DNA of 64,000 bases from a bacterium (lineage in GTDB: Bacteria; Hinthialibacterota; Hinthialibacteria; Hinthialibacterales; Hinthialibacteraceae). Within the stretch, counting starts at the first letter, position 1; every line of letters begins with the position of its first letter. The stretch is from contig CAXXSM010000092.1 in the NCBI GenBank assembly GCA_963663405.2, forward strand, positions 64,001-128,000. The letters are read 5' to 3'. Both the position numbers and the translations under genes were made by a program. Below, in pieces: positions 1 through 64,000 of the stretch. The notes under the pieces are model-generated. The model saw nothing but the letters and a program-made list of their open reading frames with translations. It did no database searches and had not been told where the DNA came from.

Positions 1-494
1 ATTTCCGCGCGCCCATTGCGGATAACATACCCCGCCGGGGTCTGTTGCCAGGAATTGGCGGCGATAATCCAAAACGCCGAGAGCGTCGCCCCAACAGCGA
101 CCATCAATGAAGAAAACCAATGTACTCCTTTTGAGACACGCCCACGGCCAAAGAGATATAATCCTAAAAACGTTGATTCCAAGAAGAAGGAGAACAAGGC
201 TTCCGCCGCTAATGGCGCTCCAAAAATATCGCCTACATATTTGGAATACTCCGCCCAGTTCGTCCCGAACTGAAACTCCATCACAATGCCTGACGCCACA
301 CCGGCGGCGAAGGTCAGTCCTAACACTTTCGCAAAGAACTTCCCCGCCCGGACGTAGTCCATATCATTCCGTTTCCAGCCCATCCACTCCACGCCTACAA
401 GCAGCCACGCCAATCCAATGGAGAGCGGTGGGAAAAGGAAATGGAATCCAACGGTAAAGGCGAATTGGAGTCTTGATAGAAACAATGTATCCAT
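1..494 (-). CDS. cydA: Cytochrome bd ubiquinol oxidase subunit I, 5' part (runs off window)
   Basis: Not in ORF track; manual translation from ATG at 494: MDTLFLSRLQFAFTVGFHFLFPPLSIG...MEFQFGTNWAEYSKYVGDIFGAPLAAE...FFLESTFLG...ANSWQQTPAG, typical CydA N-terminus. Confidence 0.95.
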   Translation of the reverse strand, partial: MDTLFLSRLQFAFTVGFHFLFPPLSIGLAWLLVGVEWMGWKRNDMDYVRAGKFFAKVLGLTFAAGVASGIVMEFQFGTNWAEYSKYVGDIFGAPLAAEALFSFFLESTFLGLYLFGRGRVSKGVHWFSSLMVAVGATLSAFWIIAANSWQQTPAGYVIRNGRAE

Positions 495-552
495 TGCTTG
501 TTCTCCCCTAACTGTTGTTCATACTGATTATTCAATCCACTTTCAATGGAAA

Positions 553-1068
553 TTACGTCGAGGCGGCGTTCGATGGTGGATTGAATGACCGTTGGCTCAA
601 CTGCTGATCGATCATGAAAATCCCAGGGCCATCGCCTTTGATTAATTTCAGTTTCTGAACGATGCCGTCCGCCGTGGCTTCTTCTTCGACCTGCTCATTA
701 ACGAACCACTGCAGGAAAGCGTTGGTGGCGTGATCGCTCTCTTGCAAGGAGAGATCCACTAACTTGTTAATTAATTCCGTCACATGTTGTTCGTGCGCAT
801 AGGCGGCTTCAAACGCCGCCAGGGGAGATTCCCATTCGATTTGAGGCGCTTCGATCGCTGTTAAAATCACCCGGCCACCACGTTCGACTATGTAATCATT
901 AAACATCGCCGCGTGCGCTAACTCTTCCTGTGTTTGAATTTTCATCCAATTCGCCATCCCTTCCAGATTGATGGAATGAAAATAGGCTGACATGGAATAA
1001 TATAAATACGAGGAATAGAATTCGGCGTTAAGATGCTTGTTTAACGCTTCTTCGATTGTCTTTTTCAT
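553..1068 (-). CDS. ftnA: Non-heme ferritin
   Basis: LNAEFYSSYLY, QEELAHA, HEQHVT, FLQWFVNEQVEEE ferroxidase motifs. Confidence 0.93.
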   Translation of the reverse strand: MKKTIEEALNKHLNAEFYSSYLYYSMSAYFHSINLEGMANWMKIQTQEELAHAAMFNDYIVERGGRVILTAIEAPQIEWESPLAAFEAAYAHEQHVTELINKLVDLSLQESDHATNAFLQWFVNEQVEEEATADGIVQKLKLIKGDGPGIFMIDQQLSQRSFNPPSNAAST

Positions 1069-1251
1069 GATGCTCTCCTTCTTTCATTGTTAACATAAGA
1101 TTGATGAAAACAATCCAACTGCGCATTCTTATAAATACTGTTATCCACTCAGTATATCCACTTGAATTCCCGCTGTAGGATAAATTCATACTAAGGAAGT
1201 TTTTCCGCCATTATTTAATAAGGTTAATAGAGCAGCGTTATCCTACCAGAT

Positions 1252-2100
1252 CTATCCCAGCGCCACATCGAGCGCCATCATGATGGCGAATCCACCAATC
1301 GTGCTGATCGTAGCAAAATCCGTATACTCATCCCGCTGGGATTCTGGAATCAGTTCTTCTACGACAACAAAAATCATGGCGCCGGCGGCGAATGCGAGTC
1401 CATAGGGAAGTAAAGCCCGCATCGAAAGCACCATCCAAGCCCCTAACACACCGGCGATTGGTTCAACAATCCCGGAAGCCTGTCCATAGACAAAGGCCTT
1501 AAACCGCCCCATGCCCTCACGACGCAGCGGCATGGAAACAGCCAATCCTTCTGGAAAGTTCTGCAATCCGATCCCTATGCCTAAGGCGATGCCCCCCATA
1601 ATCATGGAGTGCGCCTGCGCCGCGTCAACCGCATGGGCGACCATTCCAAACGCGACGCCCACAGCCAATCCTTCAGGGATGTTGTGCAATGTGATCGCGG
1701 AGATAAGCAATACACTACGTTTCCAGGATGTTTGCAGTCCCTCCGCTTGGGAAATATCCAATCCCAGGTGCAAATGGGGGAGGATCTTATCCACGATATA
1801 GAGAAAGAACCCACCAGCGAGGAAGCCGATTAAAGCCGGTTTCCAATCACCGTTCGACATTTCAATTGCGGGGGCAAGCAATGACCAAAAACTGGCGGCG
1901 ATCATTACCCCCGCCGCCATTCCGAGCATTCCATCCAGCAGTTTTTGATTGAATCGTTTCGTAAAAAATACTAAGGACGCGCCGAGAGCTGTCACGAACC
2001 ATGTAAATAACGTGGCGATTAACGCCTGCGTTATAGGACTATATTGTTGAAAAAAATTAAATAGACCTTCATTCATGATTCCCTCTATAATCTCTTGCAA
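1252..2100 (-). CDS. ZIP (ZupT/GufA) family metal transporter
   Basis: [12 protein letters not shown] and LQNFPEG motifs, multiple TM segments; alternative start at 2076. Confidence 0.92.
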
Positions 2101-2159
2101 GCTCTCCTCGCATGAGCTGGTAAAAACAAATCACGCCAATACCACAAAAAATAGACATA

Positions 2160-2202
2160 AGCGATGGCCGCAACTCCGATCAACCAGGCGCCGGCCATCG
2201 CT
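2160..2202. other. Intergenic stem-loop between rubredoxin and ZIP genes
   Basis: AGCGATGGCCG / CGGCCATCGCT perfect 11-bp inverted repeat, no clear U tract. Confidence 0.5.
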
Positions 2203-2230
2203 ATGACCGTTGCTTGTTCTTACGGCAATC

Positions 2231-2395
2231 CTATTCTTCTTCAGGTGAAAAATCGTCTTTACTCACGTCGCATTCCGGGCAGGTAAAATCATCCGGTAGA
2301 TCTTCAAATGGAGTGCCAGGTTCAATCCCTTGTTCCGGCAATCCTACTTCAGGATCATAAACCCATCCACAGACATCACAGACGTATCGTTTCAT
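2231..2395 (-). CDS. Rubredoxin
   Basis: [15 protein letters not shown]...FTCPEC; GGAG RBS before ATG at 2395. Confidence 0.95.
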
Positions 2396-2433
2396 CGTTT
2401 CTCCTCCATATTCATCTAAAGATGGCATGTCTT

Positions 2434-3633
2434 TTAGTTTGCATGGTTATTGGCTAATTCAAGAGCTTTTTCGGCGAGTTGTTTTCCCGCCGCGCGGCAC
2501 TCATCCAAGATTTCAGGGGTGGGTTTGAATTGAGAGGAAATCGTATCACGCACAATCTCCCAATCCAGGGCCTTCATATAATCGACCAGGTTCCGCATTC
2601 CCCCTTGGCTCCAACCATAAGAACCGAATGCGAAACCGGCTTTCCCGGAGGGTCTCAATCCCTTCAGGTAGATCAACGTAGCGCCGATCATCGGCATCAT
2701 CTCCCGGTTGAGGATCGACGAACCGATAGCGACACCGGCGGCGTCGAGCATATCCGTCGCGATCCGTGTTAAATTCGATAGGCGGACATGAATCAGATCC
2801 GTTTCGACGCCGGGAATGGAAGCGCCTTCCAAAATCGCTTTAGCCATCTCGCCGGTGCTGTTCCACATGGTGTCATAGATGACCAACACTTTCGGTTTGG
2901 GCTTGTGAACGATCCATCCTTTATAGGCTTCTATAATCTTGTCAATATTCGAACGGAACACCAAGCCATGACTGGGCGCGATCATATCGATGTCGAGTTT
3001 CGCCACTTCGTCCATCGTCGCCGCAATGAATTTACCATACGGCATAAGAATGTTCGCGTAGTACGTTTTGGCTTCTTCCATTAGCGCTTGGAAGGACACT
3101 TCATCATCGAAGCGCCGGATCGTGGCGTAATGCTGTCCGAACGCGTCCATCGAAAAGAGCAGTTTCTCTTCGGGAATATACGTAAACATCGATTCGGGCC
3201 AGTGCACCATGGGCGTTTCAATGAACTGTAGCGTCCACTTACCCAGGGAGAGCGTATCGCCTGTCTTGACGATATGGAAATTCCAGCCGGATGTATCATA
3301 ATGTTTGCCTAATGCCGCTTCACATTTTTTCGTGCAAACAAGCGTCGCATTCGGACATTCTTTTATGACACGCGGCAAACCACCGGAATGATCCGGTTCG
3401 GCGTGGTTGCAGATAATATAACGAATCGACTTCATATCGGTCAGCGTGGTCACCTTCTGGATTAGATCATTCACAAAAGGCGCTTTAACAGTGTCGATTA
3501 GAGCCGTTTTCTCATCGCGTACGAGATAGGCGTTATACGTGGCGCCGCGATCGGTGTTATAACTGTGAAAATCGCGGACGGTCCAATCGACATAGCCAAC
3601 CCAATCAATGTTCTCCCGTAAGACTATACTCAT
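2434..3633 (-). CDS. fprA: Flavodiiron protein (FprA/A-type flavoprotein, O2/NO reductase)
   Basis: [21 protein letters not shown] in the metallo-beta-lactamase domain plus flavodoxin domain (FGSYGWS). Confidence 0.93.
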
Positions 3634-3742
3634 GATGCTCCTTCCAACGCGCTATCGCTATCGACCGCTCCAGAGCAACCGGTCCGGAGCGAGTTCTCTT
3701 TCGGTGTTTGCGCAAAACGGACTCCGTTCGCACACAATACAA

Positions 3743-4318
3743 TTACCAGTTCTCCGCCAGCACCTCGAAATGCGCTTGCGGATGCGCGCACGCAGGACAC
3801 GCTTTCGGCGCTTCCTCGCCTTCATGAAGGTATCCACAGTTTCTGCATCTCCAAACAATCGGCTTCTCTTTCTTGAACACGGTTCCGGATTCAATATTCT
3901 TCATCAAATCAAGATACCGCTTCTCATGTTGTTTTTCCGCGACGCAAACAGCGTCAAACACGGCGGCGATCGCGGTGAATCCTTCTTCTCGAGCGACCTG
4001 AGCGTATCCTGGATACATCGTCGTCCATTCGTAATTCTCTCCACCCGCCGCCGCTTTCAGATTTTCCACTGTCGCGCCAATCACACCTGCGGGGAACGCC
4101 TCTTGGATCTCCACTTCCCCGCCTTCCAGAAACTTAAAGAACCGTTTCGCGTGTTCTTTCTCTTGATTGGCGGTCTCTTCAAAGATGTCCGCAATCTGAA
4201 CGAATCCCTCTTTTCGAGCGACACTTGAATAATAGGTATATCGGTTTCTTGCCTGAGATTCACCTGCAAACGCTGTAAGCAGATTTTTCTCCGTTTTACT
4301 TCCTTTAATGCTGGCCAT
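3743..4318 (-). CDS. rbr: Rubrerythrin
   Basis: AFAGESQARNRY, EKEHAKRF, EKQHE, C-terminal CRNCG...CPAC. Confidence 0.96.
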   Translation of the reverse strand: MASIKGSKTEKNLLTAFAGESQARNRYTYYSSVARKEGFVQIADIFEETANQEKEHAKRFFKFLEGGEVEIQEAFPAGVIGATVENLKAAAGGENYEWTTMYPGYAQVAREEGFTAIAAVFDAVCVAEKQHEKRYLDLMKNIESGTVFKKEKPIVWRCRNCGYLHEGEEAPKACPACAHPQAHFEVLAENW

Positions 4319-4384
4319 TCCTTACGTTCTCCTTTTCTCCAAAAAAAGTAATCATTAAATACTGTGCAATACTTTACATTCACG

Positions 4385-4765
4385 CTATTTCGCTTTCCAT
4401 AACCCATGAAGGTTGCAGTACTCGCGCGCCGTGAGTCGCTCCCCTTCCACGGGGAAAAACGCTTCCGGCGCGTCGCCTGGATTCAAAAACTGACGGTACG
4501 CTTTTCCATCCGCGATCAGTTCGATCCATTCGATATAATGTTCATCCTGCATTGGATGCGCGACGGACCCAACCTTCACTTTGACGCCTCCGCTTACTTT
4601 CTCAATTACGGGAACGTGTTTTTCTGTCGCCGCGTCAGTGGTGTTCTCTGTCAGCAGATCCATCGGCTGATTGCAACAGACAAGCTGGCCTCCTCCTTCA
4701 TGAATCACTTCAACCATATTACCACAGACACTACATTTGTACACTTGCAGCTTTTGAGTCGCCAT
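4385..4765 (-). CDS. dfx: Desulfoferrodoxin (superoxide reductase)
   Basis: CSVCGN...CC desulforedoxin domain, EKHVP, HPM, CNLHGLW; ATG at 4765 with GGAG RBS. Confidence 0.95.
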
Positions 4766-4818
4766 TTTTACTCTCCTTAAACAGATCGTATCGTTCAATC
4801 AATAAACAGAGACACAGT

Positions 4819-5259
4819 TTATCCGTATGGATACATGTCTTTCTTTACCGCCTCTAAATTGGCGAGCACTTCATTGTGTTTTTCTTCATCTTTCAAAAGA
4901 TATTCAATCAGATACTTTTGCACGGTCATTCCCTTGTTACCTTTGAGCGCGGCGAGACTTTCTTCGGCCAACCGGACCGTCTCTTTTTCCAATTCGATAT
5001 GTTTCTCGATAGAAGCCCATACTTTGCCAACTTCCTCTGGCGTAAGAGTGAGAACTTTGCTTTCCAGGCTGTCAATAATTAATTCTTGCACACGATGATG
5101 CATTTGGGAATCACGCTGAATGATTTCCATCACTAACCGGACAACTGGGTTTTCGGTCTCTTCAATAATTCTCCCTGTGGAAGAGACTGAAGCGTTTTCA
5201 ATCTTCTGCCATTTCTTCATGTTTTTTACGACGGCTTCCTGCGCTTCTTTAGCGTTCAT
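4819..5259 (-). CDS. Ferritin-like four-helix protein
   Basis: DSQMH, HIELE, DEEKH ExxH-type motifs; start at MNAKEAQ with RBS. Confidence 0.7.
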   Translation of the reverse strand: MNAKEAQEAVVKNMKKWQKIENASVSSTGRIIEETENPVVRLVMEIIQRDSQMHHRVQELIIDSLESKVLTLTPEEVGKVWASIEKHIELEKETVRLAEESLAALKGNKGMTVQKYLIEYLLKDEEKHNEVLANLEAVKKDMYPYG

Positions 5260-5362
5260 AATTATCTCCTTCTCCTTGAATATAGGTCTGTCACTCATTC
5301 TTTATTTGTTATCAGAAAACAAAATACGTATAAATGGCCCTCTTCACAAGGGGGAAATCGTT

Positions 5363-5950
5363 TTATCCATGTTTGGCCAGGTAATCAGCGACGCCATCCG
5401 CTGTGGGTTTCATCCCTTCTTCACCTTCCCGCCAATTCGCCGGACAGACTTCCCCATGTTTTTCCGTAAATTGCAAAGCGTCCACAACACGCAAGGCTTC
5501 ATCCACACTGCGGCCCAGTGGGAGATCATTGACCAACGCGTGACGCACAATTCCTTCTTTATCGATCAAGAACAGACCACGCAGCGCTAATGAATTATTG
5601 AACAATATACCATATTTCTCCGCAATACTCCGATCCAAATCCGAAACCAAAGGATATTGGATGTTCCCGATTCCACCTTTGTCCCGTGGCGTGTTCTTCC
5701 AGGCCAGATGGGTAAAATGAGAATCCACCGATACCCCGATCACTTCGGTTTTTCTCTTCTTGAATTGATCAAGAGATTTATCAAACGCAATAATCTCGGA
5801 CGGACAGACAAACGTAAAATCGAGCGGGTAAAAGAACAAAACGACATACTTCCCACGGTACGAGGACAACGTTAGTTCTTCAAATGAATTGTCTGGCGCG
5901 ACAGCTTGAGCGGTGAAATCTGGGGCTTCTTTCGTTACGAGTGTTGACAT
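5363..5950 (-). CDS. ahpC: 2-Cys peroxiredoxin (AhpC/TSA)
   Basis: FYPLDFTFVCPSEI and GEVCPANW. Confidence 0.95.
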   Translation of the reverse strand: MSTLVTKEAPDFTAQAVAPDNSFEELTLSSYRGKYVVLFFYPLDFTFVCPSEIIAFDKSLDQFKKRKTEVIGVSVDSHFTHLAWKNTPRDKGGIGNIQYPLVSDLDRSIAEKYGILFNNSLALRGLFLIDKEGIVRHALVNDLPLGRSVDEALRVVDALQFTEKHGEVCPANWREGEEGMKPTADGVADYLAKHG

Positions 5951-6017
5951 GATTTACTCCTTCTTTTTTATACTAGGCTTTACGCCTTTATTAATGTTCG
6001 GATGTAGTGAAATCACT

Positions 6018-6272
6018 TCACGAATCCGGTTGGTTCTCACTATCCATAGCGCTTTCTTCCCAAATTCCATTCGTGATATGAACCTGCTTTTCTCTCTCGG
6101 CTTCCGAACGAATTTTAAAAGCGCAATCGCGAACCACCTCAAAAAGCGCAAGACACCCTTCATCATCAATCTGAGTTCGCGCATCATTGGCGGAGACGAT
6201 CATCAAACGAGATATATCCAACGCCTGTTTGATGTATTGATTGGTAATACTGACATGTTGGTTGGTCTTCAT
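6018..6272 (-). CDS. Small helical hypothetical protein, first gene after the sigma54 promoter
   Basis: Probable start MKTNQHV at 6272 (downstream of the promoter); DDEGC...RDCAFKIR...GIW. Confidence 0.6.
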   Translation of the reverse strand: MKTNQHVSITNQYIKQALDISRLMIVSANDARTQIDDEGCLALFEVVRDCAFKIRSEAEREKQVHITNGIWEESAMDSENQPDS

Positions 6273-6314
6273 TGGAACACACAATCTTCTATTTTGGTAC
6301 GTTTGATTAAGAAA

Positions 6315-6330
6315 AGCATAAACCATGCCA
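6315..6330 (-). promoter_or_regulatory. Sigma54 (-24/-12) promoter for the oxidative-stress cluster
   Basis: Minus strand TGGCATGGTTTATGCT, GG-N10-GC spacing. Confidence 0.7.
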
Positions 6331-6428
6331 CAATCAAAATCGTAATCATACAATTAAATATCTTACTGATTATGTTAAACTTAGAGAAAATATTCAGAGT
6401 GAGATTCAATTCATCCGGCGGTATTGTT

Positions 6429-6612
6429 ATGTCTCATTAAATTTAATTTTTAGATACAAACCGAATCCATATTCCAAGACAAATAAGAAGAGCCGAAAGA
6501 GGAAACAAAAATATCTTAAATAATATCAATTAGTTAAGAAAGAAATTTGATGATATGTCTCATTAATTACTACTATACTTTCCCATTGAGACACATCATC
6601 TGAACTGAGACA
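6429..6612. promoter_or_regulatory. Putative enhancer-binding-protein sites (TGTCTCA/TGAGACA half-sites)
   Basis: ATGTCTCATTAA at 6429 and 6555; TGAGACA at 6587 and 6606; 100-280 bp upstream of the sigma54 promoter. Confidence 0.5.
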
Positions 6613-6989
6613 CTCTCTTTCACTATAGAAGGGCTAGTGTAATGAATCGATAAATACTTTCTATTCATATATATAGGTGTGTATCATTTCAAACGCGCTC
6701 CTGGCGCCAACACCAAATCGTACTACCTTTGAAGACTGATTCCGTGTGTTTATTAATTAATGGAATTTTCTTAATAGAAAATTATCAAAAAACAATAAAC
6801 CATTTGACTTTCACTCTTTTTTATAGAATAATCGATTTAAATTCCATCGTTTTTATATGCAGCGCCTCAATTCACTGCGATATGACGAGTGAAGATTATT
6901 CTTCATTCCGTCCACTAAATTTGGGCTATTTAATCCAGATGGATCAGATGGGGGAGACCATAAACTACATATTTGAAAGGATTGAGACA

Positions 6990-8393
6990 GTGACACACAA
7001 CAAGATACTTCTGAGACTAAGCGCAGTGTTTCTAATTATGGGAACCGTAGTGGGAATCGGTTATGCCGATGAAACCTATTTTTTCTGGTATGGAAGCAAC
7101 CCTGGTTCTATCTCCTGGGCGCCTTTCGATTGGGAGGGACAAGGCCGCGCCAGCGGATTCGCGGACAGTGTTCAACTGGGGGAATTCTATAACCACACCC
7201 CTGATGCGGAAGACAATGATGAATTAAATATGTCTCTCACATTCGGCTTAGACATTGTAGGAAATCAAGGAGCCCATCATCCGACTGTGCTGCCCGGCGG
7301 GGTGGGAACAGTCAGCCTTTGGATATATTACGATTACGATTTCGGATGGGGATTCGATGATTCCATGAACACGATATACCTCTCGGTTCTCGCCGGTCCA
7401 GAACTCGTGAATGACAACTATCTCGGTGTCCAAATGACCTACGGCGCTGATAATTTCACAATTGTGTCAAGTGAAAACGCGGCGGGAGTGGATGGTCCCG
7501 CAGTCAACGTCAATGACTGGAATGAATTCGTTTTCACCGACGATGGAAACGCCACGCAGTTACAAATCAATGGTGAAGACGCTGGACTCAGCCTCCCCAG
7601 CGGTGGGAATCTCTGGTATATCAACATTGTCGATGGCGCGATTCAGAGCGATGGCTCCATCGATAACGGCGTGTGTACAGAGACATGGTATATAGATGAT
7701 ATCGTATGTACCTCCTCTACTGAATCGGGCATCAAATATATTGACGTTCCCCTTACTTCGAACACAGTGACGATCGACGGCGTGATCAATCCCGATGAAA
7801 TCGCCGGCGCGAACGCGGTCTCCTGGAACGGCTCCTCTCCTGAACGGCCTGGCGTACACGCGCAGTTTTACGGTCAGTGGAGTTTAACCACGCCGGAAGA
7901 TCTTACCGCCACCGTCTACCTGCAAAATGATGGAACTAATCTTTATATCAGCATCGACGTGGTGGATGACGTAGTCGCCATGCTCCAAGAGGGTTCCTGG
8001 TGGAATAACGACAGCACAGAACTCTATATCGATCATGACAACAGCCGGAGCACGGACGGCGCGGACCAGGTCTCCATCCAAGCGGACATGGCCTACGGAA
8101 ACGGGGACAGCTTTTCGGATTGGTTATTTATCGATTCCGTAGTTAAATCCGATAATTCCGGTTGGCAGGTCGAAGCGGAAGTGGATATGGCCGCGCGGGG
8201 CCTCTCGCAGGGTGAAAGTTATGGATTCGACATCTCGATCAACGATTCCGACGGCGAAAACGAAACCGGCTACCAAGGCGCCCAGGAATGGCTCTACGCC
8301 AGTTACGAAACCGCGTACTATAATGAAACCTACTGGGGCAACATCCGAATCCTCAGCACCAGCAGCCCCATTAATCACTGGGAAGTCTATTAA
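6990..8393 (+). CDS. Secreted protein with C-terminal CBM9-like sugar-binding domain and C-terminal tail motif
   Basis: GTG start 6990 after GAAAGGA; signal peptide ending GYA-D; TIDG, DSTELYID, GFDISINDSD; ends SPINHWEVY. Confidence 0.75.
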   Translation: MTHNKILLRLSAVFLIMGTVVGIGYADETYFFWYGSNPGSISWAPFDWEGQGRASGFADSVQLGEFYNHTPDAEDNDELNMSLTFGLDIVGNQGAHHPTVLPGGVGTVSLWIYYDYDFGWGFDDSMNTIYLSVLAGPELVNDNYLGVQMTYGADNFTIVSSENAAGVDGPAVNVNDWNEFVFTDDGNATQLQINGEDAGLSLPSGGNLWYINIVDGAIQSDGSIDNGVCTETWYIDDIVCTSSTESGIKYIDVPLTSNTVTIDGVINPDEIAGANAVSWNGSSPERPGVHAQFYGQWSLTTPEDLTATVYLQNDGTNLYISIDVVDDVVAMLQEGSWWNNDSTELYIDHDNSRSTDGADQVSIQADMAYGNGDSFSDWLFIDSVVKSDNSGWQVEAEVDMAARGLSQGESYGFDISINDSDGENETGYQGAQEWLYASYETAYYNETYWGNIRILSTSSPINHWEVY

Positions 8394-8725
8394 AAGGATC
8401 AAAACACCTACCCGCGATAGGTAATGGAACACGAGTGTCTCGCTCGTGAATCGTAGAACATCAATTTAATCTTACACAGCCCCCCAAACCAACAACACCA
8501 ATCCTTATCCCTGATATCACACTAACCTTTATAGTAAGCAGAATGTCTTACTGCAATTCCTATCCAAGATTCAATATATAAAAAAAGAAAGGCATTTCTC
8601 ACCCTCTCCAATATTAAATTCAGCCTCAGCCACTACAAAAAATCTCCATAAGTCATACTATGTATAAAACAAATCATTATAAGGATACCAAGCGCCATTA
8701 CGCTGGATCATTCATAAGGAAACTC

Positions 8726-9868
8726 ATGTCTCCAAAGTCTCTCCGTTCCATCACAAATGAGATCGACGATTATGCGATTCTCACCGCGATTGGTGAAGGA
8801 TCGAGAGACGTAATCACCAGCATCGACGCAAAAGGACGTATCCTATCCTGGACATCCGCCGCCGAACGGCTTCTCGGCTATACAGACAATGAAATCATCG
8901 GTCAATCGATCGATATCCTCGTCCCAGAAAATCTACGGGAATACGAACATGAACAGGTTCGAAAACAGATCAACGGTGAGATCGGCGTCTTTCACGAAGA
9001 CACTATCCGGCTTTGCAAATCGGGTGAACCGGTGGAAATCAGTCTTACACGGATTCCCTTGAAAAACCGGCAGGGAAAAAATATCGCTTTGCTCGCCATT
9101 TTAAAAGATGTGTCGGAACAGAAAAAACTACAACAAGAGGTGGATACCCTCCAGCGCAACACGGCGATGGCGAAAGTCGCCGCGAAAGTCGCCCATGAAA
9201 TCCGAACCCCTCTTGGCGTTCTATTCTTAAAATCCGACCTCCTTGTCGAACGGCTGCGAAGGGCGTTTGAAGAATGGGGAACGGGTGATTCGGAAAAACA
9301 TCAAAAAATACTTGAAAAAGGCGTTTCAGATATTCAAAAGCAGATCAACCGATTAGAAGAAATCGCCACGAATTACCTTCATCTTTCAAAAACCGGTACC
9401 ATTGAACGTGTCAATTTAAAACTCCGGCTTTTCATGCGGGACGTCGTATCGGAACTCAAGGAACAATACGATGACCGGATACAATTGGAATATGAAGTGC
9501 AGGATAACCTCCCCGCAGCATGCTTGGACGCTCAGCAATTCCAGCGAGTTTTCTCCAATTTGACACGCAATTCCGTGGAGGCCATCCGATTGGCCCATAT
9601 CCCTAATGGGAAAATTCTCTTCCGCGTCTATCAAGAAGGAGAAACCATTCGATTTGAAGTCAAAGACAACGGACCGGGTATTCCTAAAGAAATCCAACAA
9701 GCCGTTTTCGATCCATTCACTACTTCAAAAAGCATCGGAACCGGTTTGGGATTATATCTAGTCCGGGAGATTGTAGAAAACCATGATGGCTCTATCCATA
9801 TTCAATCTGAAGAAGGGAAAGGAACCACGATCCATATTACCATTCCATTGGAGAGGGACGGCGGCTGA
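8726..9868 (+). CDS. Cytoplasmic PAS-domain sensor histidine kinase
   Basis: PAS, AHEIRTPL H-box, DNGPGI, GTGLGL; no TM segment; RBS supports start 8726. Confidence 0.92.
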   Translation: MSPKSLRSITNEIDDYAILTAIGEGSRDVITSIDAKGRILSWTSAAERLLGYTDNEIIGQSIDILVPENLREYEHEQVRKQINGEIGVFHEDTIRLCKSGEPVEISLTRIPLKNRQGKNIALLAILKDVSEQKKLQQEVDTLQRNTAMAKVAAKVAHEIRTPLGVLFLKSDLLVERLRRAFEEWGTGDSEKHQKILEKGVSDIQKQINRLEEIATNYLHLSKTGTIERVNLKLRLFMRDVVSELKEQYDDRIQLEYEVQDNLPAACLDAQQFQRVFSNLTRNSVEAIRLAHIPNGKILFRVYQEGETIRFEVKDNGPGIPKEIQQAVFDPFTTSKSIGTGLGLYLVREIVENHDGSIHIQSEEGKGTTIHITIPLERDGG

Positions 9869-11262
9869 TGACGAGACGCGCTCTATTAATTGTTGAAGAC
9901 GACGCCGACTCACGTGAAGCGATCTGCGAATCCCTTGAGACTGAAGGCTATCAATTTTTGGAGGCGGAAACAGGGGAAAAAGCGATTGAAATGTTCGCAA
10001 CATGCGACATCGACGTAGTCACATGCGATATCATGCTTCCGGGAATGAATGGCATCGAAGTCCTCAGGAAGATCAAGGAGATCAAACCCAACACCCAGGT
10101 TGTCATTCTGACTGGTTTAAGCGAAGTCGATACCGCTGTCGAAGCCATGCGGCTGGGCGCCTTCCACTATCTGACCAAACCTATCCGCCAAAAGGAACTT
10201 CGGCTTGTAATCGAGCGCGCGATCGAACAGAGGAAAATGGAAGAAGAGCGGGAGGAGTGGCGCCGTCAAGTCGCCCGGTATTCCGGAAGGCTTCTCGGCA
10301 AATCGACCGCTATGCAGAAAATCTTTCACATCATTGAACAGGTCGCTCCCACCCAAAGCACTGTCCTCATCACAGGAGAAACCGGCACCGGCAAAGATCA
10401 AGTCGCCCGCGAAATCCACGAACAAAGCCGCCGCAGCAACAAACCCTTAATCAAAGTCGACTGCGCGTCTCTGCCCGAATCCCTGCTGGAATCGGAATTG
10501 TTCGGTCACATCCGGGGCTCGTTCACCGGGGCGATCAAAGACCGCAAAGGCCGTTTCGAACTGGCGGACGGCGCGACGATCTTCCTGGATGAGATCGGAG
10601 AAATGTCCGCCAGCGCCCAACAACGCTTGTTGCGCGTCTTGCAGGACTCGGAACTGGAACGAGTTGGCAGCAGCGATACCATCCGGGTCGACGTTCGTGT
10701 GATCGCGGCGACAAATAAAGACTTGGTCCAATCCATCGCGGATAAGAAATTCCGGGAAGACCTTTACTACCGGCTGCGGGTCGTCCAGGTCCAACTTCCC
10801 CCTCTTCGCGATCGTGGAAACGATATTCCAATATTGGCACAGTCGTTTCTAGAACGGTACAGTAATGAGACAGGAAAGGATCTGAAAACATTCTCACAGG
10901 AAGCGATTAACTTCTTGAAGTCCTACTCCTGGCCGGGTAATGTGCGTGAATTACAGCATGCCGTCGAACACGCTTCCATCTTCGCTCAACCTCCAAATGT
11001 AACCTTGGAAGATCTTCCTGATGAGATTAAAGCCGGTTCTTCCCCTATCGTTTACATGGAGGCGGAAGTGAAAACCTCCATCGTTCCAGATGACAAAACT
11101 ATAGTTATATCAGTAGGTTGCACACTTGAAAAAGCTGAATTGGAAATTATCCGTAAAACACTTGCCAGCGTAGGAGGCAATAAAGAGGAAGCCGCGCGCG
11201 TCCTGGGGCTTTCCCGCAGTTCGCTCTACCGCCGATTGCCCAAGCTGGCTGGAATCCCTTGA
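9868..11262 (+). CDS. NtrC-family sigma54-dependent response regulator
   Basis: Receiver, GETGTGK, ESELFGH..GSFTGA, FLDEIGE, WPGNVREL, Fis-type HTH; overlaps kinase stop. Confidence 0.95.
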   Translation: MTRRALLIVEDDADSREAICESLETEGYQFLEAETGEKAIEMFATCDIDVVTCDIMLPGMNGIEVLRKIKEIKPNTQVVILTGLSEVDTAVEAMRLGAFHYLTKPIRQKELRLVIERAIEQRKMEEEREEWRRQVARYSGRLLGKSTAMQKIFHIIEQVAPTQSTVLITGETGTGKDQVAREIHEQSRRSNKPLIKVDCASLPESLLESELFGHIRGSFTGAIKDRKGRFELADGATIFLDEIGEMSASAQQRLLRVLQDSELERVGSSDTIRVDVRVIAATNKDLVQSIADKKFREDLYYRLRVVQVQLPPLRDRGNDIPILAQSFLERYSNETGKDLKTFSQEAINFLKSYSWPGNVRELQHAVEHASIFAQPPNVTLEDLPDEIKAGSSPIVYMEAEVKTSIVPDDKTIVISVGCTLEKAELEIIRKTLASVGGNKEEAARVLGLSRSSLYRRLPKLAGIP

Positions 11263-11304
11263 GACGGATATGATTTAATGAAAACATAATTAAATCTGGA
11301 TGAT

Positions 11305-11320
11305 TGGCATACAATATGCT
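11305..11320 (+). promoter_or_regulatory. Second putative sigma54 promoter
   Basis: TGGCATACAATATGCT upstream of the stand-alone receiver gene. Confidence 0.6.
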
Positions 11321-11356
11321 TTCTTCCAAGCCGTTATGGTTACATTGAGTGTTGTT

Positions 11357-11767
11357 ATGCCCAATATGAAACCCACCGATCAAGATACGTTCATGCGCGA
11401 TCTTCTAAAAGGAAGAAGTATTTTGATCGTTGATGACGACGACGATTACGCCGAAGCGTTGGAAGAAGTGTTCCTGCTTCAAGGTTGTCAGGTCACACGT
11501 GGCTGTGATCCAGTCTCCGCGTTGAATCTCGCTTTGACGAATGAATTCGATCTTGTAATCGTTGACAAAAACATGCCTCGGTTGACTGGCATTGAATTCG
11601 CGAAACAACTTCGCAATGAAAAACCCGCCTCAAAAATCGTTTTAATCACTGCGTATCCCAATGGAGAATCCCGGCAGGAAAGTCTTCAAGTCGGGATTCG
11701 TTATTATCTTTCCAAGCCGTTCCGTAAAAACGATCTCCTCGAAATCGCCTCGTTTCTTCTCCTGTGA
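11357..11767 (+). CDS. Single-domain response regulator
   Basis: ILIVDDD, VDKNMP, ITAY, SKPF; start uncertain (11357/11366/11393). Confidence 0.88.
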   Translation: MPNMKPTDQDTFMRDLLKGRSILIVDDDDDYAEALEEVFLLQGCQVTRGCDPVSALNLALTNEFDLVIVDKNMPRLTGIEFAKQLRNEKPASKIVLITAYPNGESRQESLQVGIRYYLSKPFRKNDLLEIASFLLL

Positions 11768-11978
11768 GTTGGATATCGTAATCCAATAAACCGATATCCG
11801 ATAAGAGGATTCAGATGTCAAATCATCGTTAGTCCACCATTCCAGACAAAAGTCGATCGAATCTTTCCACTAGAAAATCTGGCAAAAAAGGGGTATATGA
11901 GAAGGTAGGAAGCAAGCCGGGACGCTGTGGAAGCGGGTTTTGGGTCTGTTTTTGAGAGAATTAGGAAGGAGGAAATAC

Positions 11979-13079
11979 ATGCAGAATGTTACACGGAGAA
12001 CGAAGTATATACGAAACATCAACCAAGTATTGGAGATACCTGAAGCGGAACGAAGGGCCCTGGAACGGGTGACAGATAAGTTCGCGTTCCGGGTGAATGA
12101 TTATTATTTAAGTTTGATCGATTGGTCCGATCCGCACGATCCGATCCGGCAATTGATTATCCCACGAGAGGAGGAACTAAACGACTGGGGCAAATTGGAC
12201 GCATGCAATGAATCGTCTATCACGGTCGCAAGGGGCGTACAGCATAAGTACAAATCCACGGTCCTGCTTCTCTGCAACGAAGTCTGTAGCGCGTATTGTC
12301 GATATTGTTTCCGGAAACGGCTGTTTATGCGTTACAATGCGGAAGTGAATGTCGATATCATGGAAGGGATTCAATATATCCGGGAGAATCCATCGATCAC
12401 GAATGTGCTTTTAACAGGAGGAGATCCTCTTTTGTTAAGCACCAGCCGGATCGCATCCATATTATACGCTCTGCGGGAAATACCACACGTGCAGATTATC
12501 CGGATTGGCACAAAGACATGCGCGTTCAACCCCTGGCGATTTTTGGATGATGATGATCTAATTGATCTATTCGAACGGATTTCACGTTCCGATAAGCGAT
12601 TATATTTAATGATGCATTTCGATCATCCGAGGGAACTGACACAACCCGCAGTAGAAGCGATCAACCGGTGTATTCGAGCCGGAGCGATCTTATGCAACCA
12701 ATGCCCAATGATCAAAGGCGTCAACGATAACGCTGAGACATTGAGCGAGCTTTTCAATCTGCTGTCTTTCATCGGATGCCCTCCCTACTATATGTTCCAA
12801 GGCCGTCCAACGATGGGAAATATGCCGTACAATGTACCAATTACAAGAGGCTTCCAGATTTTCCAGGAGGCGGGACGGAGCACGTCTGGACTCGCGGGCC
12901 GGGCGCGGTTCGTGATGTCTCACGAAACAGGAAAAATCGAGATCGTTGGATTGGATGACCACTCGATTTTTTTCCGCTATCACCGCGCAAAGAATCCAAA
13001 AGATGTAGGCCGCCTAATGATCTACAAACGGGATGACACAGCGCTCTGGCTAGATGATCTAAAACCGGTTGCGGTTTGA
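11979..13079 (+). CDS. KamA-family radical SAM protein (lysine 2,3-aminomutase-like)
   Basis: QHKY, CSAYCRYCFRKR, LLTGGDPL, HFDHPREL; ATG 11979 after GGAGG. Confidence 0.9.
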   Translation: MQNVTRRTKYIRNINQVLEIPEAERRALERVTDKFAFRVNDYYLSLIDWSDPHDPIRQLIIPREEELNDWGKLDACNESSITVARGVQHKYKSTVLLLCNEVCSAYCRYCFRKRLFMRYNAEVNVDIMEGIQYIRENPSITNVLLTGGDPLLLSTSRIASILYALREIPHVQIIRIGTKTCAFNPWRFLDDDDLIDLFERISRSDKRLYLMMHFDHPRELTQPAVEAINRCIRAGAILCNQCPMIKGVNDNAETLSELFNLLSFIGCPPYYMFQGRPTMGNMPYNVPITRGFQIFQEAGRSTSGLAGRARFVMSHETGKIEIVGLDDHSIFFRYHRAKNPKDVGRLMIYKRDDTALWLDDLKPVAV

Positions 13080-13277
13080 GAATGGAAATAGGAATAAATT
13101 GTATATTGTTTTTCTTATTGTAAGAGTGTGGCAAGGGTTCTCAAGAAAAGGCTTACCCTTGCCACATACTCAAGATATATATTTTGTATATCTTTGATTA
13201 TCAAAGATTTAACATTTTTTATCTACGCTTTACGATTTAAACGTGAAAAAGAGTATATCGGTTTTATCCTATGTGGT

Positions 13278-14090
13278 TCACTCAAAAATCATGTAATCAG
13301 AAATAGATGTATCAATGATCCGTTCTGTTTCGTAGATTAATGCGATCTCTTCCTCTGTTAATTCTCGGTTGTAGACTCGCACTTCGTCTATCAAACCGGT
13401 ATAAAACCGTTGTTCTTCTCCTTGTATGTTCATTGCGATTTGAAACGGTTGATCGGATAAATCCGGACTGGCGGCTGTGTCCAACGCAACGCTTTCGGCG
13501 CTATCATTTGAAGTCGCTACGTTATCATACTGCCCGTCCACATAATGTTTTACTTCCAGCACAAAGACGCCATCCTCTGGAAATGTGGATGCGACATGAT
13601 GCCACTCATTATCAGCGATAAAAGTTCCCGCGACATTAAATGTACCTTGAATTTCTGTACGAATCGCGCCAACTACACCATTGCTTTCGCTGGTATTAAT
13701 CCGAAAATGGTATTTTTGGCCATTGCCTGTCGACAATCCCCATCCGAGAATTCCATGAGTGTCGATTACATCGGATTTAATCCAACACATGATGGAACGG
13801 CCTGCGTAGCCTTCTATTCCCCACCATTCCGGGGTATGGAGCGCGTCATCGCCATCAAATTCCAAGGCGGTTCCTTGAACGCCGTCTACCCATTGCGGAT
13901 CCCCCGCCAAAACTTCGGCATGAAAACCACTGCCGGATGAATCGTTCGCAACGGTCCCACTGCCCTCATCAAATGTCCAATGCCCAATCAGATCGCTGGT
14001 GATATCCTGCGCTTGCGTACCAACGGCGCAGACCAAAGTAATTAGTCCTACGCAAATCCAAACGTTAAAACTTTGATCAGATCGTTTCAT
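13278..14090 (-). CDS. Secreted LamG/concanavalin-like domain protein with C-terminal tail motif
   Basis: Signal peptide (TQA-Q), LIGHWTFDEGSG, ALEFDG, WHHVA, GLIDEVRVYNREL; ends TSISDYMIFE. Confidence 0.85.
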   Translation of the reverse strand: MKRSDQSFNVWICVGLITLVCAVGTQAQDITSDLIGHWTFDEGSGTVANDSSGSGFHAEVLAGDPQWVDGVQGTALEFDGDDALHTPEWWGIEGYAGRSIMCWIKSDVIDTHGILGWGLSTGNGQKYHFRINTSESNGVVGAIRTEIQGTFNVAGTFIADNEWHHVASTFPEDGVFVLEVKHYVDGQYDNVATSNDSAESVALDTAASPDLSDQPFQIAMNIQGEEQRFYTGLIDEVRVYNRELTEEEIALIYETERIIDTSISDYMIFE

Positions 14091-14254
14091 ATCTTCCTCC
14101 ACTGGATTCAAATTATATAACACGATTTCGATCTTATCCTCTCATAACATCGTTCTTTATGTCAAGAAATCTTCTTGACCGTTTGGATTTAATTCATATT
14201 TTGATAGGATTAAAAAAATTACGATAGAGTATGAAAAGACTTGCTCAGTGCTTC

Positions 14255-14350
14255 ATATAAAAATGAGTTTCTAAGGTTTTCTCGTTCGCAATGCCTCCCT
14301 CAACTCATTTTCATTTGCAGGTTGTGATCTCGATCATACTGGTTTACATG
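14255..14350 (+). repeat. Family A dispersed hairpin element, copy 1
   Basis: AAAATGAGTT...AACTCATTTT stem followed by CATTTGCAGGTTGTGATCTCGATCATACTGGTTTA. Confidence 0.85.
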
Positions 14351-14357
14351 AAAGGAT

Positions 14358-15782
14358 TTATGCCCCTCGGCCTGAGAATAGAAGGTTTTTGATCTTAGCC
14401 AGGGCGGCTCGCAGGTAATTGAGGGCGGTGGATGGGGAACCGGCGTTTTTTAATGTACGGAGAATATAGCGCGGACGCAGATACATCTTCCATAGCGCGC
14501 GGCGGCGCCATGTTGCCAATTCTTCCGGGGAAAGAGTCTCTGTAGATACAGCGCCGAAAGCATAGCCTCCACCACGCAGCCGTTCGCGGGAAATAAGCCC
14601 CCGCTCCGTGGTCATGGATGCCAGTTCTGTACCCGGGAGTGGAAAAGCGACGTTGAAATCGAAGAAATCAGGATCGAGTTCCCGCGCGAATTGGATCAAT
14701 TCGCGGATGCTTTCCTCCGTATCCCAAGGAAAACCAAAGACGAAGAAGGCGTGCGAGCGAATACCCACCTCCCGGCAGAGGCGTACCGCTTCAACCGCTT
14801 GTTGCGCCGTGGCGCGTTTTTTCATCCATTCCAGGTGTTGGTTGTTTCCACTTTCCACGCCGAATCCAACCACCCAGCATCCAGCGCGTTTCATCCATTG
14901 CAGCCGTTCGGCGTCGATGCTGTCTACACGGCTGTTACATCCCCACCGGATGGGGAGCTCTTTATCTAAAATCAATTGACAGAGGGCGATTACCCACTTT
15001 TTGTTCAGGGTAAATGTATCCGCATGAAAGAGAAATTCCCGGATTCCATATTGATTCACGCATTCTTCTATTTCAGCCACGACGCTTTCCGGCGGCCGGA
15101 CGCGCACATTCGTTCCCGTGAGGACAGGGACGGAACAGAAGATACATTGATGCGGACAACCGAGAGAAGTGACGATCGTCGTCAATGGATTCCGGGTTTC
15201 GGGGCTGCGGTAAAGATCGTTCTGGATCAGGTTTCGCGCGGGAAAGGGAAGCGTGTTTAAATCGACAAACTGTTCCCGGATGGGTGTGCGGACGATTTCC
15301 TCATTGCGGAGAAATGTAACGCCGGGGATTTGGGACCAGTCATCCGACCGTATGAATTCAGCAATAGTTCCTTCCACCTCGCCACGCAGAATGATATCCA
15401 GCGAGCGTGTTTCCTGGATAATTTCCTCATCCATCCAGTGAAGAGGCTCTCCTTTGGCAGCGGTAATGGTGTTGGGGAGGCGTTCTTTGATGAGAGCAGT
15501 CGTGCGCAGATCGTTTTCGAGAGTCGCGATTGTGACAGTCAGGATGGCGTAATCCGGTTGGATTTCAACGAGATCAGCGAGAAAAACATCTTCCCCATCC
15601 CGCTGAGCGGGATAATCGCGAACCCAGACCGTATACCCTTCCTTCTCTAAAATCGCCGCGCAATAGAGTAGTTCCATCGGCGGGAAAACCACATTAACGG
15701 TCTGATCTTCTACCCGGTTCTGGCACCGGTTATCCCGCCGGTACAATCCAGAGGGAGGATTGAAGAGAAGGATTTTTTTCAT
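14358..15782 (-). CDS. B12-binding radical SAM protein
   Basis: N-terminal cobalamin-binding-like domain, GCPHQCIFC, GVESG. Confidence 0.88.
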   Translation of the reverse strand: MKKILLFNPPSGLYRRDNRCQNRVEDQTVNVVFPPMELLYCAAILEKEGYTVWVRDYPAQRDGEDVFLADLVEIQPDYAILTVTIATLENDLRTTALIKERLPNTITAAKGEPLHWMDEEIIQETRSLDIILRGEVEGTIAEFIRSDDWSQIPGVTFLRNEEIVRTPIREQFVDLNTLPFPARNLIQNDLYRSPETRNPLTTIVTSLGCPHQCIFCSVPVLTGTNVRVRPPESVVAEIEECVNQYGIREFLFHADTFTLNKKWVIALCQLILDKELPIRWGCNSRVDSIDAERLQWMKRAGCWVVGFGVESGNNQHLEWMKKRATAQQAVEAVRLCREVGIRSHAFFVFGFPWDTEESIRELIQFARELDPDFFDFNVAFPLPGTELASMTTERGLISRERLRGGGYAFGAVSTETLSPEELATWRRRALWKMYLRPRYILRTLKNAGSPSTALNYLRAALAKIKNLLFSGRGA

Positions 15783-17089
15783 TTTTTGTCTGTTGCGGGG
15801 GTAGGCGTTGTTTGCGCGGCTTTCTTTTCTTCCAAACGCCGCCGTTCTTCCCGCAACATGTACTGCATCATCGCATTGACCTGCTGCATCGCTTCAGGAA
15901 CACTGGAATACGCTTTTCGGATTCGTTCAAGCGTCTCTTTCGCTTTGTTAAACTTGTCTAGTTTGATGTAGGCGTCTGCAATATTGAACATGGCGGAGAT
16001 AGGGCTTTCAGGGGTTGGCGGTTCAGCGATGTATTTTTCATAGTTGGCGATGGCCTCGCTTAGGTATTTCTCCGATTCCGCCGGTGTTGTGTCTCTGATG
16101 AGGCTGGCGATTTCGACCCGCGCTTTATTCGCATAATCCGATTCCGGGAATTCATCGATCAGACGGTGGTGTTCATGCGTCAACACCGCGATCTCTTCCG
16201 GCGAGTAGCCCTCACCATCTTCACGGAACAGAAATTCGAGGCTTTGGATCTTCCAGACGATTAATTTGGGTTTTTCTGATTCGAGAATATCGGGATGCTT
16301 TTGGAGTTGGTCATAGATCGTAGCGGAAGAGATATAATCACCCGCCCGCGCCCAGGTATGCGCCCAGGCGATGACATTATTATTCTTGGCCCAATCCAAT
16401 CCCAATCGTTCGGGATTCATACCTTCGACGCTCGTGACGTTACGAATAATACCAAGTGTTCGCGAAAATGTATCCCGCGCCAGTTCGAACTCACCGCTGG
16501 CTTGATAGACATTCGCTTCCCCCGCCAAAGCTCTCATTTCCATGTCGTACGCCATCGTGGGATCCTCGATCGATTCCCCAGCGATTTTCATGATCTTCTC
16601 ATATTCGGTAATGGCGTCTTCCGTCCGTTTTTGGGAAGCGTAAACATTCGCCAGCGCGGAATACGCTTGGCTTTGGATTTCGGGATTGGTTGTAGCGCTG
16701 GCGATTTCCGCGAAATGGGAAGCGGATTTGATCAAATTTCCTTCATCAAAATAGGTACGGCCAATTTGAAAATCACAGGAGAGAACTAAATTCGGAATGT
16801 TGGAGAATTTTTCTCTGACCTGCTGAAAAACCTTCCGGGCGCTGGCGAAATCTTTCATCTTATAATGGCAATTGGCGAGTAAATCATAGGCTCTTAGAAG
16901 CCGTTCGTCATCCGGAAATTTTTCCACGAATTCTTCAAAATTGAGCGCGGCGCCGATGACGTCACCATCTTCCAATGCGCGGAGACCACGATTAAACACC
17001 GCTTCCGGTGTATTGGACGCGCAGGCGCTGAGCAATCCAATGATTCCTATCAAACCGATACAAATAGCGATCCCGATTCTTCCATTCAT
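15779..17089 (-). CDS. TPR-repeat lipoprotein
   Basis: Lipobox LSAC, helical TPR-like repeats; overlaps the radical SAM start. Confidence 0.75.
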   Translation of the reverse strand: MNGRIGIAICIGLIGIIGLLSACASNTPEAVFNRGLRALEDGDVIGAALNFEEFVEKFPDDERLLRAYDLLANCHYKMKDFASARKVFQQVREKFSNIPNLVLSCDFQIGRTYFDEGNLIKSASHFAEIASATTNPEIQSQAYSALANVYASQKRTEDAITEYEKIMKIAGESIEDPTMAYDMEMRALAGEANVYQASGEFELARDTFSRTLGIIRNVTSVEGMNPERLGLDWAKNNNVIAWAHTWARAGDYISSATIYDQLQKHPDILESEKPKLIVWKIQSLEFLFREDGEGYSPEEIAVLTHEHHRLIDEFPESDYANKARVEIASLIRDTTPAESEKYLSEAIANYEKYIAEPPTPESPISAMFNIADAYIKLDKFNKAKETLERIRKAYSSVPEAMQQVNAMMQYMLREERRRLEEKKAAQTTPTPATDKK

Positions 17090-17412
17090 GAAGTTCAACC
17101 TTTGTTCCGTTTTTGGCCGAATAGAGGCACAACCGTTTCCCATCATGCGGCGATTGGCCGTATTCTTTCTATTCTATTCGGTGATGGATTCATATGACTA
17201 CGAGATATGTAAAGACATGTCATTTTGAGATTATCCCATTTTCTGTAAAAAAAGGAAGCCGGAGAGGAACTTCCATCCCGGAAAGGTATTGTCAGCAATG
17301 GGTAGGAGATTTGACGTTTTTATGGCAAAATATAGGGCATTTGCCTTCCTCAAATCACGTAACGGAGGGAATTGATTGAATTTGCTGGCATATGGAAAAT
17401 GGGGTAATCATC

Positions 17413-18674
17413 ATGAAACTGCATACAAAAATCTTTATCGGCCTGTTCGCCGCGATTCTATTTGGCGGGATCATTCAATACTTGGGATTTGAGGCGGAAC
17501 AATTAACCACGCTCTCCATTCTGCTCAACCTTGTGGCGCAGATCTTCCTGCGTCTTTTGAAAATGATCGTAGTTCCAGTAGTCGTCAGTTCGTTGATCTG
17601 CGGGATCGTGGGCGAGGGGAAACTGGGAACTCTTGGAAGGCTGGGGCTCCGTACAATCGCTTTTTATTTTGTTAGCACATTGCTGGCGATCCTGACGGGT
17701 TTTCTCTTTGTGAATCTCATTCAACCCGGCGTGGGCAGCAATCTAGATCTCGAAGCGCCCGGAGAGTCTCTGGGAGAAGCCGGGACATGGACCGATTTGA
17801 TTCTGCGCATCGTGCCCAGCAATTTCATCGGCGCGCTGGCGTCGGGCGATATGATCGCAGTAATCTTCTTCACAGTGATGTTCTCGATCTTTTCTTTCCA
17901 AGTTTCAGAAGAATCCCGTGGGCAGATCGTCAGTTTTTTCCGTGCGGTGTTGGATGTTGTGATGTCAATGACGATCTTTATTATCGGATTGGCGCCGGTT
18001 GGTGTGTTTTGCCTGGTCTCCGACTTGATTATTCGGACAGGGTTTGGACCATTTATTCCACTGGGATGGTATTGTTTTACAGTGGGTCTCTCACTGGCGA
18101 TCCATTTTACACTGACTCTTCCCCTGTTGCTGTATCTATTAACCCGGCTTTCCCCCGTCCGGTTTGCCTCGGCGATGGCGCCGGCGTTGCTCACGGCGTT
18201 CTCTCTACCGCCTCCAGCAGCGCGACGCTGCCCCTCACGATGGCGTGCGGAGAACGTCGGGCTGGAGTTCATAAACGGATCAGCAGTTTCGTTCTCCCTC
18301 TCGGCGCGACAGTGAATATGGATGGAACGGCGCTGTACGAATGCGTGGCGGTGATTTTTATCGCGCAGGCGGTGGGGCACGATCTATCCGCCATCGATCA
18401 GGTGACAATCATCTTCACAGCGCTGCTAGTCTCAGTCGGCGCGGCGGGGATCCCTCACGCGGGGCTCGTCATGATGGTGATTATTTTCAACGCTGTCGGT
18501 TTACCTCTCAAAGCGACGGGGATGATTTTCGCCGTGGACCGGGTTCTCGATATGGCGCGCACCATGACCAACGTCTGGAGCGACAGCACGTGCATGATCG
18601 TCGCCGCTCATTTTGAGGACGAGATCGACCGGGATGTGTTTAATGGGGAGAATGTGGACGTAGAAATGGGATGA
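17413..18674 (+). pseudogene. Dicarboxylate/amino acid:cation symporter, frameshifted (or assembly error)
   Basis: FLRLLKMIVVP in one frame, [10 protein letters not shown] and [12 protein letters not shown] in another; extra CT in TTCTCTCTA near 18205. Confidence 0.85.
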
Positions 18675-18985
18675 GAATCCTCTTTTCTTCTACTTTGTTC
18701 TTTTAAATAACGTGTTAAGCTATCTATGTTAGATAAATTTATATTTGAGTAATATTCTGCAAAATATCCTGCCATTTATTTAATAGTGTTGAACCGATTA
18801 GGAAAATCATCCTTAAACGGTGAGGCGGCATGTGATGTCCTTTCGGGAAAGAAAATCTATAAATAAATGATTTAACTAAGGATAGGTGTGGAATTTTACC
18901 GGGAGAATGTTTTCAGTTTACGTAGTAACCGTATGAATTTGTTATGAGATTTATTCATTTTCTTTTTTGAAAGGATTGCCCAATA

Positions 18986-19693
18986 ATGATGAAAAGAACG
19001 AAAGCATTTACACTGATCGAACTCCTGATTGTCGTCGCAATTATCGGCATTCTAGCCGCCATCGCCGTGCCGAATTTTCTGAACGCGCAAACCCGCGCGA
19101 AATTGGCGCGGTGTAAATCAGACCTGCGGTCGATCGCGATGGCGGCGGAACAGTATTTCCTGGATGTGAATGATTATCCACCCAGCCACATGATCTGGAT
19201 GCTCAGCACGCCCGTACCCTATATCGCCAACATTCCCAAAGATGTTTTTCCACCACCCTATGAAAACAATAGTCAACAGCCCCAAACGTACGCTCAATGG
19301 ACCTGGTACCGTTACATGTCTCTCCCAAAGGGGACAACGGATATGGTACAGCGGTCTGCGGTGATTATTGGGCTTATTTCGAACCGTACGCGTTACGTAG
19401 CGAAGCGATGAATCTTTCGTCCCAAAAAGGATGTGGGTCCGTACGATGGTATACAAAATCATTTGGGGACTAACGCAGGAATGACGGGATTATGCGGGAC
19501 GAACGGGGATGACTGCACGCTCCGTTTTGATCCTACAAACGGCCTGGTGAGTATTGGGGATGTCGCAATCTTTGGACCGGGGGACGATTGGAGTAATGAT
19601 TCAGATTCTTGCAGGTATTTTTTAGATGAATACTATACTATTGAAGGATTGAAATGGAGACAGGTTTTTAGGGTTGGAAAGCCCCTGCTTTAG
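18986..19693 (+). pseudogene. Prepilin-type N-terminal methylation domain protein, frameshifted in G runs
   Basis: AFTLIELLIVVAIIGILAAIAVPNF; the conserved FDPTNGLVSIGD end lies in another frame; shifts near 19330 and 19465; true 3' end uncertain. Confidence 0.75.
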
Positions 19694-19699
19694 ATCCGA

Positions 19700-20080
19700 T
19701 CACCCTTCGAGAATCACTTGAGCTTGGGCCATGTCACCGTCATGGGTGATGGTGACGTGGCGGCTTTTCACACCCTTTTCTTCACAAAGCAGGCGGGCTT
19801 TTCCTTCCACATGCAAGATTGGTTTTCCAGTAGATTCGTGTGTAATATAGATCTCCGCCCAGGAGATACCTTTGCCGGGGAAATCCCCAAACGCCTTTAA
19901 TGTCGCTTCCTTGACCGCAAAGCAGGCCGCTAAAAACTCCGCGTCTTTTCTACGTTTTCGCGAGAATTCGATCTCCAAGGGATGATAAATTCGTTCTAAA
20001 AAACGCTCACCGTACCGCTCCAACGTTTGAGCGATCCGTGAGATGCGGGTGATATCAATTCCAATTCCAATAATCGCCAT
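19700..20080 (-). CDS. acpS: Holo-[acyl-carrier-protein] synthase
   Basis: GIGIDI, FAVKEATLKA, GKP, TITHD. Confidence 0.93.
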   Translation of the reverse strand: MAIIGIGIDITRISRIAQTLERYGERFLERIYHPLEIEFSRKRRKDAEFLAACFAVKEATLKAFGDFPGKGISWAEIYITHESTGKPILHVEGKARLLCEEKGVKSRHVTITHDGDMAQAQVILEG

Positions 20081-20158
20081 ACATTCTCTTACTTACCGAA
20101 GAATTGTATGTAATATCTCTTCGGTGATCTTTTTATTTATCCTTAAACTTTAAGTCAC

Positions 20159-20779
20159 TCAGAGACTATTTTGATTGAGCCACACAGAGACTATATTGGT
20201 ATAATCATTGAATGTCATCTCGTCTTCTTCGATCCTGATCCCGCCGCAAAGCATTGGAAGATCCGTGCGAAATTTAGAATATCTTCTGCAAATCTCTCTT
20301 CCCCCAGGTATCGTCTTCCGCCTTGAGGAATCACTCAACCAGTCGCGAACAATCTTTATTGCTTTCTCAGGATCGTTTGAGTGATCTTTGATATCCTGGC
20401 CAGCAATATCCGAGATGAAACTCTGGTATCTGAAGGGTTCCCGATCCAGTATTAAACAAACTTTCGATTTCTGCCTTTTATCGCCGAATCTCTTTGCGCT
20501 GAGAAATAGGCCCAGTTCAAGCGGCATATTGAAGCGGGGAAGACCTGTTTTATCATCGAGTTCGGTCCTGGAAATATCATGTATCCCGTAGTTCGAGCCT
20601 TGAATGATCTTAAAGATCTTATCGATTCGAACTTGACTCGAATCATCAATCTCCATAGCGCATCGAGCTACAAATCCACAGTCGAAAACGGCAAAGACGA
20701 TAGCATTAAAAATAGTTAAGTATTGTGTATCAAAGGGACAGTTGATGAAGACGGAGCCGGAGTATTTTGATGTCGACAT
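20159..20779 (-). CDS. Hypothetical protein, probable TIR/nucleoside-deoxyribosyltransferase-like fold
   Basis: VFINCPFD, GIHDIS, RFNMPLELG, FISDIAGQDI. Confidence 0.6.
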   Translation of the reverse strand: MSTSKYSGSVFINCPFDTQYLTIFNAIVFAVFDCGFVARCAMEIDDSSQVRIDKIFKIIQGSNYGIHDISRTELDDKTGLPRFNMPLELGLFLSAKRFGDKRQKSKVCLILDREPFRYQSFISDIAGQDIKDHSNDPEKAIKIVRDWLSDSSRRKTIPGGREICRRYSKFRTDLPMLCGGIRIEEDEMTFNDYTNIVSVWLNQNSL

Positions 20780-20789
20780 TTATCGAACC

Positions 20790-21281
20790 TTAATTCTCCT
20801 TTGTCGTTTTCTTTCTAGTCGTCGACATCAGAGCCTCCGTTTTCTTTCTAGCCGCCGTCATCAGAGCATCCATCTTCTCCACCGGCATTTCCATCGCCAC
20901 CCTTTTCAGAGCCGCCATCAGAATTGCAATCTTCTCCACCGGCATTTCCATCGCCGCCGCATTCAGAGTCTCCCTCTTCTCCATCGCCTCTTCCATCAGA
21001 GCCGCCATCTTCTCCACCGGCATTTCCATCGCCGCCGCCCTCAGAGCCTCCATCTTGTCCACCGGCATTTCCATCGCCACCGCCTTTAGAGCCGTCATCA
21101 GAGCCGCCATCTTCTCCATTGGCATTTTCATGGCCACCGCCTTCAGAGCCTCCATCCTCTCCACCGGTATTTCCATTGCCACCGCATTCAGAGCGGCCAC
21201 TTTCATGACAGCTTCACGGATTGCGGCTTTCTTTCGTGCAGAAATTTTCCCAGCAGGGCTTTTTACCGTTCTTTGTGCCAT
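20790..21281 (-). CDS. Met-rich tandem-repeat protein (AVAMEMPVEKMxAL units)
   Basis: GAGGAG RBS before ATG 21281; repeat copies differ largely by synonymous or conservative changes in this frame. Confidence 0.7.
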   Translation of the reverse strand: MAQRTVKSPAGKISARKKAAIREAVMKVAALNAVAMEIPVERMEALKAVAMKMPMEKMAALMTALKAVAMEMPVDKMEALRAAAMEMPVEKMAALMEEAMEKRETLNAAAMEMPVEKIAILMAALKRVAMEMPVEKMDALMTAARKKTEALMSTTRKKTTKEN

Positions 21282-21319
21282 GATTTCTCCTCGTGCGATT
21301 AAGACTCCCAATAATTATA

Positions 21320-22003
21320 CTACGAAAGAGAAGCGTGTTCCATCACAATGCGGCAAAGTTCATCGATCACCTCATCTTGTGTAAGGTGGGTTGTATCCAC
21401 GATGATGGATTCGCCTGTCTTTTTCAAGGCGCCGGTTGGACGGGATTGATCCCGCCGGTCCCGCTCGAGTAAATCCGCATAGGTTTTTTCAAATGTGACA
21501 TCTTTTCCTTTTTCGATCAACTCGCGATACCGGCGTTCGGCGCGGATTTTAGGATCGGCGTCCAGAAAGAGTTTGATCTCCGCGCAGGGGAAGACGACCG
21601 TGCCGATATCGCGCCCTTCCATGACAACATTCCCCTGCTCTCCCATTCTCTGCTGTTGATTGACAAGGTGTTCTCTTACTTTTATGTTATCGGCGATTGA
21701 GGAAGTGTTCGCGCTGACTTCCGGCGCACGGATCGCTTCCGAAACGTCTTCTCCATCACAAAGAATCCGCAACGCGGCGTCTTCGCGCACAAAGCGCAGT
21801 TCCGTTTCTTCCGCCATTTTCGCGATGGTTTCCGTATCACTAAGATCAAATCCCAAACGCATCGCTTTGAGGGTGACAGCGCGATACATGGCGCCGGTGT
21901 CGATATATAGAAATCCGAGCCGCTGCGCCAATGCGCGCGCGACGGAACTTTTCCCGACTCCAACGGGGCCATCGATGGCGACAATGGGGCCTTTTCGTTT
22001 CAT
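21320..22003 (-). CDS. cmk: Cytidylate kinase
   Basis: AIDGPVGVGKS, DTGAMYRA, EGRDIGTVVFP. Confidence 0.97.
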   Translation of the reverse strand: MKRKGPIVAIDGPVGVGKSSVARALAQRLGFLYIDTGAMYRAVTLKAMRLGFDLSDTETIAKMAEETELRFVREDAALRILCDGEDVSEAIRAPEVSANTSSIADNIKVREHLVNQQQRMGEQGNVVMEGRDIGTVVFPCAEIKLFLDADPKIRAERRYRELIEKGKDVTFEKTYADLLERDRRDQSRPTGALKKTGESIIVDTTHLTQDEVIDELCRIVMEHASLS

Positions 22004-23331
22004 TCAATTCCCTCTACGCTTCCGGGTGTGATTTGCTGAAGAAGATCAAAAAAGTTTGGAAACGACGTCGATATAGGCGCGGTTCCCCGGACGATTGTTT
22101 CTCCTCGCGCCGCTAATCCGCAGACGGTGAGTGACATCGCGATCCGGTGATCGCCGCGCGAAGAACCAGCGCAGCCGCGTGGGGCCGCGTTTCCTGCAAC
22201 GGTGAATCCATCCTCCCGCTCACTCATCTCGATACCGAATCGTCCGAATTCTTCAACAATCGCGGAGATGCGGTCTGACTCTTTAACACGCAGTTCATGC
22301 GCCTCTTCGACGGTGGAGGGGGAGGATGCAAAGGCCGCCGCGACGGCGAAAATGGGGAACTCATCGATCATTCGGACCACCCGGTCTCCCACGACGCGCA
22401 CTCCTTGGAGCGGGGCGTATCGCACGCGAAGATCGGCGACAGGTTCGGCGCCGTAGGCGCGTTCGTTTTCAAGCGTAATATCGGCGCCCATGTCACATAA
22501 CACATCGAGAATTCCGGTTCGTGTGGGATTGACGCCGACGTCTTGAATGACCAATTCCGAATCAGGAACAATGGACGCCGCGACGAGAAAAAAGGCGGCG
22601 GAAGAGATATCGCCGGGAACGTTGACATCACAGCCTTTAAGTTCCTGCCCACCCCGCAGGGCGCAGCGGCGGTCTTCCCGGTCTAGTGTGGCGCCGAATG
22701 TTTCCAACATGCGTTCGGTATGATCGCGTGAAGGCCCAGGTTCCCGCACGGCGGTTTCACCGTCCGCGAACAGGCCGGCTAGGAGGATGGCGGATTTGAC
22801 CTGCGCGCTCGCGACCGGGGATTCGTACTCAAAACCAGTAAGCGAACCGCCTCGGACTGTCAGTGGGAGTTTCTCGTTATTCTCACGGCCGATGAATTGC
22901 GCGCCCATCCGGGCCAAGGGTTCCGTCACACGCCGCATAGGGCGGCTCCGGAGGGATTCATCTCCAGTTAATGTGGAGGCGAAAGGCTGCCCGGCGAGCA
23001 CACCCAGCAAAAGCCGCGCGCCTGTGCCGGAATTGCCCATGTCAAGCACATCATCCGGTTCGCGCAGGCCCCGCAATCCGGCGCCATCGATCCGGATCGT
23101 GTGCCCCACGCGTTCCGAATGAATTCCCATCTGTTGAAACGCGCGCAATGTTGCCACACAGTCTCCACTTTCAAGAAAACCCTCGATCGTTGACGCGCCA
23201 TTCGCGAGCGAGGCCAGCATCACCGCGCGGTGGGAGATAGATTTATCACCCGGAGCTTGGATAGTACCTTTCAAAGGACCAGCGGGGGTGATTTTGTAGG
23301 CGCCTTGGGAGAGTGATGTATCAGTTGTCAT
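22000..23331 (-). CDS. aroA: 3-phosphoshikimate 1-carboxyvinyltransferase
   Basis: PGDKSISHR, GNSGT, SAQVKSA, RDHTERML, KESDRI, DHRIAM. Confidence 0.97.
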   Translation of the reverse strand: MTTDTSLSQGAYKITPAGPLKGTIQAPGDKSISHRAVMLASLANGASTIEGFLESGDCVATLRAFQQMGIHSERVGHTIRIDGAGLRGLREPDDVLDMGNSGTGARLLLGVLAGQPFASTLTGDESLRSRPMRRVTEPLARMGAQFIGRENNEKLPLTVRGGSLTGFEYESPVASAQVKSAILLAGLFADGETAVREPGPSRDHTERMLETFGATLDREDRRCALRGGQELKGCDVNVPGDISSAAFFLVAASIVPDSELVIQDVGVNPTRTGILDVLCDMGADITLENERAYGAEPVADLRVRYAPLQGVRVVGDRVVRMIDEFPIFAVAAAFASSPSTVEEAHELRVKESDRISAIVEEFGRFGIEMSEREDGFTVAGNAAPRGCAGSSRGDHRIAMSLTVCGLAARGETIVRGTAPISTSFPNFFDLLQQITPGSVEGIE

Positions 23332-23350
23332 TTACCTTCAATCCACACAT

Positions 23351-23723
23351 TCATTTCTTTCGGAACAATCGTTTGAACTCAAGTTTAGTGCTTCCAAAAT
23401 TGATCAGAAGCCCAATGTCTAGATCAAAGGCCGTCAGGTAATTTAAACCTTGAGCAAGATGGACATCTTGCAACTGAGTCAAAGCCTTGAGCTCCACCAG
23501 CACACGATTTTCAACCAAGAAATCCACTCACCGAGTTCCAATTTCCTGTCCTTTATAAAAAAATCGACATTTCTTGTTCCCTGATAAATTCAATACAGCA
23601 TTCTCTCATCTCTATTTCTAGCGCTCTTTGATAAATTACTTCCTGGAATCCATTACCCAAAATGTTATGTACATTCATTGCACACCCAATAATTTGCCGT
23701 GTTAATGGATCATCGATAGTCAT
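23351..23723 (-). pseudogene. GxxExxY family protein pseudogene
   Basis: Manual translation: IIGCAMNVHNILGNGFQEVIYQRAL...YKGQEIGTR*VDFLVE...VELKA...GLLINFG; +1 in A7 run at 23557-23563 and in-frame TGA at 23528-23530. Confidence 0.88.
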
Positions 23724-23758
23724 TGTTTTCTCGTTTGATTCTGTTGGTCAGGTTTTTT

Positions 23759-24026
23759 TTGTCAGAATCTGGATTGTCAGGATTTACAGGATGGACAGGA
23801 TAAAAACATCTCAAATTATATACTGAGTTCTTCTATTCAGATAATCCGGATTTTGATAGTTCCTTAATTAAATCAGGATAAATAGGATCCATAGGATTAT
23901 TAGAATAATAAGTATGATATAATACTTTTTTACTCTTACTAATGTATAGACAGGTTTTAATGAGTAGTAAATTGTGATAAAAAATCCTGAATATCCTATT
24001 AATCCTGACCATCCAGATTCAGACAA
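23759..24026. repeat. Family B palindromic element with 9-bp periodic AGGAT/ATCCT arms, copy 1
   Basis: 43-bp arms at 23759-23801 and 23984-24026 are reverse complements with about 7 mismatches. Confidence 0.8.
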
Positions 24027-24217
24027 TCCTAACTCGGTTATCACCAAACAGCCTCAATCTTTAAAAAAACAAAATAATATTGAGCCTAGCAGGCCCAGCC
24101 GAAAAACCAAAGAAGCAGAATTCCAATCCTCCAATTTTTCTCCTAGGCGACACGGTTGGAATCCCGTATAATTGAATTGCAAAATAGAAAGAATTCATAA
24201 AAAAGGGGAGAAATATT

Positions 24218-24841
24218 ATGCAGAACAATCATAAGGGGTTTACTTTGATCGAATTGCTTATTGTCGTCGCGATTATCGGGATTCTCGCCGCGATCGCCGT
24301 GCCAAATTTCCTGAACGCTCAAACACGGGCGAAAATTGCGCGGGCGGAATCGGATATGCGGAACCTGAAAGTCGCGATCGACTCGTACCAGATCGATAAC
24401 AATCAGTATCCAACCGCGCGCTACAATCCTGTGACCGGTGAGAGCGGCCAGATTGCGCTTAGACACCGTTTGTACATGCTAACGACACCGGTATCCTACA
24501 TGAGCAGCATTCCGAGTGATCCCTTCTGGAGCCAACTGAGTGAATATGATCCCGAATTCTTTGACACGTATGATTACTTTGATAATTGGTCCGGCGTGAA
24601 TTACGACAACAGCGAAGCGGGATCGGGCACACGGGGTCACAGTTATCGCCTGGCCAGCGCCGGTCCGGATAACATCATGTGTTGGGGAAGCCCGGCGGCG
24701 TCCAACGCGGGTCATACGGGAATCGATTTCCATACGAGCAATGGATTAACTTCGGATGGAGATATCGTCACTGTGGGCGGGACCATTGTGAATTCGCGGT
24801 GGGTGGTGGAATATCCACTGACGGCGTATCCACGGTTTTAG
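24218..24841 (+). CDS. Prepilin-type N-terminal cleavage/methylation domain protein
   Basis: KGFTLIELLIVVAIIGILAAIAVPNF, SAGPD, FHTSNGLTSDGDI. Confidence 0.9.
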   Translation: MQNNHKGFTLIELLIVVAIIGILAAIAVPNFLNAQTRAKIARAESDMRNLKVAIDSYQIDNNQYPTARYNPVTGESGQIALRHRLYMLTTPVSYMSSIPSDPFWSQLSEYDPEFFDTYDYFDNWSGVNYDNSEAGSGTRGHSYRLASAGPDNIMCWGSPAASNAGHTGIDFHTSNGLTSDGDIVTVGGTIVNSRWVVEYPLTAYPRF

Positions 24842-24945
24842 AGCGTAAAAACATCTTTCCCATCCAACCTATTCCCCTCTAACAATACATGATAAAGTAA
24901 CACATCACAATCAACAATCATCCTCTACAAAAACAGGAGTTATCA

Positions 24946-26325
24946 ATGAAGGCAATTCTTCATATTATTACATTTGCTCTACTCACAATCCCGTTTTGTT
25001 TCGCAGACGACGCCGAACAAAAACCAATTGATCCCCGCGTTGAAATAGAGGAAGAAGTCTATACATATGAACCGGCGGACAATGGAGCCGGGCCGATGTG
25101 GTGTCATGGGAACACCTCGATCGTTCGCATGGGGGATGAGGTATACGCCAGCGGGCTTGAAACCATTCCCGGCGCCAAACCGCTGAATAACTGCCTGCCC
25201 CTTCTGTTCCGCCGAACGGATGAAGGCTGGAAACAGATCTACAAAGGCGAGGGACGCACGCGGGAACCTTCCCCTATGACGATGTTCCATGATGGACGAG
25301 TTTTCCAATCGATCAATCCAACCCTGTCCAAACCGGAGGAGTATGACGGCCTTGCGAAACCGCAGATCCTCGTTTTCTCGCATAGTTCCGAACAATACAA
25401 AACACTCACACCCATCTGGGAAGGTACCCCCTCTTTTTCTGGACACTCGTATCGAAGTTTCGTGGCGGATGGAGCCGATGGAGAACTGATTCTCTTCCAA
25501 AATATCGGCTACGCCCATGCGGAATGGTCTTTCCTCGACAAGAAAGGGAACTGGTCCGCGCAAGGGAAAATTAAATGGCCGTTTGAAGAGAAATACGATA
25601 AACCTCAGCCTGTCCGTATCTGTTACCCTAACGTCATGTTAAAAGACCGCGCGGTACATTTTTGTGGCGTTAGCGATATTGTCGAACCGTATCAAGTTTG
25701 GCAAGAATTCAAATTTGAATTGACGGGCCGGAAATGGGATTACGATTTCCGGCGGCTGTTCTACACGTGGAGCGATGATATTACAAAAGAAGGATTTCAC
25801 GAATGGGTTGAGATCGCCAGCCGGGATAAAACCTGTGGGTGGATCTCTCCAAGAGATCTACACGTGTTGGATTCGGGCGATGTCCTGATTCTATGGAGCG
25901 AACGCGCGCTTGATGAACGGCTGCGCGAGAAATTCTTCCCCAACGAGAAACAACGGTATTCCCTAGAGTTCGCCGTCATCCGCAAGGGTAAAGTAATTCT
26001 GCGCAAAACACTCATCGAGGGAGGCGAAGACCTGGGTGGGGCGCGTCCTGGAGACGCCTGTTTTCATGTTCTGGAAGATGGCCGCCTGTTCATTTTCTAT
26101 TATCTCAGCGGAACTGACGCCGAAGGGAAATCTATCGCCGGGAATCGCTTGATGGAAATTTCTCCCGATGGGAAAACCGGAAAATCCATCCCCGTTAAGT
26201 TACAGACTCCGTTCGGTTCCTTCTTCACCGCCACTATTCGCGCTGGATGTAAACCTTCCTCTATAATCGATGTCTTTGGCTCCTCGAACCAGACAATGCG
26301 CTACGCACGGATTCGGCTATATTGA
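24946..26325 (+). CDS. Secreted hypothetical protein (possible beta-propeller)
   Basis: 459-aa ORF, AGGAG RBS, signal peptide ending CFA-D. Confidence 0.75.
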   Translation: MKAILHIITFALLTIPFCFADDAEQKPIDPRVEIEEEVYTYEPADNGAGPMWCHGNTSIVRMGDEVYASGLETIPGAKPLNNCLPLLFRRTDEGWKQIYKGEGRTREPSPMTMFHDGRVFQSINPTLSKPEEYDGLAKPQILVFSHSSEQYKTLTPIWEGTPSFSGHSYRSFVADGADGELILFQNIGYAHAEWSFLDKKGNWSAQGKIKWPFEEKYDKPQPVRICYPNVMLKDRAVHFCGVSDIVEPYQVWQEFKFELTGRKWDYDFRRLFYTWSDDITKEGFHEWVEIASRDKTCGWISPRDLHVLDSGDVLILWSERALDERLREKFFPNEKQRYSLEFAVIRKGKVILRKTLIEGGEDLGGARPGDACFHVLEDGRLFIFYYLSGTDAEGKSIAGNRLMEISPDGKTGKSIPVKLQTPFGSFFTATIRAGCKPSSIIDVFGSSNQTMRYARIRLY

Positions 26326-26350
26326 TAAAAAATTCAATTAACTCGATCCT

Positions 26351-28342
26351 TTACTTATAGAATTCATACGTTTTCATAGAGGAAGTCTGTAGTAAATCCG
26401 AAAGACGCCATAGCCGGATTGTGTCATCCGCGCCTGAGGTAAGGATGGTTTTCCCATCCGGTGAGAACTCGGCGGATTCAATCTCATATTGATGATTTCC
26501 TTCAAAGGAGAATATTTGCTCCCCACTGAATGTGTCCCATAGATAAATTATTTTTTTTGGACTGGCGGTGAGCAGGTAACGATTATTGGGAGATAAAGAG
26601 ATGAGATAATAAGAATTGATATAATCAACCAGTTTGTCCCCCGTTTCCACATCCCACAACGACGCCTCATGATCGCTGGTACTCATCACCAAGTATTTTC
26701 CATCTTTTGAAAATTCCGCGGCCAAGATCTCACTATTGCTACCAGAGAATATATGGATTACATCCCCTGTTTCCGCGTCCCATAAAATCGCGTTCATTCG
26801 TGATTCATCTAATGTAAGAACCTTCGTTTCATCTGGAGAGAAGGTGGCCACACGGGAGACAGAATCGAGTTTACTGCGCAATGGACTGACCTTCGATCGT
26901 CCTGTATCCGTAGAGGAAGCGTTTGTTAAAGAATTCCCGCCGCCGCCCTCCGCTGGAGGGAGGAAGGAATGGATCTTTTCCCCTGTCGCGACATCCCAGA
27001 TGACTCCCAGTTCATTCACCTCCGTTCCGGCGCCCGTGAGTAATTTGGTCCCGTCACGCGTCACACAGGCGGAATAATCCATCCTATTCGGTAAGACATC
27101 CAGTGATAATAATAAATCACTGGTTTCCACATCCCAGAGACGGATTGTCATGGGATACCCGTTGGTGATTAAATACCGGCCATTGGCAGATAACGTAGTA
27201 AAATAAACCCACCCGTAAAATGGAGTGAAGGTTTTGACAACGGCGCCATTGTCTGTGTCGATTAAGTAAGCGCCTAAGTCGCTCCCTACGCAGATGTTTT
27301 TTCCATCCGGAGAAAAATGGGCGTTATAGAGATAATTAATCGAATTTCCATACGACAAAACCGGTTTTCCGGTTTCCAAATCCCACAGTTGTAAAAAGCC
27401 AAAATAACCAGCGATCATATGCCGGCCATCGCTCAGAATATACGTGTTCCCCCCCGGTTTTGGATTGTATTTTGTCTCTGTGGTTTCTCCTGTTTCTGGA
27501 TCGATATATTCAATGATTCCCGGCTCACAGGCCTCCTTCATACACCAGGAATTGAAGATAATTTGGGAGCCATCGGCGCTGAATCGATACGATCCGGATT
27601 TTTCCCAAAGGTGAACCAGGTTTCCGGTTAAAGTTTCCCACAAACGGCCGTATCCAATGCCTGTAACGGTCAGTAGATAATCTCCATCGGGTGAAAATTC
27701 GACTTCATCTACATTCATGTCATGAAGGTAAGTAACAAGTTTTTCCCCATTCTCAATGTTCCATAAATCCGCCGTCATCGCTTTGGCGCCAATCGCGACG
27801 TACTTCATATCCGGTGAAAAGATAGCGTCAGTGGTCGTTCCTTTATAATCTCCAAAAGAACGCACGAACGCGCCGGTTTCCAAGTTCCACTGTTCCGCTG
27901 TGAAGAGTTCGGTGGAGGAAACGTATCTGCATATCAGCGTGTATTTGCCATCGGGGGATATACTTAATCCGTCGGAAGAGTTCAAACTGCAATCAAAGGA
28001 TACAATTTCTCGTCCTGATTCAATGTCCCAAAGAACACTGTAATTCCCTGAGACAAGTAACTTCGATCCACCCGGTGAAAACGTCACACCCATAATCGTT
28101 TGATCTTCTTTGTAAAAATGGTGGATTTGTTCTCCGGTAAATGTATCCCACAAGAACACACCATAATCTCCACTTGTGGCGACCATACGCTCATCCAATG
28201 AGACGGCCGTCGAGTACCTGCCTCCATACGTCAGGATTGTTTCCCCCGAAGGCCCGGTTAACGTTTGTGACTGAGCGGATGGCAGCGCGCAGAGATGAAT
28301 GAGTAACGCAATGGTAAGGATGTAAGACTTGTGTGAGAACAT
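26351..28342 (-). CDS. Secreted WD40-repeat protein W1 with C-terminal tail motif
   Basis: Signal peptide, repeated FSPDG...LWD motifs; ends SSMKTYEFYK. Confidence 0.92.
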   Translation of the reverse strand: MFSHKSYILTIALLIHLCALPSAQSQTLTGPSGETILTYGGRYSTAVSLDERMVATSGDYGVFLWDTFTGEQIHHFYKEDQTIMGVTFSPGGSKLLVSGNYSVLWDIESGREIVSFDCSLNSSDGLSISPDGKYTLICRYVSSTELFTAEQWNLETGAFVRSFGDYKGTTTDAIFSPDMKYVAIGAKAMTADLWNIENGEKLVTYLHDMNVDEVEFSPDGDYLLTVTGIGYGRLWETLTGNLVHLWEKSGSYRFSADGSQIIFNSWCMKEACEPGIIEYIDPETGETTETKYNPKPGGNTYILSDGRHMIAGYFGFLQLWDLETGKPVLSYGNSINYLYNAHFSPDGKNICVGSDLGAYLIDTDNGAVVKTFTPFYGWVYFTTLSANGRYLITNGYPMTIRLWDVETSDLLLSLDVLPNRMDYSACVTRDGTKLLTGAGTEVNELGVIWDVATGEKIHSFLPPAEGGGGNSLTNASSTDTGRSKVSPLRSKLDSVSRVATFSPDETKVLTLDESRMNAILWDAETGDVIHIFSGSNSEILAAEFSKDGKYLVMSTSDHEASLWDVETGDKLVDYINSYYLISLSPNNRYLLTASPKKIIYLWDTFSGEQIFSFEGNHQYEIESAEFSPDGKTILTSGADDTIRLWRLSDLLQTSSMKTYEFYK

Positions 28343-28410
28343 GATTAATCTCCCAACAATATTGGAATATAGAATGATGTTTCATTCTTTCATACCGCTT
28401 GCGCTCGTTG
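28343..28410. repeat. 68-bp intergenic spacer duplicated at 30451-30518
   Basis: 64/68 identical by eye; identity extends into the flanking gene ends; period 2108 bp. Confidence 0.85.
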
Positions 28411-30450
28411 CTATGGATACAATTCAAACCCATCCGCGAATGATGTCTGAATCAAATCCGCAAAGCGCCATATCCGGATGGTGCCGTCCGAAGAGGCGGT
28501 AAGAATAGTGTCACCATCGGGTGAGAATTCGGCGGCGACAATCTGTTCACCATGGTTCCCATTAAAAGAGAAGAGTTTCTCCCCGCTGAATGTATCTAAA
28601 AGAGCGATTGGATTATTTCCACGGCCGTAATAATCCTTGGTGGCGGCGAGCAGGAAGCGGTTGTCTGGGGATAGTGAAACGTGATTGACGGTTGAGTATT
28701 TATATTGATCACGAATTAAAGCGACTGGGATCTGATTGAGATTATCCCCCGTTTCCACATCCCATATCTGAACGATGTGATCGTTGCCTCCTGTCACTAC
28801 ATATTGCCCATCCTTTGAAAATTCCGCGCACAAGATCTCTTGGCTGTGTCCAGTGAAAGTATGGATCACCTCTCCCGTCTCCACGTCCCACAAGATTGCG
28901 CTCATTCGAGACTTGTCTAAGGTAAGCGCTTTTGATTCATCCGGTGAGAACGTGGCGACGCGGGAAAGAGTGGGAGTATAGCTGCTAAGCGGCCGCGTTT
29001 TCGACAAAGATGAATCTGTGATGGAAACATTCATTGGAGAGTTCCCGCCTCCACCCTCTGCTGGAGCGAGAAAAGAATGAATCTTTTCCCCCGCCGCGAC
29101 ATCCCAGATGACGCCTAACTCATTTTCATCCGTCCCCGCGCCCGTAAGAAGTTTTGTTCCATCATGCGTTACACATGCAGAAATATCCTGCCTGGTCTGT
29201 ATAACATCTTGTGATAACAATAAATCACTGGTTTCCACATCCCAGAGACGGATGGTCGTGGGATTCCCATTGGTGATTAAAAACCGGCCATCAGCAGATA
29301 AAGAGGTGTAATACGCCGACTCGTTCAACGGGCTGAAAGTACGGACAACAGCGCCATTCTCCGTATCGATTAAATAGGCGCTGAAATCACTTCCCACACT
29401 GATGGTTTTTCCATCCGGTGAAAATTCAGCGTTATATATAGAATTGATCGAATTCCCATACGTTAAAACCGGTTCATTGGTTTCCAAGTTCCACAGTTGC
29501 AAGAATCCCCAATAGCCGCTTATCATATGCCGTCCATCGTTAAAAAAATGAGTGTTAATTCCCATTCCAGGAATGGTTTTCGATTCTATCGTTTCTCCGG
29601 TTTCTGGATCGATGGATTCGAAATACGCCGGTTCGCCTGTATCCACATTCCGCCTGGCGCTCAATTCGATCCGGCGCCCATCAGTACTATACCGATACGA
29701 ACCGGGCTTACTCCAGAGATGGATTAAGTCACCAGTAAAAGTATCCCATAGACGGCCATATCCATTTCCAGTAACCGTGAGCAGATGATTTCCATCTGGA
29801 GAAAATTCCACATAATCTACACTCATATCATGAATGTATGTAATGAGCTTTTCTCCATCTTCAACACTCCAGAGATCCGCCTTTGATATTTCTGTGCCAA
29901 TGGCGATGTATTTCATATCCGGCGAGAAAACCGCGTTAGTGGTCGTTCCTATATAATCTCCAAAGGAACGCACGAACGCGCCGGTTTCCAAGTTCCACTG
30001 TTCCGCTGTGAAGAGTTCGGTGGAGGAAACGTATCTGCATATCAGCGTATATTTGCCATCGGGGGATATACTTAATCCATCGGAAGAGTTCAAACTGCAA
30101 TCAAAGGATAAGAGTTCCTGTCCTGATTCGATGTCCCAAAGAACACTGTAATTCCCTGAGACAAGCAGCTTTGATCCATCCGGTGAAAACGCCACACCCA
30201 TAATCGTTTGGTCCTCTTTGTAAAAATGACGGATTTGTTCTCCGGTGAACGTATCCCACAAGAACACGCCATAATCTCCACTTGTCGCGGCCATACTCTC
30301 ATCCAATGAGACGGCCGCTGAATACCTGCCTCCATACGTTAGGATCGTTTCACCCGAAGGCCCGGTTAATGTTTGGGATTGAACGGATATCAACGAGCAA
30401 AGATAAATGAGTAACGCAATGGTAAGGATGTAAGACTTGTGTGAGAACAT
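28411..30450 (-). CDS. Secreted WD40-repeat protein W2 with C-terminal tail motif
   Basis: Paralog of W1; ends SFADGFELYP. Confidence 0.92.
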   Translation of the reverse strand: MFSHKSYILTIALLIYLCSLISVQSQTLTGPSGETILTYGGRYSAAVSLDESMAATSGDYGVFLWDTFTGEQIRHFYKEDQTIMGVAFSPDGSKLLVSGNYSVLWDIESGQELLSFDCSLNSSDGLSISPDGKYTLICRYVSSTELFTAEQWNLETGAFVRSFGDYIGTTTNAVFSPDMKYIAIGTEISKADLWSVEDGEKLITYIHDMSVDYVEFSPDGNHLLTVTGNGYGRLWDTFTGDLIHLWSKPGSYRYSTDGRRIELSARRNVDTGEPAYFESIDPETGETIESKTIPGMGINTHFFNDGRHMISGYWGFLQLWNLETNEPVLTYGNSINSIYNAEFSPDGKTISVGSDFSAYLIDTENGAVVRTFSPLNESAYYTSLSADGRFLITNGNPTTIRLWDVETSDLLLSQDVIQTRQDISACVTHDGTKLLTGAGTDENELGVIWDVAAGEKIHSFLAPAEGGGGNSPMNVSITDSSLSKTRPLSSYTPTLSRVATFSPDESKALTLDKSRMSAILWDVETGEVIHTFTGHSQEILCAEFSKDGQYVVTGGNDHIVQIWDVETGDNLNQIPVALIRDQYKYSTVNHVSLSPDNRFLLAATKDYYGRGNNPIALLDTFSGEKLFSFNGNHGEQIVAAEFSPDGDTILTASSDGTIRIWRFADLIQTSFADGFELYP

Positions 30451-30518
30451 GATTAATCTCCCAACAATATTGGAATAGAGAATGATGTTTCATTCTTACA
30501 TGCCGCTTGCGCTCGTTA

Positions 30519-32546
30519 CTATGGATACAATTCAAATCCATCCGCGAATGATGTCTGAATCAAATCCGCAAGGCGCCATATCCGGATGGTGTTATCCAAA
30601 CCCGCTCCAGCAGTCAGGATTGATGTTCCATCGGGAGAAAAATCGGCGGCGGTGATTTGATAATCATGGTTTCCATTAAAAGAGAACAGTCTCTCTCCAC
30701 TGAATGTGTCCCATAGAATAATCGAGTAACCTCCTCGCAAGATCCCGGTTGAACTGGCGGTGAGTAAATAACGGTTGTCTGGGGATAAAGAGATTTGATT
30801 CATAGAGAAACTGTTATATTGAAGCCGGTAATTATATTGAGCGAGATTTTCCCCTGTTTCGACATTCCACAACCGGGCGATTCCAAACCGATCACCTGTC
30901 ACTGCGTATTGTCCATCTTTGGAAAATTCAGCGCTTAATATTGACTGTGCGTGACCTATGAAAGTATGTAGTACATCCCCCGTCTCCGCATCCCATAAGA
31001 TCGCGTTCATCCGTGACGCATCCAATGTAAGCGCTTTCGATTCATCGGGAGAGAATGTGGCCACACAGGAGAGAGTATCTGGATAAGTGCTTAAAAGGCG
31101 CGCCTTTGATGAAACCTCATCGAAAACGCTCGCTGGATAATTTCCACCGCCCTCATCTGAAGCGGGGAAAGAATGGATCTTTTCCCCCGTCGCGACATCC
31201 CAGATCACTCCCAATTCGTTCTCCTCTGTTCCCGCGCCTGTAAGAAGTTTTGTTCCATCACGCGTTACGCAAGCGGATATGTCTTCCCTTGCGCGCAGGA
31301 CATCCAGTGATAACAGTAAATCACTGGTCTCTACATCCCAGAGACGAATTGTCGTGGGGTAACCATTGGTTATCAAATACCGGCCATCAGCGGATAAAGA
31401 GGTAAAATAGGCCGACTCATAAAACGGCGCGAATGTGCGGACTACAGAACCATTATCCGCATCGATTATGTAGGCGCTGAAATCGCTCCCAACGCTGATG
31501 GTTTTTCCATCCGGAGAAAATTCGGCGTTATATAACGAATTGATCGAATTTCCATACGTCAAAACCAGTTCTTCCGTTTCCAAATCCCATAGTTGCAATA
31601 ATCCATCATAACCGCCGATCATATACCGTTCATCATTAATGAAAAAACAGTTACTTCCATATCCTGGGATGGTTTTTGTCTCTGTTACCTCTCCGGTATC
31701 TGGATCGAGATATTCGATTGACGCCGGTTCGCCCGTATCCACATTCCACCTGGAACTGTATACAATCCGGCTTCCATCAGAATTAAATCGATAGGAGCCC
31801 TTGTTAGGCCATTCATGGATTAAATCGCCGGACAATGTATCCCACAAATACCCCTTACTGCCGGAAATAGTCAGCAGCCGCGTTCCATCCGGAGAGAATT
31901 CTACTGAGCTCACACTCACAGGATGATTGTAAGAAACGAGTTTCTCTCCATCTTCAATCCTCCATAAATCCGTTTCTGAACGTTTCGCGCCAACTACTAC
32001 GTATTTCATATCCGGCGAAAAGGCCGTACCCGCTATGGTCGCATGTTCATAGTCTCCAAAAGTTTGAATGTAATCTCCCGTCTCCAAATCCCACATATCC
32101 ACGAAAAAGCGTGGGCCTTCCGGTTTGTAGGATCCAATCAGAGCGTATTTTCCATCAGGAGAGATGTCTAGCGCATCGGTATAATTCAACAAACTGTCGA
32201 AGGACAGAATCTCCCGCCCCGTTTCCACGTCCCAGAGAATACAGTAATTCCCCGCCGCTAACAATTTCGAACCATCTGGCGTAAACGCCAATCCCATAAT
32301 CGTATGGCCCTCTTTGTAAAGCCGCTGAATGAATTCCCCAGTATATGTATCCCATAGAAACACGCCCTGATTCCCTCCCACCGCAACAATTTGCTCATCC
32401 GGTGAGATGGCCACCGATTCCCTATAGCCATGGGTCAGGATCGTTTCGCCCGAAGGCCCGGTTAACGTTTGGGATTGAACGGATATCAACGAGCAAAGAT
32501 AAATGAGTAACGCAATGGTAAGGACATAAGACTTGTGCAAAAACAT
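30519..32546 (-). CDS. Secreted WD40-repeat protein W3 with C-terminal tail motif
   Basis: Paralog; ATG at 32546 (MFLHKS); ends SFADGFELYP. Confidence 0.92.
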   Translation of the reverse strand: MFLHKSYVLTIALLIYLCSLISVQSQTLTGPSGETILTHGYRESVAISPDEQIVAVGGNQGVFLWDTYTGEFIQRLYKEGHTIMGLAFTPDGSKLLAAGNYCILWDVETGREILSFDSLLNYTDALDISPDGKYALIGSYKPEGPRFFVDMWDLETGDYIQTFGDYEHATIAGTAFSPDMKYVVVGAKRSETDLWRIEDGEKLVSYNHPVSVSSVEFSPDGTRLLTISGSKGYLWDTLSGDLIHEWPNKGSYRFNSDGSRIVYSSRWNVDTGEPASIEYLDPDTGEVTETKTIPGYGSNCFFINDERYMIGGYDGLLQLWDLETEELVLTYGNSINSLYNAEFSPDGKTISVGSDFSAYIIDADNGSVVRTFAPFYESAYFTSLSADGRYLITNGYPTTIRLWDVETSDLLLSLDVLRAREDISACVTRDGTKLLTGAGTEENELGVIWDVATGEKIHSFPASDEGGGNYPASVFDEVSSKARLLSTYPDTLSCVATFSPDESKALTLDASRMNAILWDAETGDVLHTFIGHAQSILSAEFSKDGQYAVTGDRFGIARLWNVETGENLAQYNYRLQYNSFSMNQISLSPDNRYLLTASSTGILRGGYSIILWDTFSGERLFSFNGNHDYQITAADFSPDGTSILTAGAGLDNTIRIWRLADLIQTSFADGFELYP

Positions 32547-32597
32547 AGCCAATCTCCCTTATTGCAATTGGTGATCATTACTACGCTCGATTCATTT

Positions 32598-34758
32598 CTA
32601 ATACAATTCAAATCCTTCCACTGATGTCGTTTCTAACAAATCGGAAAGGCTCCATATTCGGATCGTGTGATCCTCACCCGCAGTTAGGAATGTTTTTCCG
32701 TCTGGCGAGAAATCAATCGCGGTGATGGTCTCTTGATGGTTTCCATCAAAGGCGAACAATTGTTTCCCGCTGAATGTATCCCAGAGAACGATTGGTTTTT
32801 TCTCTTCATTTTTATAATCGGAACACGCGGTAAGCAAATACTGACCATCAGGCGAAAATGATACGATATTCACGGAATGCAGAAAACTGTGGTATTGAAC
32901 AAGAATCTCTCCCGTTTCCACGTCCCACAACAAAGATTTACTCTCACCGGCGCCTGTCACTAGGTACCGGCCATCCGTTGAAAATTCTGCGCAATAGAGA
33001 ATTCCCCTATGGCCCGTTAAAGTATGCAGCACATCCCCTGTCTCCGCGTCCCATAAGACCGCATCAATTAGCGTATTTTTTTTCGTGAGTACTTTAGATT
33101 CATCAGGAGAGAATCTGGCTACTTGAGGAAGATCGTATGGGAATATAGCAGAATGGCCGCATCTTCGATGAAGACGAATCTGTTGGAGGAACACTCGCAA
33201 GCGTATTCCCTCCGGCGCCCGTGGGTGGATTGATGAAGGAACGGATCTTATCTCCTGTCTCCACGTCCCAGATAGAGCCAAGTTCGTTATCATCCTCCGC
33301 GATTCCTGTAAGGATTTTCGTTCCATCACGGGTTACATCGAAGGAGAGATCGTCTCTTCCCAATACTGTCAGAGATTGGATTAAATCAGCGCTTTTCACA
33401 TCCCAGAGGTAGAATCGATTGGGATACACGCTCGTGATAAAATACCGGCCATTCTCTTCCGGATTGGAAAGATCTCCATCTCCAGAAAATGAGACGAAAT
33501 AGGCGTCGCCTTCTAAAGGAGAGAACGTACGAACGACCGAACCGTCTTCCACATTGATCAAGAAAGCGCATGAAGCGGTTCCCACACCGATTGTTTTTCC
33601 ATCTGGAGAGAATTTCGCGGTGTAAATGGATTGAATCGTATTTCCATAATTACAAATCAGTTTATTCGTTTCCAAATCCCATAGCTGCATCAAACCATAG
33701 TTCGTTCCAATGAAGTGCTGTTCACCAAGCCGGAGAGGGTACTCATCTGAGAGATCCCATATTGATCCGTAATTCGACACGATTACGCGCCGTTTGTCTT
33801 TCAAGAGATAGCCGTATTCGCCCGATCCGGGACACTCAATTCGTTCCATGGCTCTTCCCGTCTCCGGATTAATATATTCAATCGCCACTGAATCATTTCC
33901 AATTATGTTCCCCTTGGAAATCGATATAATTTGATTGCCATCGGGTGCAAATTGAGCGGATCCAGACAGTATTACTCTTCTTACATACTCACCAGTTAAG
34001 GTTTCCCAAAGATACCCGCGAAGAATAGTACCATGACTGCTTTGTTCAGCCGCTAATAGATAATTGCCATCGGGTGAAAAGGAAACGGATTTAAAGACGT
34101 AATAACTCTGAGCGTATGTGACGAGTTTCTCTCCCTCTTCAGCGCTCCATAAATCCAGCGCACTTTCCTGTTTCAACCCTACATTCTTGGTCAACTCGAT
34201 CGTGCCAATCGCGATGTATTTAATGTCGGGCGAAAAGACCGCTTGTGAGATGGCTGTGCGATAGGCGCCATAAGCGCGGACAAACGTTCCTGTTTCCAAG
34301 TTCCACATCTCGACGCGGAACGTTTCACAGTCCTCATCACAGGTACCAATGAGCGCGTATTTCCCATCGGGAGAGATACTGAATCCATCCGTCACATTCA
34401 TCAAGCAATCGAAAGACAAGATCTCTCGCCCCGTCGCAACATCCCAGAGGATGCAATAATTTCCAAGCGCCAACAGTTTCGAACCATCCGGTGTGAACGC
34501 CAATCCCAAAACAAGATGATCCTTTTTATAGAGCCGCTGGATCAGTTCACCGGTATCTGTATCCCATAGAAACACTCCAAACTCACCACCCGTCGCAAAA
34601 AGGCGCTCATCGGGCGAGACCGCCACGGAATACACTGGACCAGCGTTCAAAATCGTTTCACCCGAAGGCCCTATAACCGGTTGTGAATAAACGGGAGTTA
34701 ACAAACAGATGGATACAAGTAGCACAATAATTGAGGAGTAAATATCACGTGGATTCAT
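32598..34758 (-). pseudogene. Secreted WD40-repeat protein W4, single frameshift near 33140 (or assembly error)
   Basis: ORFs 33103-34758 and 32598-33329 join as ...SKMRPFCYIP/YDLPQVARFSPDE, colinear with the paralogs; ends TSVEGFELY. Confidence 0.85.
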
Positions 34759-34999
34759 AATTTATCTCACTTATCAATTGAATAGGGTGGAGGAAATCTA
34801 AACTATAATAACCAATCATTTCCCGGACGAGACTAATCTATCACAAAAAATAATATGGATTGGTATGGGTATGTAAAATGTTGTACAGAGAGGGGTATTA
34901 TGAAGAGATCATGAAAACTTTTTACATATTCAAATTATTAATAAGGAGAGAAACGAGACAGATCAAGGATATCAGCGCTTGAATAATCGGATCAAGGAA

Positions 35000-36523
35000 T
35001 CACACATTCTTCCGGTTGGCTAAACTGAAAAGAGACGCGGCGATCAACAGCGCGATCGTACCCGCCGTACCGACGATAATGCTGTCGAGATTGCATTCCA
35101 GCCATTGCAGCGATGTCGGCGTTATTTTCATATTGAATGTTGTGTTAAGATATTCAATCTTTTCCGGCAGATCGCGGGCGAATGTGCCCCATCCGATCAC
35201 GATAAAACTGATCAAGATGGAGACCAGCCCCTGCCATACTTGCAACCGCGTCCGGAACAGCGCCAGCAAGAACAAACCCAGGATCGCACCGCCGAAGATG
35301 CCCGATACCGCCCACCAGAGATCCAGTGTGCTGCCGCCTCCATAAATACAGAGGATCGCGAATCCGGTTCCTAAAATTCCCCACAACACGGTGATGAAGC
35401 GGAGAATGAATACGCTGTTCGCTTCGTCCACATCCGGATTGATATAGCGCTTATGAAAATCCAACAGGTAGACCGTCGCCGAACAATTCAACGCCGAATC
35501 GACCGTGCTCATCGCCGCCGCGATAATCGCCGCTACAATCAAGCCTTTCAATCCAACAGGCAACTGCGTAGCGATAAAATATGGAAAAACTTGATCGCCC
35601 TTGGTGATCTCTTCGGGCAGACCGGTCTGGGAGTAGAACGCGAAGAGCGCCGTTCCGATATAGAGAAAGACAGCGGTTAATGGAATGTAGATCAACATCG
35701 CGATCCAGATCGAGCGTTTGGCTTCCCGTTCCGTCGCGACAGTCGAGTATTTCTGCACGTAATTCTGATCGGCGATCAGGTTGCGCAGATTATCGAACAC
35801 CCCAAACAGAATCATCACCCAAATCGTCCGGGTGGTCAAATCGAAATCCCAACTGCCCCAGCTGAATTTATTCTCTGCGATCGCCGCTTGAATTAATGGT
35901 TGATCGCCGGAGAAAATCGATATGCTGAGACTAATCGCGCAGAAGGCGATTCCGACGATCATGATTACCGATTGGACTACATCCGTCCAAATGACCGCTT
36001 GCATACCACCCAGCAACGTATAAACAATCGTGACTACGCCGATCAGCACAATCACGGCGCCGATATTGAGTGGCACAAAATTGGTCAGCAACAAGCCGGC
36101 GAGATAGAGAATCACCGCGACGCGCCCAATCATTAATAAGAGAAAACAGAGTCCCGCATAAATCCGCGCCCAGGCGCCCAACCGCTCTTCCAAAAATTTA
36201 TACACGGAAATTAGGTTCAATTTCCGGTAATACGAGACCACGTACCGGCAGGTCAGCCAGGCTACGGGAAAGATGCAGATGGAGAAGATTATCGGATTCC
36301 AGTTGGCGTCAAACGCCTTCCCCGGCGTCGCGATGTACGAGATGCTGCTCGTATAGGTACTCATCACCGCCAATCCCGCCGCCCATGCGGGGATCGTCCG
36401 TCCGGCGACCATAAACTGCTCCGCCGTCTGGCTCTTCCTCACAAAATAAATTCCCATTACAACCAACACAATCGCGTATAGGATCAAAATCCCAGAATCG
36501 ATCGCTCCAAGACTTTCGTTCAC
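35000..36523 (-). CDS. Sodium:solute symporter (SSS family)
   Basis: FMVAGR, GGMQAVIWTD, DQNYVQKY, AAAMSTVDS; many TM segments. Confidence 0.93.
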   Translation of the reverse strand: MNESLGAIDSGILILYAIVLVVMGIYFVRKSQTAEQFMVAGRTIPAWAAGLAVMSTYTSSISYIATPGKAFDANWNPIIFSICIFPVAWLTCRYVVSYYRKLNLISVYKFLEERLGAWARIYAGLCFLLLMIGRVAVILYLAGLLLTNFVPLNIGAVIVLIGVVTIVYTLLGGMQAVIWTDVVQSVIMIVGIAFCAISLSISIFSGDQPLIQAAIAENKFSWGSWDFDLTTRTIWVMILFGVFDNLRNLIADQNYVQKYSTVATEREAKRSIWIAMLIYIPLTAVFLYIGTALFAFYSQTGLPEEITKGDQVFPYFIATQLPVGLKGLIVAAIIAAAMSTVDSALNCSATVYLLDFHKRYINPDVDEANSVFILRFITVLWGILGTGFAILCIYGGGSTLDLWWAVSGIFGGAILGLFLLALFRTRLQVWQGLVSILISFIVIGWGTFARDLPEKIEYLNTTFNMKITPTSLQWLECNLDSIIVGTAGTIALLIAASLFSLANRKNV

Positions 36524-36663
36524 GTTTAACCTCCAATTGAAAATATCGAGTGTTAGAATCGTAGACGAACCAGATCATTTTACCAGGGCAAACGGGGATT
36601 TTTGGGGATTGTTTTAATCCTAAAAAAGAAATTGGGGGAATTATTGTTAAGGTAGTGTCTCAA

Positions 36664-37059
36664 TTACGGACATTGAAAACCAGGACTCTTATGAGCCTTC
36701 TTATCAAAACTGAGGACAGTATCATACCCCTCGTGTAACGCAATCTGTTGAATCAAATAATCAGAAAAATCCGCTTTGCCTATCCGGTAGAGTTGAAGGG
36801 CTTTCCTGCAAACCTCCTGCCTTTCAACATCAAATACAGAAACAGATAATATATCTTGCAATACATTAAGACGATCATGTTTAGATATTCTGTAGGCCGT
36901 TTGTAAAACCCAGTTTACTTCACATAATACAATACAAGAGATGAAAGCGGGTTTTTCCGGCGTCAACTTTTCAATCGCTTTAGTTGCTTTACGCGCCTGC
37001 GCTTGATCGTCTTGCATGATGTAACGCAGAAGTACATTCGTATCCAGCGCGATCATCAC
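36664..37059 (-). CDS. vapC: PIN-domain toxin (VapC family)
   Basis: ALDTNVLLRY, LCEV, ADFSDYLI, SFD. Confidence 0.9.
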   Translation of the reverse strand: MMIALDTNVLLRYIMQDDQAQARKATKAIEKLTPEKPAFISCIVLCEVNWVLQTAYRISKHDRLNVLQDILSVSVFDVERQEVCRKALQLYRIGKADFSDYLIQQIALHEGYDTVLSFDKKAHKSPGFQCP

Positions 37060-37319
37060 TCATGAATCCCTGCGTTTTCCGCAATTGCCCGCTCCATATC
37101 ATCGAGTGTTTTCGGCGCCCCCTCATAAGACAAACAGCCTTTCAATACCCGAACATCTAAAGTCTTTGGCCTTACAAGACATGCGCCATCCTTCAACATT
37201 TCAAAGACCAATTTATCACCTGTTTTCAGATGCATTGTATCCCGCAGGTTTTTGGGCAAAGTGATCTGACCTTTACTCGTTACAGTCGCTTCCATCATCA
37301 ATTTCTCCTTTCGACTCAC
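37056..37319 (-). CDS. AbrB/MazE-type antitoxin
   Basis: ATVTSKGQITLPK; ATGA overlap with the toxin; start may be 37298. Confidence 0.9.
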   Translation of the reverse strand: MSRKEKLMMEATVTSKGQITLPKNLRDTMHLKTGDKLVFEMLKDGACLVRPKTLDVRVLKGCLSYEGAPKTLDDMERAIAENAGIHE

Positions 37320-37445
37320 CTCTTAAATATAGCATTATTTAGCATTGAATGCTATTTAATACTGCGCTTCTGCTGAATATAGAATTCATGAACAATTCGT
37401 TTCTGGAAGAAAGGACCGAGATACTATTAAAACTTCACTCAAATG

Positions 37446-37474
37446 AAAAGGGGACAGACCCTTCGTCTGCCCCC
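37446..37474 (-). terminator. Rho-independent terminator
   Basis: Minus strand GGGGGCAGAC-GAAGG-GTCTGTCCCC-TTTT, 30 bp after the stop at 37504. Confidence 0.75.
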
Positions 37475-37503
37475 ACTTGTATTCGATTCAATAAAACAAT
37501 GTC

Positions 37504-38445
37504 TTAATGCGACTGCCACATCCCCACGGGTGTTTCACCCATCGTCCAGCGGATAATTCGGGCGGTCAATTCTTCTCCATCAGCCGTGAGATGCTCGATC
37601 ACGTTCAACCAATCCGGAGGCAGTTCGGCGCCGTTCATCGGACGCACTTGACCCGTCCAGAATATTGTCGACATCCGCGCCGTCGCGACGCCATCGGCGA
37701 GAGCTCCACCGGCTTCGACGACCGCAATAGCCGCCTTAGTTGGATTGTCTTTCCAAGTGGCTAGAACAACGGTTCCTTCCGCCGCTAAATCGACGGAATC
37801 ATAAATTCCTGTCCAAGCATCCCCTGGATTTTCGGGTGGCCCTTCGGGGCCATCTCCGAAGACTACGATTTCATCGGGGAAACCAGCGGTTAATTCGTGA
37901 GTTTTTCCCGCTTCGGTGAGTACAAGTGTATCGATACCACTAATATCTCCACTTTCCTCTCCAATAAAGAAACCACATGATCCAAGTTTGGCTCGCGTGC
38001 CAAAACAGGAGTGTTCACCCTGCACCACAGGAATTCCGTAATCCTTCACCGGCGGGGCGATGGATGACCAGCATGTGCCAGTATTGTAAATAAGATCGTA
38101 TTCATTATCCTGGAAGAAGTTCGGCTGCCACATATAGACACCGGGATTGATATACACATCATAGCCACGGCCCTCTTCATCGCCTTCCATCAGCATATAC
38201 TGAACGACGTAATCCGGCATGAGAATCGGCAGGTAGCCCATCCCATCGAGCATGTGTCTCGTTAATTCATCGTCCATCGAAAAGTGAGGCATGACATCAA
38301 AATCAAGGTTCCCGCCTGACGCTGCGCCATCACTTTCAGGACACCAGGAAATCCGGCCGATAAGAGCGATTTTTTTCGGCTGCGCGTCAGCCATCACCAC
38401 ACAAAACGCTAAAAGAATGACACTTAACAACAAAGTTTTTTTCAT
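37504..38445 (-). CDS. Secreted hypothetical protein with C-terminal tail motif
   Basis: Signal peptide ending ADA-Q, AAGGAG RBS; ends TPVGMWQSH. Confidence 0.8.
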   Translation of the reverse strand: MKKTLLLSVILLAFCVVMADAQPKKIALIGRISWCPESDGAASGGNLDFDVMPHFSMDDELTRHMLDGMGYLPILMPDYVVQYMLMEGDEEGRGYDVYINPGVYMWQPNFFQDNEYDLIYNTGTCWSSIAPPVKDYGIPVVQGEHSCFGTRAKLGSCGFFIGEESGDISGIDTLVLTEAGKTHELTAGFPDEIVVFGDGPEGPPENPGDAWTGIYDSVDLAAEGTVVLATWKDNPTKAAIAVVEAGGALADGVATARMSTIFWTGQVRPMNGAELPPDWLNVIEHLTADGEELTARIIRWTMGETPVGMWQSH

Positions 38446-38689
38446 GAAAATTCTCCTTCGATCCTTTTAGGATTCAATAACGAATAATAAGATTTTCCAT
38501 CATTTCCCCCCAAAATAACATTGGGGAAATCATTACGAACAGACTACCACCTCCTTTCCCTATAGGAACTCTCCCCTATCAAAATCAATAGCGGCAATCT
38601 TCTAAATAAGACTACATAACCATAAAACTATACGGCTTTTTAACACAATATAATAGGAAACTCCACCCTTATTCAGAGAAAAAGTTATT

Positions 38690-38780
38690 AAAATGAGTTT
38701 CCGAGATTTGCTCGTTTCCGATTACTCTCGCAACTCATTTTCATTTGCAGTTGTGATCTCAATCATGCTGGTTTATATGA
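38690..38780 (+). repeat. Family A element, copy 2
   Basis: AAAATGAGTTTCCGAG...AACTCATTTTCATTTGCAGTTGTGATCTCAATCATGCTGGTTTA. Confidence 0.85.
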
Positions 38781-38782
38781 AT

Positions 38783-39103
38783 TCACTCTTCTTCCTCTGT
38801 AGGATGCGTGCGGACAGCGGCGGTGTAAGGAAATTCCTGTAAATCGTGAAGACGGAATAATAAGTATTCCGATGGAGGCGCAATTTGGCTGGAATCCGTT
38901 TCATTATAGAGAACAATGTCGCAGGGAATTGACGCAAGAACGATGGAATCACGCGATCCCGCCCGTCCCCAGATATAGAGCCCTGTAACGAGCAACTCGT
39001 GACCGAATATCTCCGGCGTCAACGAAAGATCTTTTTTCAGCCCTAAATGCGTTTTCTTCAGCCAAAGGCTGCGAAGGAATTCGGCTTGTTTTTCTCCGTC
39101 CAC
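38783..39103 (-). CDS. Hypothetical protein
   Basis: 106-aa ORF, GTG start 18 bp after the upstream stop with GGAG RBS. Confidence 0.5.
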   Translation of the reverse strand: MDGEKQAEFLRSLWLKKTHLGLKKDLSLTPEIFGHELLVTGLYIWGRAGSRDSIVLASIPCDIVLYNETDSSQIAPPSEYLLFRLHDLQEFPYTAAVRTHPTEEEE

Positions 39104-39121
39104 GAAAAGCCGCTCCGGACA

Positions 39122-40726
39122 TTATTCGATGGAAGAATCTTTACTGATTGTGATCTCTTTGATCGCGAGAGATCCATTCGATACAGCGAACCGAAAATCG
39201 GACGCGCCATTCTGCCGGTTGACGAAACGGGCGTCCCGCAGATTTACGGTACTATCAATCCATCGTTTTGTATGGCCGCATAAAACTTGCGGCGCGGTTT
39301 TGTAGGCGCCGTTCAACGTGGCGTTCCGGTCGTGTGAATCGTATTGCGGCGCATGCCAATCGAATCCATTGTCCCAATAGGTATACGTCAACGTTAGTGA
39401 TAATTCATCATCGAAATAAAATGGATCTACAACGGAGAAGTACATATAACTATTTGCCGCTTCGACCGTCACAATACAAGGAACACCGTCAAACGAAGCG
39501 GTTTTAACAGGGCCATCGGGCTGACCGCGCGTCAGTTTGATCCCTTCGGACTGGATCGGATCACCCAGCGTGATTCGGACCGACGCGACGTCTTTATATT
39601 CAACTCCTTCATTCGAGGCGGGACGAGGCAGTAGATCGGGATGTTTCAAAACTATTGTTTCATCCGTTTTTTCATTCCGCTTGAAACGGGCTCCATATTC
39701 TTTCGTCAGTTCAATGTAAAGACGCCCATACTCTTTCGATTCACAGATATCCGTTCCCTCGTGCATTTCGTTCCAGGTTTCAATTAGGGCGATCTTTGCG
39801 TCACTGTTCAGCGCGCCGATCCAGTTTAAACGATAAAAATCACCCTGCTCACGGTCACGGATGGGTGTAGATCGGCCGGGAACCGCGCTGTCATTGTACC
39901 CAGCGCCGATCTGTACAACCGAATCAAATACATTTGGGCCTCCGAGCGCCGCCCCCCACTGTGTCACGGCGTCTACGGAGAATGACCAGGAACTATCTTT
40001 GATGATATAGGGCCGCACACCATGGAAATCTTTCTGGAAACGAGCGTAGACATAATCGATTGTGCTTTGATTGTGTTTTTTGGCAAACGCGCTGCTATAA
40101 AACACAACGATTGGACGCCCCTCTATACACGCCCAATGCTTGGGATCGATCTGGTAGAAGAAATCACGGATCGTACGGTAGAAAATATCTTTTCCCTCCG
40201 CAGTGGTTAGATCGTATTTCTCGGAACGGCCCTCAACCCCCCGGATTCCCGGCAACAGTGTGCTCGTATCGTAAAACAGGCCAATCTTAGGCGAAGGTTT
40301 CCCTTCCCGTTCCCGCTGTTCGATCGCCCATTGCAACGGACCGAGTCCCCGAACGCTGAAAAAGATCCCATTCCGGAAATAATTATCCACCACGCCCCAA
40401 TACACGGGCAAAATAAAATCAATTCCGGCTTCCACACAATCCTCGATTTCCTTCGCATGCCAAGTGGCGGAATTATAACTAACTGCTTCGGAGACGGGAA
40501 AATGATCCTGCAGGGCGTCATCAGTTTGCGCGGCGTTGTCAAAAAAATGGGATTGAGGATAGCTGTACCAATAGAAGTAGTGCGTGCCGACCAATTTCCG
40601 CGTACTCTGAAACGATTCAATCCGCGCCAAATCCCCCACGTTCCACACCGGAATAAAATCGTCTCCCATAGCCGTAAAAGAGACCAAACCAAAAATGACG
40701 AATGTCAAAAACGATCGAATAATCAT
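39122..40726 (-). CDS. Secreted DUF5010-like putative glycoside hydrolase
   Basis: Signal peptide; YFYWY, AGIDFILPVYWG, GLFYDT, IETWNEMHEGT. Confidence 0.7.
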   Translation of the reverse strand: MIIRSFLTFVIFGLVSFTAMGDDFIPVWNVGDLARIESFQSTRKLVGTHYFYWYSYPQSHFFDNAAQTDDALQDHFPVSEAVSYNSATWHAKEIEDCVEAGIDFILPVYWGVVDNYFRNGIFFSVRGLGPLQWAIEQREREGKPSPKIGLFYDTSTLLPGIRGVEGRSEKYDLTTAEGKDIFYRTIRDFFYQIDPKHWACIEGRPIVVFYSSAFAKKHNQSTIDYVYARFQKDFHGVRPYIIKDSSWSFSVDAVTQWGAALGGPNVFDSVVQIGAGYNDSAVPGRSTPIRDREQGDFYRLNWIGALNSDAKIALIETWNEMHEGTDICESKEYGRLYIELTKEYGARFKRNEKTDETIVLKHPDLLPRPASNEGVEYKDVASVRITLGDPIQSEGIKLTRGQPDGPVKTASFDGVPCIVTVEAANSYMYFSVVDPFYFDDELSLTLTYTYWDNGFDWHAPQYDSHDRNATLNGAYKTAPQVLCGHTKRWIDSTVNLRDARFVNRQNGASDFRFAVSNGSLAIKEITISKDSSIE

Positions 40727-40890
40727 GCCACGATCCTCCTACTTAAATCCAAGAACGAATAGTCTATTTTCGAACAATCACCATTGTTTGTAAATGTGAA
40801 TCGCAGAATGGGGAGGAAATGAATGAAGAAAAAAGGGGAGGATAATCTTATAAAATTATGAAAAAATATACGGTTAAAAACCAGCCACTC

Positions 40891-41229
40891 TTATTGTTTC
40901 GGTTCCTCCTCCAGCACCGTCGCGATGGCGCCTTGTGAGATTTCGATCTTCACCGGTTCTCCTTTTACCTCTGAAATCCGGATCACGGCTTGCCCTTCTT
41001 TTTCTTTTATGCTGACAATCGTGCCGAATAATCCCCCGGTCGTGACGATTTTATCGCCTTTTTTCAAACGGGCGATTTTTTCTTGATGACGTTGTTTCTC
41101 CTTCTGCTGCGGGCGAATCAGAATAAAGTAAAAGACGAGAAAAATCGCCCCGATCATCATCAGGCTCGATCCCAATGGATTTTGAGGCGCGGCGGATTCC
41201 GCGGCCAGCACGGGTAGCAGAGAAAACAT
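40891..41229 (-). CDS. yajC: Preprotein translocase subunit YajC
   Basis: FYFILIRPQQK, LKKGDKIVTTGGLFG. Confidence 0.93.
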   Translation of the reverse strand: MFSLLPVLAAESAAPQNPLGSSLMMIGAIFLVFYFILIRPQQKEKQRHQEKIARLKKGDKIVTTGGLFGTIVSIKEKEGQAVIRISEVKGEPVKIEISQGAIATVLEEEPKQ

Positions 41230-41248
41230 GGAAGAACTCCTTTTGATT

Positions 41249-41306
41249 TAAACCATCATGATTGAGATCACAAACGAGTAAATCTCGGAAACTCATTTTC
41301 ATATAG
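41249..41306 (-). repeat. Family A element, copy 3 (internally deleted)
   Basis: Both termini present, second hairpin arm missing. Confidence 0.8.
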
Positions 41307-41395
41307 ACTAACGAGATTAGTATACGATCCACGATTCGAAGAACAAGGTTTGACGCGAATCCAAATCCACTCCGCCTATCAATTCATCAGGCCAA

Positions 41396-42499
41396 TCACG
41401 AAAGTTTTTTATAGATTTTAAGAACGTCTCGCGCCATAGTCTCTTGGCAAAACAACTGCGCCGCTCGCGTTCGCGCCGCGTTTCCATATTGAATTCGCAG
41501 TGTTTTATCCGCGAGCAGTTGATTCAGCGCATCCGCCAGCTGTTTCTGATTGTTTGGGGGAACAACCAAACCCGTCTCTTTATGTAGATTTACATACGAT
41601 GTGCCCGTTCCCAGTTCCGTCGAGACAAGAGGCCGCCCGCAGGAAGCCGCTTCCGCCAATACTAATCCAAACGCTTCTGAACGGTAGATCGAGGGAAGAC
41701 AAAACACATCCGACGCAAAATAGTAAGGCCGTACTGATTCGACCTGTCCGAGAAAGATCACCCGGTCCGTCAGGCGCAGACGATTTGCAAATTCCATCAG
41801 ATTTGCTAATAATGGCCCATCCCCGACGATTAACAATTTTCCTTCCACCTGTTTCATTGCTTCGATTAATACATGCAATCCCTTGTAATAGCGCAGGATT
41901 CCGACGAATAGCACTAACCGGTCTCCATACCTTCGCCGGATCACCTGCGCTTGTTCGCCGATTTCAGGATTAAAAGTATACCGGTTTAAGGGGATACCTA
42001 GCGGGACCACATCACATTTATTTTGATACGGCCGTAAAACATCGGATGTTTGGAGATAGTTGGGTGAGGTGACGATAATCCGGTCCGCTTGGTTCAAAAA
42101 CGCTTTCCGGAACGGATCGTAGAAAGCGAGCCATCTCTTTTGCCGGATGATGTCGCTGTGATAATGAACGACGATCTTTCCGCGAGGCCGAACCAATAGA
42201 TGGGACAGCACCGCTGTTGGATTGGGCAGGTGATAGTGAAGAATATCCGCCTTTAATTTTTTGAGCCAATAGGGAAAATAGGGAGACATCGGCGCGGATA
42301 AAAACCGCCCCCACTCTCCCGCCTTGTACACGGTGGTTCCTTCCACCTCGGCGATTTCTGATTTCCGCTTGCGGCTGCAAATTAAAACTGAAACGTCCTC
42401 GCATTCATCGCGGATTCCTTCAATAATCCGATTGATCGCGATTTCGATCCCCCCGCAGATGGGTGGATAATAATCTTTATAAACATGTAAAATCCGCAC
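41396..42499 (-). CDS. Glycosyltransferase family 4
   Basis: GTG start at RILHVYKDYYP; YYKGL, SEAFGLVLAEA; the longer ORF in the track runs through repeat DNA. Confidence 0.92.
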   Translation of the reverse strand: MRILHVYKDYYPPICGGIEIAINRIIEGIRDECEDVSVLICSRKRKSEIAEVEGTTVYKAGEWGRFLSAPMSPYFPYWLKKLKADILHYHLPNPTAVLSHLLVRPRGKIVVHYHSDIIRQKRWLAFYDPFRKAFLNQADRIIVTSPNYLQTSDVLRPYQNKCDVVPLGIPLNRYTFNPEIGEQAQVIRRRYGDRLVLFVGILRYYKGLHVLIEAMKQVEGKLLIVGDGPLLANLMEFANRLRLTDRVIFLGQVESVRPYYFASDVFCLPSIYRSEAFGLVLAEAASCGRPLVSTELGTGTSYVNLHKETGLVVPPNNQKQLADALNQLLADKTLRIQYGNAARTRAAQLFCQETMARDVLKIYKKLS

Positions 42500-42542
42500 T
42501 ATAACAGGCCTTGAAAAGCATTCAGTGTGGGTTGGAATAAAA

Positions 42543-42700
42543 GATTGTCTGAACCATGATTTAAAATCAGGAAAATCAAGAGAATCATGTAAACCATCAT
42601 GATCGAGATCACAACTGCAAATGAAAATGAATTGCGATAGAAATCGCGAACGAGCTAGTCTCGGAAATTCATTTTCATATAAATCAAGGTTCGGACAATC
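42543..42700. repeat. Family B-related palindrome interrupted by a family A element
   Basis: GATTGTCTGAACCATGATTT (42543) and AAATCAAGGTTCGGACAATC (42681) are 18/20 reverse complements. Confidence 0.7.
42590..42681 (-). repeat. Family A element, copy 4
   Basis: Reverse complement of the consensus, TA at both ends, compensatory stem change. Confidence 0.85.
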
Positions 42701-42800
42701 ACATTCCGGCAATCACCCAAGAGTAGATAAAAAAACCGGAACCACTTCTACAAAATACTAGCCAAATATATTCGCAATTAAAGTTGCTGTAAATTCTTTT

Positions 42801-42893
42801 TATATGAAAATGAGTTCCTAAAGCAGTCTCGTTCGAATTCGCTCCCACAACTCATTTTCATTTGCAGTTGTAATCTTAAATCATGCTGGTCTA
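42801..42893 (+). repeat. Family A element, copy 5
   Basis: TATATGAAAATGAGTT...AACTCATTTTCATTTGCAGTTGTAATC...CATGCTGGTCTA. Confidence 0.85.
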
Positions 42894-43068
42894 TATGTGA
42901 GCAGCCCTTACAATGTCCCGGCTTTCCATGATAAGTCCACATAGGTAAATCTACCCCGATTCACTTGACAATCGCAACGCCCCATCAATACTTTCAAAAC
43001 AGATGAATAGTGGGACATACAGTGAATCCAGTAGTATATAAATCTGTTCCCCATAAGGATAGTAACTC

Positions 43069-45432
43069 ATGAAGGAAGCGATCCCTCTCGATACGTATTC
43101 CAACCCAGACACGTTATTAAAGACGCTTCGGAAGAATGGCCTTTCGCTGACGCCGGACGAAGCGAGAAAAATCTGCGAACGCATCGGACGCGCGCCGACC
43201 TGGGCGGAACTTTTCGTCTTCGATATTGAATGGAGCGAACATTGCTCCTACAAAAGCAGCAAAGCCCTGTTGAAAACCTACCTTCCCACATCGGGAAGCG
43301 CCGTCATCCAAGGGCCGGAGGAAGACGCGGGGATCGTGTTCTTTACAGAACATGAAGGGCGCCGTTATGGGATCGTGATCGCGCACGAAAGCCACAACCA
43401 CCCTTCACAAGTCCTTCCATTTGAAGGCGCCGCCACGGGTATTGGGGGCATTGTCCGCGATGTGGATTGCATGGGCGCGTCTGTGATCGCTGTCGCTGAT
43501 CCACTGCGCTTTGGTAATCCAAATGGACAATACGCGGATCGGACGAAATCCATCGTAAGCGGTGTCATCGAGGGAATCTGGAGTTACGGCAACGCGCTTG
43601 GAGTGCCGAACCTGGGCGGCGATGTGGTGTATCATGAAGGATACGACGACAACTGTCTGGTGAACGTTGTCGCGATGGGAATTCTTCCCGAAGAGGACAT
43701 CATCCACAGCCGTATCCCCGAAGACGGCGTTGGTTACGATCTAATTTTAACCGGCAAACCGACGGATCGATCCGGATTCGGGGGCGCGTCGTTCGCTTCC
43801 GGCACATTGGACCAGGAAGACGAAGAAGAGAACAAAGGCGCCGTCCAAATTCCCGATCCCTTCTTGAAGAATATTTTACTTCACTATAAAGCCACCCACG
43901 CGGTCCGCCGTCTCGCCAAAGAACGGGGAATCACGATTGGGATGAAAGACCTGGGAGCGGGAGGGATCGCATGCGTCTCTTCGGAAATGGGAGCCAGCGC
44001 CGGTTTGGGTGTCGAACTCAATCTCGATAAAGTTCATATCGCTGAAAAAGATCTGCCTCCGGAAATTATTCTCTGCGCCGAAACGCAGGAACGCTATCTC
44101 CTGGCGGTTCCCCCCGAATTCACACCAGACGTTCTCCGGATCTACAATGAAGATTGGGAACTCCCAGCGATCTGTTCAGGAGCGGGAGCGTTTGTCGTTG
44201 GTAAAGCGATTGATGAACCCGCCATGCGCGCCAGTTACCGTGGAGAAACCGTCGTCGATCTTCCCATTGATTTTGTTGTTGAAGGCATTCGATACGACCG
44301 CGAATCCGCTGCCCCGCAAGTTAAATTCACCGAACCGAAATTCCCAGTTCCCTCCGATTTGCAAGAAGTGTTTCTCGATCTTCTCGCTCATCCGAATATC
44401 GCGTCGAAAGAGGATATCTATCGCCATTACGATACCGAAGTGCAAGGCAGGGCGGTTATTCGTTCAGGTGAAGCCGACGCTGGATTGATGCTGCCTCTGC
44501 CCGATTGTCCGGCGGGAGTCACGCTTTCAGTGGATGGCAATCCATTCTATGGAGAGATTTCCCCCTTCTGGGGAGGCGCCGCCGCCGTCGCGGAAGCGAT
44601 GCGAAACACAGCCGCTACGGGAGCCACCCCGAAAGCGCTCACGGATTGTCTCAATTACGGCAATCCCGAAGTGCCCGAAGATTTCTGGGCGCTGGAAGAG
44701 GGGATCAAAGGCATTTCCGAAGCGGCCAAGAATCTATACGATCCCCGGCGCGAAGCCGAACCGGTTCCCTTTGTTTCCGGCAACGTGTCTCTCTACAATC
44801 AATCCACCAGCGGACGGTCGGTTCCTCCATCCACCATTATCGCCTGTATCGGCGTGATCGATGACGCATCAAAAGCGGTGACGCAGGAGATCAAAGAACC
44901 GGGCAATCATCTCGTCCTGATCGGCTCCCGCTATAATGAACTTGGCGGCTCTCAATATTACCAGACGCTTGGAAAAGGAAAGAGCGCGAATGTCCCCATT
45001 GTGCGCTATGAAAACGAGCGTGGAATCATCTATGGCACAATCGAAGCGATTGACCAAGGCCTTGTCCGGTCCGCCCACGATATCTCCAATGGTGGATTGC
45101 TGACATCGGCGGCGGAAATGCTTCTCACGAATCACCCCCGCCATCGCGCCGGTTTGGAATTGCGTCTGAATACGCTCGAATCCGATTTACGAATCGACAC
45201 GCTGCTCTTTTCCGAATCAAGCGGGATGCTTCTTGAAGTGGCGCCAGACAACCTAGAATCGCTGCGGACGGTCTATCAACAATTCTCTATGGATATTTAT
45301 ATAATCGGCAAGACAACAGACAACAATCAACTGCGTGTGTATAATCAAGAAGACGCGCTTCTCTTCGAACTGCCCATAGACACAATGCGGAAACGATGGA
45401 GAGGCGATTTCGGCTTAACCCTGGCCTCGTAA
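43069..45432 (+). CDS. purL: Phosphoribosylformylglycinamidine synthase subunit PurL
   Basis: WSEHCSYKSS, ESHNHPS, GAATGIGGIVRD, DLGAGG, DCLNYGNP, SGNVSLYN. Confidence 0.97.
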   Translation: MKEAIPLDTYSNPDTLLKTLRKNGLSLTPDEARKICERIGRAPTWAELFVFDIEWSEHCSYKSSKALLKTYLPTSGSAVIQGPEEDAGIVFFTEHEGRRYGIVIAHESHNHPSQVLPFEGAATGIGGIVRDVDCMGASVIAVADPLRFGNPNGQYADRTKSIVSGVIEGIWSYGNALGVPNLGGDVVYHEGYDDNCLVNVVAMGILPEEDIIHSRIPEDGVGYDLILTGKPTDRSGFGGASFASGTLDQEDEEENKGAVQIPDPFLKNILLHYKATHAVRRLAKERGITIGMKDLGAGGIACVSSEMGASAGLGVELNLDKVHIAEKDLPPEIILCAETQERYLLAVPPEFTPDVLRIYNEDWELPAICSGAGAFVVGKAIDEPAMRASYRGETVVDLPIDFVVEGIRYDRESAAPQVKFTEPKFPVPSDLQEVFLDLLAHPNIASKEDIYRHYDTEVQGRAVIRSGEADAGLMLPLPDCPAGVTLSVDGNPFYGEISPFWGGAAAVAEAMRNTAATGATPKALTDCLNYGNPEVPEDFWALEEGIKGISEAAKNLYDPRREAEPVPFVSGNVSLYNQSTSGRSVPPSTIIACIGVIDDASKAVTQEIKEPGNHLVLIGSRYNELGGSQYYQTLGKGKSANVPIVRYENERGIIYGTIEAIDQGLVRSAHDISNGGLLTSAAEMLLTNHPRHRAGLELRLNTLESDLRIDTLLFSESSGMLLEVAPDNLESLRTVYQQFSMDIYIIGKTTDNNQLRVYNQEDALLFELPIDTMRKRWRGDFGLTLAS

Positions 45433-45476
45433 TCGATAGTAACAACTCAGCAAATATAGCGATTAGATATTGAATT

Positions 45477-45704
45477 ACTGATGTTACGCAACTTCATTGA
45501 TTGAGATTTTTTTGTCTGAATCAGGATGGCCAGGACAACCAGGATATTCAGGATAGGTATTATCAGAGTGATATTGATCATCGAATAGTAAAATTCATAC
45601 TCAAAGTTTTTTATCCTGGTTATCCTTTTCATCTTGGGTATCCAGATTCAGACAAAAGCGGATTCAGAGAAGAACTTCAATCTATTGGTTTGCGTAACAT
45701 CAGT
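45477..45704. mobile_element. Family B MITE-like element with 15-bp terminal inverted repeats, copy 2
   Basis: ACTGATGTTACGCAA / TTGCGTAACATCAGT perfect IR; inner TTGTCTGAATCAGGAT...ATCCAGATTCAGACAA. Confidence 0.7.
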
Positions 45705-45760
45705 GAATTAGTATAAACAAAACATTCAGAGGGCTGTACAATTATTAAAGAGGAACGGTC

Positions 45761-46795
45761 ATGACTGAACCCATTCGAATAGGAATCGTCGGAGCCGGAG
45801 CCATCGTGCGCGACCGGCATGTTCCCAACCTGCGCAAAATCGATGGCGTCGAACTTGTTTCCGTCTGCAACCAAAGCCGCGAATCATCCGAACGCGCCGC
45901 CAAGGAATTCGGAATCCCGAAAGTCTACGATTCATGGTGGGAACTCGTTCACGCGGATGATATCGATGTGGTCTGGATCGGAACATGGCCATACATGCAC
46001 AAACCGGTCACGCTCGAAGCGTTCAACACGGGCAAACACGTCTTCTGCCAAGCCCGCATGACGATGAACCTCAGCGACGCGAAAGAAATGCTGGACGCTT
46101 CAAAAAAGACAGACCGCGTATCCATGCTCTGCCCCCCACCGATGGGTATGAAGGGTGACCGGTTGATGAAGAAATTGATTCATGAAGACGGCGTTCTGGG
46201 CGTACTCTACACAATCCACTTCCAAGCGTTATCCGCCGGACTCATCGATCCCGAAACGCCCCTCCATTGGCGGCAAAGAGAAGAACTATCCGGCGTGAAT
46301 GCGCTCACAGTCGGCATATACGCCGAGATCATCCACCGCTGGTTCGGCTACACTAAATCCATCACCGCCGAAGCGAAAACCTTCATCCCCGAACGCCCCA
46401 CGCAGGAAGGCCCGCGAAAACCAGTCATCCGCCCCGATGTGGTATTCTGCCTCTGCGAAATGGAAAACGGAGCCCTAATGCGCTGCGAATGGAGCGGCCT
46501 CGCCCGCCCCACTTCAGGAGACCAGATCGAAGCCTACGGAAGCAAAGCCGCCCTCCGCTATAATTTCACAACCGATGAAATCCACCTCTCTAAAGAAGGC
46601 GCCCCCTGGCAAAAACAAGAAATCCCCACCGACCTCGCTAAAGAATGGACCGTTGAACAAGACTTCATCGATTCCATCCGGACAGGGAAAGAAATCCATC
46701 CGGATTTCTATGATGGGGTGAAGTATATGGAATTTACGGAGGGGGTATTTAGGGCTGTTGAGGGGGGGAGGCGGGTGGAATTGCCTTTGGATTGA
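45761..46795 (+). CDS. Gfo/Idh/MocA family oxidoreductase
   Basis: IGIVGAG, GKHVFCQARM variant of the EKP motif. Confidence 0.9.
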   Translation: MTEPIRIGIVGAGAIVRDRHVPNLRKIDGVELVSVCNQSRESSERAAKEFGIPKVYDSWWELVHADDIDVVWIGTWPYMHKPVTLEAFNTGKHVFCQARMTMNLSDAKEMLDASKKTDRVSMLCPPPMGMKGDRLMKKLIHEDGVLGVLYTIHFQALSAGLIDPETPLHWRQREELSGVNALTVGIYAEIIHRWFGYTKSITAEAKTFIPERPTQEGPRKPVIRPDVVFCLCEMENGALMRCEWSGLARPTSGDQIEAYGSKAALRYNFTTDEIHLSKEGAPWQKQEIPTDLAKEWTVEQDFIDSIRTGKEIHPDFYDGVKYMEFTEGVFRAVEGGRRVELPLD

Positions 46796-46956
46796 TTGTC
46801 TATGGACTACGCCAGGAAACACAAGAGTCGTAAATCTTCAATTCCAATTCGTATTGCTTAAGTACTTAATTTGTCTTTCAGCTTTTGTCAGGCGTCAAGC
46901 GCGACTGGATGCTGTTGTTTGCATGACCTAGTTAAATGCGGCGTTGGCTTAGTCAA

Positions 46957-47637
46957 TCACTTTTCATCTTCATTGGTGCGTAAACCTTCAGTCCACTCAC
47001 AGAATGCTCTTACACCTAACGTGTATAGAATCACAACGACCGCTGCAATGACTGGCGCGCCTACTATACCGAGTATGGGAATGGTTTGAACTAGATAGGC
47101 GCCTAGCGCCAGTCCCCCACTTCCGACAACCATTTCCGGTGTAATAGTTGGAATAGTTTTATCCCCTTTCGCTTGCTCAATCGCGCTTTCGACCTTCTTT
47201 CGGATCTCAGGATTACCGCAGATATATTTTCGTAGGATGCGCGCGAAGTATCCAAAGAATCCCGTTTCACATTGGGCGTTTTCAGCCAATTCATAAACGG
47301 AAAAGCTATTGAAATAATTTGAATCAACAGTTAGTTCTTGCCGTATCTGCGCCAGTGTTTGATATTGCCAAGTCTCTTTCTTTTCAGGGATCTCGAACTG
47401 CTCACGAGATTCAAGATTCCATCCACGATATGCGCCAGTGTGTTCCGAGGGTGTAGAGAATGATTCCAGTGTGGCAAAAGGTTGCTTCATCATTACCCCT
47501 ACTAGCCGACCAAGACGCTCAGCGCATCGCTGTGGATTACTGTCACTCGCGATATCCTGTAATGATTCACGGTACTCATCCTGAGCTAACGAGCTAAGCT
47601 CGGAAAAACCCTTCAGAAGTGTTTGATCATCCATCAT
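46957..47637 (-). CDS. Hypothetical protein with hydrophobic C-terminal segments
   Basis: 226-aa ORF with AAGGAG RBS. Confidence 0.7.
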   Translation of the reverse strand: MMDDQTLLKGFSELSSLAQDEYRESLQDIASDSNPQRCAERLGRLVGVMMKQPFATLESFSTPSEHTGAYRGWNLESREQFEIPEKKETWQYQTLAQIRQELTVDSNYFNSFSVYELAENAQCETGFFGYFARILRKYICGNPEIRKKVESAIEQAKGDKTIPTITPEMVVGSGGLALGAYLVQTIPILGIVGAPVIAAVVVILYTLGVRAFCEWTEGLRTNEDEK

Positions 47638-48035
47638 TTAAACTCCTTTTTAAGCGCCTGGCATTCATAAAAAACTTTCAAGGCCAATCGGCGAATTAAT
47701 CTCTCAACTTACTTTCATGTAGAACCGATCAACGACGAGGATTGCTTAACTTGAAAGATTTTGTAGTAACTTTAGTTTCAAATATTTTGTGTTAGGATTG
47801 ATCCACCAAGCATGTGGCATTTTAATGTAAATAACCACTGTGTCAAGAACATTTTTTTGGATTATTCGAATTTATTATTTATTAATTTTAAGGAATGTTT
47901 TGATATACAATAAATGAAGCATCACACCTTGAACCATATAAAGCGAATCCTTCCTCTGTAAAACCGGTGACATTGGACGCATATCCAGTTGCCTTCGCCT
48001 ATCAGCTGGCTTTCCCAACGATCTCTTCAAGTCGC

Positions 48036-48887
48036 CTATTCTTCGGTTCGAAGAATTCTATACTTATCGGCTAGTTTCTGGGCGCGTGTTTTATTGTAAT
48101 CGTAATGATACAGCGCCTTTTCAAAGTTTCCGTAGAGAGGATTTGGGATGAGAATCCACTTCGAACCCCAGCGCGATTGATGCGCGAGCGTTTTTTTAAT
48201 TCGTTCCGCTGGAGATACTTTGCCTAGATAAGCGAAGTCATTGTAATCATCGCCCACGAGTAATAGGATTCTATGCGTTTTGGCGATCTCCATTCTGCGG
48301 GACGTCTTGTCTGATCCCCAATCATCTTGCTCATTCTTACACAGTACATCCCCGGCGGTTATTTTCCGATCAATCACCATTTGAAGATTCTTTACAGTAG
48401 GCGCTTCCAGTTCCCGGTTGGTGACATAGAACACCCGAACGCCAAGATCCCGAATCTTGGTGATAAATTCCTTTGCGCCGGGCACTGGCATGGCCTTCTT
48501 TTTATTTACCCATACTTTCCACTCTTCGGGTTTGAATTCAATATTCTTTTTTACGAGACCAGCCTGGAAAGGAGAGTTGTCAAGAATCGTCTCGTCAACA
48601 TCAACGATGATTGCGGTTGGAAGGTTCTCATATCCCGCCGTCTGCTCAATCGCCGCCGTCCAATTGGGATCCTTCAATCCTTGCTCCACACAAGCGAGCG
48701 CATTGGAAAAGGCCTGATGGCAGGCAAACCGGTACTCGGCTGATGTCTGTACCCAGTTGACTCCATTGAGCAGTTCATGGGTTTTCTCGCAATCACGTAC
48801 CTGAGCGGTTCCTTGCGTGTTATTATGTATTGACACGCATCCCCCAAGAAAGATAAACAGTATGAAAATACTTGCTCGCACCTTCAT
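48036..48887 (-). CDS. Class C acid phosphatase / 5'-nucleotidase lipoprotein, e(P4)-like (HAD)
   Basis: Lipobox LGGC, DVDETILDNS, YVTNR, GDDYNDF, PNPLYG. Confidence 0.9.
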   Translation of the reverse strand: MKVRASIFILFIFLGGCVSIHNNTQGTAQVRDCEKTHELLNGVNWVQTSAEYRFACHQAFSNALACVEQGLKDPNWTAAIEQTAGYENLPTAIIVDVDETILDNSPFQAGLVKKNIEFKPEEWKVWVNKKKAMPVPGAKEFITKIRDLGVRVFYVTNRELEAPTVKNLQMVIDRKITAGDVLCKNEQDDWGSDKTSRRMEIAKTHRILLLVGDDYNDFAYLGKVSPAERIKKTLAHQSRWGSKWILIPNPLYGNFEKALYHYDYNKTRAQKLADKYRILRTEE

Positions 48888-48952
48888 TTGAACGTTCTCC
48901 TTTCAATCTTCCGCGATGATTACAACACTTATTCAATCAAAACATTTATTTT

Positions 48953-49315
48953 TTATTCTTGATCCCGGTGAACGGTTTCCAGCGAAAAGGCGGGGAGACA
49001 GACGGCGATGTATTCGGTGTCAACGTCAGGTGTGCTGTATTGAATCCATTCATCCGCCTTGGCGATCACGGCTTCTCCCGCATGTATATTTACGATCTCA
49101 GTTTTTGTCTTGACGCGCAAGGTTCCCTGCAGGACAACCGTGTATTCATCGAATTCCGGTTTTTGTCCGGGCTCTTCCCAGCCTTTTGGACTCTTCATGC
49201 GGGCGATACTTAAATCCTGCGTTTTTGAATTCACGCGGCCGATATATTCTTCGATTGTTTTTGGCTTATTGCCCGCGGCTGTGATGATAGTGGGCTTCTC
49301 GATTTTTACAGCCAT
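48953..49315 (-). CDS. Cupin-domain protein
   Basis: IEEYIGRVN, GWEEPGQKPEFDEYTVVLQG. Confidence 0.85.
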   Translation of the reverse strand: MAVKIEKPTIITAAGNKPKTIEEYIGRVNSKTQDLSIARMKSPKGWEEPGQKPEFDEYTVVLQGTLRVKTKTEIVNIHAGEAVIAKADEWIQYSTPDVDTEYIAVCLPAFSLETVHRDQE

Positions 49316-49357
49316 AATCAATTTGATCCTTTTTTTTAATTGTGTAGTCAGTTTAAT

Positions 49358-49620
49358 AACTGATGTTACGCAAATCTACCAATAGAGATTGATTTAAGGA
49401 TTGTTTTTGTCTGAATCAAGATGGCCAAGATTAAAGGATGTTCAGGATTTTTTTCACTTGATTAATGGATTTTGCCATCCGCTGATGGATTCCACTCTGA
49501 TGATTCGTATCCTGAAAATCCTAATCATCCTGGACATCCTGATTCAGACAACGAAAGGTGAATCAATCTATTTTCTCTGTAAATTAGTGGATTATTTGTC
49601 GAATCTGCGCAACATCAGTT
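49358..49620. mobile_element. Family B MITE-like element, copy 3
   Basis: AACTGATGTTACGCA / TGCGCAACATCAGTT (1 mismatch); inner TTGTCTGAATC...GATTCAGACAA. Confidence 0.7.
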
Positions 49621-49740
49621 AAATAATGTTGTTCCAGGACATCGTCAAAGTAAAGTGAAACCGCTTCTCTTTTCCCACTCAAAGTATATAATTTCTTATT
49701 TATCCAAAAATCACCTTATCGGAAGCGAGATTGTTGGTTT

Positions 49741-51156
49741 ATGAATGAATCTATGCGCGCCATTCATTTTTTGAATACGGAATCGAAGCGGAAAGAGGCG
49801 TTTGAGAGTCTTGAACCGGGGCATGTCCGGATTTATACCTGCGGGCCAACGGTGTATGACAACGCGCATATCGGAAATTTCCGGGCGTATGTCTTTGAAG
49901 ACGTGATGCGGCGGTATTTACAATACCGGGGCTACCGGGTTACACAGGTCATGAATCTGACCGATGTGGAAGACAAGATCATCCGCAATGCGCGGGAACA
50001 AGGCGTCTCCATCTCCGAATATACCGCGCCCTATGTGACAGCGTTCTTTGAAGATCTCGATACGCTCAACATCGAACGCGCCGAACTCTACCCCCGCGCC
50101 ACCGAACATATCGGCGAGATGATCGAATTGATCCGCACTCTGAAAGACAAGGGATACACCTACGAGAAAGACGGATCGGTCTATTACAAGATCGCGCAGT
50201 TCCAATCCTACGGACGCCTATCCGGAATCAAAGTAAACGAGGTCCAATCCGGCGCCCGCATCGATGTGGATGAGTATGAAAAAGACGACGCCCGCGATTT
50301 CGTCCTTTGGAAAGCCCGGAAAGAAGGCGAACACTTTTGGGAGACGGAATTCGGCGAAGGGCGCCCGGGCTGGCATATTGAATGCTCCGCAATGGCGATG
50401 AAATACCTCGGCCCGCATTTCGATATCCACTGCGGCGGTGAGGACAATATCTTCCCCCATCACGAAAACGAGATCGCGCAGAGCGAAGCCTGCAGCGGAG
50501 AAACCTACGTCAACTATTGGCTGCATTGCCGCCATCTGCTGGTGGAAGGTGAAAAAATGTCGAAGTCCAAAGGCAATTTCTTCACCCTGCGGGACCTGAT
50601 CGAGAAAGGCCATCACCCGATGGCGATCCGCTATCTCCTCGTCTCGAACCATTACCGCACGCCGCTGAACCTAACGGAAGAAGCGCTCCACGCCGCGCAC
50701 GCCGCCTGGACGCGCATCATGGATTTCCGCCGCCGCATCCAAGAGACGATCGAAGCGGACGCGGGCGCGGAACGTGTGGAACAACTCGATCGAACGCTCC
50801 CCGCTTTCATCGATCTGTTCAATCAGCGCATGGATGACGATCTCGACACCCCCGGCGCGCTGGCCACTCTTTTCGATTTTATCCGGGAAACAAACAAACT
50901 GTTGGATGAATCAAGCCTGCCCGCCGCGCAAGCGAACAAACTGCTCGAAACGATCGAACGGATCGACACGGTCCTAGGAGTGTTAAAAGAAGAAGAAACT
51001 CTCCTCGACGAAGAGATCGACGCCCTCATCCAAGAACGCCAGCAAGCCCGAAAGAACAAAGACTTCGCCAAGGCCGACGCGATTCGCGACCGCCTCGCGG
51101 AGGAAGGGATCATCCTCGAAGACACCCGCGATGGCGTCCGCTGGAAACGGCGCTGA
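49741..51156 (+). CDS. cysS: Cysteine--tRNA ligase
   Basis: CGPTVY, HIGN, GRPGWHIECSAM, FPHHENE, KMSKS. Confidence 0.98.
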   Translation: MNESMRAIHFLNTESKRKEAFESLEPGHVRIYTCGPTVYDNAHIGNFRAYVFEDVMRRYLQYRGYRVTQVMNLTDVEDKIIRNAREQGVSISEYTAPYVTAFFEDLDTLNIERAELYPRATEHIGEMIELIRTLKDKGYTYEKDGSVYYKIAQFQSYGRLSGIKVNEVQSGARIDVDEYEKDDARDFVLWKARKEGEHFWETEFGEGRPGWHIECSAMAMKYLGPHFDIHCGGEDNIFPHHENEIAQSEACSGETYVNYWLHCRHLLVEGEKMSKSKGNFFTLRDLIEKGHHPMAIRYLLVSNHYRTPLNLTEEALHAAHAAWTRIMDFRRRIQETIEADAGAERVEQLDRTLPAFIDLFNQRMDDDLDTPGALATLFDFIRETNKLLDESSLPAAQANKLLETIERIDTVLGVLKEEETLLDEEIDALIQERQQARKNKDFAKADAIRDRLAEEGIILEDTRDGVRWKRR

Positions 51157-51257
51157 ATCGACATCCCTCCAAAAATAATGTTGAAATCCGGCATTTTTTG
51201 TTCTTTAATGACGAAATAATGTACTATTATATTTTGTCATTAGCCGGGTGATGAACA

Positions 51258-52130
51258 ATGGAATTACTAAATTATGTCCATCTCGAACTATTAGAGAAAC
51301 TAGATGAGGGTGTTTATTTTGTAGATAATAAACGCACGATACAGTACTGGAATCAGGGTTCGGAACGAATTACAGGATATACTAAAGAAGAAGTGATCGG
51401 TAAACACTGCATTGACAACATTCAAAATCACGTCGATGAAAATGGAAATAATTACTGCCAAACAGAATGTCCACTTCTCAAAACAATCAACACCGGTAAA
51501 TCCTGCACAATGAATCTATTCCTCCATCACAAAGATGGACACCGTGTGCCGATCTCCATGCGCTCCTTTCCAATCAAAGACTCGAATGGAAACATTCTCG
51601 GCGCGGTCGAAATCTTTAAAGGGACCAGCGAGAAGATGTTCGATGAGTCTAAGATGAAGGAATTAGCGCGGATGGCGTATATCGATCCACTGACGGGTCT
51701 ACCGAACCGTAATTTCTTATCTATGAAAATGGAAACATTCCACAAAGAAGCGGAGATCATGAATTCTTCGACCGGTTCGATCTTGTTACGAGTAAAAAAC
51801 CATGGTCAGATTGTCGATGAATATGGAGAAAAAATCGCCGGGCAAGCCCTGAAAATCACGGCCAAAACGTTGCTCCACAATTCCAAACAAAATCATCTAT
51901 TAGGGCGGTGGGATGATACTGCGTTTCTATCCTTAATCCCAGGCGCGGGTGAAGGTCTGCTCCAAACGTTGGCAAAAAAATATCTACGATTACTTGAACA
52001 TACCACCCTTTCCATCGGCCGAACCACCATTCCCATACATCCCCGCGTGAAATACAATCTCACCTCCGCGAAAATGAGCATACTCGAAAGCGTCAAACAA
52101 ATTGAAGAGATACCATATTCAGATTTGTAA
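51258..52130 (+). CDS. PAS plus degenerate GGDEF domain protein
   Basis: PAS, DPLTGLPNR; GRWDDTAF in place of RxGGxEF. Confidence 0.8.
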   Translation: MELLNYVHLELLEKLDEGVYFVDNKRTIQYWNQGSERITGYTKEEVIGKHCIDNIQNHVDENGNNYCQTECPLLKTINTGKSCTMNLFLHHKDGHRVPISMRSFPIKDSNGNILGAVEIFKGTSEKMFDESKMKELARMAYIDPLTGLPNRNFLSMKMETFHKEAEIMNSSTGSILLRVKNHGQIVDEYGEKIAGQALKITAKTLLHNSKQNHLLGRWDDTAFLSLIPGAGEGLLQTLAKKYLRLLEHTTLSIGRTTIPIHPRVKYNLTSAKMSILESVKQIEEIPYSDL

Positions 52131-52145
52131 ACGCAAATCAAATCC

Positions 52146-52826
52146 TCAAAGAATAAACTTATATCCCATCCGGTGAACCGTGATAACATGACAGGGGTTT
52201 TCGGGGTCGTCTTCGATTTTTTGGCGGAGTTTGGCGATGTGGTTGTCGACGGTACGGGTGGTGGGGAAGTTGGTGTAGCCCCAGACTTGTTCTAGAAATT
52301 GCTCGCGGGTGACGATTTCGCCTTGGTTCTCGACAAACAGGCGCATCATCTCAAATTCACGAGGGGACATCTCGATGGGTTTCCCATCCTTGCTCGCTTG
52401 ATACCGGTCGAAATTCAGGGTGATATCGCCGAAAGAAAATTCATGGACGCTGGGGGGATCTGTCTTCACGCGGCGCAGAATCGCTTTTACCCGCGCCAGC
52501 ATCTCCCGCAGACTGAACGGTTTGGTAATGTAATCGTCCGCGCCCGCTTCAAGGCCGGCGATTTTATCCTCCTCCGCCCCGCGTGCGGTGAGCATAACGA
52601 TCGGCGTCGTCGAACCGGATTCCTTTAGATGCTTGCAGACCTCCATCCCATCCATGCCGGGCAGCATGAGATCGAGGAGGATAAGATCGAACGGCTCTTT
52701 CTGCGCCAGCCGCAATCCCTCCGTCCCATTCGCGGTCGTGACCGTTTCGTAATTTTCAAATTCGAGATTGTCCTGCAATCCCCGCCGCATATCCGGTTCG
52801 TCTTCAATGATGAGTATGCGCGTCAT
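52146..52826 (-). CDS. OmpR-family response regulator
   Basis: LLDLMLP, GADDYITKPF, TRTVDNHIAKLRQK. Confidence 0.95.
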   Translation of the reverse strand: MTRILIIEDEPDMRRGLQDNLEFENYETVTTANGTEGLRLAQKEPFDLILLDLMLPGMDGMEVCKHLKESGSTTPIVMLTARGAEEDKIAGLEAGADDYITKPFSLREMLARVKAILRRVKTDPPSVHEFSFGDITLNFDRYQASKDGKPIEMSPREFEMMRLFVENQGEIVTREQFLEQVWGYTNFPTTRTVDNHIAKLRQKIEDDPENPCHVITVHRMGYKFIL

Positions 52827-53119
52827 TCTTACTTCTCTCTTCACTCAATTGATAATTGTTTTATCTTAGCGTTTTTTTCAATCGGCGTTTCTATATTCTA
52901 CTCCCGGATTGTAAAAAGATGTACGGACTCGATCTACCAACCAAATGACCATTTTCCTTTCTGCATAGTTTTTTTTTGCATTGACCATCATGATTCATGA
53001 TTATTGTATGCAATAAAATGGCTGTTTTTCAATGGTTTTTTTGCATAAAAGGGTTTTCCAGATTATGGAAAAAAGGTATAACATGCTAAGAACCATTAAT
53101 GATACAAGGGGAGAAAAAC

Positions 53120-54979
53120 ATGCTTAAACTCAGTGGATTTGGTGATGAGATCGTTGAAGATTTTGAAGGCCAGCTGCGTGAAATGCGCAAGATGAATCTC
53201 AATCACATCGCCCTGCGCAATTTATGGGGCGTCAACATTCTCGATTTGAACGCCAACCAGAAAACCAAAGCGCGAAATCTTCTCCGGAAATACGGCATGG
53301 GCGTATCCGAAATCGGCACGCCGTTAGGCAAAGTCATGATCACCAGCTCGTGGAAGAAAGAATGGACGCGGTACGAAAAAGCGATTGAGATGGCGCACTT
53401 CTTTAATTGCCCCCGTATCCGCATGTTCTCATTCTATTTCCCAAAAGGCGATCCGCCCGAAAAACACCGCGCGACCGTGATGAAACGCTTGAAAGAAATG
53501 GCGGATCGGGCGGAGAAAGAGAATATCCTCCTGCTGCATGAGAACGAAGCCAACATCTATGGCGACACCGGCATCCGCTGTAAAGACCTGGTCGAAACGA
53601 TCGATTCCCCTAATTTCAAACTCATTTTCGATCCCGCCAATTATGTTTTCATTGGAACCGAAGCGTTTACGCAGTGGTATGAAATGCAGGCTGAACACAT
53701 CGCCCATTTGCACATCAAAGATGTCACCTTCGATATCGAATTCACTCCCCCCGGCAAGGGAGATAGTGAGATTCCCGAGCTGATCGAAGCGCTCGCGAAA
53801 AAGGGATTTGACGGCTACGCCACAATGGAACCGCACCTTGCCCGCGGCGGCCAGTTTGGCGGTTTCTCCGGGTCGGAGCCGTTCGCCGAAGCGACGGAAG
53901 CGTTCCGAAAAATCTGTGACAATGCGGGGATGGAACACCGCGAAGTCCGCACGAGCGTCATCGGCATGGGCTTCATCGGCATGTTCCACTGCGACAGCAT
54001 GCTGGAAGTCCCCCAAGCGCATCTCGTAGCGGTGGCGGACATTCAAAAAGTTCCAAATCTGAAAAAAGCTCAGACGAAATTCAACGTCATGGCATACGAC
54101 AATCCCACCGAGATGATGAAACGGGATGATATCGATATGGTCACCCTCGGCACGCCCAGCGGACTGCACTGTGAATGGACCGTCAAAGCGGCGAACCAGA
54201 AAAAACATGTCCTGACCGAGAAACCGATCGAGGTCTCTTTAGAGAAAGCGGACAAAATGATCAAAGCCTGCCGCGACAACAGCGTCAAACTGGGCGTCAT
54301 CTCCCAACGCCGCTGGGATCCTGGCGTGCGGGAACTGAAGGAAGCGATCGAGCAGGGGAAATTGGGGAAACTCATCTTGGGTGACGCCTATATTAAATGG
54401 TACCGCACGCAGGAATACTACGACAGCGGTGGATGGCGCGGCACGTGGAAACTCGATGGCGGCGGCTGTTTAATGAACCAGAGTGTCCACACGGTCGATT
54501 GCCTCCAATGGGTTATGGACGATGATGTTGTCAGCGTCACCGCGCAGACCGTCCTGGCCGCGCATAAAAAGATCGAAGTCGAGGATATCGCCCACGCGCT
54601 GCTGAAATTCAAAAATGGAGCTCTCGGAACCATTGTCTCCTCCACCGCCGTCTATCCGGGTATGGAAGAGCGGATCGAAGTTTCCGGAACCAAGGGCACG
54701 ATCATGATCGAGAAGAACCAGATTGTCGTGCGGGAGATCATGGGTGAGAAGAAAGCCGAAAAAGAAGAAACCACCGAACGGGGCAGCGGCGCCGCCGACG
54801 CCCAAGCCATCACCAACGAAGGCCACGTCGCCCAAATCACAGACTTCTGCCAAGCCATCCTCGAAGACCGCGATCCCCTCATCACCGGCGAAGCCGGCCG
54901 CAAACCTTTGGAGATCATCCTCGCGGTCTATAAATCAGCCAAAACGGGGAAGACGGTGACGCTGCCTTTGAAAAAGTAA
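53120..54979 (+). CDS. Fusion: sugar phosphate isomerase/epimerase (AP_endonuc_2 TIM barrel) plus Gfo/Idh/MocA dehydrogenase
   Basis: LSGFGDEI, HENE, FDPANY, HIKD, MEPHL; then VIGMG, TPSGLH, EKP, DGGGCLMNQSVH. Confidence 0.85.
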   Translation: MLKLSGFGDEIVEDFEGQLREMRKMNLNHIALRNLWGVNILDLNANQKTKARNLLRKYGMGVSEIGTPLGKVMITSSWKKEWTRYEKAIEMAHFFNCPRIRMFSFYFPKGDPPEKHRATVMKRLKEMADRAEKENILLLHENEANIYGDTGIRCKDLVETIDSPNFKLIFDPANYVFIGTEAFTQWYEMQAEHIAHLHIKDVTFDIEFTPPGKGDSEIPELIEALAKKGFDGYATMEPHLARGGQFGGFSGSEPFAEATEAFRKICDNAGMEHREVRTSVIGMGFIGMFHCDSMLEVPQAHLVAVADIQKVPNLKKAQTKFNVMAYDNPTEMMKRDDIDMVTLGTPSGLHCEWTVKAANQKKHVLTEKPIEVSLEKADKMIKACRDNSVKLGVISQRRWDPGVRELKEAIEQGKLGKLILGDAYIKWYRTQEYYDSGGWRGTWKLDGGGCLMNQSVHTVDCLQWVMDDDVVSVTAQTVLAAHKKIEVEDIAHALLKFKNGALGTIVSSTAVYPGMEERIEVSGTKGTIMIEKNQIVVREIMGEKKAEKEETTERGSGAADAQAITNEGHVAQITDFCQAILEDRDPLITGEAGRKPLEIILAVYKSAKTGKTVTLPLKK

Positions 54980-55101
54980 GTTTTCGAAAGCGATTCTGAT
55001 TTTTTTTTCAGGGATGGTTATTTGATGTGAATAGAGATTCACGCTAAATAGGGATCGTTGTATGATACCTAAATCATTAATCGATTGATCGGAGGAAAAC
55101 C

Positions 55102-56247
55102 ATGAAATCCTTCATCTTTACAATATTTCTCATTTTTATTTCCACAAACGCATTTCCCCAGAACATTAACACACCAGAGAACTTCCCCGATCCGAACTTT
55201 CGGGCGGCGGTTGAGAAATTTATGGGGGTGGCGCCGGGCGGCGAATTCACGGCGGCGAAAGCCTCTATAAAAGATGGGACATTGGATTGTTCCTGCTATT
55301 ACCTTGAGCAAAAAATTGAAGATATGACTGGGATAGAACATTTTCCCGCGTTAACTGGACTCTACTGCTGGAACAATCAATTAACCAGCCTGGATGTCTC
55401 CCACAACACCGCTTTGGAATTGCTCTACTGCGCGGAGAATCAATTAAGCAGCCTAGATGTCTCCAACAATCTCGCTTTAACTCAATTCTGGTGCGGTGGT
55501 AATCAATTAACCAGCCTGGATGTCTCCCACAACACCGCTTTGAAAAACCTCAATTGCGGGTACAATCAACTAACCAGCCTGGATGTCTCTAACAACCCCG
55601 CTTTGACTAACCTCTACTGCTATGAAAATCAATTAACCAGCCTGGATGTCTCCAACAACATTGCTTTGACTTATCTCAGCTGTGGTTTTAATCAATTAAC
55701 CAGCCTGGATGTCTCCAACAACATTGCTTTGACTTATCTCAGCTGTGGTTGGAATAAATCAACCAGCCTGGATGTCTCCGGAACCACTACTTTGGAACAG
55801 CTCTATTGCGACTGCAATCAATTAACTAGTCTGGACGTCTCCCACAACACCGCTTTGATAGACCTTAATTGCGGGTACAATCAACTAACCAACCTGGACG
55901 TCTCCCACAACACCGCTTTGAAAAACCTCAATTGCGGTGGAAATCAATTAACCAACCTGGACGTCTCCCACAACACCGCTTTGACTATACTCGACTGCTA
56001 TGAAAATCAATTAACCAGCCTTTCAAGTCTTGTAACCAACGAAGGTCTTGGGCCAGGAGACGAAGTGGATATTCGAAACAATTACATTGGTTGTGTTGAT
56101 CCTGACGCCTCTATGAGTGATATCCAAATTCTTGTAGAGCGATTTGGTGAGGCCGTCTTCGACACCTGGGGAAATCTTGAATCCGGTTTCGCCTTCTCAC
56201 CCCAGAAAAGATGTGAAACGGCGGTATTGGCTTGGTCCTTGCATTGA
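55102..56247 (+). CDS. Secreted leucine-rich-repeat protein with C-terminal tail motif
   Basis: Signal peptide, FPDPNFR cap, ten 21-aa LRRs; ends TAVLAWSLH. Confidence 0.92.
   Translation: MKSFIFTIFLIFISTNAFPQNINTPENFPDPNFRAAVEKFMGVAPGGEFTAAKASIKDGTLDCSCYYLEQKIEDMTGIEHFPALTGLYCWNNQLTSLDVSHNTALELLYCAENQLSSLDVSNNLALTQFWCGGNQLTSLDVSHNTALKNLNCGYNQLTSLDVSNNPALTNLYCYENQLTSLDVSNNIALTYLSCGFNQLTSLDVSNNIALTYLSCGWNKSTSLDVSGTTTLEQLYCDCNQLTSLDVSHNTALIDLNCGYNQLTNLDVSHNTALKNLNCGGNQLTNLDVSHNTALTILDCYENQLTSLSSLVTNEGLGPGDEVDIRNNYIGCVDPDASMSDIQILVERFGEAVFDTWGNLESGFAFSPQKRCETAVLAWSLH
55375..56020 (+). repeat. Intragenic 63-bp tandem repeat (10 full units plus partial)
   Basis: AATCAATTAACCAGCCTGGATGTCTCC recurs at 55375, 55438, 55501 ... 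56005. Confidence 0.92.
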
Positions 56248-56410
56248 GAAAAAAATGAGGGGTTAATTGACGAGAACAGCGTTTCACGCTAACTAGTGAA
56301 TTTTCTGCTTATGAAAATGGCCGGAATCAATAAGATTCCATTTCCATATTTTTCAATCTGCGCGAATTATCAAGTCTCAGTAATTCCACTCGCAAGAAGA
56401 GGAACACGTT

Positions 56411-56953
56411 GTGTGTCGAGAAGCATTTCTCTCCAGCCTTCAATCCTACACACCTTCCAATGAAAAAGAGATACAGTTTAAAGATTCAATCATAGAGTTT
56501 GTAAGAATAAATCCTTCCTGCTTCGAGAGATCGTCTGAAGATGGACATATCACAGGCTCCGCGTTTATTCTTGATTCCAATAGACATTTTGTATTGTTAA
56601 CTCATCATCGTAAATTGAACAAATGGCTGCAGCCTGGTGGACATGCGGATGGGGAATGCGACATTTATCAGGCAGCGCTGCGGGAAGCGAGGGAAGAATC
56701 AGGACTGAAAAGCATCAAGCCCATTTCGAAACAGATTTTTGACATCGATATCCATCCAATTCCGGCGCACGGGAATGAACGCGAACATCTTCATTACGAT
56801 ATTCGATATCTATTTGAAGCGGACCGCGAAGAGGAAATCATTGTTAGCGATGAATCCAACACCGTTGAGTGGAAGCCCATTTGTGATATCGATACGTTGT
56901 CATTCAATGAATCGATCATTAGAATGGTTCAAAAAATCATTGGGATGAAATGA
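56411..56953 (+). CDS. NUDIX hydrolase
   Basis: GHITGSA, WLQPGGHAD, ALREAREESGL, HYDIRY. Confidence 0.92.
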   Translation: MCREAFLSSLQSYTPSNEKEIQFKDSIIEFVRINPSCFERSSEDGHITGSAFILDSNRHFVLLTHHRKLNKWLQPGGHADGECDIYQAALREAREESGLKSIKPISKQIFDIDIHPIPAHGNEREHLHYDIRYLFEADREEEIIVSDESNTVEWKPICDIDTLSFNESIIRMVQKIIGMK

Positions 56954-57065
56954 TTTTTCATGATATTGTTGCTTAAAAGCGCCAAGTTGTCGGCATCGAA
57001 AAATCCTTGCACTCGCTTAAACGCGCATGAAAATCAAGCGACCCTAATGTTCTTCCCATGAGTTC

Positions 57066-58088
57066 ATGATGGCTATTCAAAATCGTTTAATCCTTTCCGT
57101 TTTGATTCTAGGTCTATTCGTAGAATTTTCTCGAGCTCAAATCTATCCAGAAAAAGAGTATTTTAATTCCGAAGACCAATCGATTGATACCTATTTCATC
57201 TCAGACGATCATTCACTCATCGTTTTAGGATCCGAGATGGTTCGAATTCTCGACGCAGCCACCAGCGATACGATTCAGACAATTGATCTGAAAGGAAAAC
57301 GCGCAAGGAGTCTGTCTCTATCACCGGACAATCAAAAATTACTGATAGGTCTCGATCGAGCGAAAGTCAAATTATGGGATGTCAATAACAATGTAGAAGA
57401 ATACACATTTGAAACATCAACTAAAAACGCTATTTATTTAGGTGGCCCAGCGCCTGTAGTTGCAACGGCCTTCCATCCAGACAATAATATATTTGCAACT
57501 GAAGAGAATTATCCTGCAGAATCATATTTGCAAATTTGGGATATGGTGAACCGAGTAGAATTATTAAGAGTAATGAAACATACCCCTGTGGAGAGATTAA
57601 TTTTTTCAAAAGATGGTAGGTACCTGTTAGAACGCTCTCTCCAAGATTCACGCGTCATATCTACTGAAACAGGAGAAATTCTACTTGATGTGAGTGGCGC
57701 AGGAGGAGTACTGTCAGATGATGGTAATAGTTTGTATATTGTTAATACTGGAAGCAAACCTGGTGAAACAGCCATTTTACGAAAATATGAAATAAGTAGT
57801 GATAAGATAACTTATACATCCGATGAATTTATGTCACTTGGTCCATATATTGAAGTTCTTCCAAATGGAAAATACCTATTAGCGCTGGATGAATCATAGA
57901 CCTCATTAGTAATACTCGATATAGAAAACAACGATATTACGCATACACTTGAAAACAAGAATAATGACGAGATTAAATACCACTCCTTTTGGAACAGCGC
58001 AAATCTGGTTTATGCTTTAAGTGGAAACAAAGTCTATAAATGGAAAATTCCCGGCTTAGATTCAGCTGTAGATTATCCTTTTTTCTAG
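57066..58088 (+). pseudogene. Secreted WD40-like protein interrupted by an in-frame TAG
   Basis: Signal peptide, SLSPDNQK...KLWD; the frame continues 62 codons after TAG 57897-57899 to ...VYKWKIPGLDSAVDYPFF*. Confidence 0.75.
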
Positions 58089-58285
58089 ATATCGAGGCTG
58101 ATAGCGTTCAAGAATGGGGAAAAAACACTTTCCTATTGTTTCCCGGCGATTCCTCCCAAACCATAAAAATCCTACATCCCCAATTTTTTGCGAAACTATT
58201 TCCAGGCGCCTTCGTTTTTATGAGGGGGATCGATATTCTATTTTGGGATCGGTTGGATCGATTCCATTGAAACAAAGAGATTGAC

Positions 58286-59059
58286 GTGGGAGTGGTTATG
58301 AGCGCGCAAACGGCGGATACGCTGTCCAATACACAGGTTTCGAATGAGAGCCATGTGGATTTCCGCAGGTTCTTTTTAATTGTTTTTAGTGTTGTGGCGG
58401 GGGTAATCCTCGTTGAAATGACGCTGACGATACTTATTGTCAATGTCATAGGCTATCAAGATCTTCCTATCCGGGGCGAGATGATACGGGACGACAAAGG
58501 AGAACCCTATTTCGAACCGTACTACTCCAATCTCTATTTCCGTTTCCGGGTAGATGAGAACCGCAGAGAACAGCCCACCGAGACGAAACTCACGCGCGCC
58601 GGCGGATTGGCGACGGGGATCTTCTTCTACACCGTTCTGAACGCGCCCCATTGGATCTGGGAGATGAAATTCCGCAACATCGGCGCCATGGCCGCGATCC
58701 CCTTTATTGGAATCGTCTTTGCCTGTTTTTTCTTATACGCGAATTATCTACCCAACCGGCTGAAACCATGTGACAAAGCGGTGGCGTTTTGTACGACGGT
58801 GGGGATTCTGCATAGCTTAATTGTAGGCGCTCTGCTTTTTCTCATCCAATTGTTAGGTCTGATCTGGCCGGATGCGGCGAGCCTTTACGAGTATCCCACA
58901 GTTTATTATGGGCAATTCACCGGCGCCCTTTTGCCCGCCGCTGTCATCATGTTTCTCACTGGCATTGTTTATGGAACCATCACCGGCGTTCTCCTATACC
59001 CGTTCGCGGGCTATGTCACAGCGTTCAACCAGGAATTGGAAAAAGCCAGGAAGGAATAA
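58286..59059 (+). CDS. Hypothetical membrane protein
   Basis: Several hydrophobic segments; stop 3 bp before the next gene. Confidence 0.7.
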   Translation: MGVVMSAQTADTLSNTQVSNESHVDFRRFFLIVFSVVAGVILVEMTLTILIVNVIGYQDLPIRGEMIRDDKGEPYFEPYYSNLYFRFRVDENRREQPTETKLTRAGGLATGIFFYTVLNAPHWIWEMKFRNIGAMAAIPFIGIVFACFFLYANYLPNRLKPCDKAVAFCTTVGILHSLIVGALLFLIQLLGLIWPDAASLYEYPTVYYGQFTGALLPAAVIMFLTGIVYGTITGVLLYPFAGYVTAFNQELEKARKE

Positions 59060-59062
59060 TCG

Positions 59063-60685
59063 ATGTGGCGCCGATGGCTTCCACTGCGTTCCGTCCAATG
59101 GAGCCTCGCCGCATTCCTCATTACGCTCCACTTCACACTCGGTATAACCAGCGCTTTGAAAAAAGCGCCCACTGCGGATGAATACTCCTACATCGCCACT
59201 GCCTACATTTATGTAAAAACCGGCGATTTCCGTCTCGACCGCACCCACCCGCCTCTCATTCGTCTTCTAATTGGCTTGCCGCTTCAATTGACTAAACCTT
59301 GGCTGCCCCCCCTCCAGCGGAACCAGTGGGATTCTCCCATGAGTTACACGTACGGTTACCGCCTTGGGTGGGAGATGCTGCTCGCTGGACGCAACGCCTG
59401 GGAGCCAATTCTGCTGCTTGCGCGAATCCCCATCCTTCTGCTTTCGTGCGGTCTCGCATTGCTGCTCTATCTTTGGGCGCGGGATTTGTATGGAGACGCG
59501 GGCGGGTTGCTCTCGCTCTTCTTGTATTGTGTCTCTCCCAATATGCTGGCGCACGCCCGGCTTGCGACGATGGACGTAGGACTCTGTTTTTTCTTCTTCG
59601 CCGCACTCTTCGCATTCTATCACTATTGGAAAACACGCCGCGTGCGTGATCTTGTCCTAGCGGGCGCGATAACAGGATGCGCGCTCGCGGCGAAAGTAAC
59701 CGCCGTTCTGCTGCTTCCCCTGCTCGCGGCCGGATTGTTATGGACCTTCGCGCAAAAAGGTGTTTCGCTGAAAACAATCCCTCCCGCGCAATACATTAGC
59801 CGTCTCTCCATCCTGCTGGTCAGCGCTTTGGCCGCGTTGCTGCTCATTTATGGTTTCCCATTCAAGCCTTGTTATTATCTTGATACGGTCTCCAACGTCT
59901 TTTTTAAAGCCACGCATTCCGGCGCGGGAGGAAATGAGATCGCAGGGATGCCTCACCTGAATTACGCGTACTACCTCTTGGGGAATTATTCATCCAAGGG
60001 ATGGCCATATTATTTCCTGATCGCCGCGTTGGTGAAAACGCCATTACCAGTTCTTCTTGCGCCGCTTGGTTTATTTCTAGTGAAGCGTAAAAAATGGATG
60101 GGGGCGCCGGATGTGTTGATTCTCGGCGCGATCGGGATTTTGCATGTGGCGGCGATGTTCAACCGCATGAATATCGGTCTTCGGCACGTGCTTCCCTTTT
60201 ATCCGTTTCTATTCCTTTATCTAGGCCGGTTAGTCTTCATCGAAAAACGATGGATCAAACAGAGCGTTCTCATCCCTCTCACCATTTGGGCGTTGGTGGA
60301 TTGTCTCTGGATCTATCCTGATTACCTCGCCTATTTCAATCCACTCGCAGGTGGACCGGCGAATGGGCAGGCGATTCTCGACGATTCAAATATCGATTGG
60401 GGACAGGATTTAGCCCGGTTGGGGCCGGTACGAAACCAATATCCAAACGAACCATTTTACGTCGCGACAAATTGGATGTTCGAACCAAAAGCGTTCCACA
60501 TCGACGCCCAACGTCTGCAAGAAGACCAGATCGCCTCTCCCCCAAAAGGCGTTGTAGCGGTGGGAAAACATTGGGCCATCCGGCGCCGGATCTTTAAAGG
60601 CTCTTCAACCTATTTCGACTGGTTTGAAAAATATGAGCCGATCGGTCACGTAGGCCATTCGATTTTGCTGTACCGGTTTGAGTGA
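59063..60685 (+). CDS. Glycosyltransferase family 39 (ArnT/PMT-like) membrane protein
   Basis: PTADE, HPPL, PNMLAHARLATMD, IGLRH, DSNIDWGQDL. Confidence 0.88.
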   Translation: MWRRWLPLRSVQWSLAAFLITLHFTLGITSALKKAPTADEYSYIATAYIYVKTGDFRLDRTHPPLIRLLIGLPLQLTKPWLPPLQRNQWDSPMSYTYGYRLGWEMLLAGRNAWEPILLLARIPILLLSCGLALLLYLWARDLYGDAGGLLSLFLYCVSPNMLAHARLATMDVGLCFFFFAALFAFYHYWKTRRVRDLVLAGAITGCALAAKVTAVLLLPLLAAGLLWTFAQKGVSLKTIPPAQYISRLSILLVSALAALLLIYGFPFKPCYYLDTVSNVFFKATHSGAGGNEIAGMPHLNYAYYLLGNYSSKGWPYYFLIAALVKTPLPVLLAPLGLFLVKRKKWMGAPDVLILGAIGILHVAAMFNRMNIGLRHVLPFYPFLFLYLGRLVFIEKRWIKQSVLIPLTIWALVDCLWIYPDYLAYFNPLAGGPANGQAILDDSNIDWGQDLARLGPVRNQYPNEPFYVATNWMFEPKAFHIDAQRLQEDQIASPPKGVVAVGKHWAIRRRIFKGSSTYFDWFEKYEPIGHVGHSILLYRFE

Positions 60686-60750
60686 AACAATGGGGGAAAA
60701 GAGAAAAAGATCGACTCAATTCAACCTTGATCGGAATTATACACATTGCT

Positions 60751-60795
60751 CCCAGGATTAAAATCCTGGGCTATTATCTTTTGTCCCAAAGGGAC
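60751..60795. repeat. REP-like double hairpin between convergent genes
   Basis: CCCAGGAT-TAAA-ATCCTGGG and GTCCC-AAA-GGGAC. Confidence 0.5.
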
Positions 60796-60886
60796 TTTAG
60801 CTACTCGCTTTTCATAGCTTTGTAATCTAGCAATATATGATTAAGAAGGCTTATTATTACGTATTCACAGATCAGATAATCCACAA

Positions 60887-61903
60887 TTACTTGATTAAAA
60901 CAGTTTTTCCTTTTTTCGCGGACTCATAGGCGCCCAAGACAACTTTCATGGAAGCGATGCCCGCGTCGAGTCCCATTGCAGGTTGTTCGCCCTTGCGAAC
61001 AGCTTTCACAAATTCATCGATCTCAATTGTCCAGCCGCCCTCCGTCGGTTTATTCTCTAGAATTTTGGTCCGGCTGATTCGCTTACCGGAAGGCGTTGTT
61101 GTCCCTTTGATCGTATAGGCGGTCGTGTTGTAATCGACGACTAACGCGCCTTCACTTCCATAAATCTCCACACCAGAGAATCCCTGCTTGGTCGTCCATC
61201 CCACTTCGGCGTATCCTAACCGCTTCTCATTAAACGCGAATTGCAGGATCGCATTATCTTCCAAAGGGATATCTTTGGCGAGAGTGCCGGTCATTGCATT
61301 GACCTTCGTGATCGCGCCAAAGAAAAACGCGGCGAGATCGATAGCGTGAATGCCCATATCGAACATAGCCCCACCGAAAGCCGTATCCGGTTTATAAAAC
61401 CAATCGCTCATCGCCCAGCCGGGAATCGGACCTTGATGCGCAAATCGGACGCGAATCATGAACGGCTCTCCAATGATTCCTTTATCCAATTCCCGCTTGG
61501 CTTTCATATTGCCTTTCAGCAGCCGGTTGCTGAACGCCACCATAAAGATCGTCCCCGCTTTATCCGCCGCCTTTTTAATCGCGGTCACTTCTTTCATACT
61601 CACGCAAATCGGTTTTTCACAAAGCACATGACAGCCCAGTTTCAAAGCCGCAATGGCCTGTTCAGCATGAAAACGATTGGGCGAACAGACGGTGACAAGA
61701 TCAGGCTTTTCTTTGTCCAGCATCTCCATCGGATCCTGATATCCTTTGTCGATACCGAATTTCTCACAAGCGGATTTTAAGTTCTCTGGAGAAGGATCGG
61801 CGATGGCGGAAAGCTCACACCATCTATTTTTCTGATAACCAGGAATATGACAATGATGGGCGATCGCCCCGCATCCAATCACAACAGCTCGCATTTTTTT
61901 CAT
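60887..61903 (-). CDS. Gfo/Idh/MocA family oxidoreductase
   Basis: VIGCGAIA, HVLCEKP, GGAMFDMGIH. Confidence 0.92.
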   Translation of the reverse strand: MKKMRAVVIGCGAIAHHCHIPGYQKNRWCELSAIADPSPENLKSACEKFGIDKGYQDPMEMLDKEKPDLVTVCSPNRFHAEQAIAALKLGCHVLCEKPICVSMKEVTAIKKAADKAGTIFMVAFSNRLLKGNMKAKRELDKGIIGEPFMIRVRFAHQGPIPGWAMSDWFYKPDTAFGGAMFDMGIHAIDLAAFFFGAITKVNAMTGTLAKDIPLEDNAILQFAFNEKRLGYAEVGWTTKQGFSGVEIYGSEGALVVDYNTTAYTIKGTTTPSGKRISRTKILENKPTEGGWTIEIDEFVKAVRKGEQPAMGLDAGIASMKVVLGAYESAKKGKTVLIK

Positions 61904-62082
61904 GACCAGTCTCCTCTAATGAATGTCTCTTGATTTAGGTTTCCTTAACTGTGCCAGAGGAGAAACACGCTTGTCAAGTAAAAAAACAATTTTCTATGAA
62001 ATATCTATTGTTTTTTTTTGAGAAATCGATTGCATTGCCGAGGAAGACACATGTTTGCGTAGGATGGTGAGGATTGAATAAT

Positions 62083-63375
62083 TTAGGATTTCGTTTGATT
62101 TTTTTGCGCTTGTTTCCGGCGTTTGCGGGTGGCGAATTCGGGCGCTTCTTTGATACATTGGCCAAGAATTTTAATTCCCTTCCAAAGCAGTTTTCCCGTG
62201 GCGCGGATAAATTTCGCCGGTCCTTCACCGACATCGGCCCAGCCTTTTTCATCCGGCTGTACCTTCTCCCAATTATGAAACAAGCGTCCCCATTCGCTGC
62301 GCAACGCCTCATGCACACGTTTGCTTCCATTTTTTGGATACCAGTACATATCGTGATAAAGAACGCTGGCGATATAGGCCCACGGCGCCATCCATGTCTT
62401 TAACGACCATTCAATCCACGTTTTCAATTTTCCCCAATAAATCTGATGCTGCATCCGGGATGCGAACGTCATTTCCTTAAACGGCCCTTGGAACGCCCAA
62501 TTCTCCGCCGCGGCGTCTTCATCGCCAACGATTTCGATCTCTTTTAGATCGCCGCAGCCGAGTCCTTTTTCATGCGCGATCCGCACAAATTTTAGATCGC
62601 TTAGTGGATCGAAGCCCATCAATTTCGCGGCCACCGCGTCGATCGCGACCTGATCCTCTGAAGCCAGCAATACATTTTTTACATGGGGGATCATACACCG
62701 GGGCCCCGGCCCGTCTCCAGCGAATGTCCCATCCATCACGGCGAAAACGCTTCGGTGAATCTTCTTTTGAATCATTAATAAATCCACTAACGTCTCATGA
62801 ATGACGGGATGCGTCCAATGCCGGTGCTCGTTCAGCAACCCTCCAAACGCGTTTTTCATCGCGCCGGTCGTAGTGGTGAACACATGCGTTTTCACTGTCG
62901 GCAGATGAATGATATTCTCTCCAATAAAACGCTTTGGGATCGAGAATCCTTTTGGATAGACTTCGTTCAGGCAGATAAACTCATCGGCCAGATCGCCCAC
63001 CGCGTCCCGTACATTGATCCACTCTTCTCCTTCGTACAGATGCACGTTTCGAAGCCCATGCGCTTCGACCACGTTGATCTGTTTGTTCTCCCGCTCACCG
63101 AGATGCGAATCGATGACCACCGTCCGGTTATGGCAGCCATGAATCAAATTCGGATCGTATCCATCCTTCTTCATCGTCCGGATCACACCCTCCAACTGCC
63201 AGGGTGTAGTCGAGCAGGCGGGGAAAAAGAAATGCCAGCTGATATTGATCTTCAACGCCGTATCGGCGTCCTTCGCAACCACGTTCTGATATCCGGCTAA
63301 GTTCATCAACCGGTGATAATCTTCTAATACTGTTCGAGGAGTTGTCCGAACCACGGCAACTTTTGATTGAGACAC
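62083..63375 (-). CDS. DUF362 domain protein (putative Fe-S protein)
   Basis: LKINISW, LPTVKTH, TGAMKNAFGG, GDGPGP, DQVAIDA. Confidence 0.85.
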   Translation of the reverse strand: MSQSKVAVVRTTPRTVLEDYHRLMNLAGYQNVVAKDADTALKINISWHFFFPACSTTPWQLEGVIRTMKKDGYDPNLIHGCHNRTVVIDSHLGERENKQINVVEAHGLRNVHLYEGEEWINVRDAVGDLADEFICLNEVYPKGFSIPKRFIGENIIHLPTVKTHVFTTTTGAMKNAFGGLLNEHRHWTHPVIHETLVDLLMIQKKIHRSVFAVMDGTFAGDGPGPRCMIPHVKNVLLASEDQVAIDAVAAKLMGFDPLSDLKFVRIAHEKGLGCGDLKEIEIVGDEDAAAENWAFQGPFKEMTFASRMQHQIYWGKLKTWIEWSLKTWMAPWAYIASVLYHDMYWYPKNGSKRVHEALRSEWGRLFHNWEKVQPDEKGWADVGEGPAKFIRATGKLLWKGIKILGQCIKEAPEFATRKRRKQAQKNQTKS

Positions 63376-63560
63376 GATAAAACTCCTTTTCTATAATTCG
63401 TTCCAACTAAAAAGGTAAGCCAAGAGAGTCACGCCGAAACCATTCTTATTATAATTATTGTACATAGACGGTGTTTTCCATCAACTTTTCCACACCAACA
63501 TCGTTTTCTTAGTTACGACAACGATCTCCGAGATTAGTGAGTAACCGCTCATGGAATATT

Positions 63561-63654
63561 TATATGAAAAAGAGTTTCTAAGGCTTACTCGTTCGAGATT
63601 TCTATCGCAACTCATTTTCATTTGTTCGTTGTGTTCTCAAATCATGATAGTTTA
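63561..63654 (+). repeat. Family A element, copy 6
   Basis: TATATGAAAAAGAGTT...AACTCATTTTCATTTG...ATCATGATAGTTTA. Confidence 0.85.
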
Positions 63655-63661
63655 TACACCG

Positions 63662-63696
63662 AAAAAAAGTCCCAGCAAAAACTGCCGGGACTTTTT
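63662..63696. terminator. Rho-independent terminator (bidirectional shape)
   Basis: AAAAAAAGTCCC...GGGACTTTTT just after the stop at 63720. Confidence 0.75.
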
Positions 63697-63719
63697 CGAT
63701 TGTTCTAAATCACTAATGA

Positions 63720-64000
63720 TCAGTAGTTTTCCCACAGAGACGCTTTCGAATCAGTAAGAGTATTCGCATCGGTGACAACGTGCAGGAAGAAATCCTGTTC
63801 GACCGTGTATTCTTCATTAATAATGGCGAGCAGGCGGACAAAGGCGCCGGCCGCGTTGTCAGGAACTTCCCAGTATAAAGTACCATCTTCCAGAATCGTC
63901 ATTCCCTCCGGACCGTCGAGTAATTCGAAGGTCACGGTTTCTGGATCCGCCAACACGCTGGGTTGATAGGAGAACAACGAATTTTCATGAACCGTCGAAG
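63720..64000 (-). CDS. 3' end of a protein with Ig/cadherin-like domain and C-terminal tail motif
   Basis: FELLDGPEGMTI...GTLYW; ends SKASLWENY; start lies outside the window. Confidence 0.7.
   Translation of the reverse strand, partial: STVHENSLFSYQPSVLADPETVTFELLDGPEGMTILEDGTLYWEVPDNAAGAFVRLLAIINEEYTVEQDFFLHVVTDANTLTDSKASLWENY

Follow-up and report, generated by a model that had tools for sequence, protein, structure and literature searches.

The window, by which we mean the whole 64-kb stretch of DNA analysed here, encodes nine proteins that share a short C-terminal tail; all nine C-termini quoted in an earlier note on this DNA were recovered, each at the stop codon it had named. Two of the tails are on the forward strand. 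SPINHWEVY (8364..8390, PSSM score 20.2) ends a CBM9/LamG-like secreted protein (gene ~6882-8393, stop 8391-8393), and TAVLAWSLH (56218..56244, score 21.7) ends an LRR protein (55102-56247, stop 56245-56247). The other seven are on the reverse strand. TSISDYMIFE (13281..13310, score 10.9) closes a LamG protein (13278-14123, stop 13278-13280); it has the aromatic Y where W is expected, and one residue extra. Four tails come from an array of WD40 genes: SSMKTYEFYK (26354..26383, score 5.2) from the protein at 26351-28342, SFADGFELYP twice (28414..28443 and 30522..30551, both scoring 9.4) from the proteins at 28411-30450 and 30519-32546, and TSVEGFELY (32601..32627, score 19.8) from a fourth copy that is split into two ORFs, an N-terminal piece at 33103-34758 and the tail-bearing C-terminal piece at 32598-33332. 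TPVGMWQSH (37507..37533) belongs to a 313-aa secreted protein (37504-38445) that matched no Pfam family and has a class-I glutamine-amidotransferase-like fold. Finally, SKASLWENY (63723..63749, score 9.6) ends a 936-aa Ig-like protein whose gene, from 63720 to ~66530, extends beyond the window. Pfam bore out the domain labels proposed earlier, with CBM9_1 and Laminin_G_3 in the CBM9/LamG-like protein, WD40 in the protein at 26351 and LRR_4 in the LRR protein.

Eight of the nine tails pass the PSSM threshold of 8.18, set to let through ~0.6 proteins per proteome by chance. The exception (5.2) is the WD40 protein at 26351, a paralogue of the other WD40 proteins in the window. A tenth tail, SAVDYPFF (58062..58085, forward strand, stop 58086-58088), is present at 58088 as claimed, in the same frame as a WD40-like ORF (57066-57899); it lies past an in-frame stop and is therefore better described as the degenerate tail of an interrupted gene. 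The claim that carriers have cleavable-type signal peptides stood, by eye, for the LamG, WD40, 313-aa, LRR and Ig-like proteins (the last with its N-terminus outside the window), while the CBM9-like protein has a signal-peptide-like segment only past a long N-region. Two other secreted proteins (24946-26325 and 39122-40708) do lack the tail. The window also has two prepilin-type genes, both on the forward strand: a GspG-like pseudopilin paralogue (N_methyl + T2SSG, 24218..24841), which lies beside the WD40 carrier array and belongs to a family of 126 genes in this genome, and a second N_methyl gene at 18986..19411.

In the genome as a whole, an iterated PSSM found the consensus [T/S/V]-[S/A/P]-[V/I]-x-[D/N]-W-x-[L/I/V]-[Y/F/H], followed by 0-1 residue, on 218 of 6592 predicted proteins against ~0.6 expected. 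(Genes were predicted with a crude home-made codon-usage caller, and the assembly is 82% complete in 170 contigs.) The regular expression used in the earlier note also held up, matching the true C-terminus of 138/6592 predicted proteins as against 1-4 when it was anchored 5-50 residues upstream. At 15 bits or more the motif occurs at 185/6592 C-termini and at 6 of 2,146,103 internal positions. The hydrophobic positions are -7, -4, -2 and -1, and conservation reaches back to -9. Most tails (167) stop exactly at Y/F/H, while 48 have one residue more and three have two; the extra residue, found on ~22% of tails, is charged or polar, which argues against a reader that requires an exactly placed terminal carboxylate.

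Could the tail have no function in the protein, and arise instead from a DNA repeat, terminator or mobile-element end that overlaps the 3' ends of genes, or from faulty gene calling? This can be dismissed with near certainty. The information content shows codon periodicity, with ~0 bits at third positions and informative first and second positions, and T, V and L codons are mixed at conserved positions of the tail; since third positions are free, selection acts at the protein level. Among carriers nothing is conserved downstream of the stop codon. The tail was found on only 17 of 45,788 ORFs not chosen as genes, several of them visibly carrier fragments, so that per ORF the motif is 90 times commoner in predicted genes. 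Moreover, orthologues at 65-75% identity retain the tail even though the tail sequences differ.

Which proteins carry the tail? After its removal the carriers fall into 90 BLAST clusters, 60 of them singletons. For 40 cluster representatives the Pfam families listed (the 25 commonest of 32) include CBM9, Beta_helix, Laminin_G_3, SGL, FGE-sulfatase, esterase, Peptidase_C1, GH5 cellulase and pectinesterase among others; WD40, LRR and pectate-lyase-like beta-helix proteins and proteases also occur, and ten carriers exceed 1000 aa. When the last 36 residues of 40 carriers were aligned, conservation was confined to the tail. Signal-peptide-like N-termini are present on 179/218 carriers (82%) versus 2438/6374 other proteins (OR 7.4, p 8e-39); as the heuristic used is permissive, with 38% of the other proteins also positive, these rates are unreliable as absolute values. 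The earlier note had named equal frequency on cytoplasmic proteins as the outcome that would speak against its proposal, and the profile scan of the predicted proteome gave the opposite, a strong enrichment on proteins with signal peptides. The 39 carriers without a signal peptide by this heuristic include many short fragments, but also one sulfatase-like and several very long proteins. Lipoproteins, two of which had been said to lack the tail, are depleted among carriers and not absent, a lipobox being found in 5/175 carriers as against 136 of a set of 1663 (OR 0.33, p 0.01).

As had been proposed, the tail includes no transmembrane helix: no TM-like stretch (15 residues with mean Kyte-Doolittle hydropathy >=1.8) was found in the last 40 residues of any of the 218 carriers. 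In an AlphaFold2 model of one of them, the protein at 37504-38445, the last confident element is a helix at residues 288-301; the tail forms a coil whose pLDDT drops to 36, so it is predicted to be a free, unstructured peptide outside the fold.

The tail is characteristic of a phylum, probably Hinthialibacterota/OLB16. A strict DNA pattern is present in 34 of its 35 genomes, with 43 matches in the genome of the window and 2-46 in 33 of the other 34, against 0-1 for a reversed-pattern control; the 35th genome (G028) has the variants W-R-[L/V]-[Y/F] and W-x-L-Y-R. In 42 outgroup genomes the strict pattern gave 0-1 matches, which is chance level, so the lineage-specificity suggested in the note is well founded. 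Across the phylum the common core consists of an aromatic residue, W in nearly all cases, followed by any residue, an aliphatic residue and Y/F/H. One carrier keeps the tail in 9/9 orthologues, and 13/13 close homologues of the LamG protein of the window end in [W/F/Y]-x-[L/I]-[Y/F]; distant LamG homologues are without it. A second, different W-containing tail was seen in other lineages.

The neighbourhood of carrier genes adds a lead that the earlier note did not contain and that narrows the candidate machinery. A GspG-like gene is immediately adjacent to 29/218 carriers versus 43/970 tail-less proteins with signal peptides (OR 3.3, p 6e-6); for cytoplasmic proteins the figure is 88/3466. The top neighbour families of carriers are two overlapping, BLAST-defined groups of pilin-like genes (35/75 and 44/116, versus a base rate of 15.5%). 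Even so, only ~13% of carriers in this genome have an adjoining pilin-like gene. Elsewhere a pilin-like ORF lies within 600 bp of 10/24 carriers in genome G015, 3/14 in G021 and 1/14 in G012, and a pilin-like gene is near 4/7 tail loci in G028. The adjacent pilin is kept at only 3/9 orthologous loci. The pairing of carrier and pilin is thus not a conserved operon, and the clustering could reflect shared accessory-gene islands or co-regulation instead of physical interaction. The expansion of prepilins, on the other hand, is phylum-wide, with 42 to at least 150 PF07963 matches per genome compared with 3-13 in six outgroups. The genome also encodes a GspD/L/K/J-type type II secretion (T2SS) operon and eight secretin loci. 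In P0063, a distant homologue, a prepilin N-terminus is fused directly to a LamG domain.

The earlier note proposed a tag for second-step export, anchoring or docking. The lineage restriction, signal peptide enrichment, terminal position, lack of a TM helix and lack of a matching model all agree with this, and from them we infer the role itself: the tail is probably a sorting or docking signal. Taken whole, our best reading, to which we give a probability of about 0.55, is that of a C-terminal tag for sorting or docking, specific to the phylum and possibly recognised by a type II secretion/type IV filament machine. The carriers (among them hydrolases of polysaccharides and of proteins, polysaccharide-binding modules, repeat proteins and giant proteins that resemble adhesins) would first cross the inner membrane via Sec, using a type-I signal peptide. 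A phylum-specific envelope receptor would then read the tail in the periplasm and direct the folded carrier across or onto the outer membrane. The likeliest machinery would be a type II secretion/type IV filament system, in which a protein of the expanded GspG-like pseudopilin family may offer the docking site for the tail. We put forward a reader related to pseudopilins or to the T2SS as a tentative suggestion, with the odds clearly against it. At least as doubtful is the full version, in which the tail would be the first linear, transferable signal for a type II secretion/type IV filament machine with hundreds of cargo proteins, the free C-terminal W-x-L-Y peptide docking on one of the ~100 GspG-like paralogues or on a filament tip, and folded enzymes and adhesins being either pushed through a secretin or displayed on the fibre as non-covalent 'split modular pilins'. 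If true, such docking would give a function to unexplained pseudopilin expansions.

Other readings of the tail were considered. Carriers might be exported by a generic route and then retained at the surface, the tail holding on non-covalently to an outer-membrane protein or to a polymer of the envelope, by a logic like that of SLH, LysM and WxL. In keeping with this are a cargo in which binding modules, repeat proteins and giant proteins of adhesin type abound, a tail that is a free aromatic-rich peptide and its variation as a unit between lineages, which is expected of a ligand with a co-evolving partner. We nevertheless think it unlikely, given that nine residues are very short to bind a polymer, that no Pfam WxL, SLH or LysM match was found among the carriers scanned, and that the clustering of carrier and pseudopilin genes would be left unexplained. 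Chaperone-usher pili have subunits joined by terminal strands, and the same reportedly holds for an archaeal Tat-dependent pilus (PMC12337348); by analogy the tail might slot into the next subunit or into a matrix protein, and carriers would in this way polymerise or join a fibre through donor-strand exchange. Carrier genes do adjoin one another more than expected (22 pairs vs ~7), but most of these pairs, such as the WD40 array of the window, resemble tandem paralogues. The hydrophobic spacing given above lacks the regular alternation of a strand, and carriers of so many unrelated folds have no common acceptor groove; strand donation is accordingly very improbable.

A proteolytic or quality-control tag is also improbable, though less far-fetched. 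Here a periplasmic PDZ protease (an enzyme like DegP/DegS, or else an S41 C-terminal processing peptidase) would read the apolar aromatic C-terminus so as to mature, activate or degrade the carrier. The PDZ domains of DegS and Prc bind apolar or aromatic C-termini, a preference that suits the end of the tail; the motif sits strictly at the extreme C-terminus, and the genome has seven S41 peptidase genes, of which three, at 1122-1169 codons, are unusually large. PDZ ligands of the DegS/Prc type, however, consist of the last three or four residues with a free carboxylate at a fixed register, which the charged or polar residue on ~22% of tails would shift, and conservation over nine residues goes beyond typical ligands. 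No S41 gene was linked to carriers, and it is hard to see why ~200 unrelated proteins that are stably kept should bear a turnover mark.

The motif allows ~200 probable exoproteins per genome to be predicted from sequence alone in an uncultured, polymer-degrading phylum. LPXTG, PEP-CTERM and the C-terminal domain (CTD) of T9SS cargo each led to a dedicated envelope machine and are routine in predicting surface proteomes, and proteome-wide scans for C-terminal motifs in candidate phyla can still reveal new sorting classes.

How does the tail compare with known signals? Neither NCBIfam nor Pfam covers it, and we found no paper that does. The T9SS CTD of Bacteroidota (TIGR04183) is similarly a C-terminal tag on unrelated cargo with signal peptides (glycoside hydrolases, proteases, adhesins, repeat proteins), confined to one lineage, with tens to hundreds per genome. 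It differs in being a folded beta-sandwich domain of ~70-100 residues, whereas the tail has 9-10 residues and is predicted to be unstructured; the limits of conservation and the coil in the AlphaFold2 model rule it out. No T9SS-type sorting model matched in an NCBIfam scan of nine window proteins (E<=1), and the TIGR04183 profile gave no matches in the genome, the control genomes being silent too. PEP-CTERM/exosortase, LPXTG/sortase, GlyGly-CTERM/rhombosortase and related tripartite signals share with the tail a short lineage-specific motif close to the C-terminus of many secreted proteins, paralogous or not. In them the motif must be followed by a TM helix and then a basic cluster (Arg-rich in PEP-CTERM), where the 218 carriers have no TM-like stretch. 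LPXTG is in addition a different motif. For PEP-CTERM, exosortase (PF09721) had no match in this 82% complete genome while the control, M. jannaschii, was positive; the TIGR02595 profile had none either, with its control silent. A single TM-like stretch at the C-terminus was seen on only 14 signal-peptide proteins of this genome, which have no motif in common.

The outer-membrane protein beta-signal (BamA/BamD) likewise has an extreme C-terminal aromatic residue after hydrophobic positions. Its hydrophobics alternate, it ends in F and it is found on beta-barrels, unlike the soluble folds of tail carriers, and the Omp85 and TonB-dependent receptors of this genome have such a canonical ...x-F end, for which the tail matrix gives scores of -17 to -25. 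The WxL domain of Firmicutes, with Trp-x-Leu near the C-terminus of surface proteins, is well over 100 residues long, has two WxL motifs and attaches non-covalently to the cell surface. It is absent from the Pfam families listed for the carriers scanned (five in the window and 40 cluster representatives, the latter with the 25 commonest of 32 families and including seven pilin-adjacent carriers). A tail without TM helix or folded domain that is yet statistically like known sorting signals implies that a different reading mechanism must exist. Substrate recognition in type II secretion is presented as a long-standing open question (PMC10120004), and a short linear tag with genetic ties to pseudopilin genes would open it to peptide-based tests. 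The same source describes, in TcpF/CofJ, an N-terminal disordered export signal that binds a minor pilin (TcpB) of type IVb pili and drives export, with one cargo per system (PMC10120004). Like that signal, the tail appears to be a short disordered terminal peptide on Sec-exported folded proteins, judging by the signal peptide enrichment and the low pLDDT in one model, and the TcpF/CofJ signal serves a type IV filament machine. The TcpF/CofJ signal differs in being N-terminal, with a single cargo and binding established by experiment; the tail is C-terminal, has ~200 cargo proteins per genome and is connected to pseudopilins through gene clustering. On our reading the tail would parallel the disordered signal by which Vibrio cholerae exports TcpF through contact with a minor pilin, but from the C-terminus and for many cargo proteins.

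An earlier note on this window, made from the sequence alone, listed nine proteins that share a short C-terminal ending and proposed that this tail is a lineage-specific sorting or docking tag. Translation of the ORFs it named places all nine endings at the expected stop codons, and its domain labels agree with Pfam (CBM9_1/Laminin_G_3, Laminin_G_3, WD40 and LRR_4). A tenth candidate (SAVDYPFF) stood in part: the sequence is there, but it lies beyond the in-frame stop of a WD40-like ORF (57066-57899). In this interrupted gene (57066-58088) the stop at 57897-57899 is followed by 62 codons of WD40-like sequence leading to a degenerate tail; pseudogene formation, a sequencing error or read-through could each account for this. 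Window 26351-34758 holds four tandem WD40 beta-propeller genes with signal peptides and near-identical N-termini. The fourth consists of two overlapping ORFs (33103-34758 and 32598-33332), probably because of a frameshift or assembly error.

Is the ending a property of the genome or only of this window? The source assembly (8.44 Mb in 170 contigs, 82% complete) was annotated with a purpose-written ORF caller based on codon usage, which gave 6592 genes and 81% coding sequence. The regular expression of the earlier note matched 138/6592 proteins at the true C-terminus, as against 1-4 when anchored 5-50 residues upstream. Iterating a position-specific matrix until it converged, with the cut-off set where internal-offset controls yield 0.6 passes per proteome, identified 218 tail-bearing proteins (carriers) among the 6592; motifs scoring at least 15 bits occur at 185 of the 6592 termini vs 6 of 2,146,103 internal positions. 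In the 218 carriers, positions -9 to -7 are mostly T (100), S (62) or V (49), then S (57), A (43) or P (39), then V (153), I (32) or A (19). Position -6 is variable, -5 is most often D (66) or N (50), and -4 is W in 198. The last three positions favor E (51), S (41) or M (28); L (134), I (30) or V (27); and Y (119), F (43) or H (42). The motif ends exactly at the last residue in 167 carriers, one residue before it in 48 (the extra residue being mostly K, E, D, R or Q) and two before it in three.

Such a shared ending might be an artefact, either a DNA repeat or an annotation error. DNA information content near the stop codon is, however, periodic with third positions close to zero, T, V and L are encoded by a mixture of codons at conserved tail positions, and the DNA 3' of carrier stops shows no conservation; it is therefore the protein, not a DNA element, that is under selection. 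Further, of the 45,788 ORFs left uncalled as genes (60 codons or longer), only 17 have the tail, and several of these are clear carrier fragments. The codon pattern at stops and this rarity rule out the repeat and the annotation error, and the artefact explanation is refuted.

The carriers are diverse. With tails removed they form 90 single-linkage BLAST clusters, the largest having 47, 26 and 12 members and 60 being singletons; 10 of the 218 exceed 1000 aa. Forty cluster representatives, drawn from the 70 clusters that have a signal peptide-positive member of 150-1100 aa, match 32 Pfam families, including CBM9_1, Beta_helix, Laminin_G_3, SGL, FGE-sulfatase, SnoaL, esterase, Peptidase_C1, GH5 cellulase, FG-GAP, NHL, Peptidase_S9 and pectinesterase. 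Forty random tail-less proteins with signal peptides gave instead GDSL lipases, pseudopilins, TPR, DUF748, GH32, VWA and transglycosylase. The association with export that the earlier note had seen in the window extends to the proteome: by a heuristic made for this analysis, permissive in that any start codon in the ORF was allowed, 179/218 carriers have a signal peptide vs 2438/6374 other proteins (OR 7.4, p 8e-39), and the negative carriers are mostly short fragments. In a stricter signal peptide class, carriers account for 101 of 1371 proteins. Lipoboxes are rarer in carriers (5/175 vs 136/1663, OR 0.33, p 0.01). As first read, the ending has no TM helix (no TM-like stretch in the last 40 residues of any of the 218), and an alignment of 40 carriers over their 36 C-terminal residues shows conservation in the tail alone.

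One window carrier, the product of 37504-38445 (ending TPVGMWQSH), is assigned no family by Pfam. AlphaFold2 models it (pLDDT 84.9) with a structure similar to class-I glutamine-amidotransferase-like folds (TM 0.41-0.53); a helix (288-301) closes the fold, and the tail is modeled as coil with pLDDT down to 36. Among 19 aligned members of this family, 18 end in T-P-T-x-V-x-x-W-x-x-x, the exception being the homolog P0021.

A strict DNA pattern (S/T-x-V/I/M-x-D/N-W-x-hydrophobic-Y/F/H/L-stop), with its reversal as control, was used to follow the tail through 35 genomes of the phylum, which represent one class and six families. The source genome has 43 matches and 33 of the 34 others have 2-46, the reversed control giving 0-1. 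The remaining genome (G028) has a single match, not at a stop, but a looser pattern found 12 ORFs with variant tails (...W-R-[L/V]-[Y/F] and ...W-x-L-Y-R) in the seven loci examined, so that none of the 35 genomes was found to lack a tail altogether. The proposed lineage restriction is borne out by 42 outgroup genomes, in each of which the 0-1 matches are no more than chance would give. They comprise six 'same domain' genomes, four with names (Kiritimatiellia, Lentisphaerae, Omnitrophota and Verrucomicrobiae) and another 32 named ones spread over many phyla, among them an Entotheonella of 9.7 Mb. Source labels among the homologs read 'Candidatus Omnitrophota/Omnitrophica bacterium' and 'Candidatus Hinthialibacter sp.'; PMC9324843 states that OLB16 was once classed in Omnitrophota. 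Taken together, these point tentatively to Hinthialibacterota (OLB16) as the phylum.

Within families the tail persists while its own sequence drifts. In comparisons among relatives, which are not independent samples, one carrier (L116) keeps it in 9/9 orthologs. For the window LamG protein (13278-14123), 43 of 57 matches were retrieved; all 13 close homologs have the tail, with W, F and Y alternating at -4, and none of the 28 distant homologs retrieved has it.

Thirteen of these 28 distant homologs, from other lineages (one labelled Nitrospinaceae), have another short tail of the approximate form [A/V]-x-P-x-G-[K/R]-L-x-x-[T/S]-W-G-x-[I/L]-[K/R] plus 0-3 residues (P0052, P0054, P0055, P0059, P0060, P0068, P0069, P0070, P0072, P0076, P0080, P0081 and P0085). 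A scan of five of these proteins gave no NCBIfam model for it, and as a DNA pattern (...G-K-L-x-x-T-W-G-x-I-K) it is at chance level in 37 genomes. It may be another undescribed C-terminal tag.

Protein families over-represented within three genes of carriers were then considered. The top two groups by far (35/75 and 44/116 members vs a base rate of 15.5%; p 2e-10 and 4e-9) are overlapping BLAST-defined sets of a single pilin-like family. These are GspG-like pseudopilins (N_methyl plus T2SSG), whose N-terminus is invariant and which share a conserved S-N-G-x-x-S-x-G-D-I near the C-terminus. By N-terminal motif the source genome has 126 such genes, and none has the tail; the window holds one of them (24218-24841) and a second prepilin-type (N_methyl) gene (18986-19411). 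A pseudopilin gene directly adjoins 29/218 carriers vs 43/970 tail-less proteins with signal peptides (OR 3.3, p 6e-6), the figure for cytoplasmic proteins being 88/3466; 20 of the 29 adjacent pairs are on the same strand. In 20-kb loci of relatives a pilin-like ORF lies within 600 bp of the carrier in 10/24 cases (G015, which has 13 pilin-like ORFs in 378 kb), 3/14 (G021) and 1/14 (G012), and the association is found in 4/7 loci of G028. A one-to-one pilin-carrier operon as a general rule was rejected, since only 3/9 orthologous loci retain the neighboring pilin. The prepilin expansion itself is phylum-wide: PF07963 matches number between 42 and at least 150 in each genome, and 3-13 in each of six outgroups.

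P0063, a distant LamG homolog of 274 aa from another lineage, has a prepilin N-terminal methylation motif fused straight to LamG (PF07963 plus PF13385); it is a 'modular pilin' made of the two parts that are separate neighbors in the source genome. An ECF-sigma-like family of 189 aa (5/5 members), a 420-aa family with signal peptides (5/5) and a response-regulator family (13/28) are likewise enriched within three genes of carriers (p uncorrected). The window LamG gene sits between two radical-SAM genes (12030-13079 and 14358-15782), one with a B12-binding domain; seven of the 13 paralogs of the B12-binding gene are at most three genes away from a carrier (p 1.6e-3, uncorrected for the roughly 300 families tested). 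Elsewhere in the window, a minus-strand run of small genes (553-5950) resembles an oxidative-stress cluster, with N-termini that by eye are ferritin-, rubredoxin-, flavodiiron-, rubrerythrin-, desulfoferrodoxin- and peroxiredoxin-like.

The source genome has eight secretin loci (contigs C118, C109, C18, C29, C60, C23, C133 and C38) and seven S41 peptidase genes (C79, C132, C22, C36 and C88), of which three occupy open frames 1122-1169 codons long; these numbers of loci and genes are unusually high for a single genome. At least one operon encodes a GspD-type secretin, a PilM/GspL-like protein, GspK, GspJ and a further pseudopilin. The type II secretion operon on C29 includes three small proteins with no Pfam family, and no PDZ/GspC is recognizable in it. 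In one uncontrolled co-folding run, the soluble domain of a pseudopilin (residues 30-196) and the 36 C-terminal residues of the carrier next to it scored 0.00 (mark 0.32), which counts neither for nor against an interaction.

The tail is a peptide confined to the extreme C-terminus, free and unstructured, and under protein-level selection; the proteins that bear it are of the Sec-type exported kind and have many folds. It is found throughout the phylum with lineage variants, is unlike every defined signal, and the carrier genes cluster with pseudopilin genes. We favor, at a probability of about 0.6, a two-step route: export by Sec would come first, after which an envelope receptor would read the tail and send the protein, already folded, onto or through the outer membrane. 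Enzymes and binding modules for polymers that cannot enter the periplasm (GH5, pectate-lyase-like beta-helix, pectinesterase, CBM9) make up much of the cargo, which would fit a destination outside the cell. Rival readings of the tail are that it is a surface-retention motif holding the protein on the cell, a recognition signal for a PDZ protease, or a strand-donation element; no link to the tail was found for any particular one of the seven S41 peptidases or the eight secretin loci in this genome. In a narrower version of the receptor model, the reader may belong to the type II secretion/type IV filament apparatus and perhaps be a pseudopilin; we hold this as a possible reading, though less likely than not.

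How does the tail compare with known signals? No NCBIfam model matches it at E ≤ 1 in the nine window proteins or seven LamG homologs, and no Pfam model covers it in the window carriers or the 40 representatives. Genome searches with TIGR04183 (T9SS-CTD) and TIGR02595 (PEP-CTERM) gave no match, control genomes being equally silent; exosortase (PF09721) is absent from the 82% complete assembly, and only 14 proteins with signal peptides have a lone C-terminal TM-like stretch, without a common motif. Mimicry of the BAM beta-signal is ruled out by the genome's own Omp85 and TonB-dependent receptors, whose canonical ...x-F ends receive -17 to -25 when the tail matrix is applied to them. Searching of openly accessible full text found no description of the tail, and the words 'C-terminal' and 'sorting' occur 0 times in the main text of PMC9324843, a paper on the phylum. 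The architecture of the tail (about nine residues, no TM helix, no fold) is without counterpart among C-terminal sorting tags, the kind to which it probably belongs. The closest mechanistic precedent is TcpF, whose disordered export signal binds the minor pilin TcpB (PMC10120004); that signal is N-terminal, whereas the tail is C-terminal. If the pseudopilin link holds, the tail would be categorically new.
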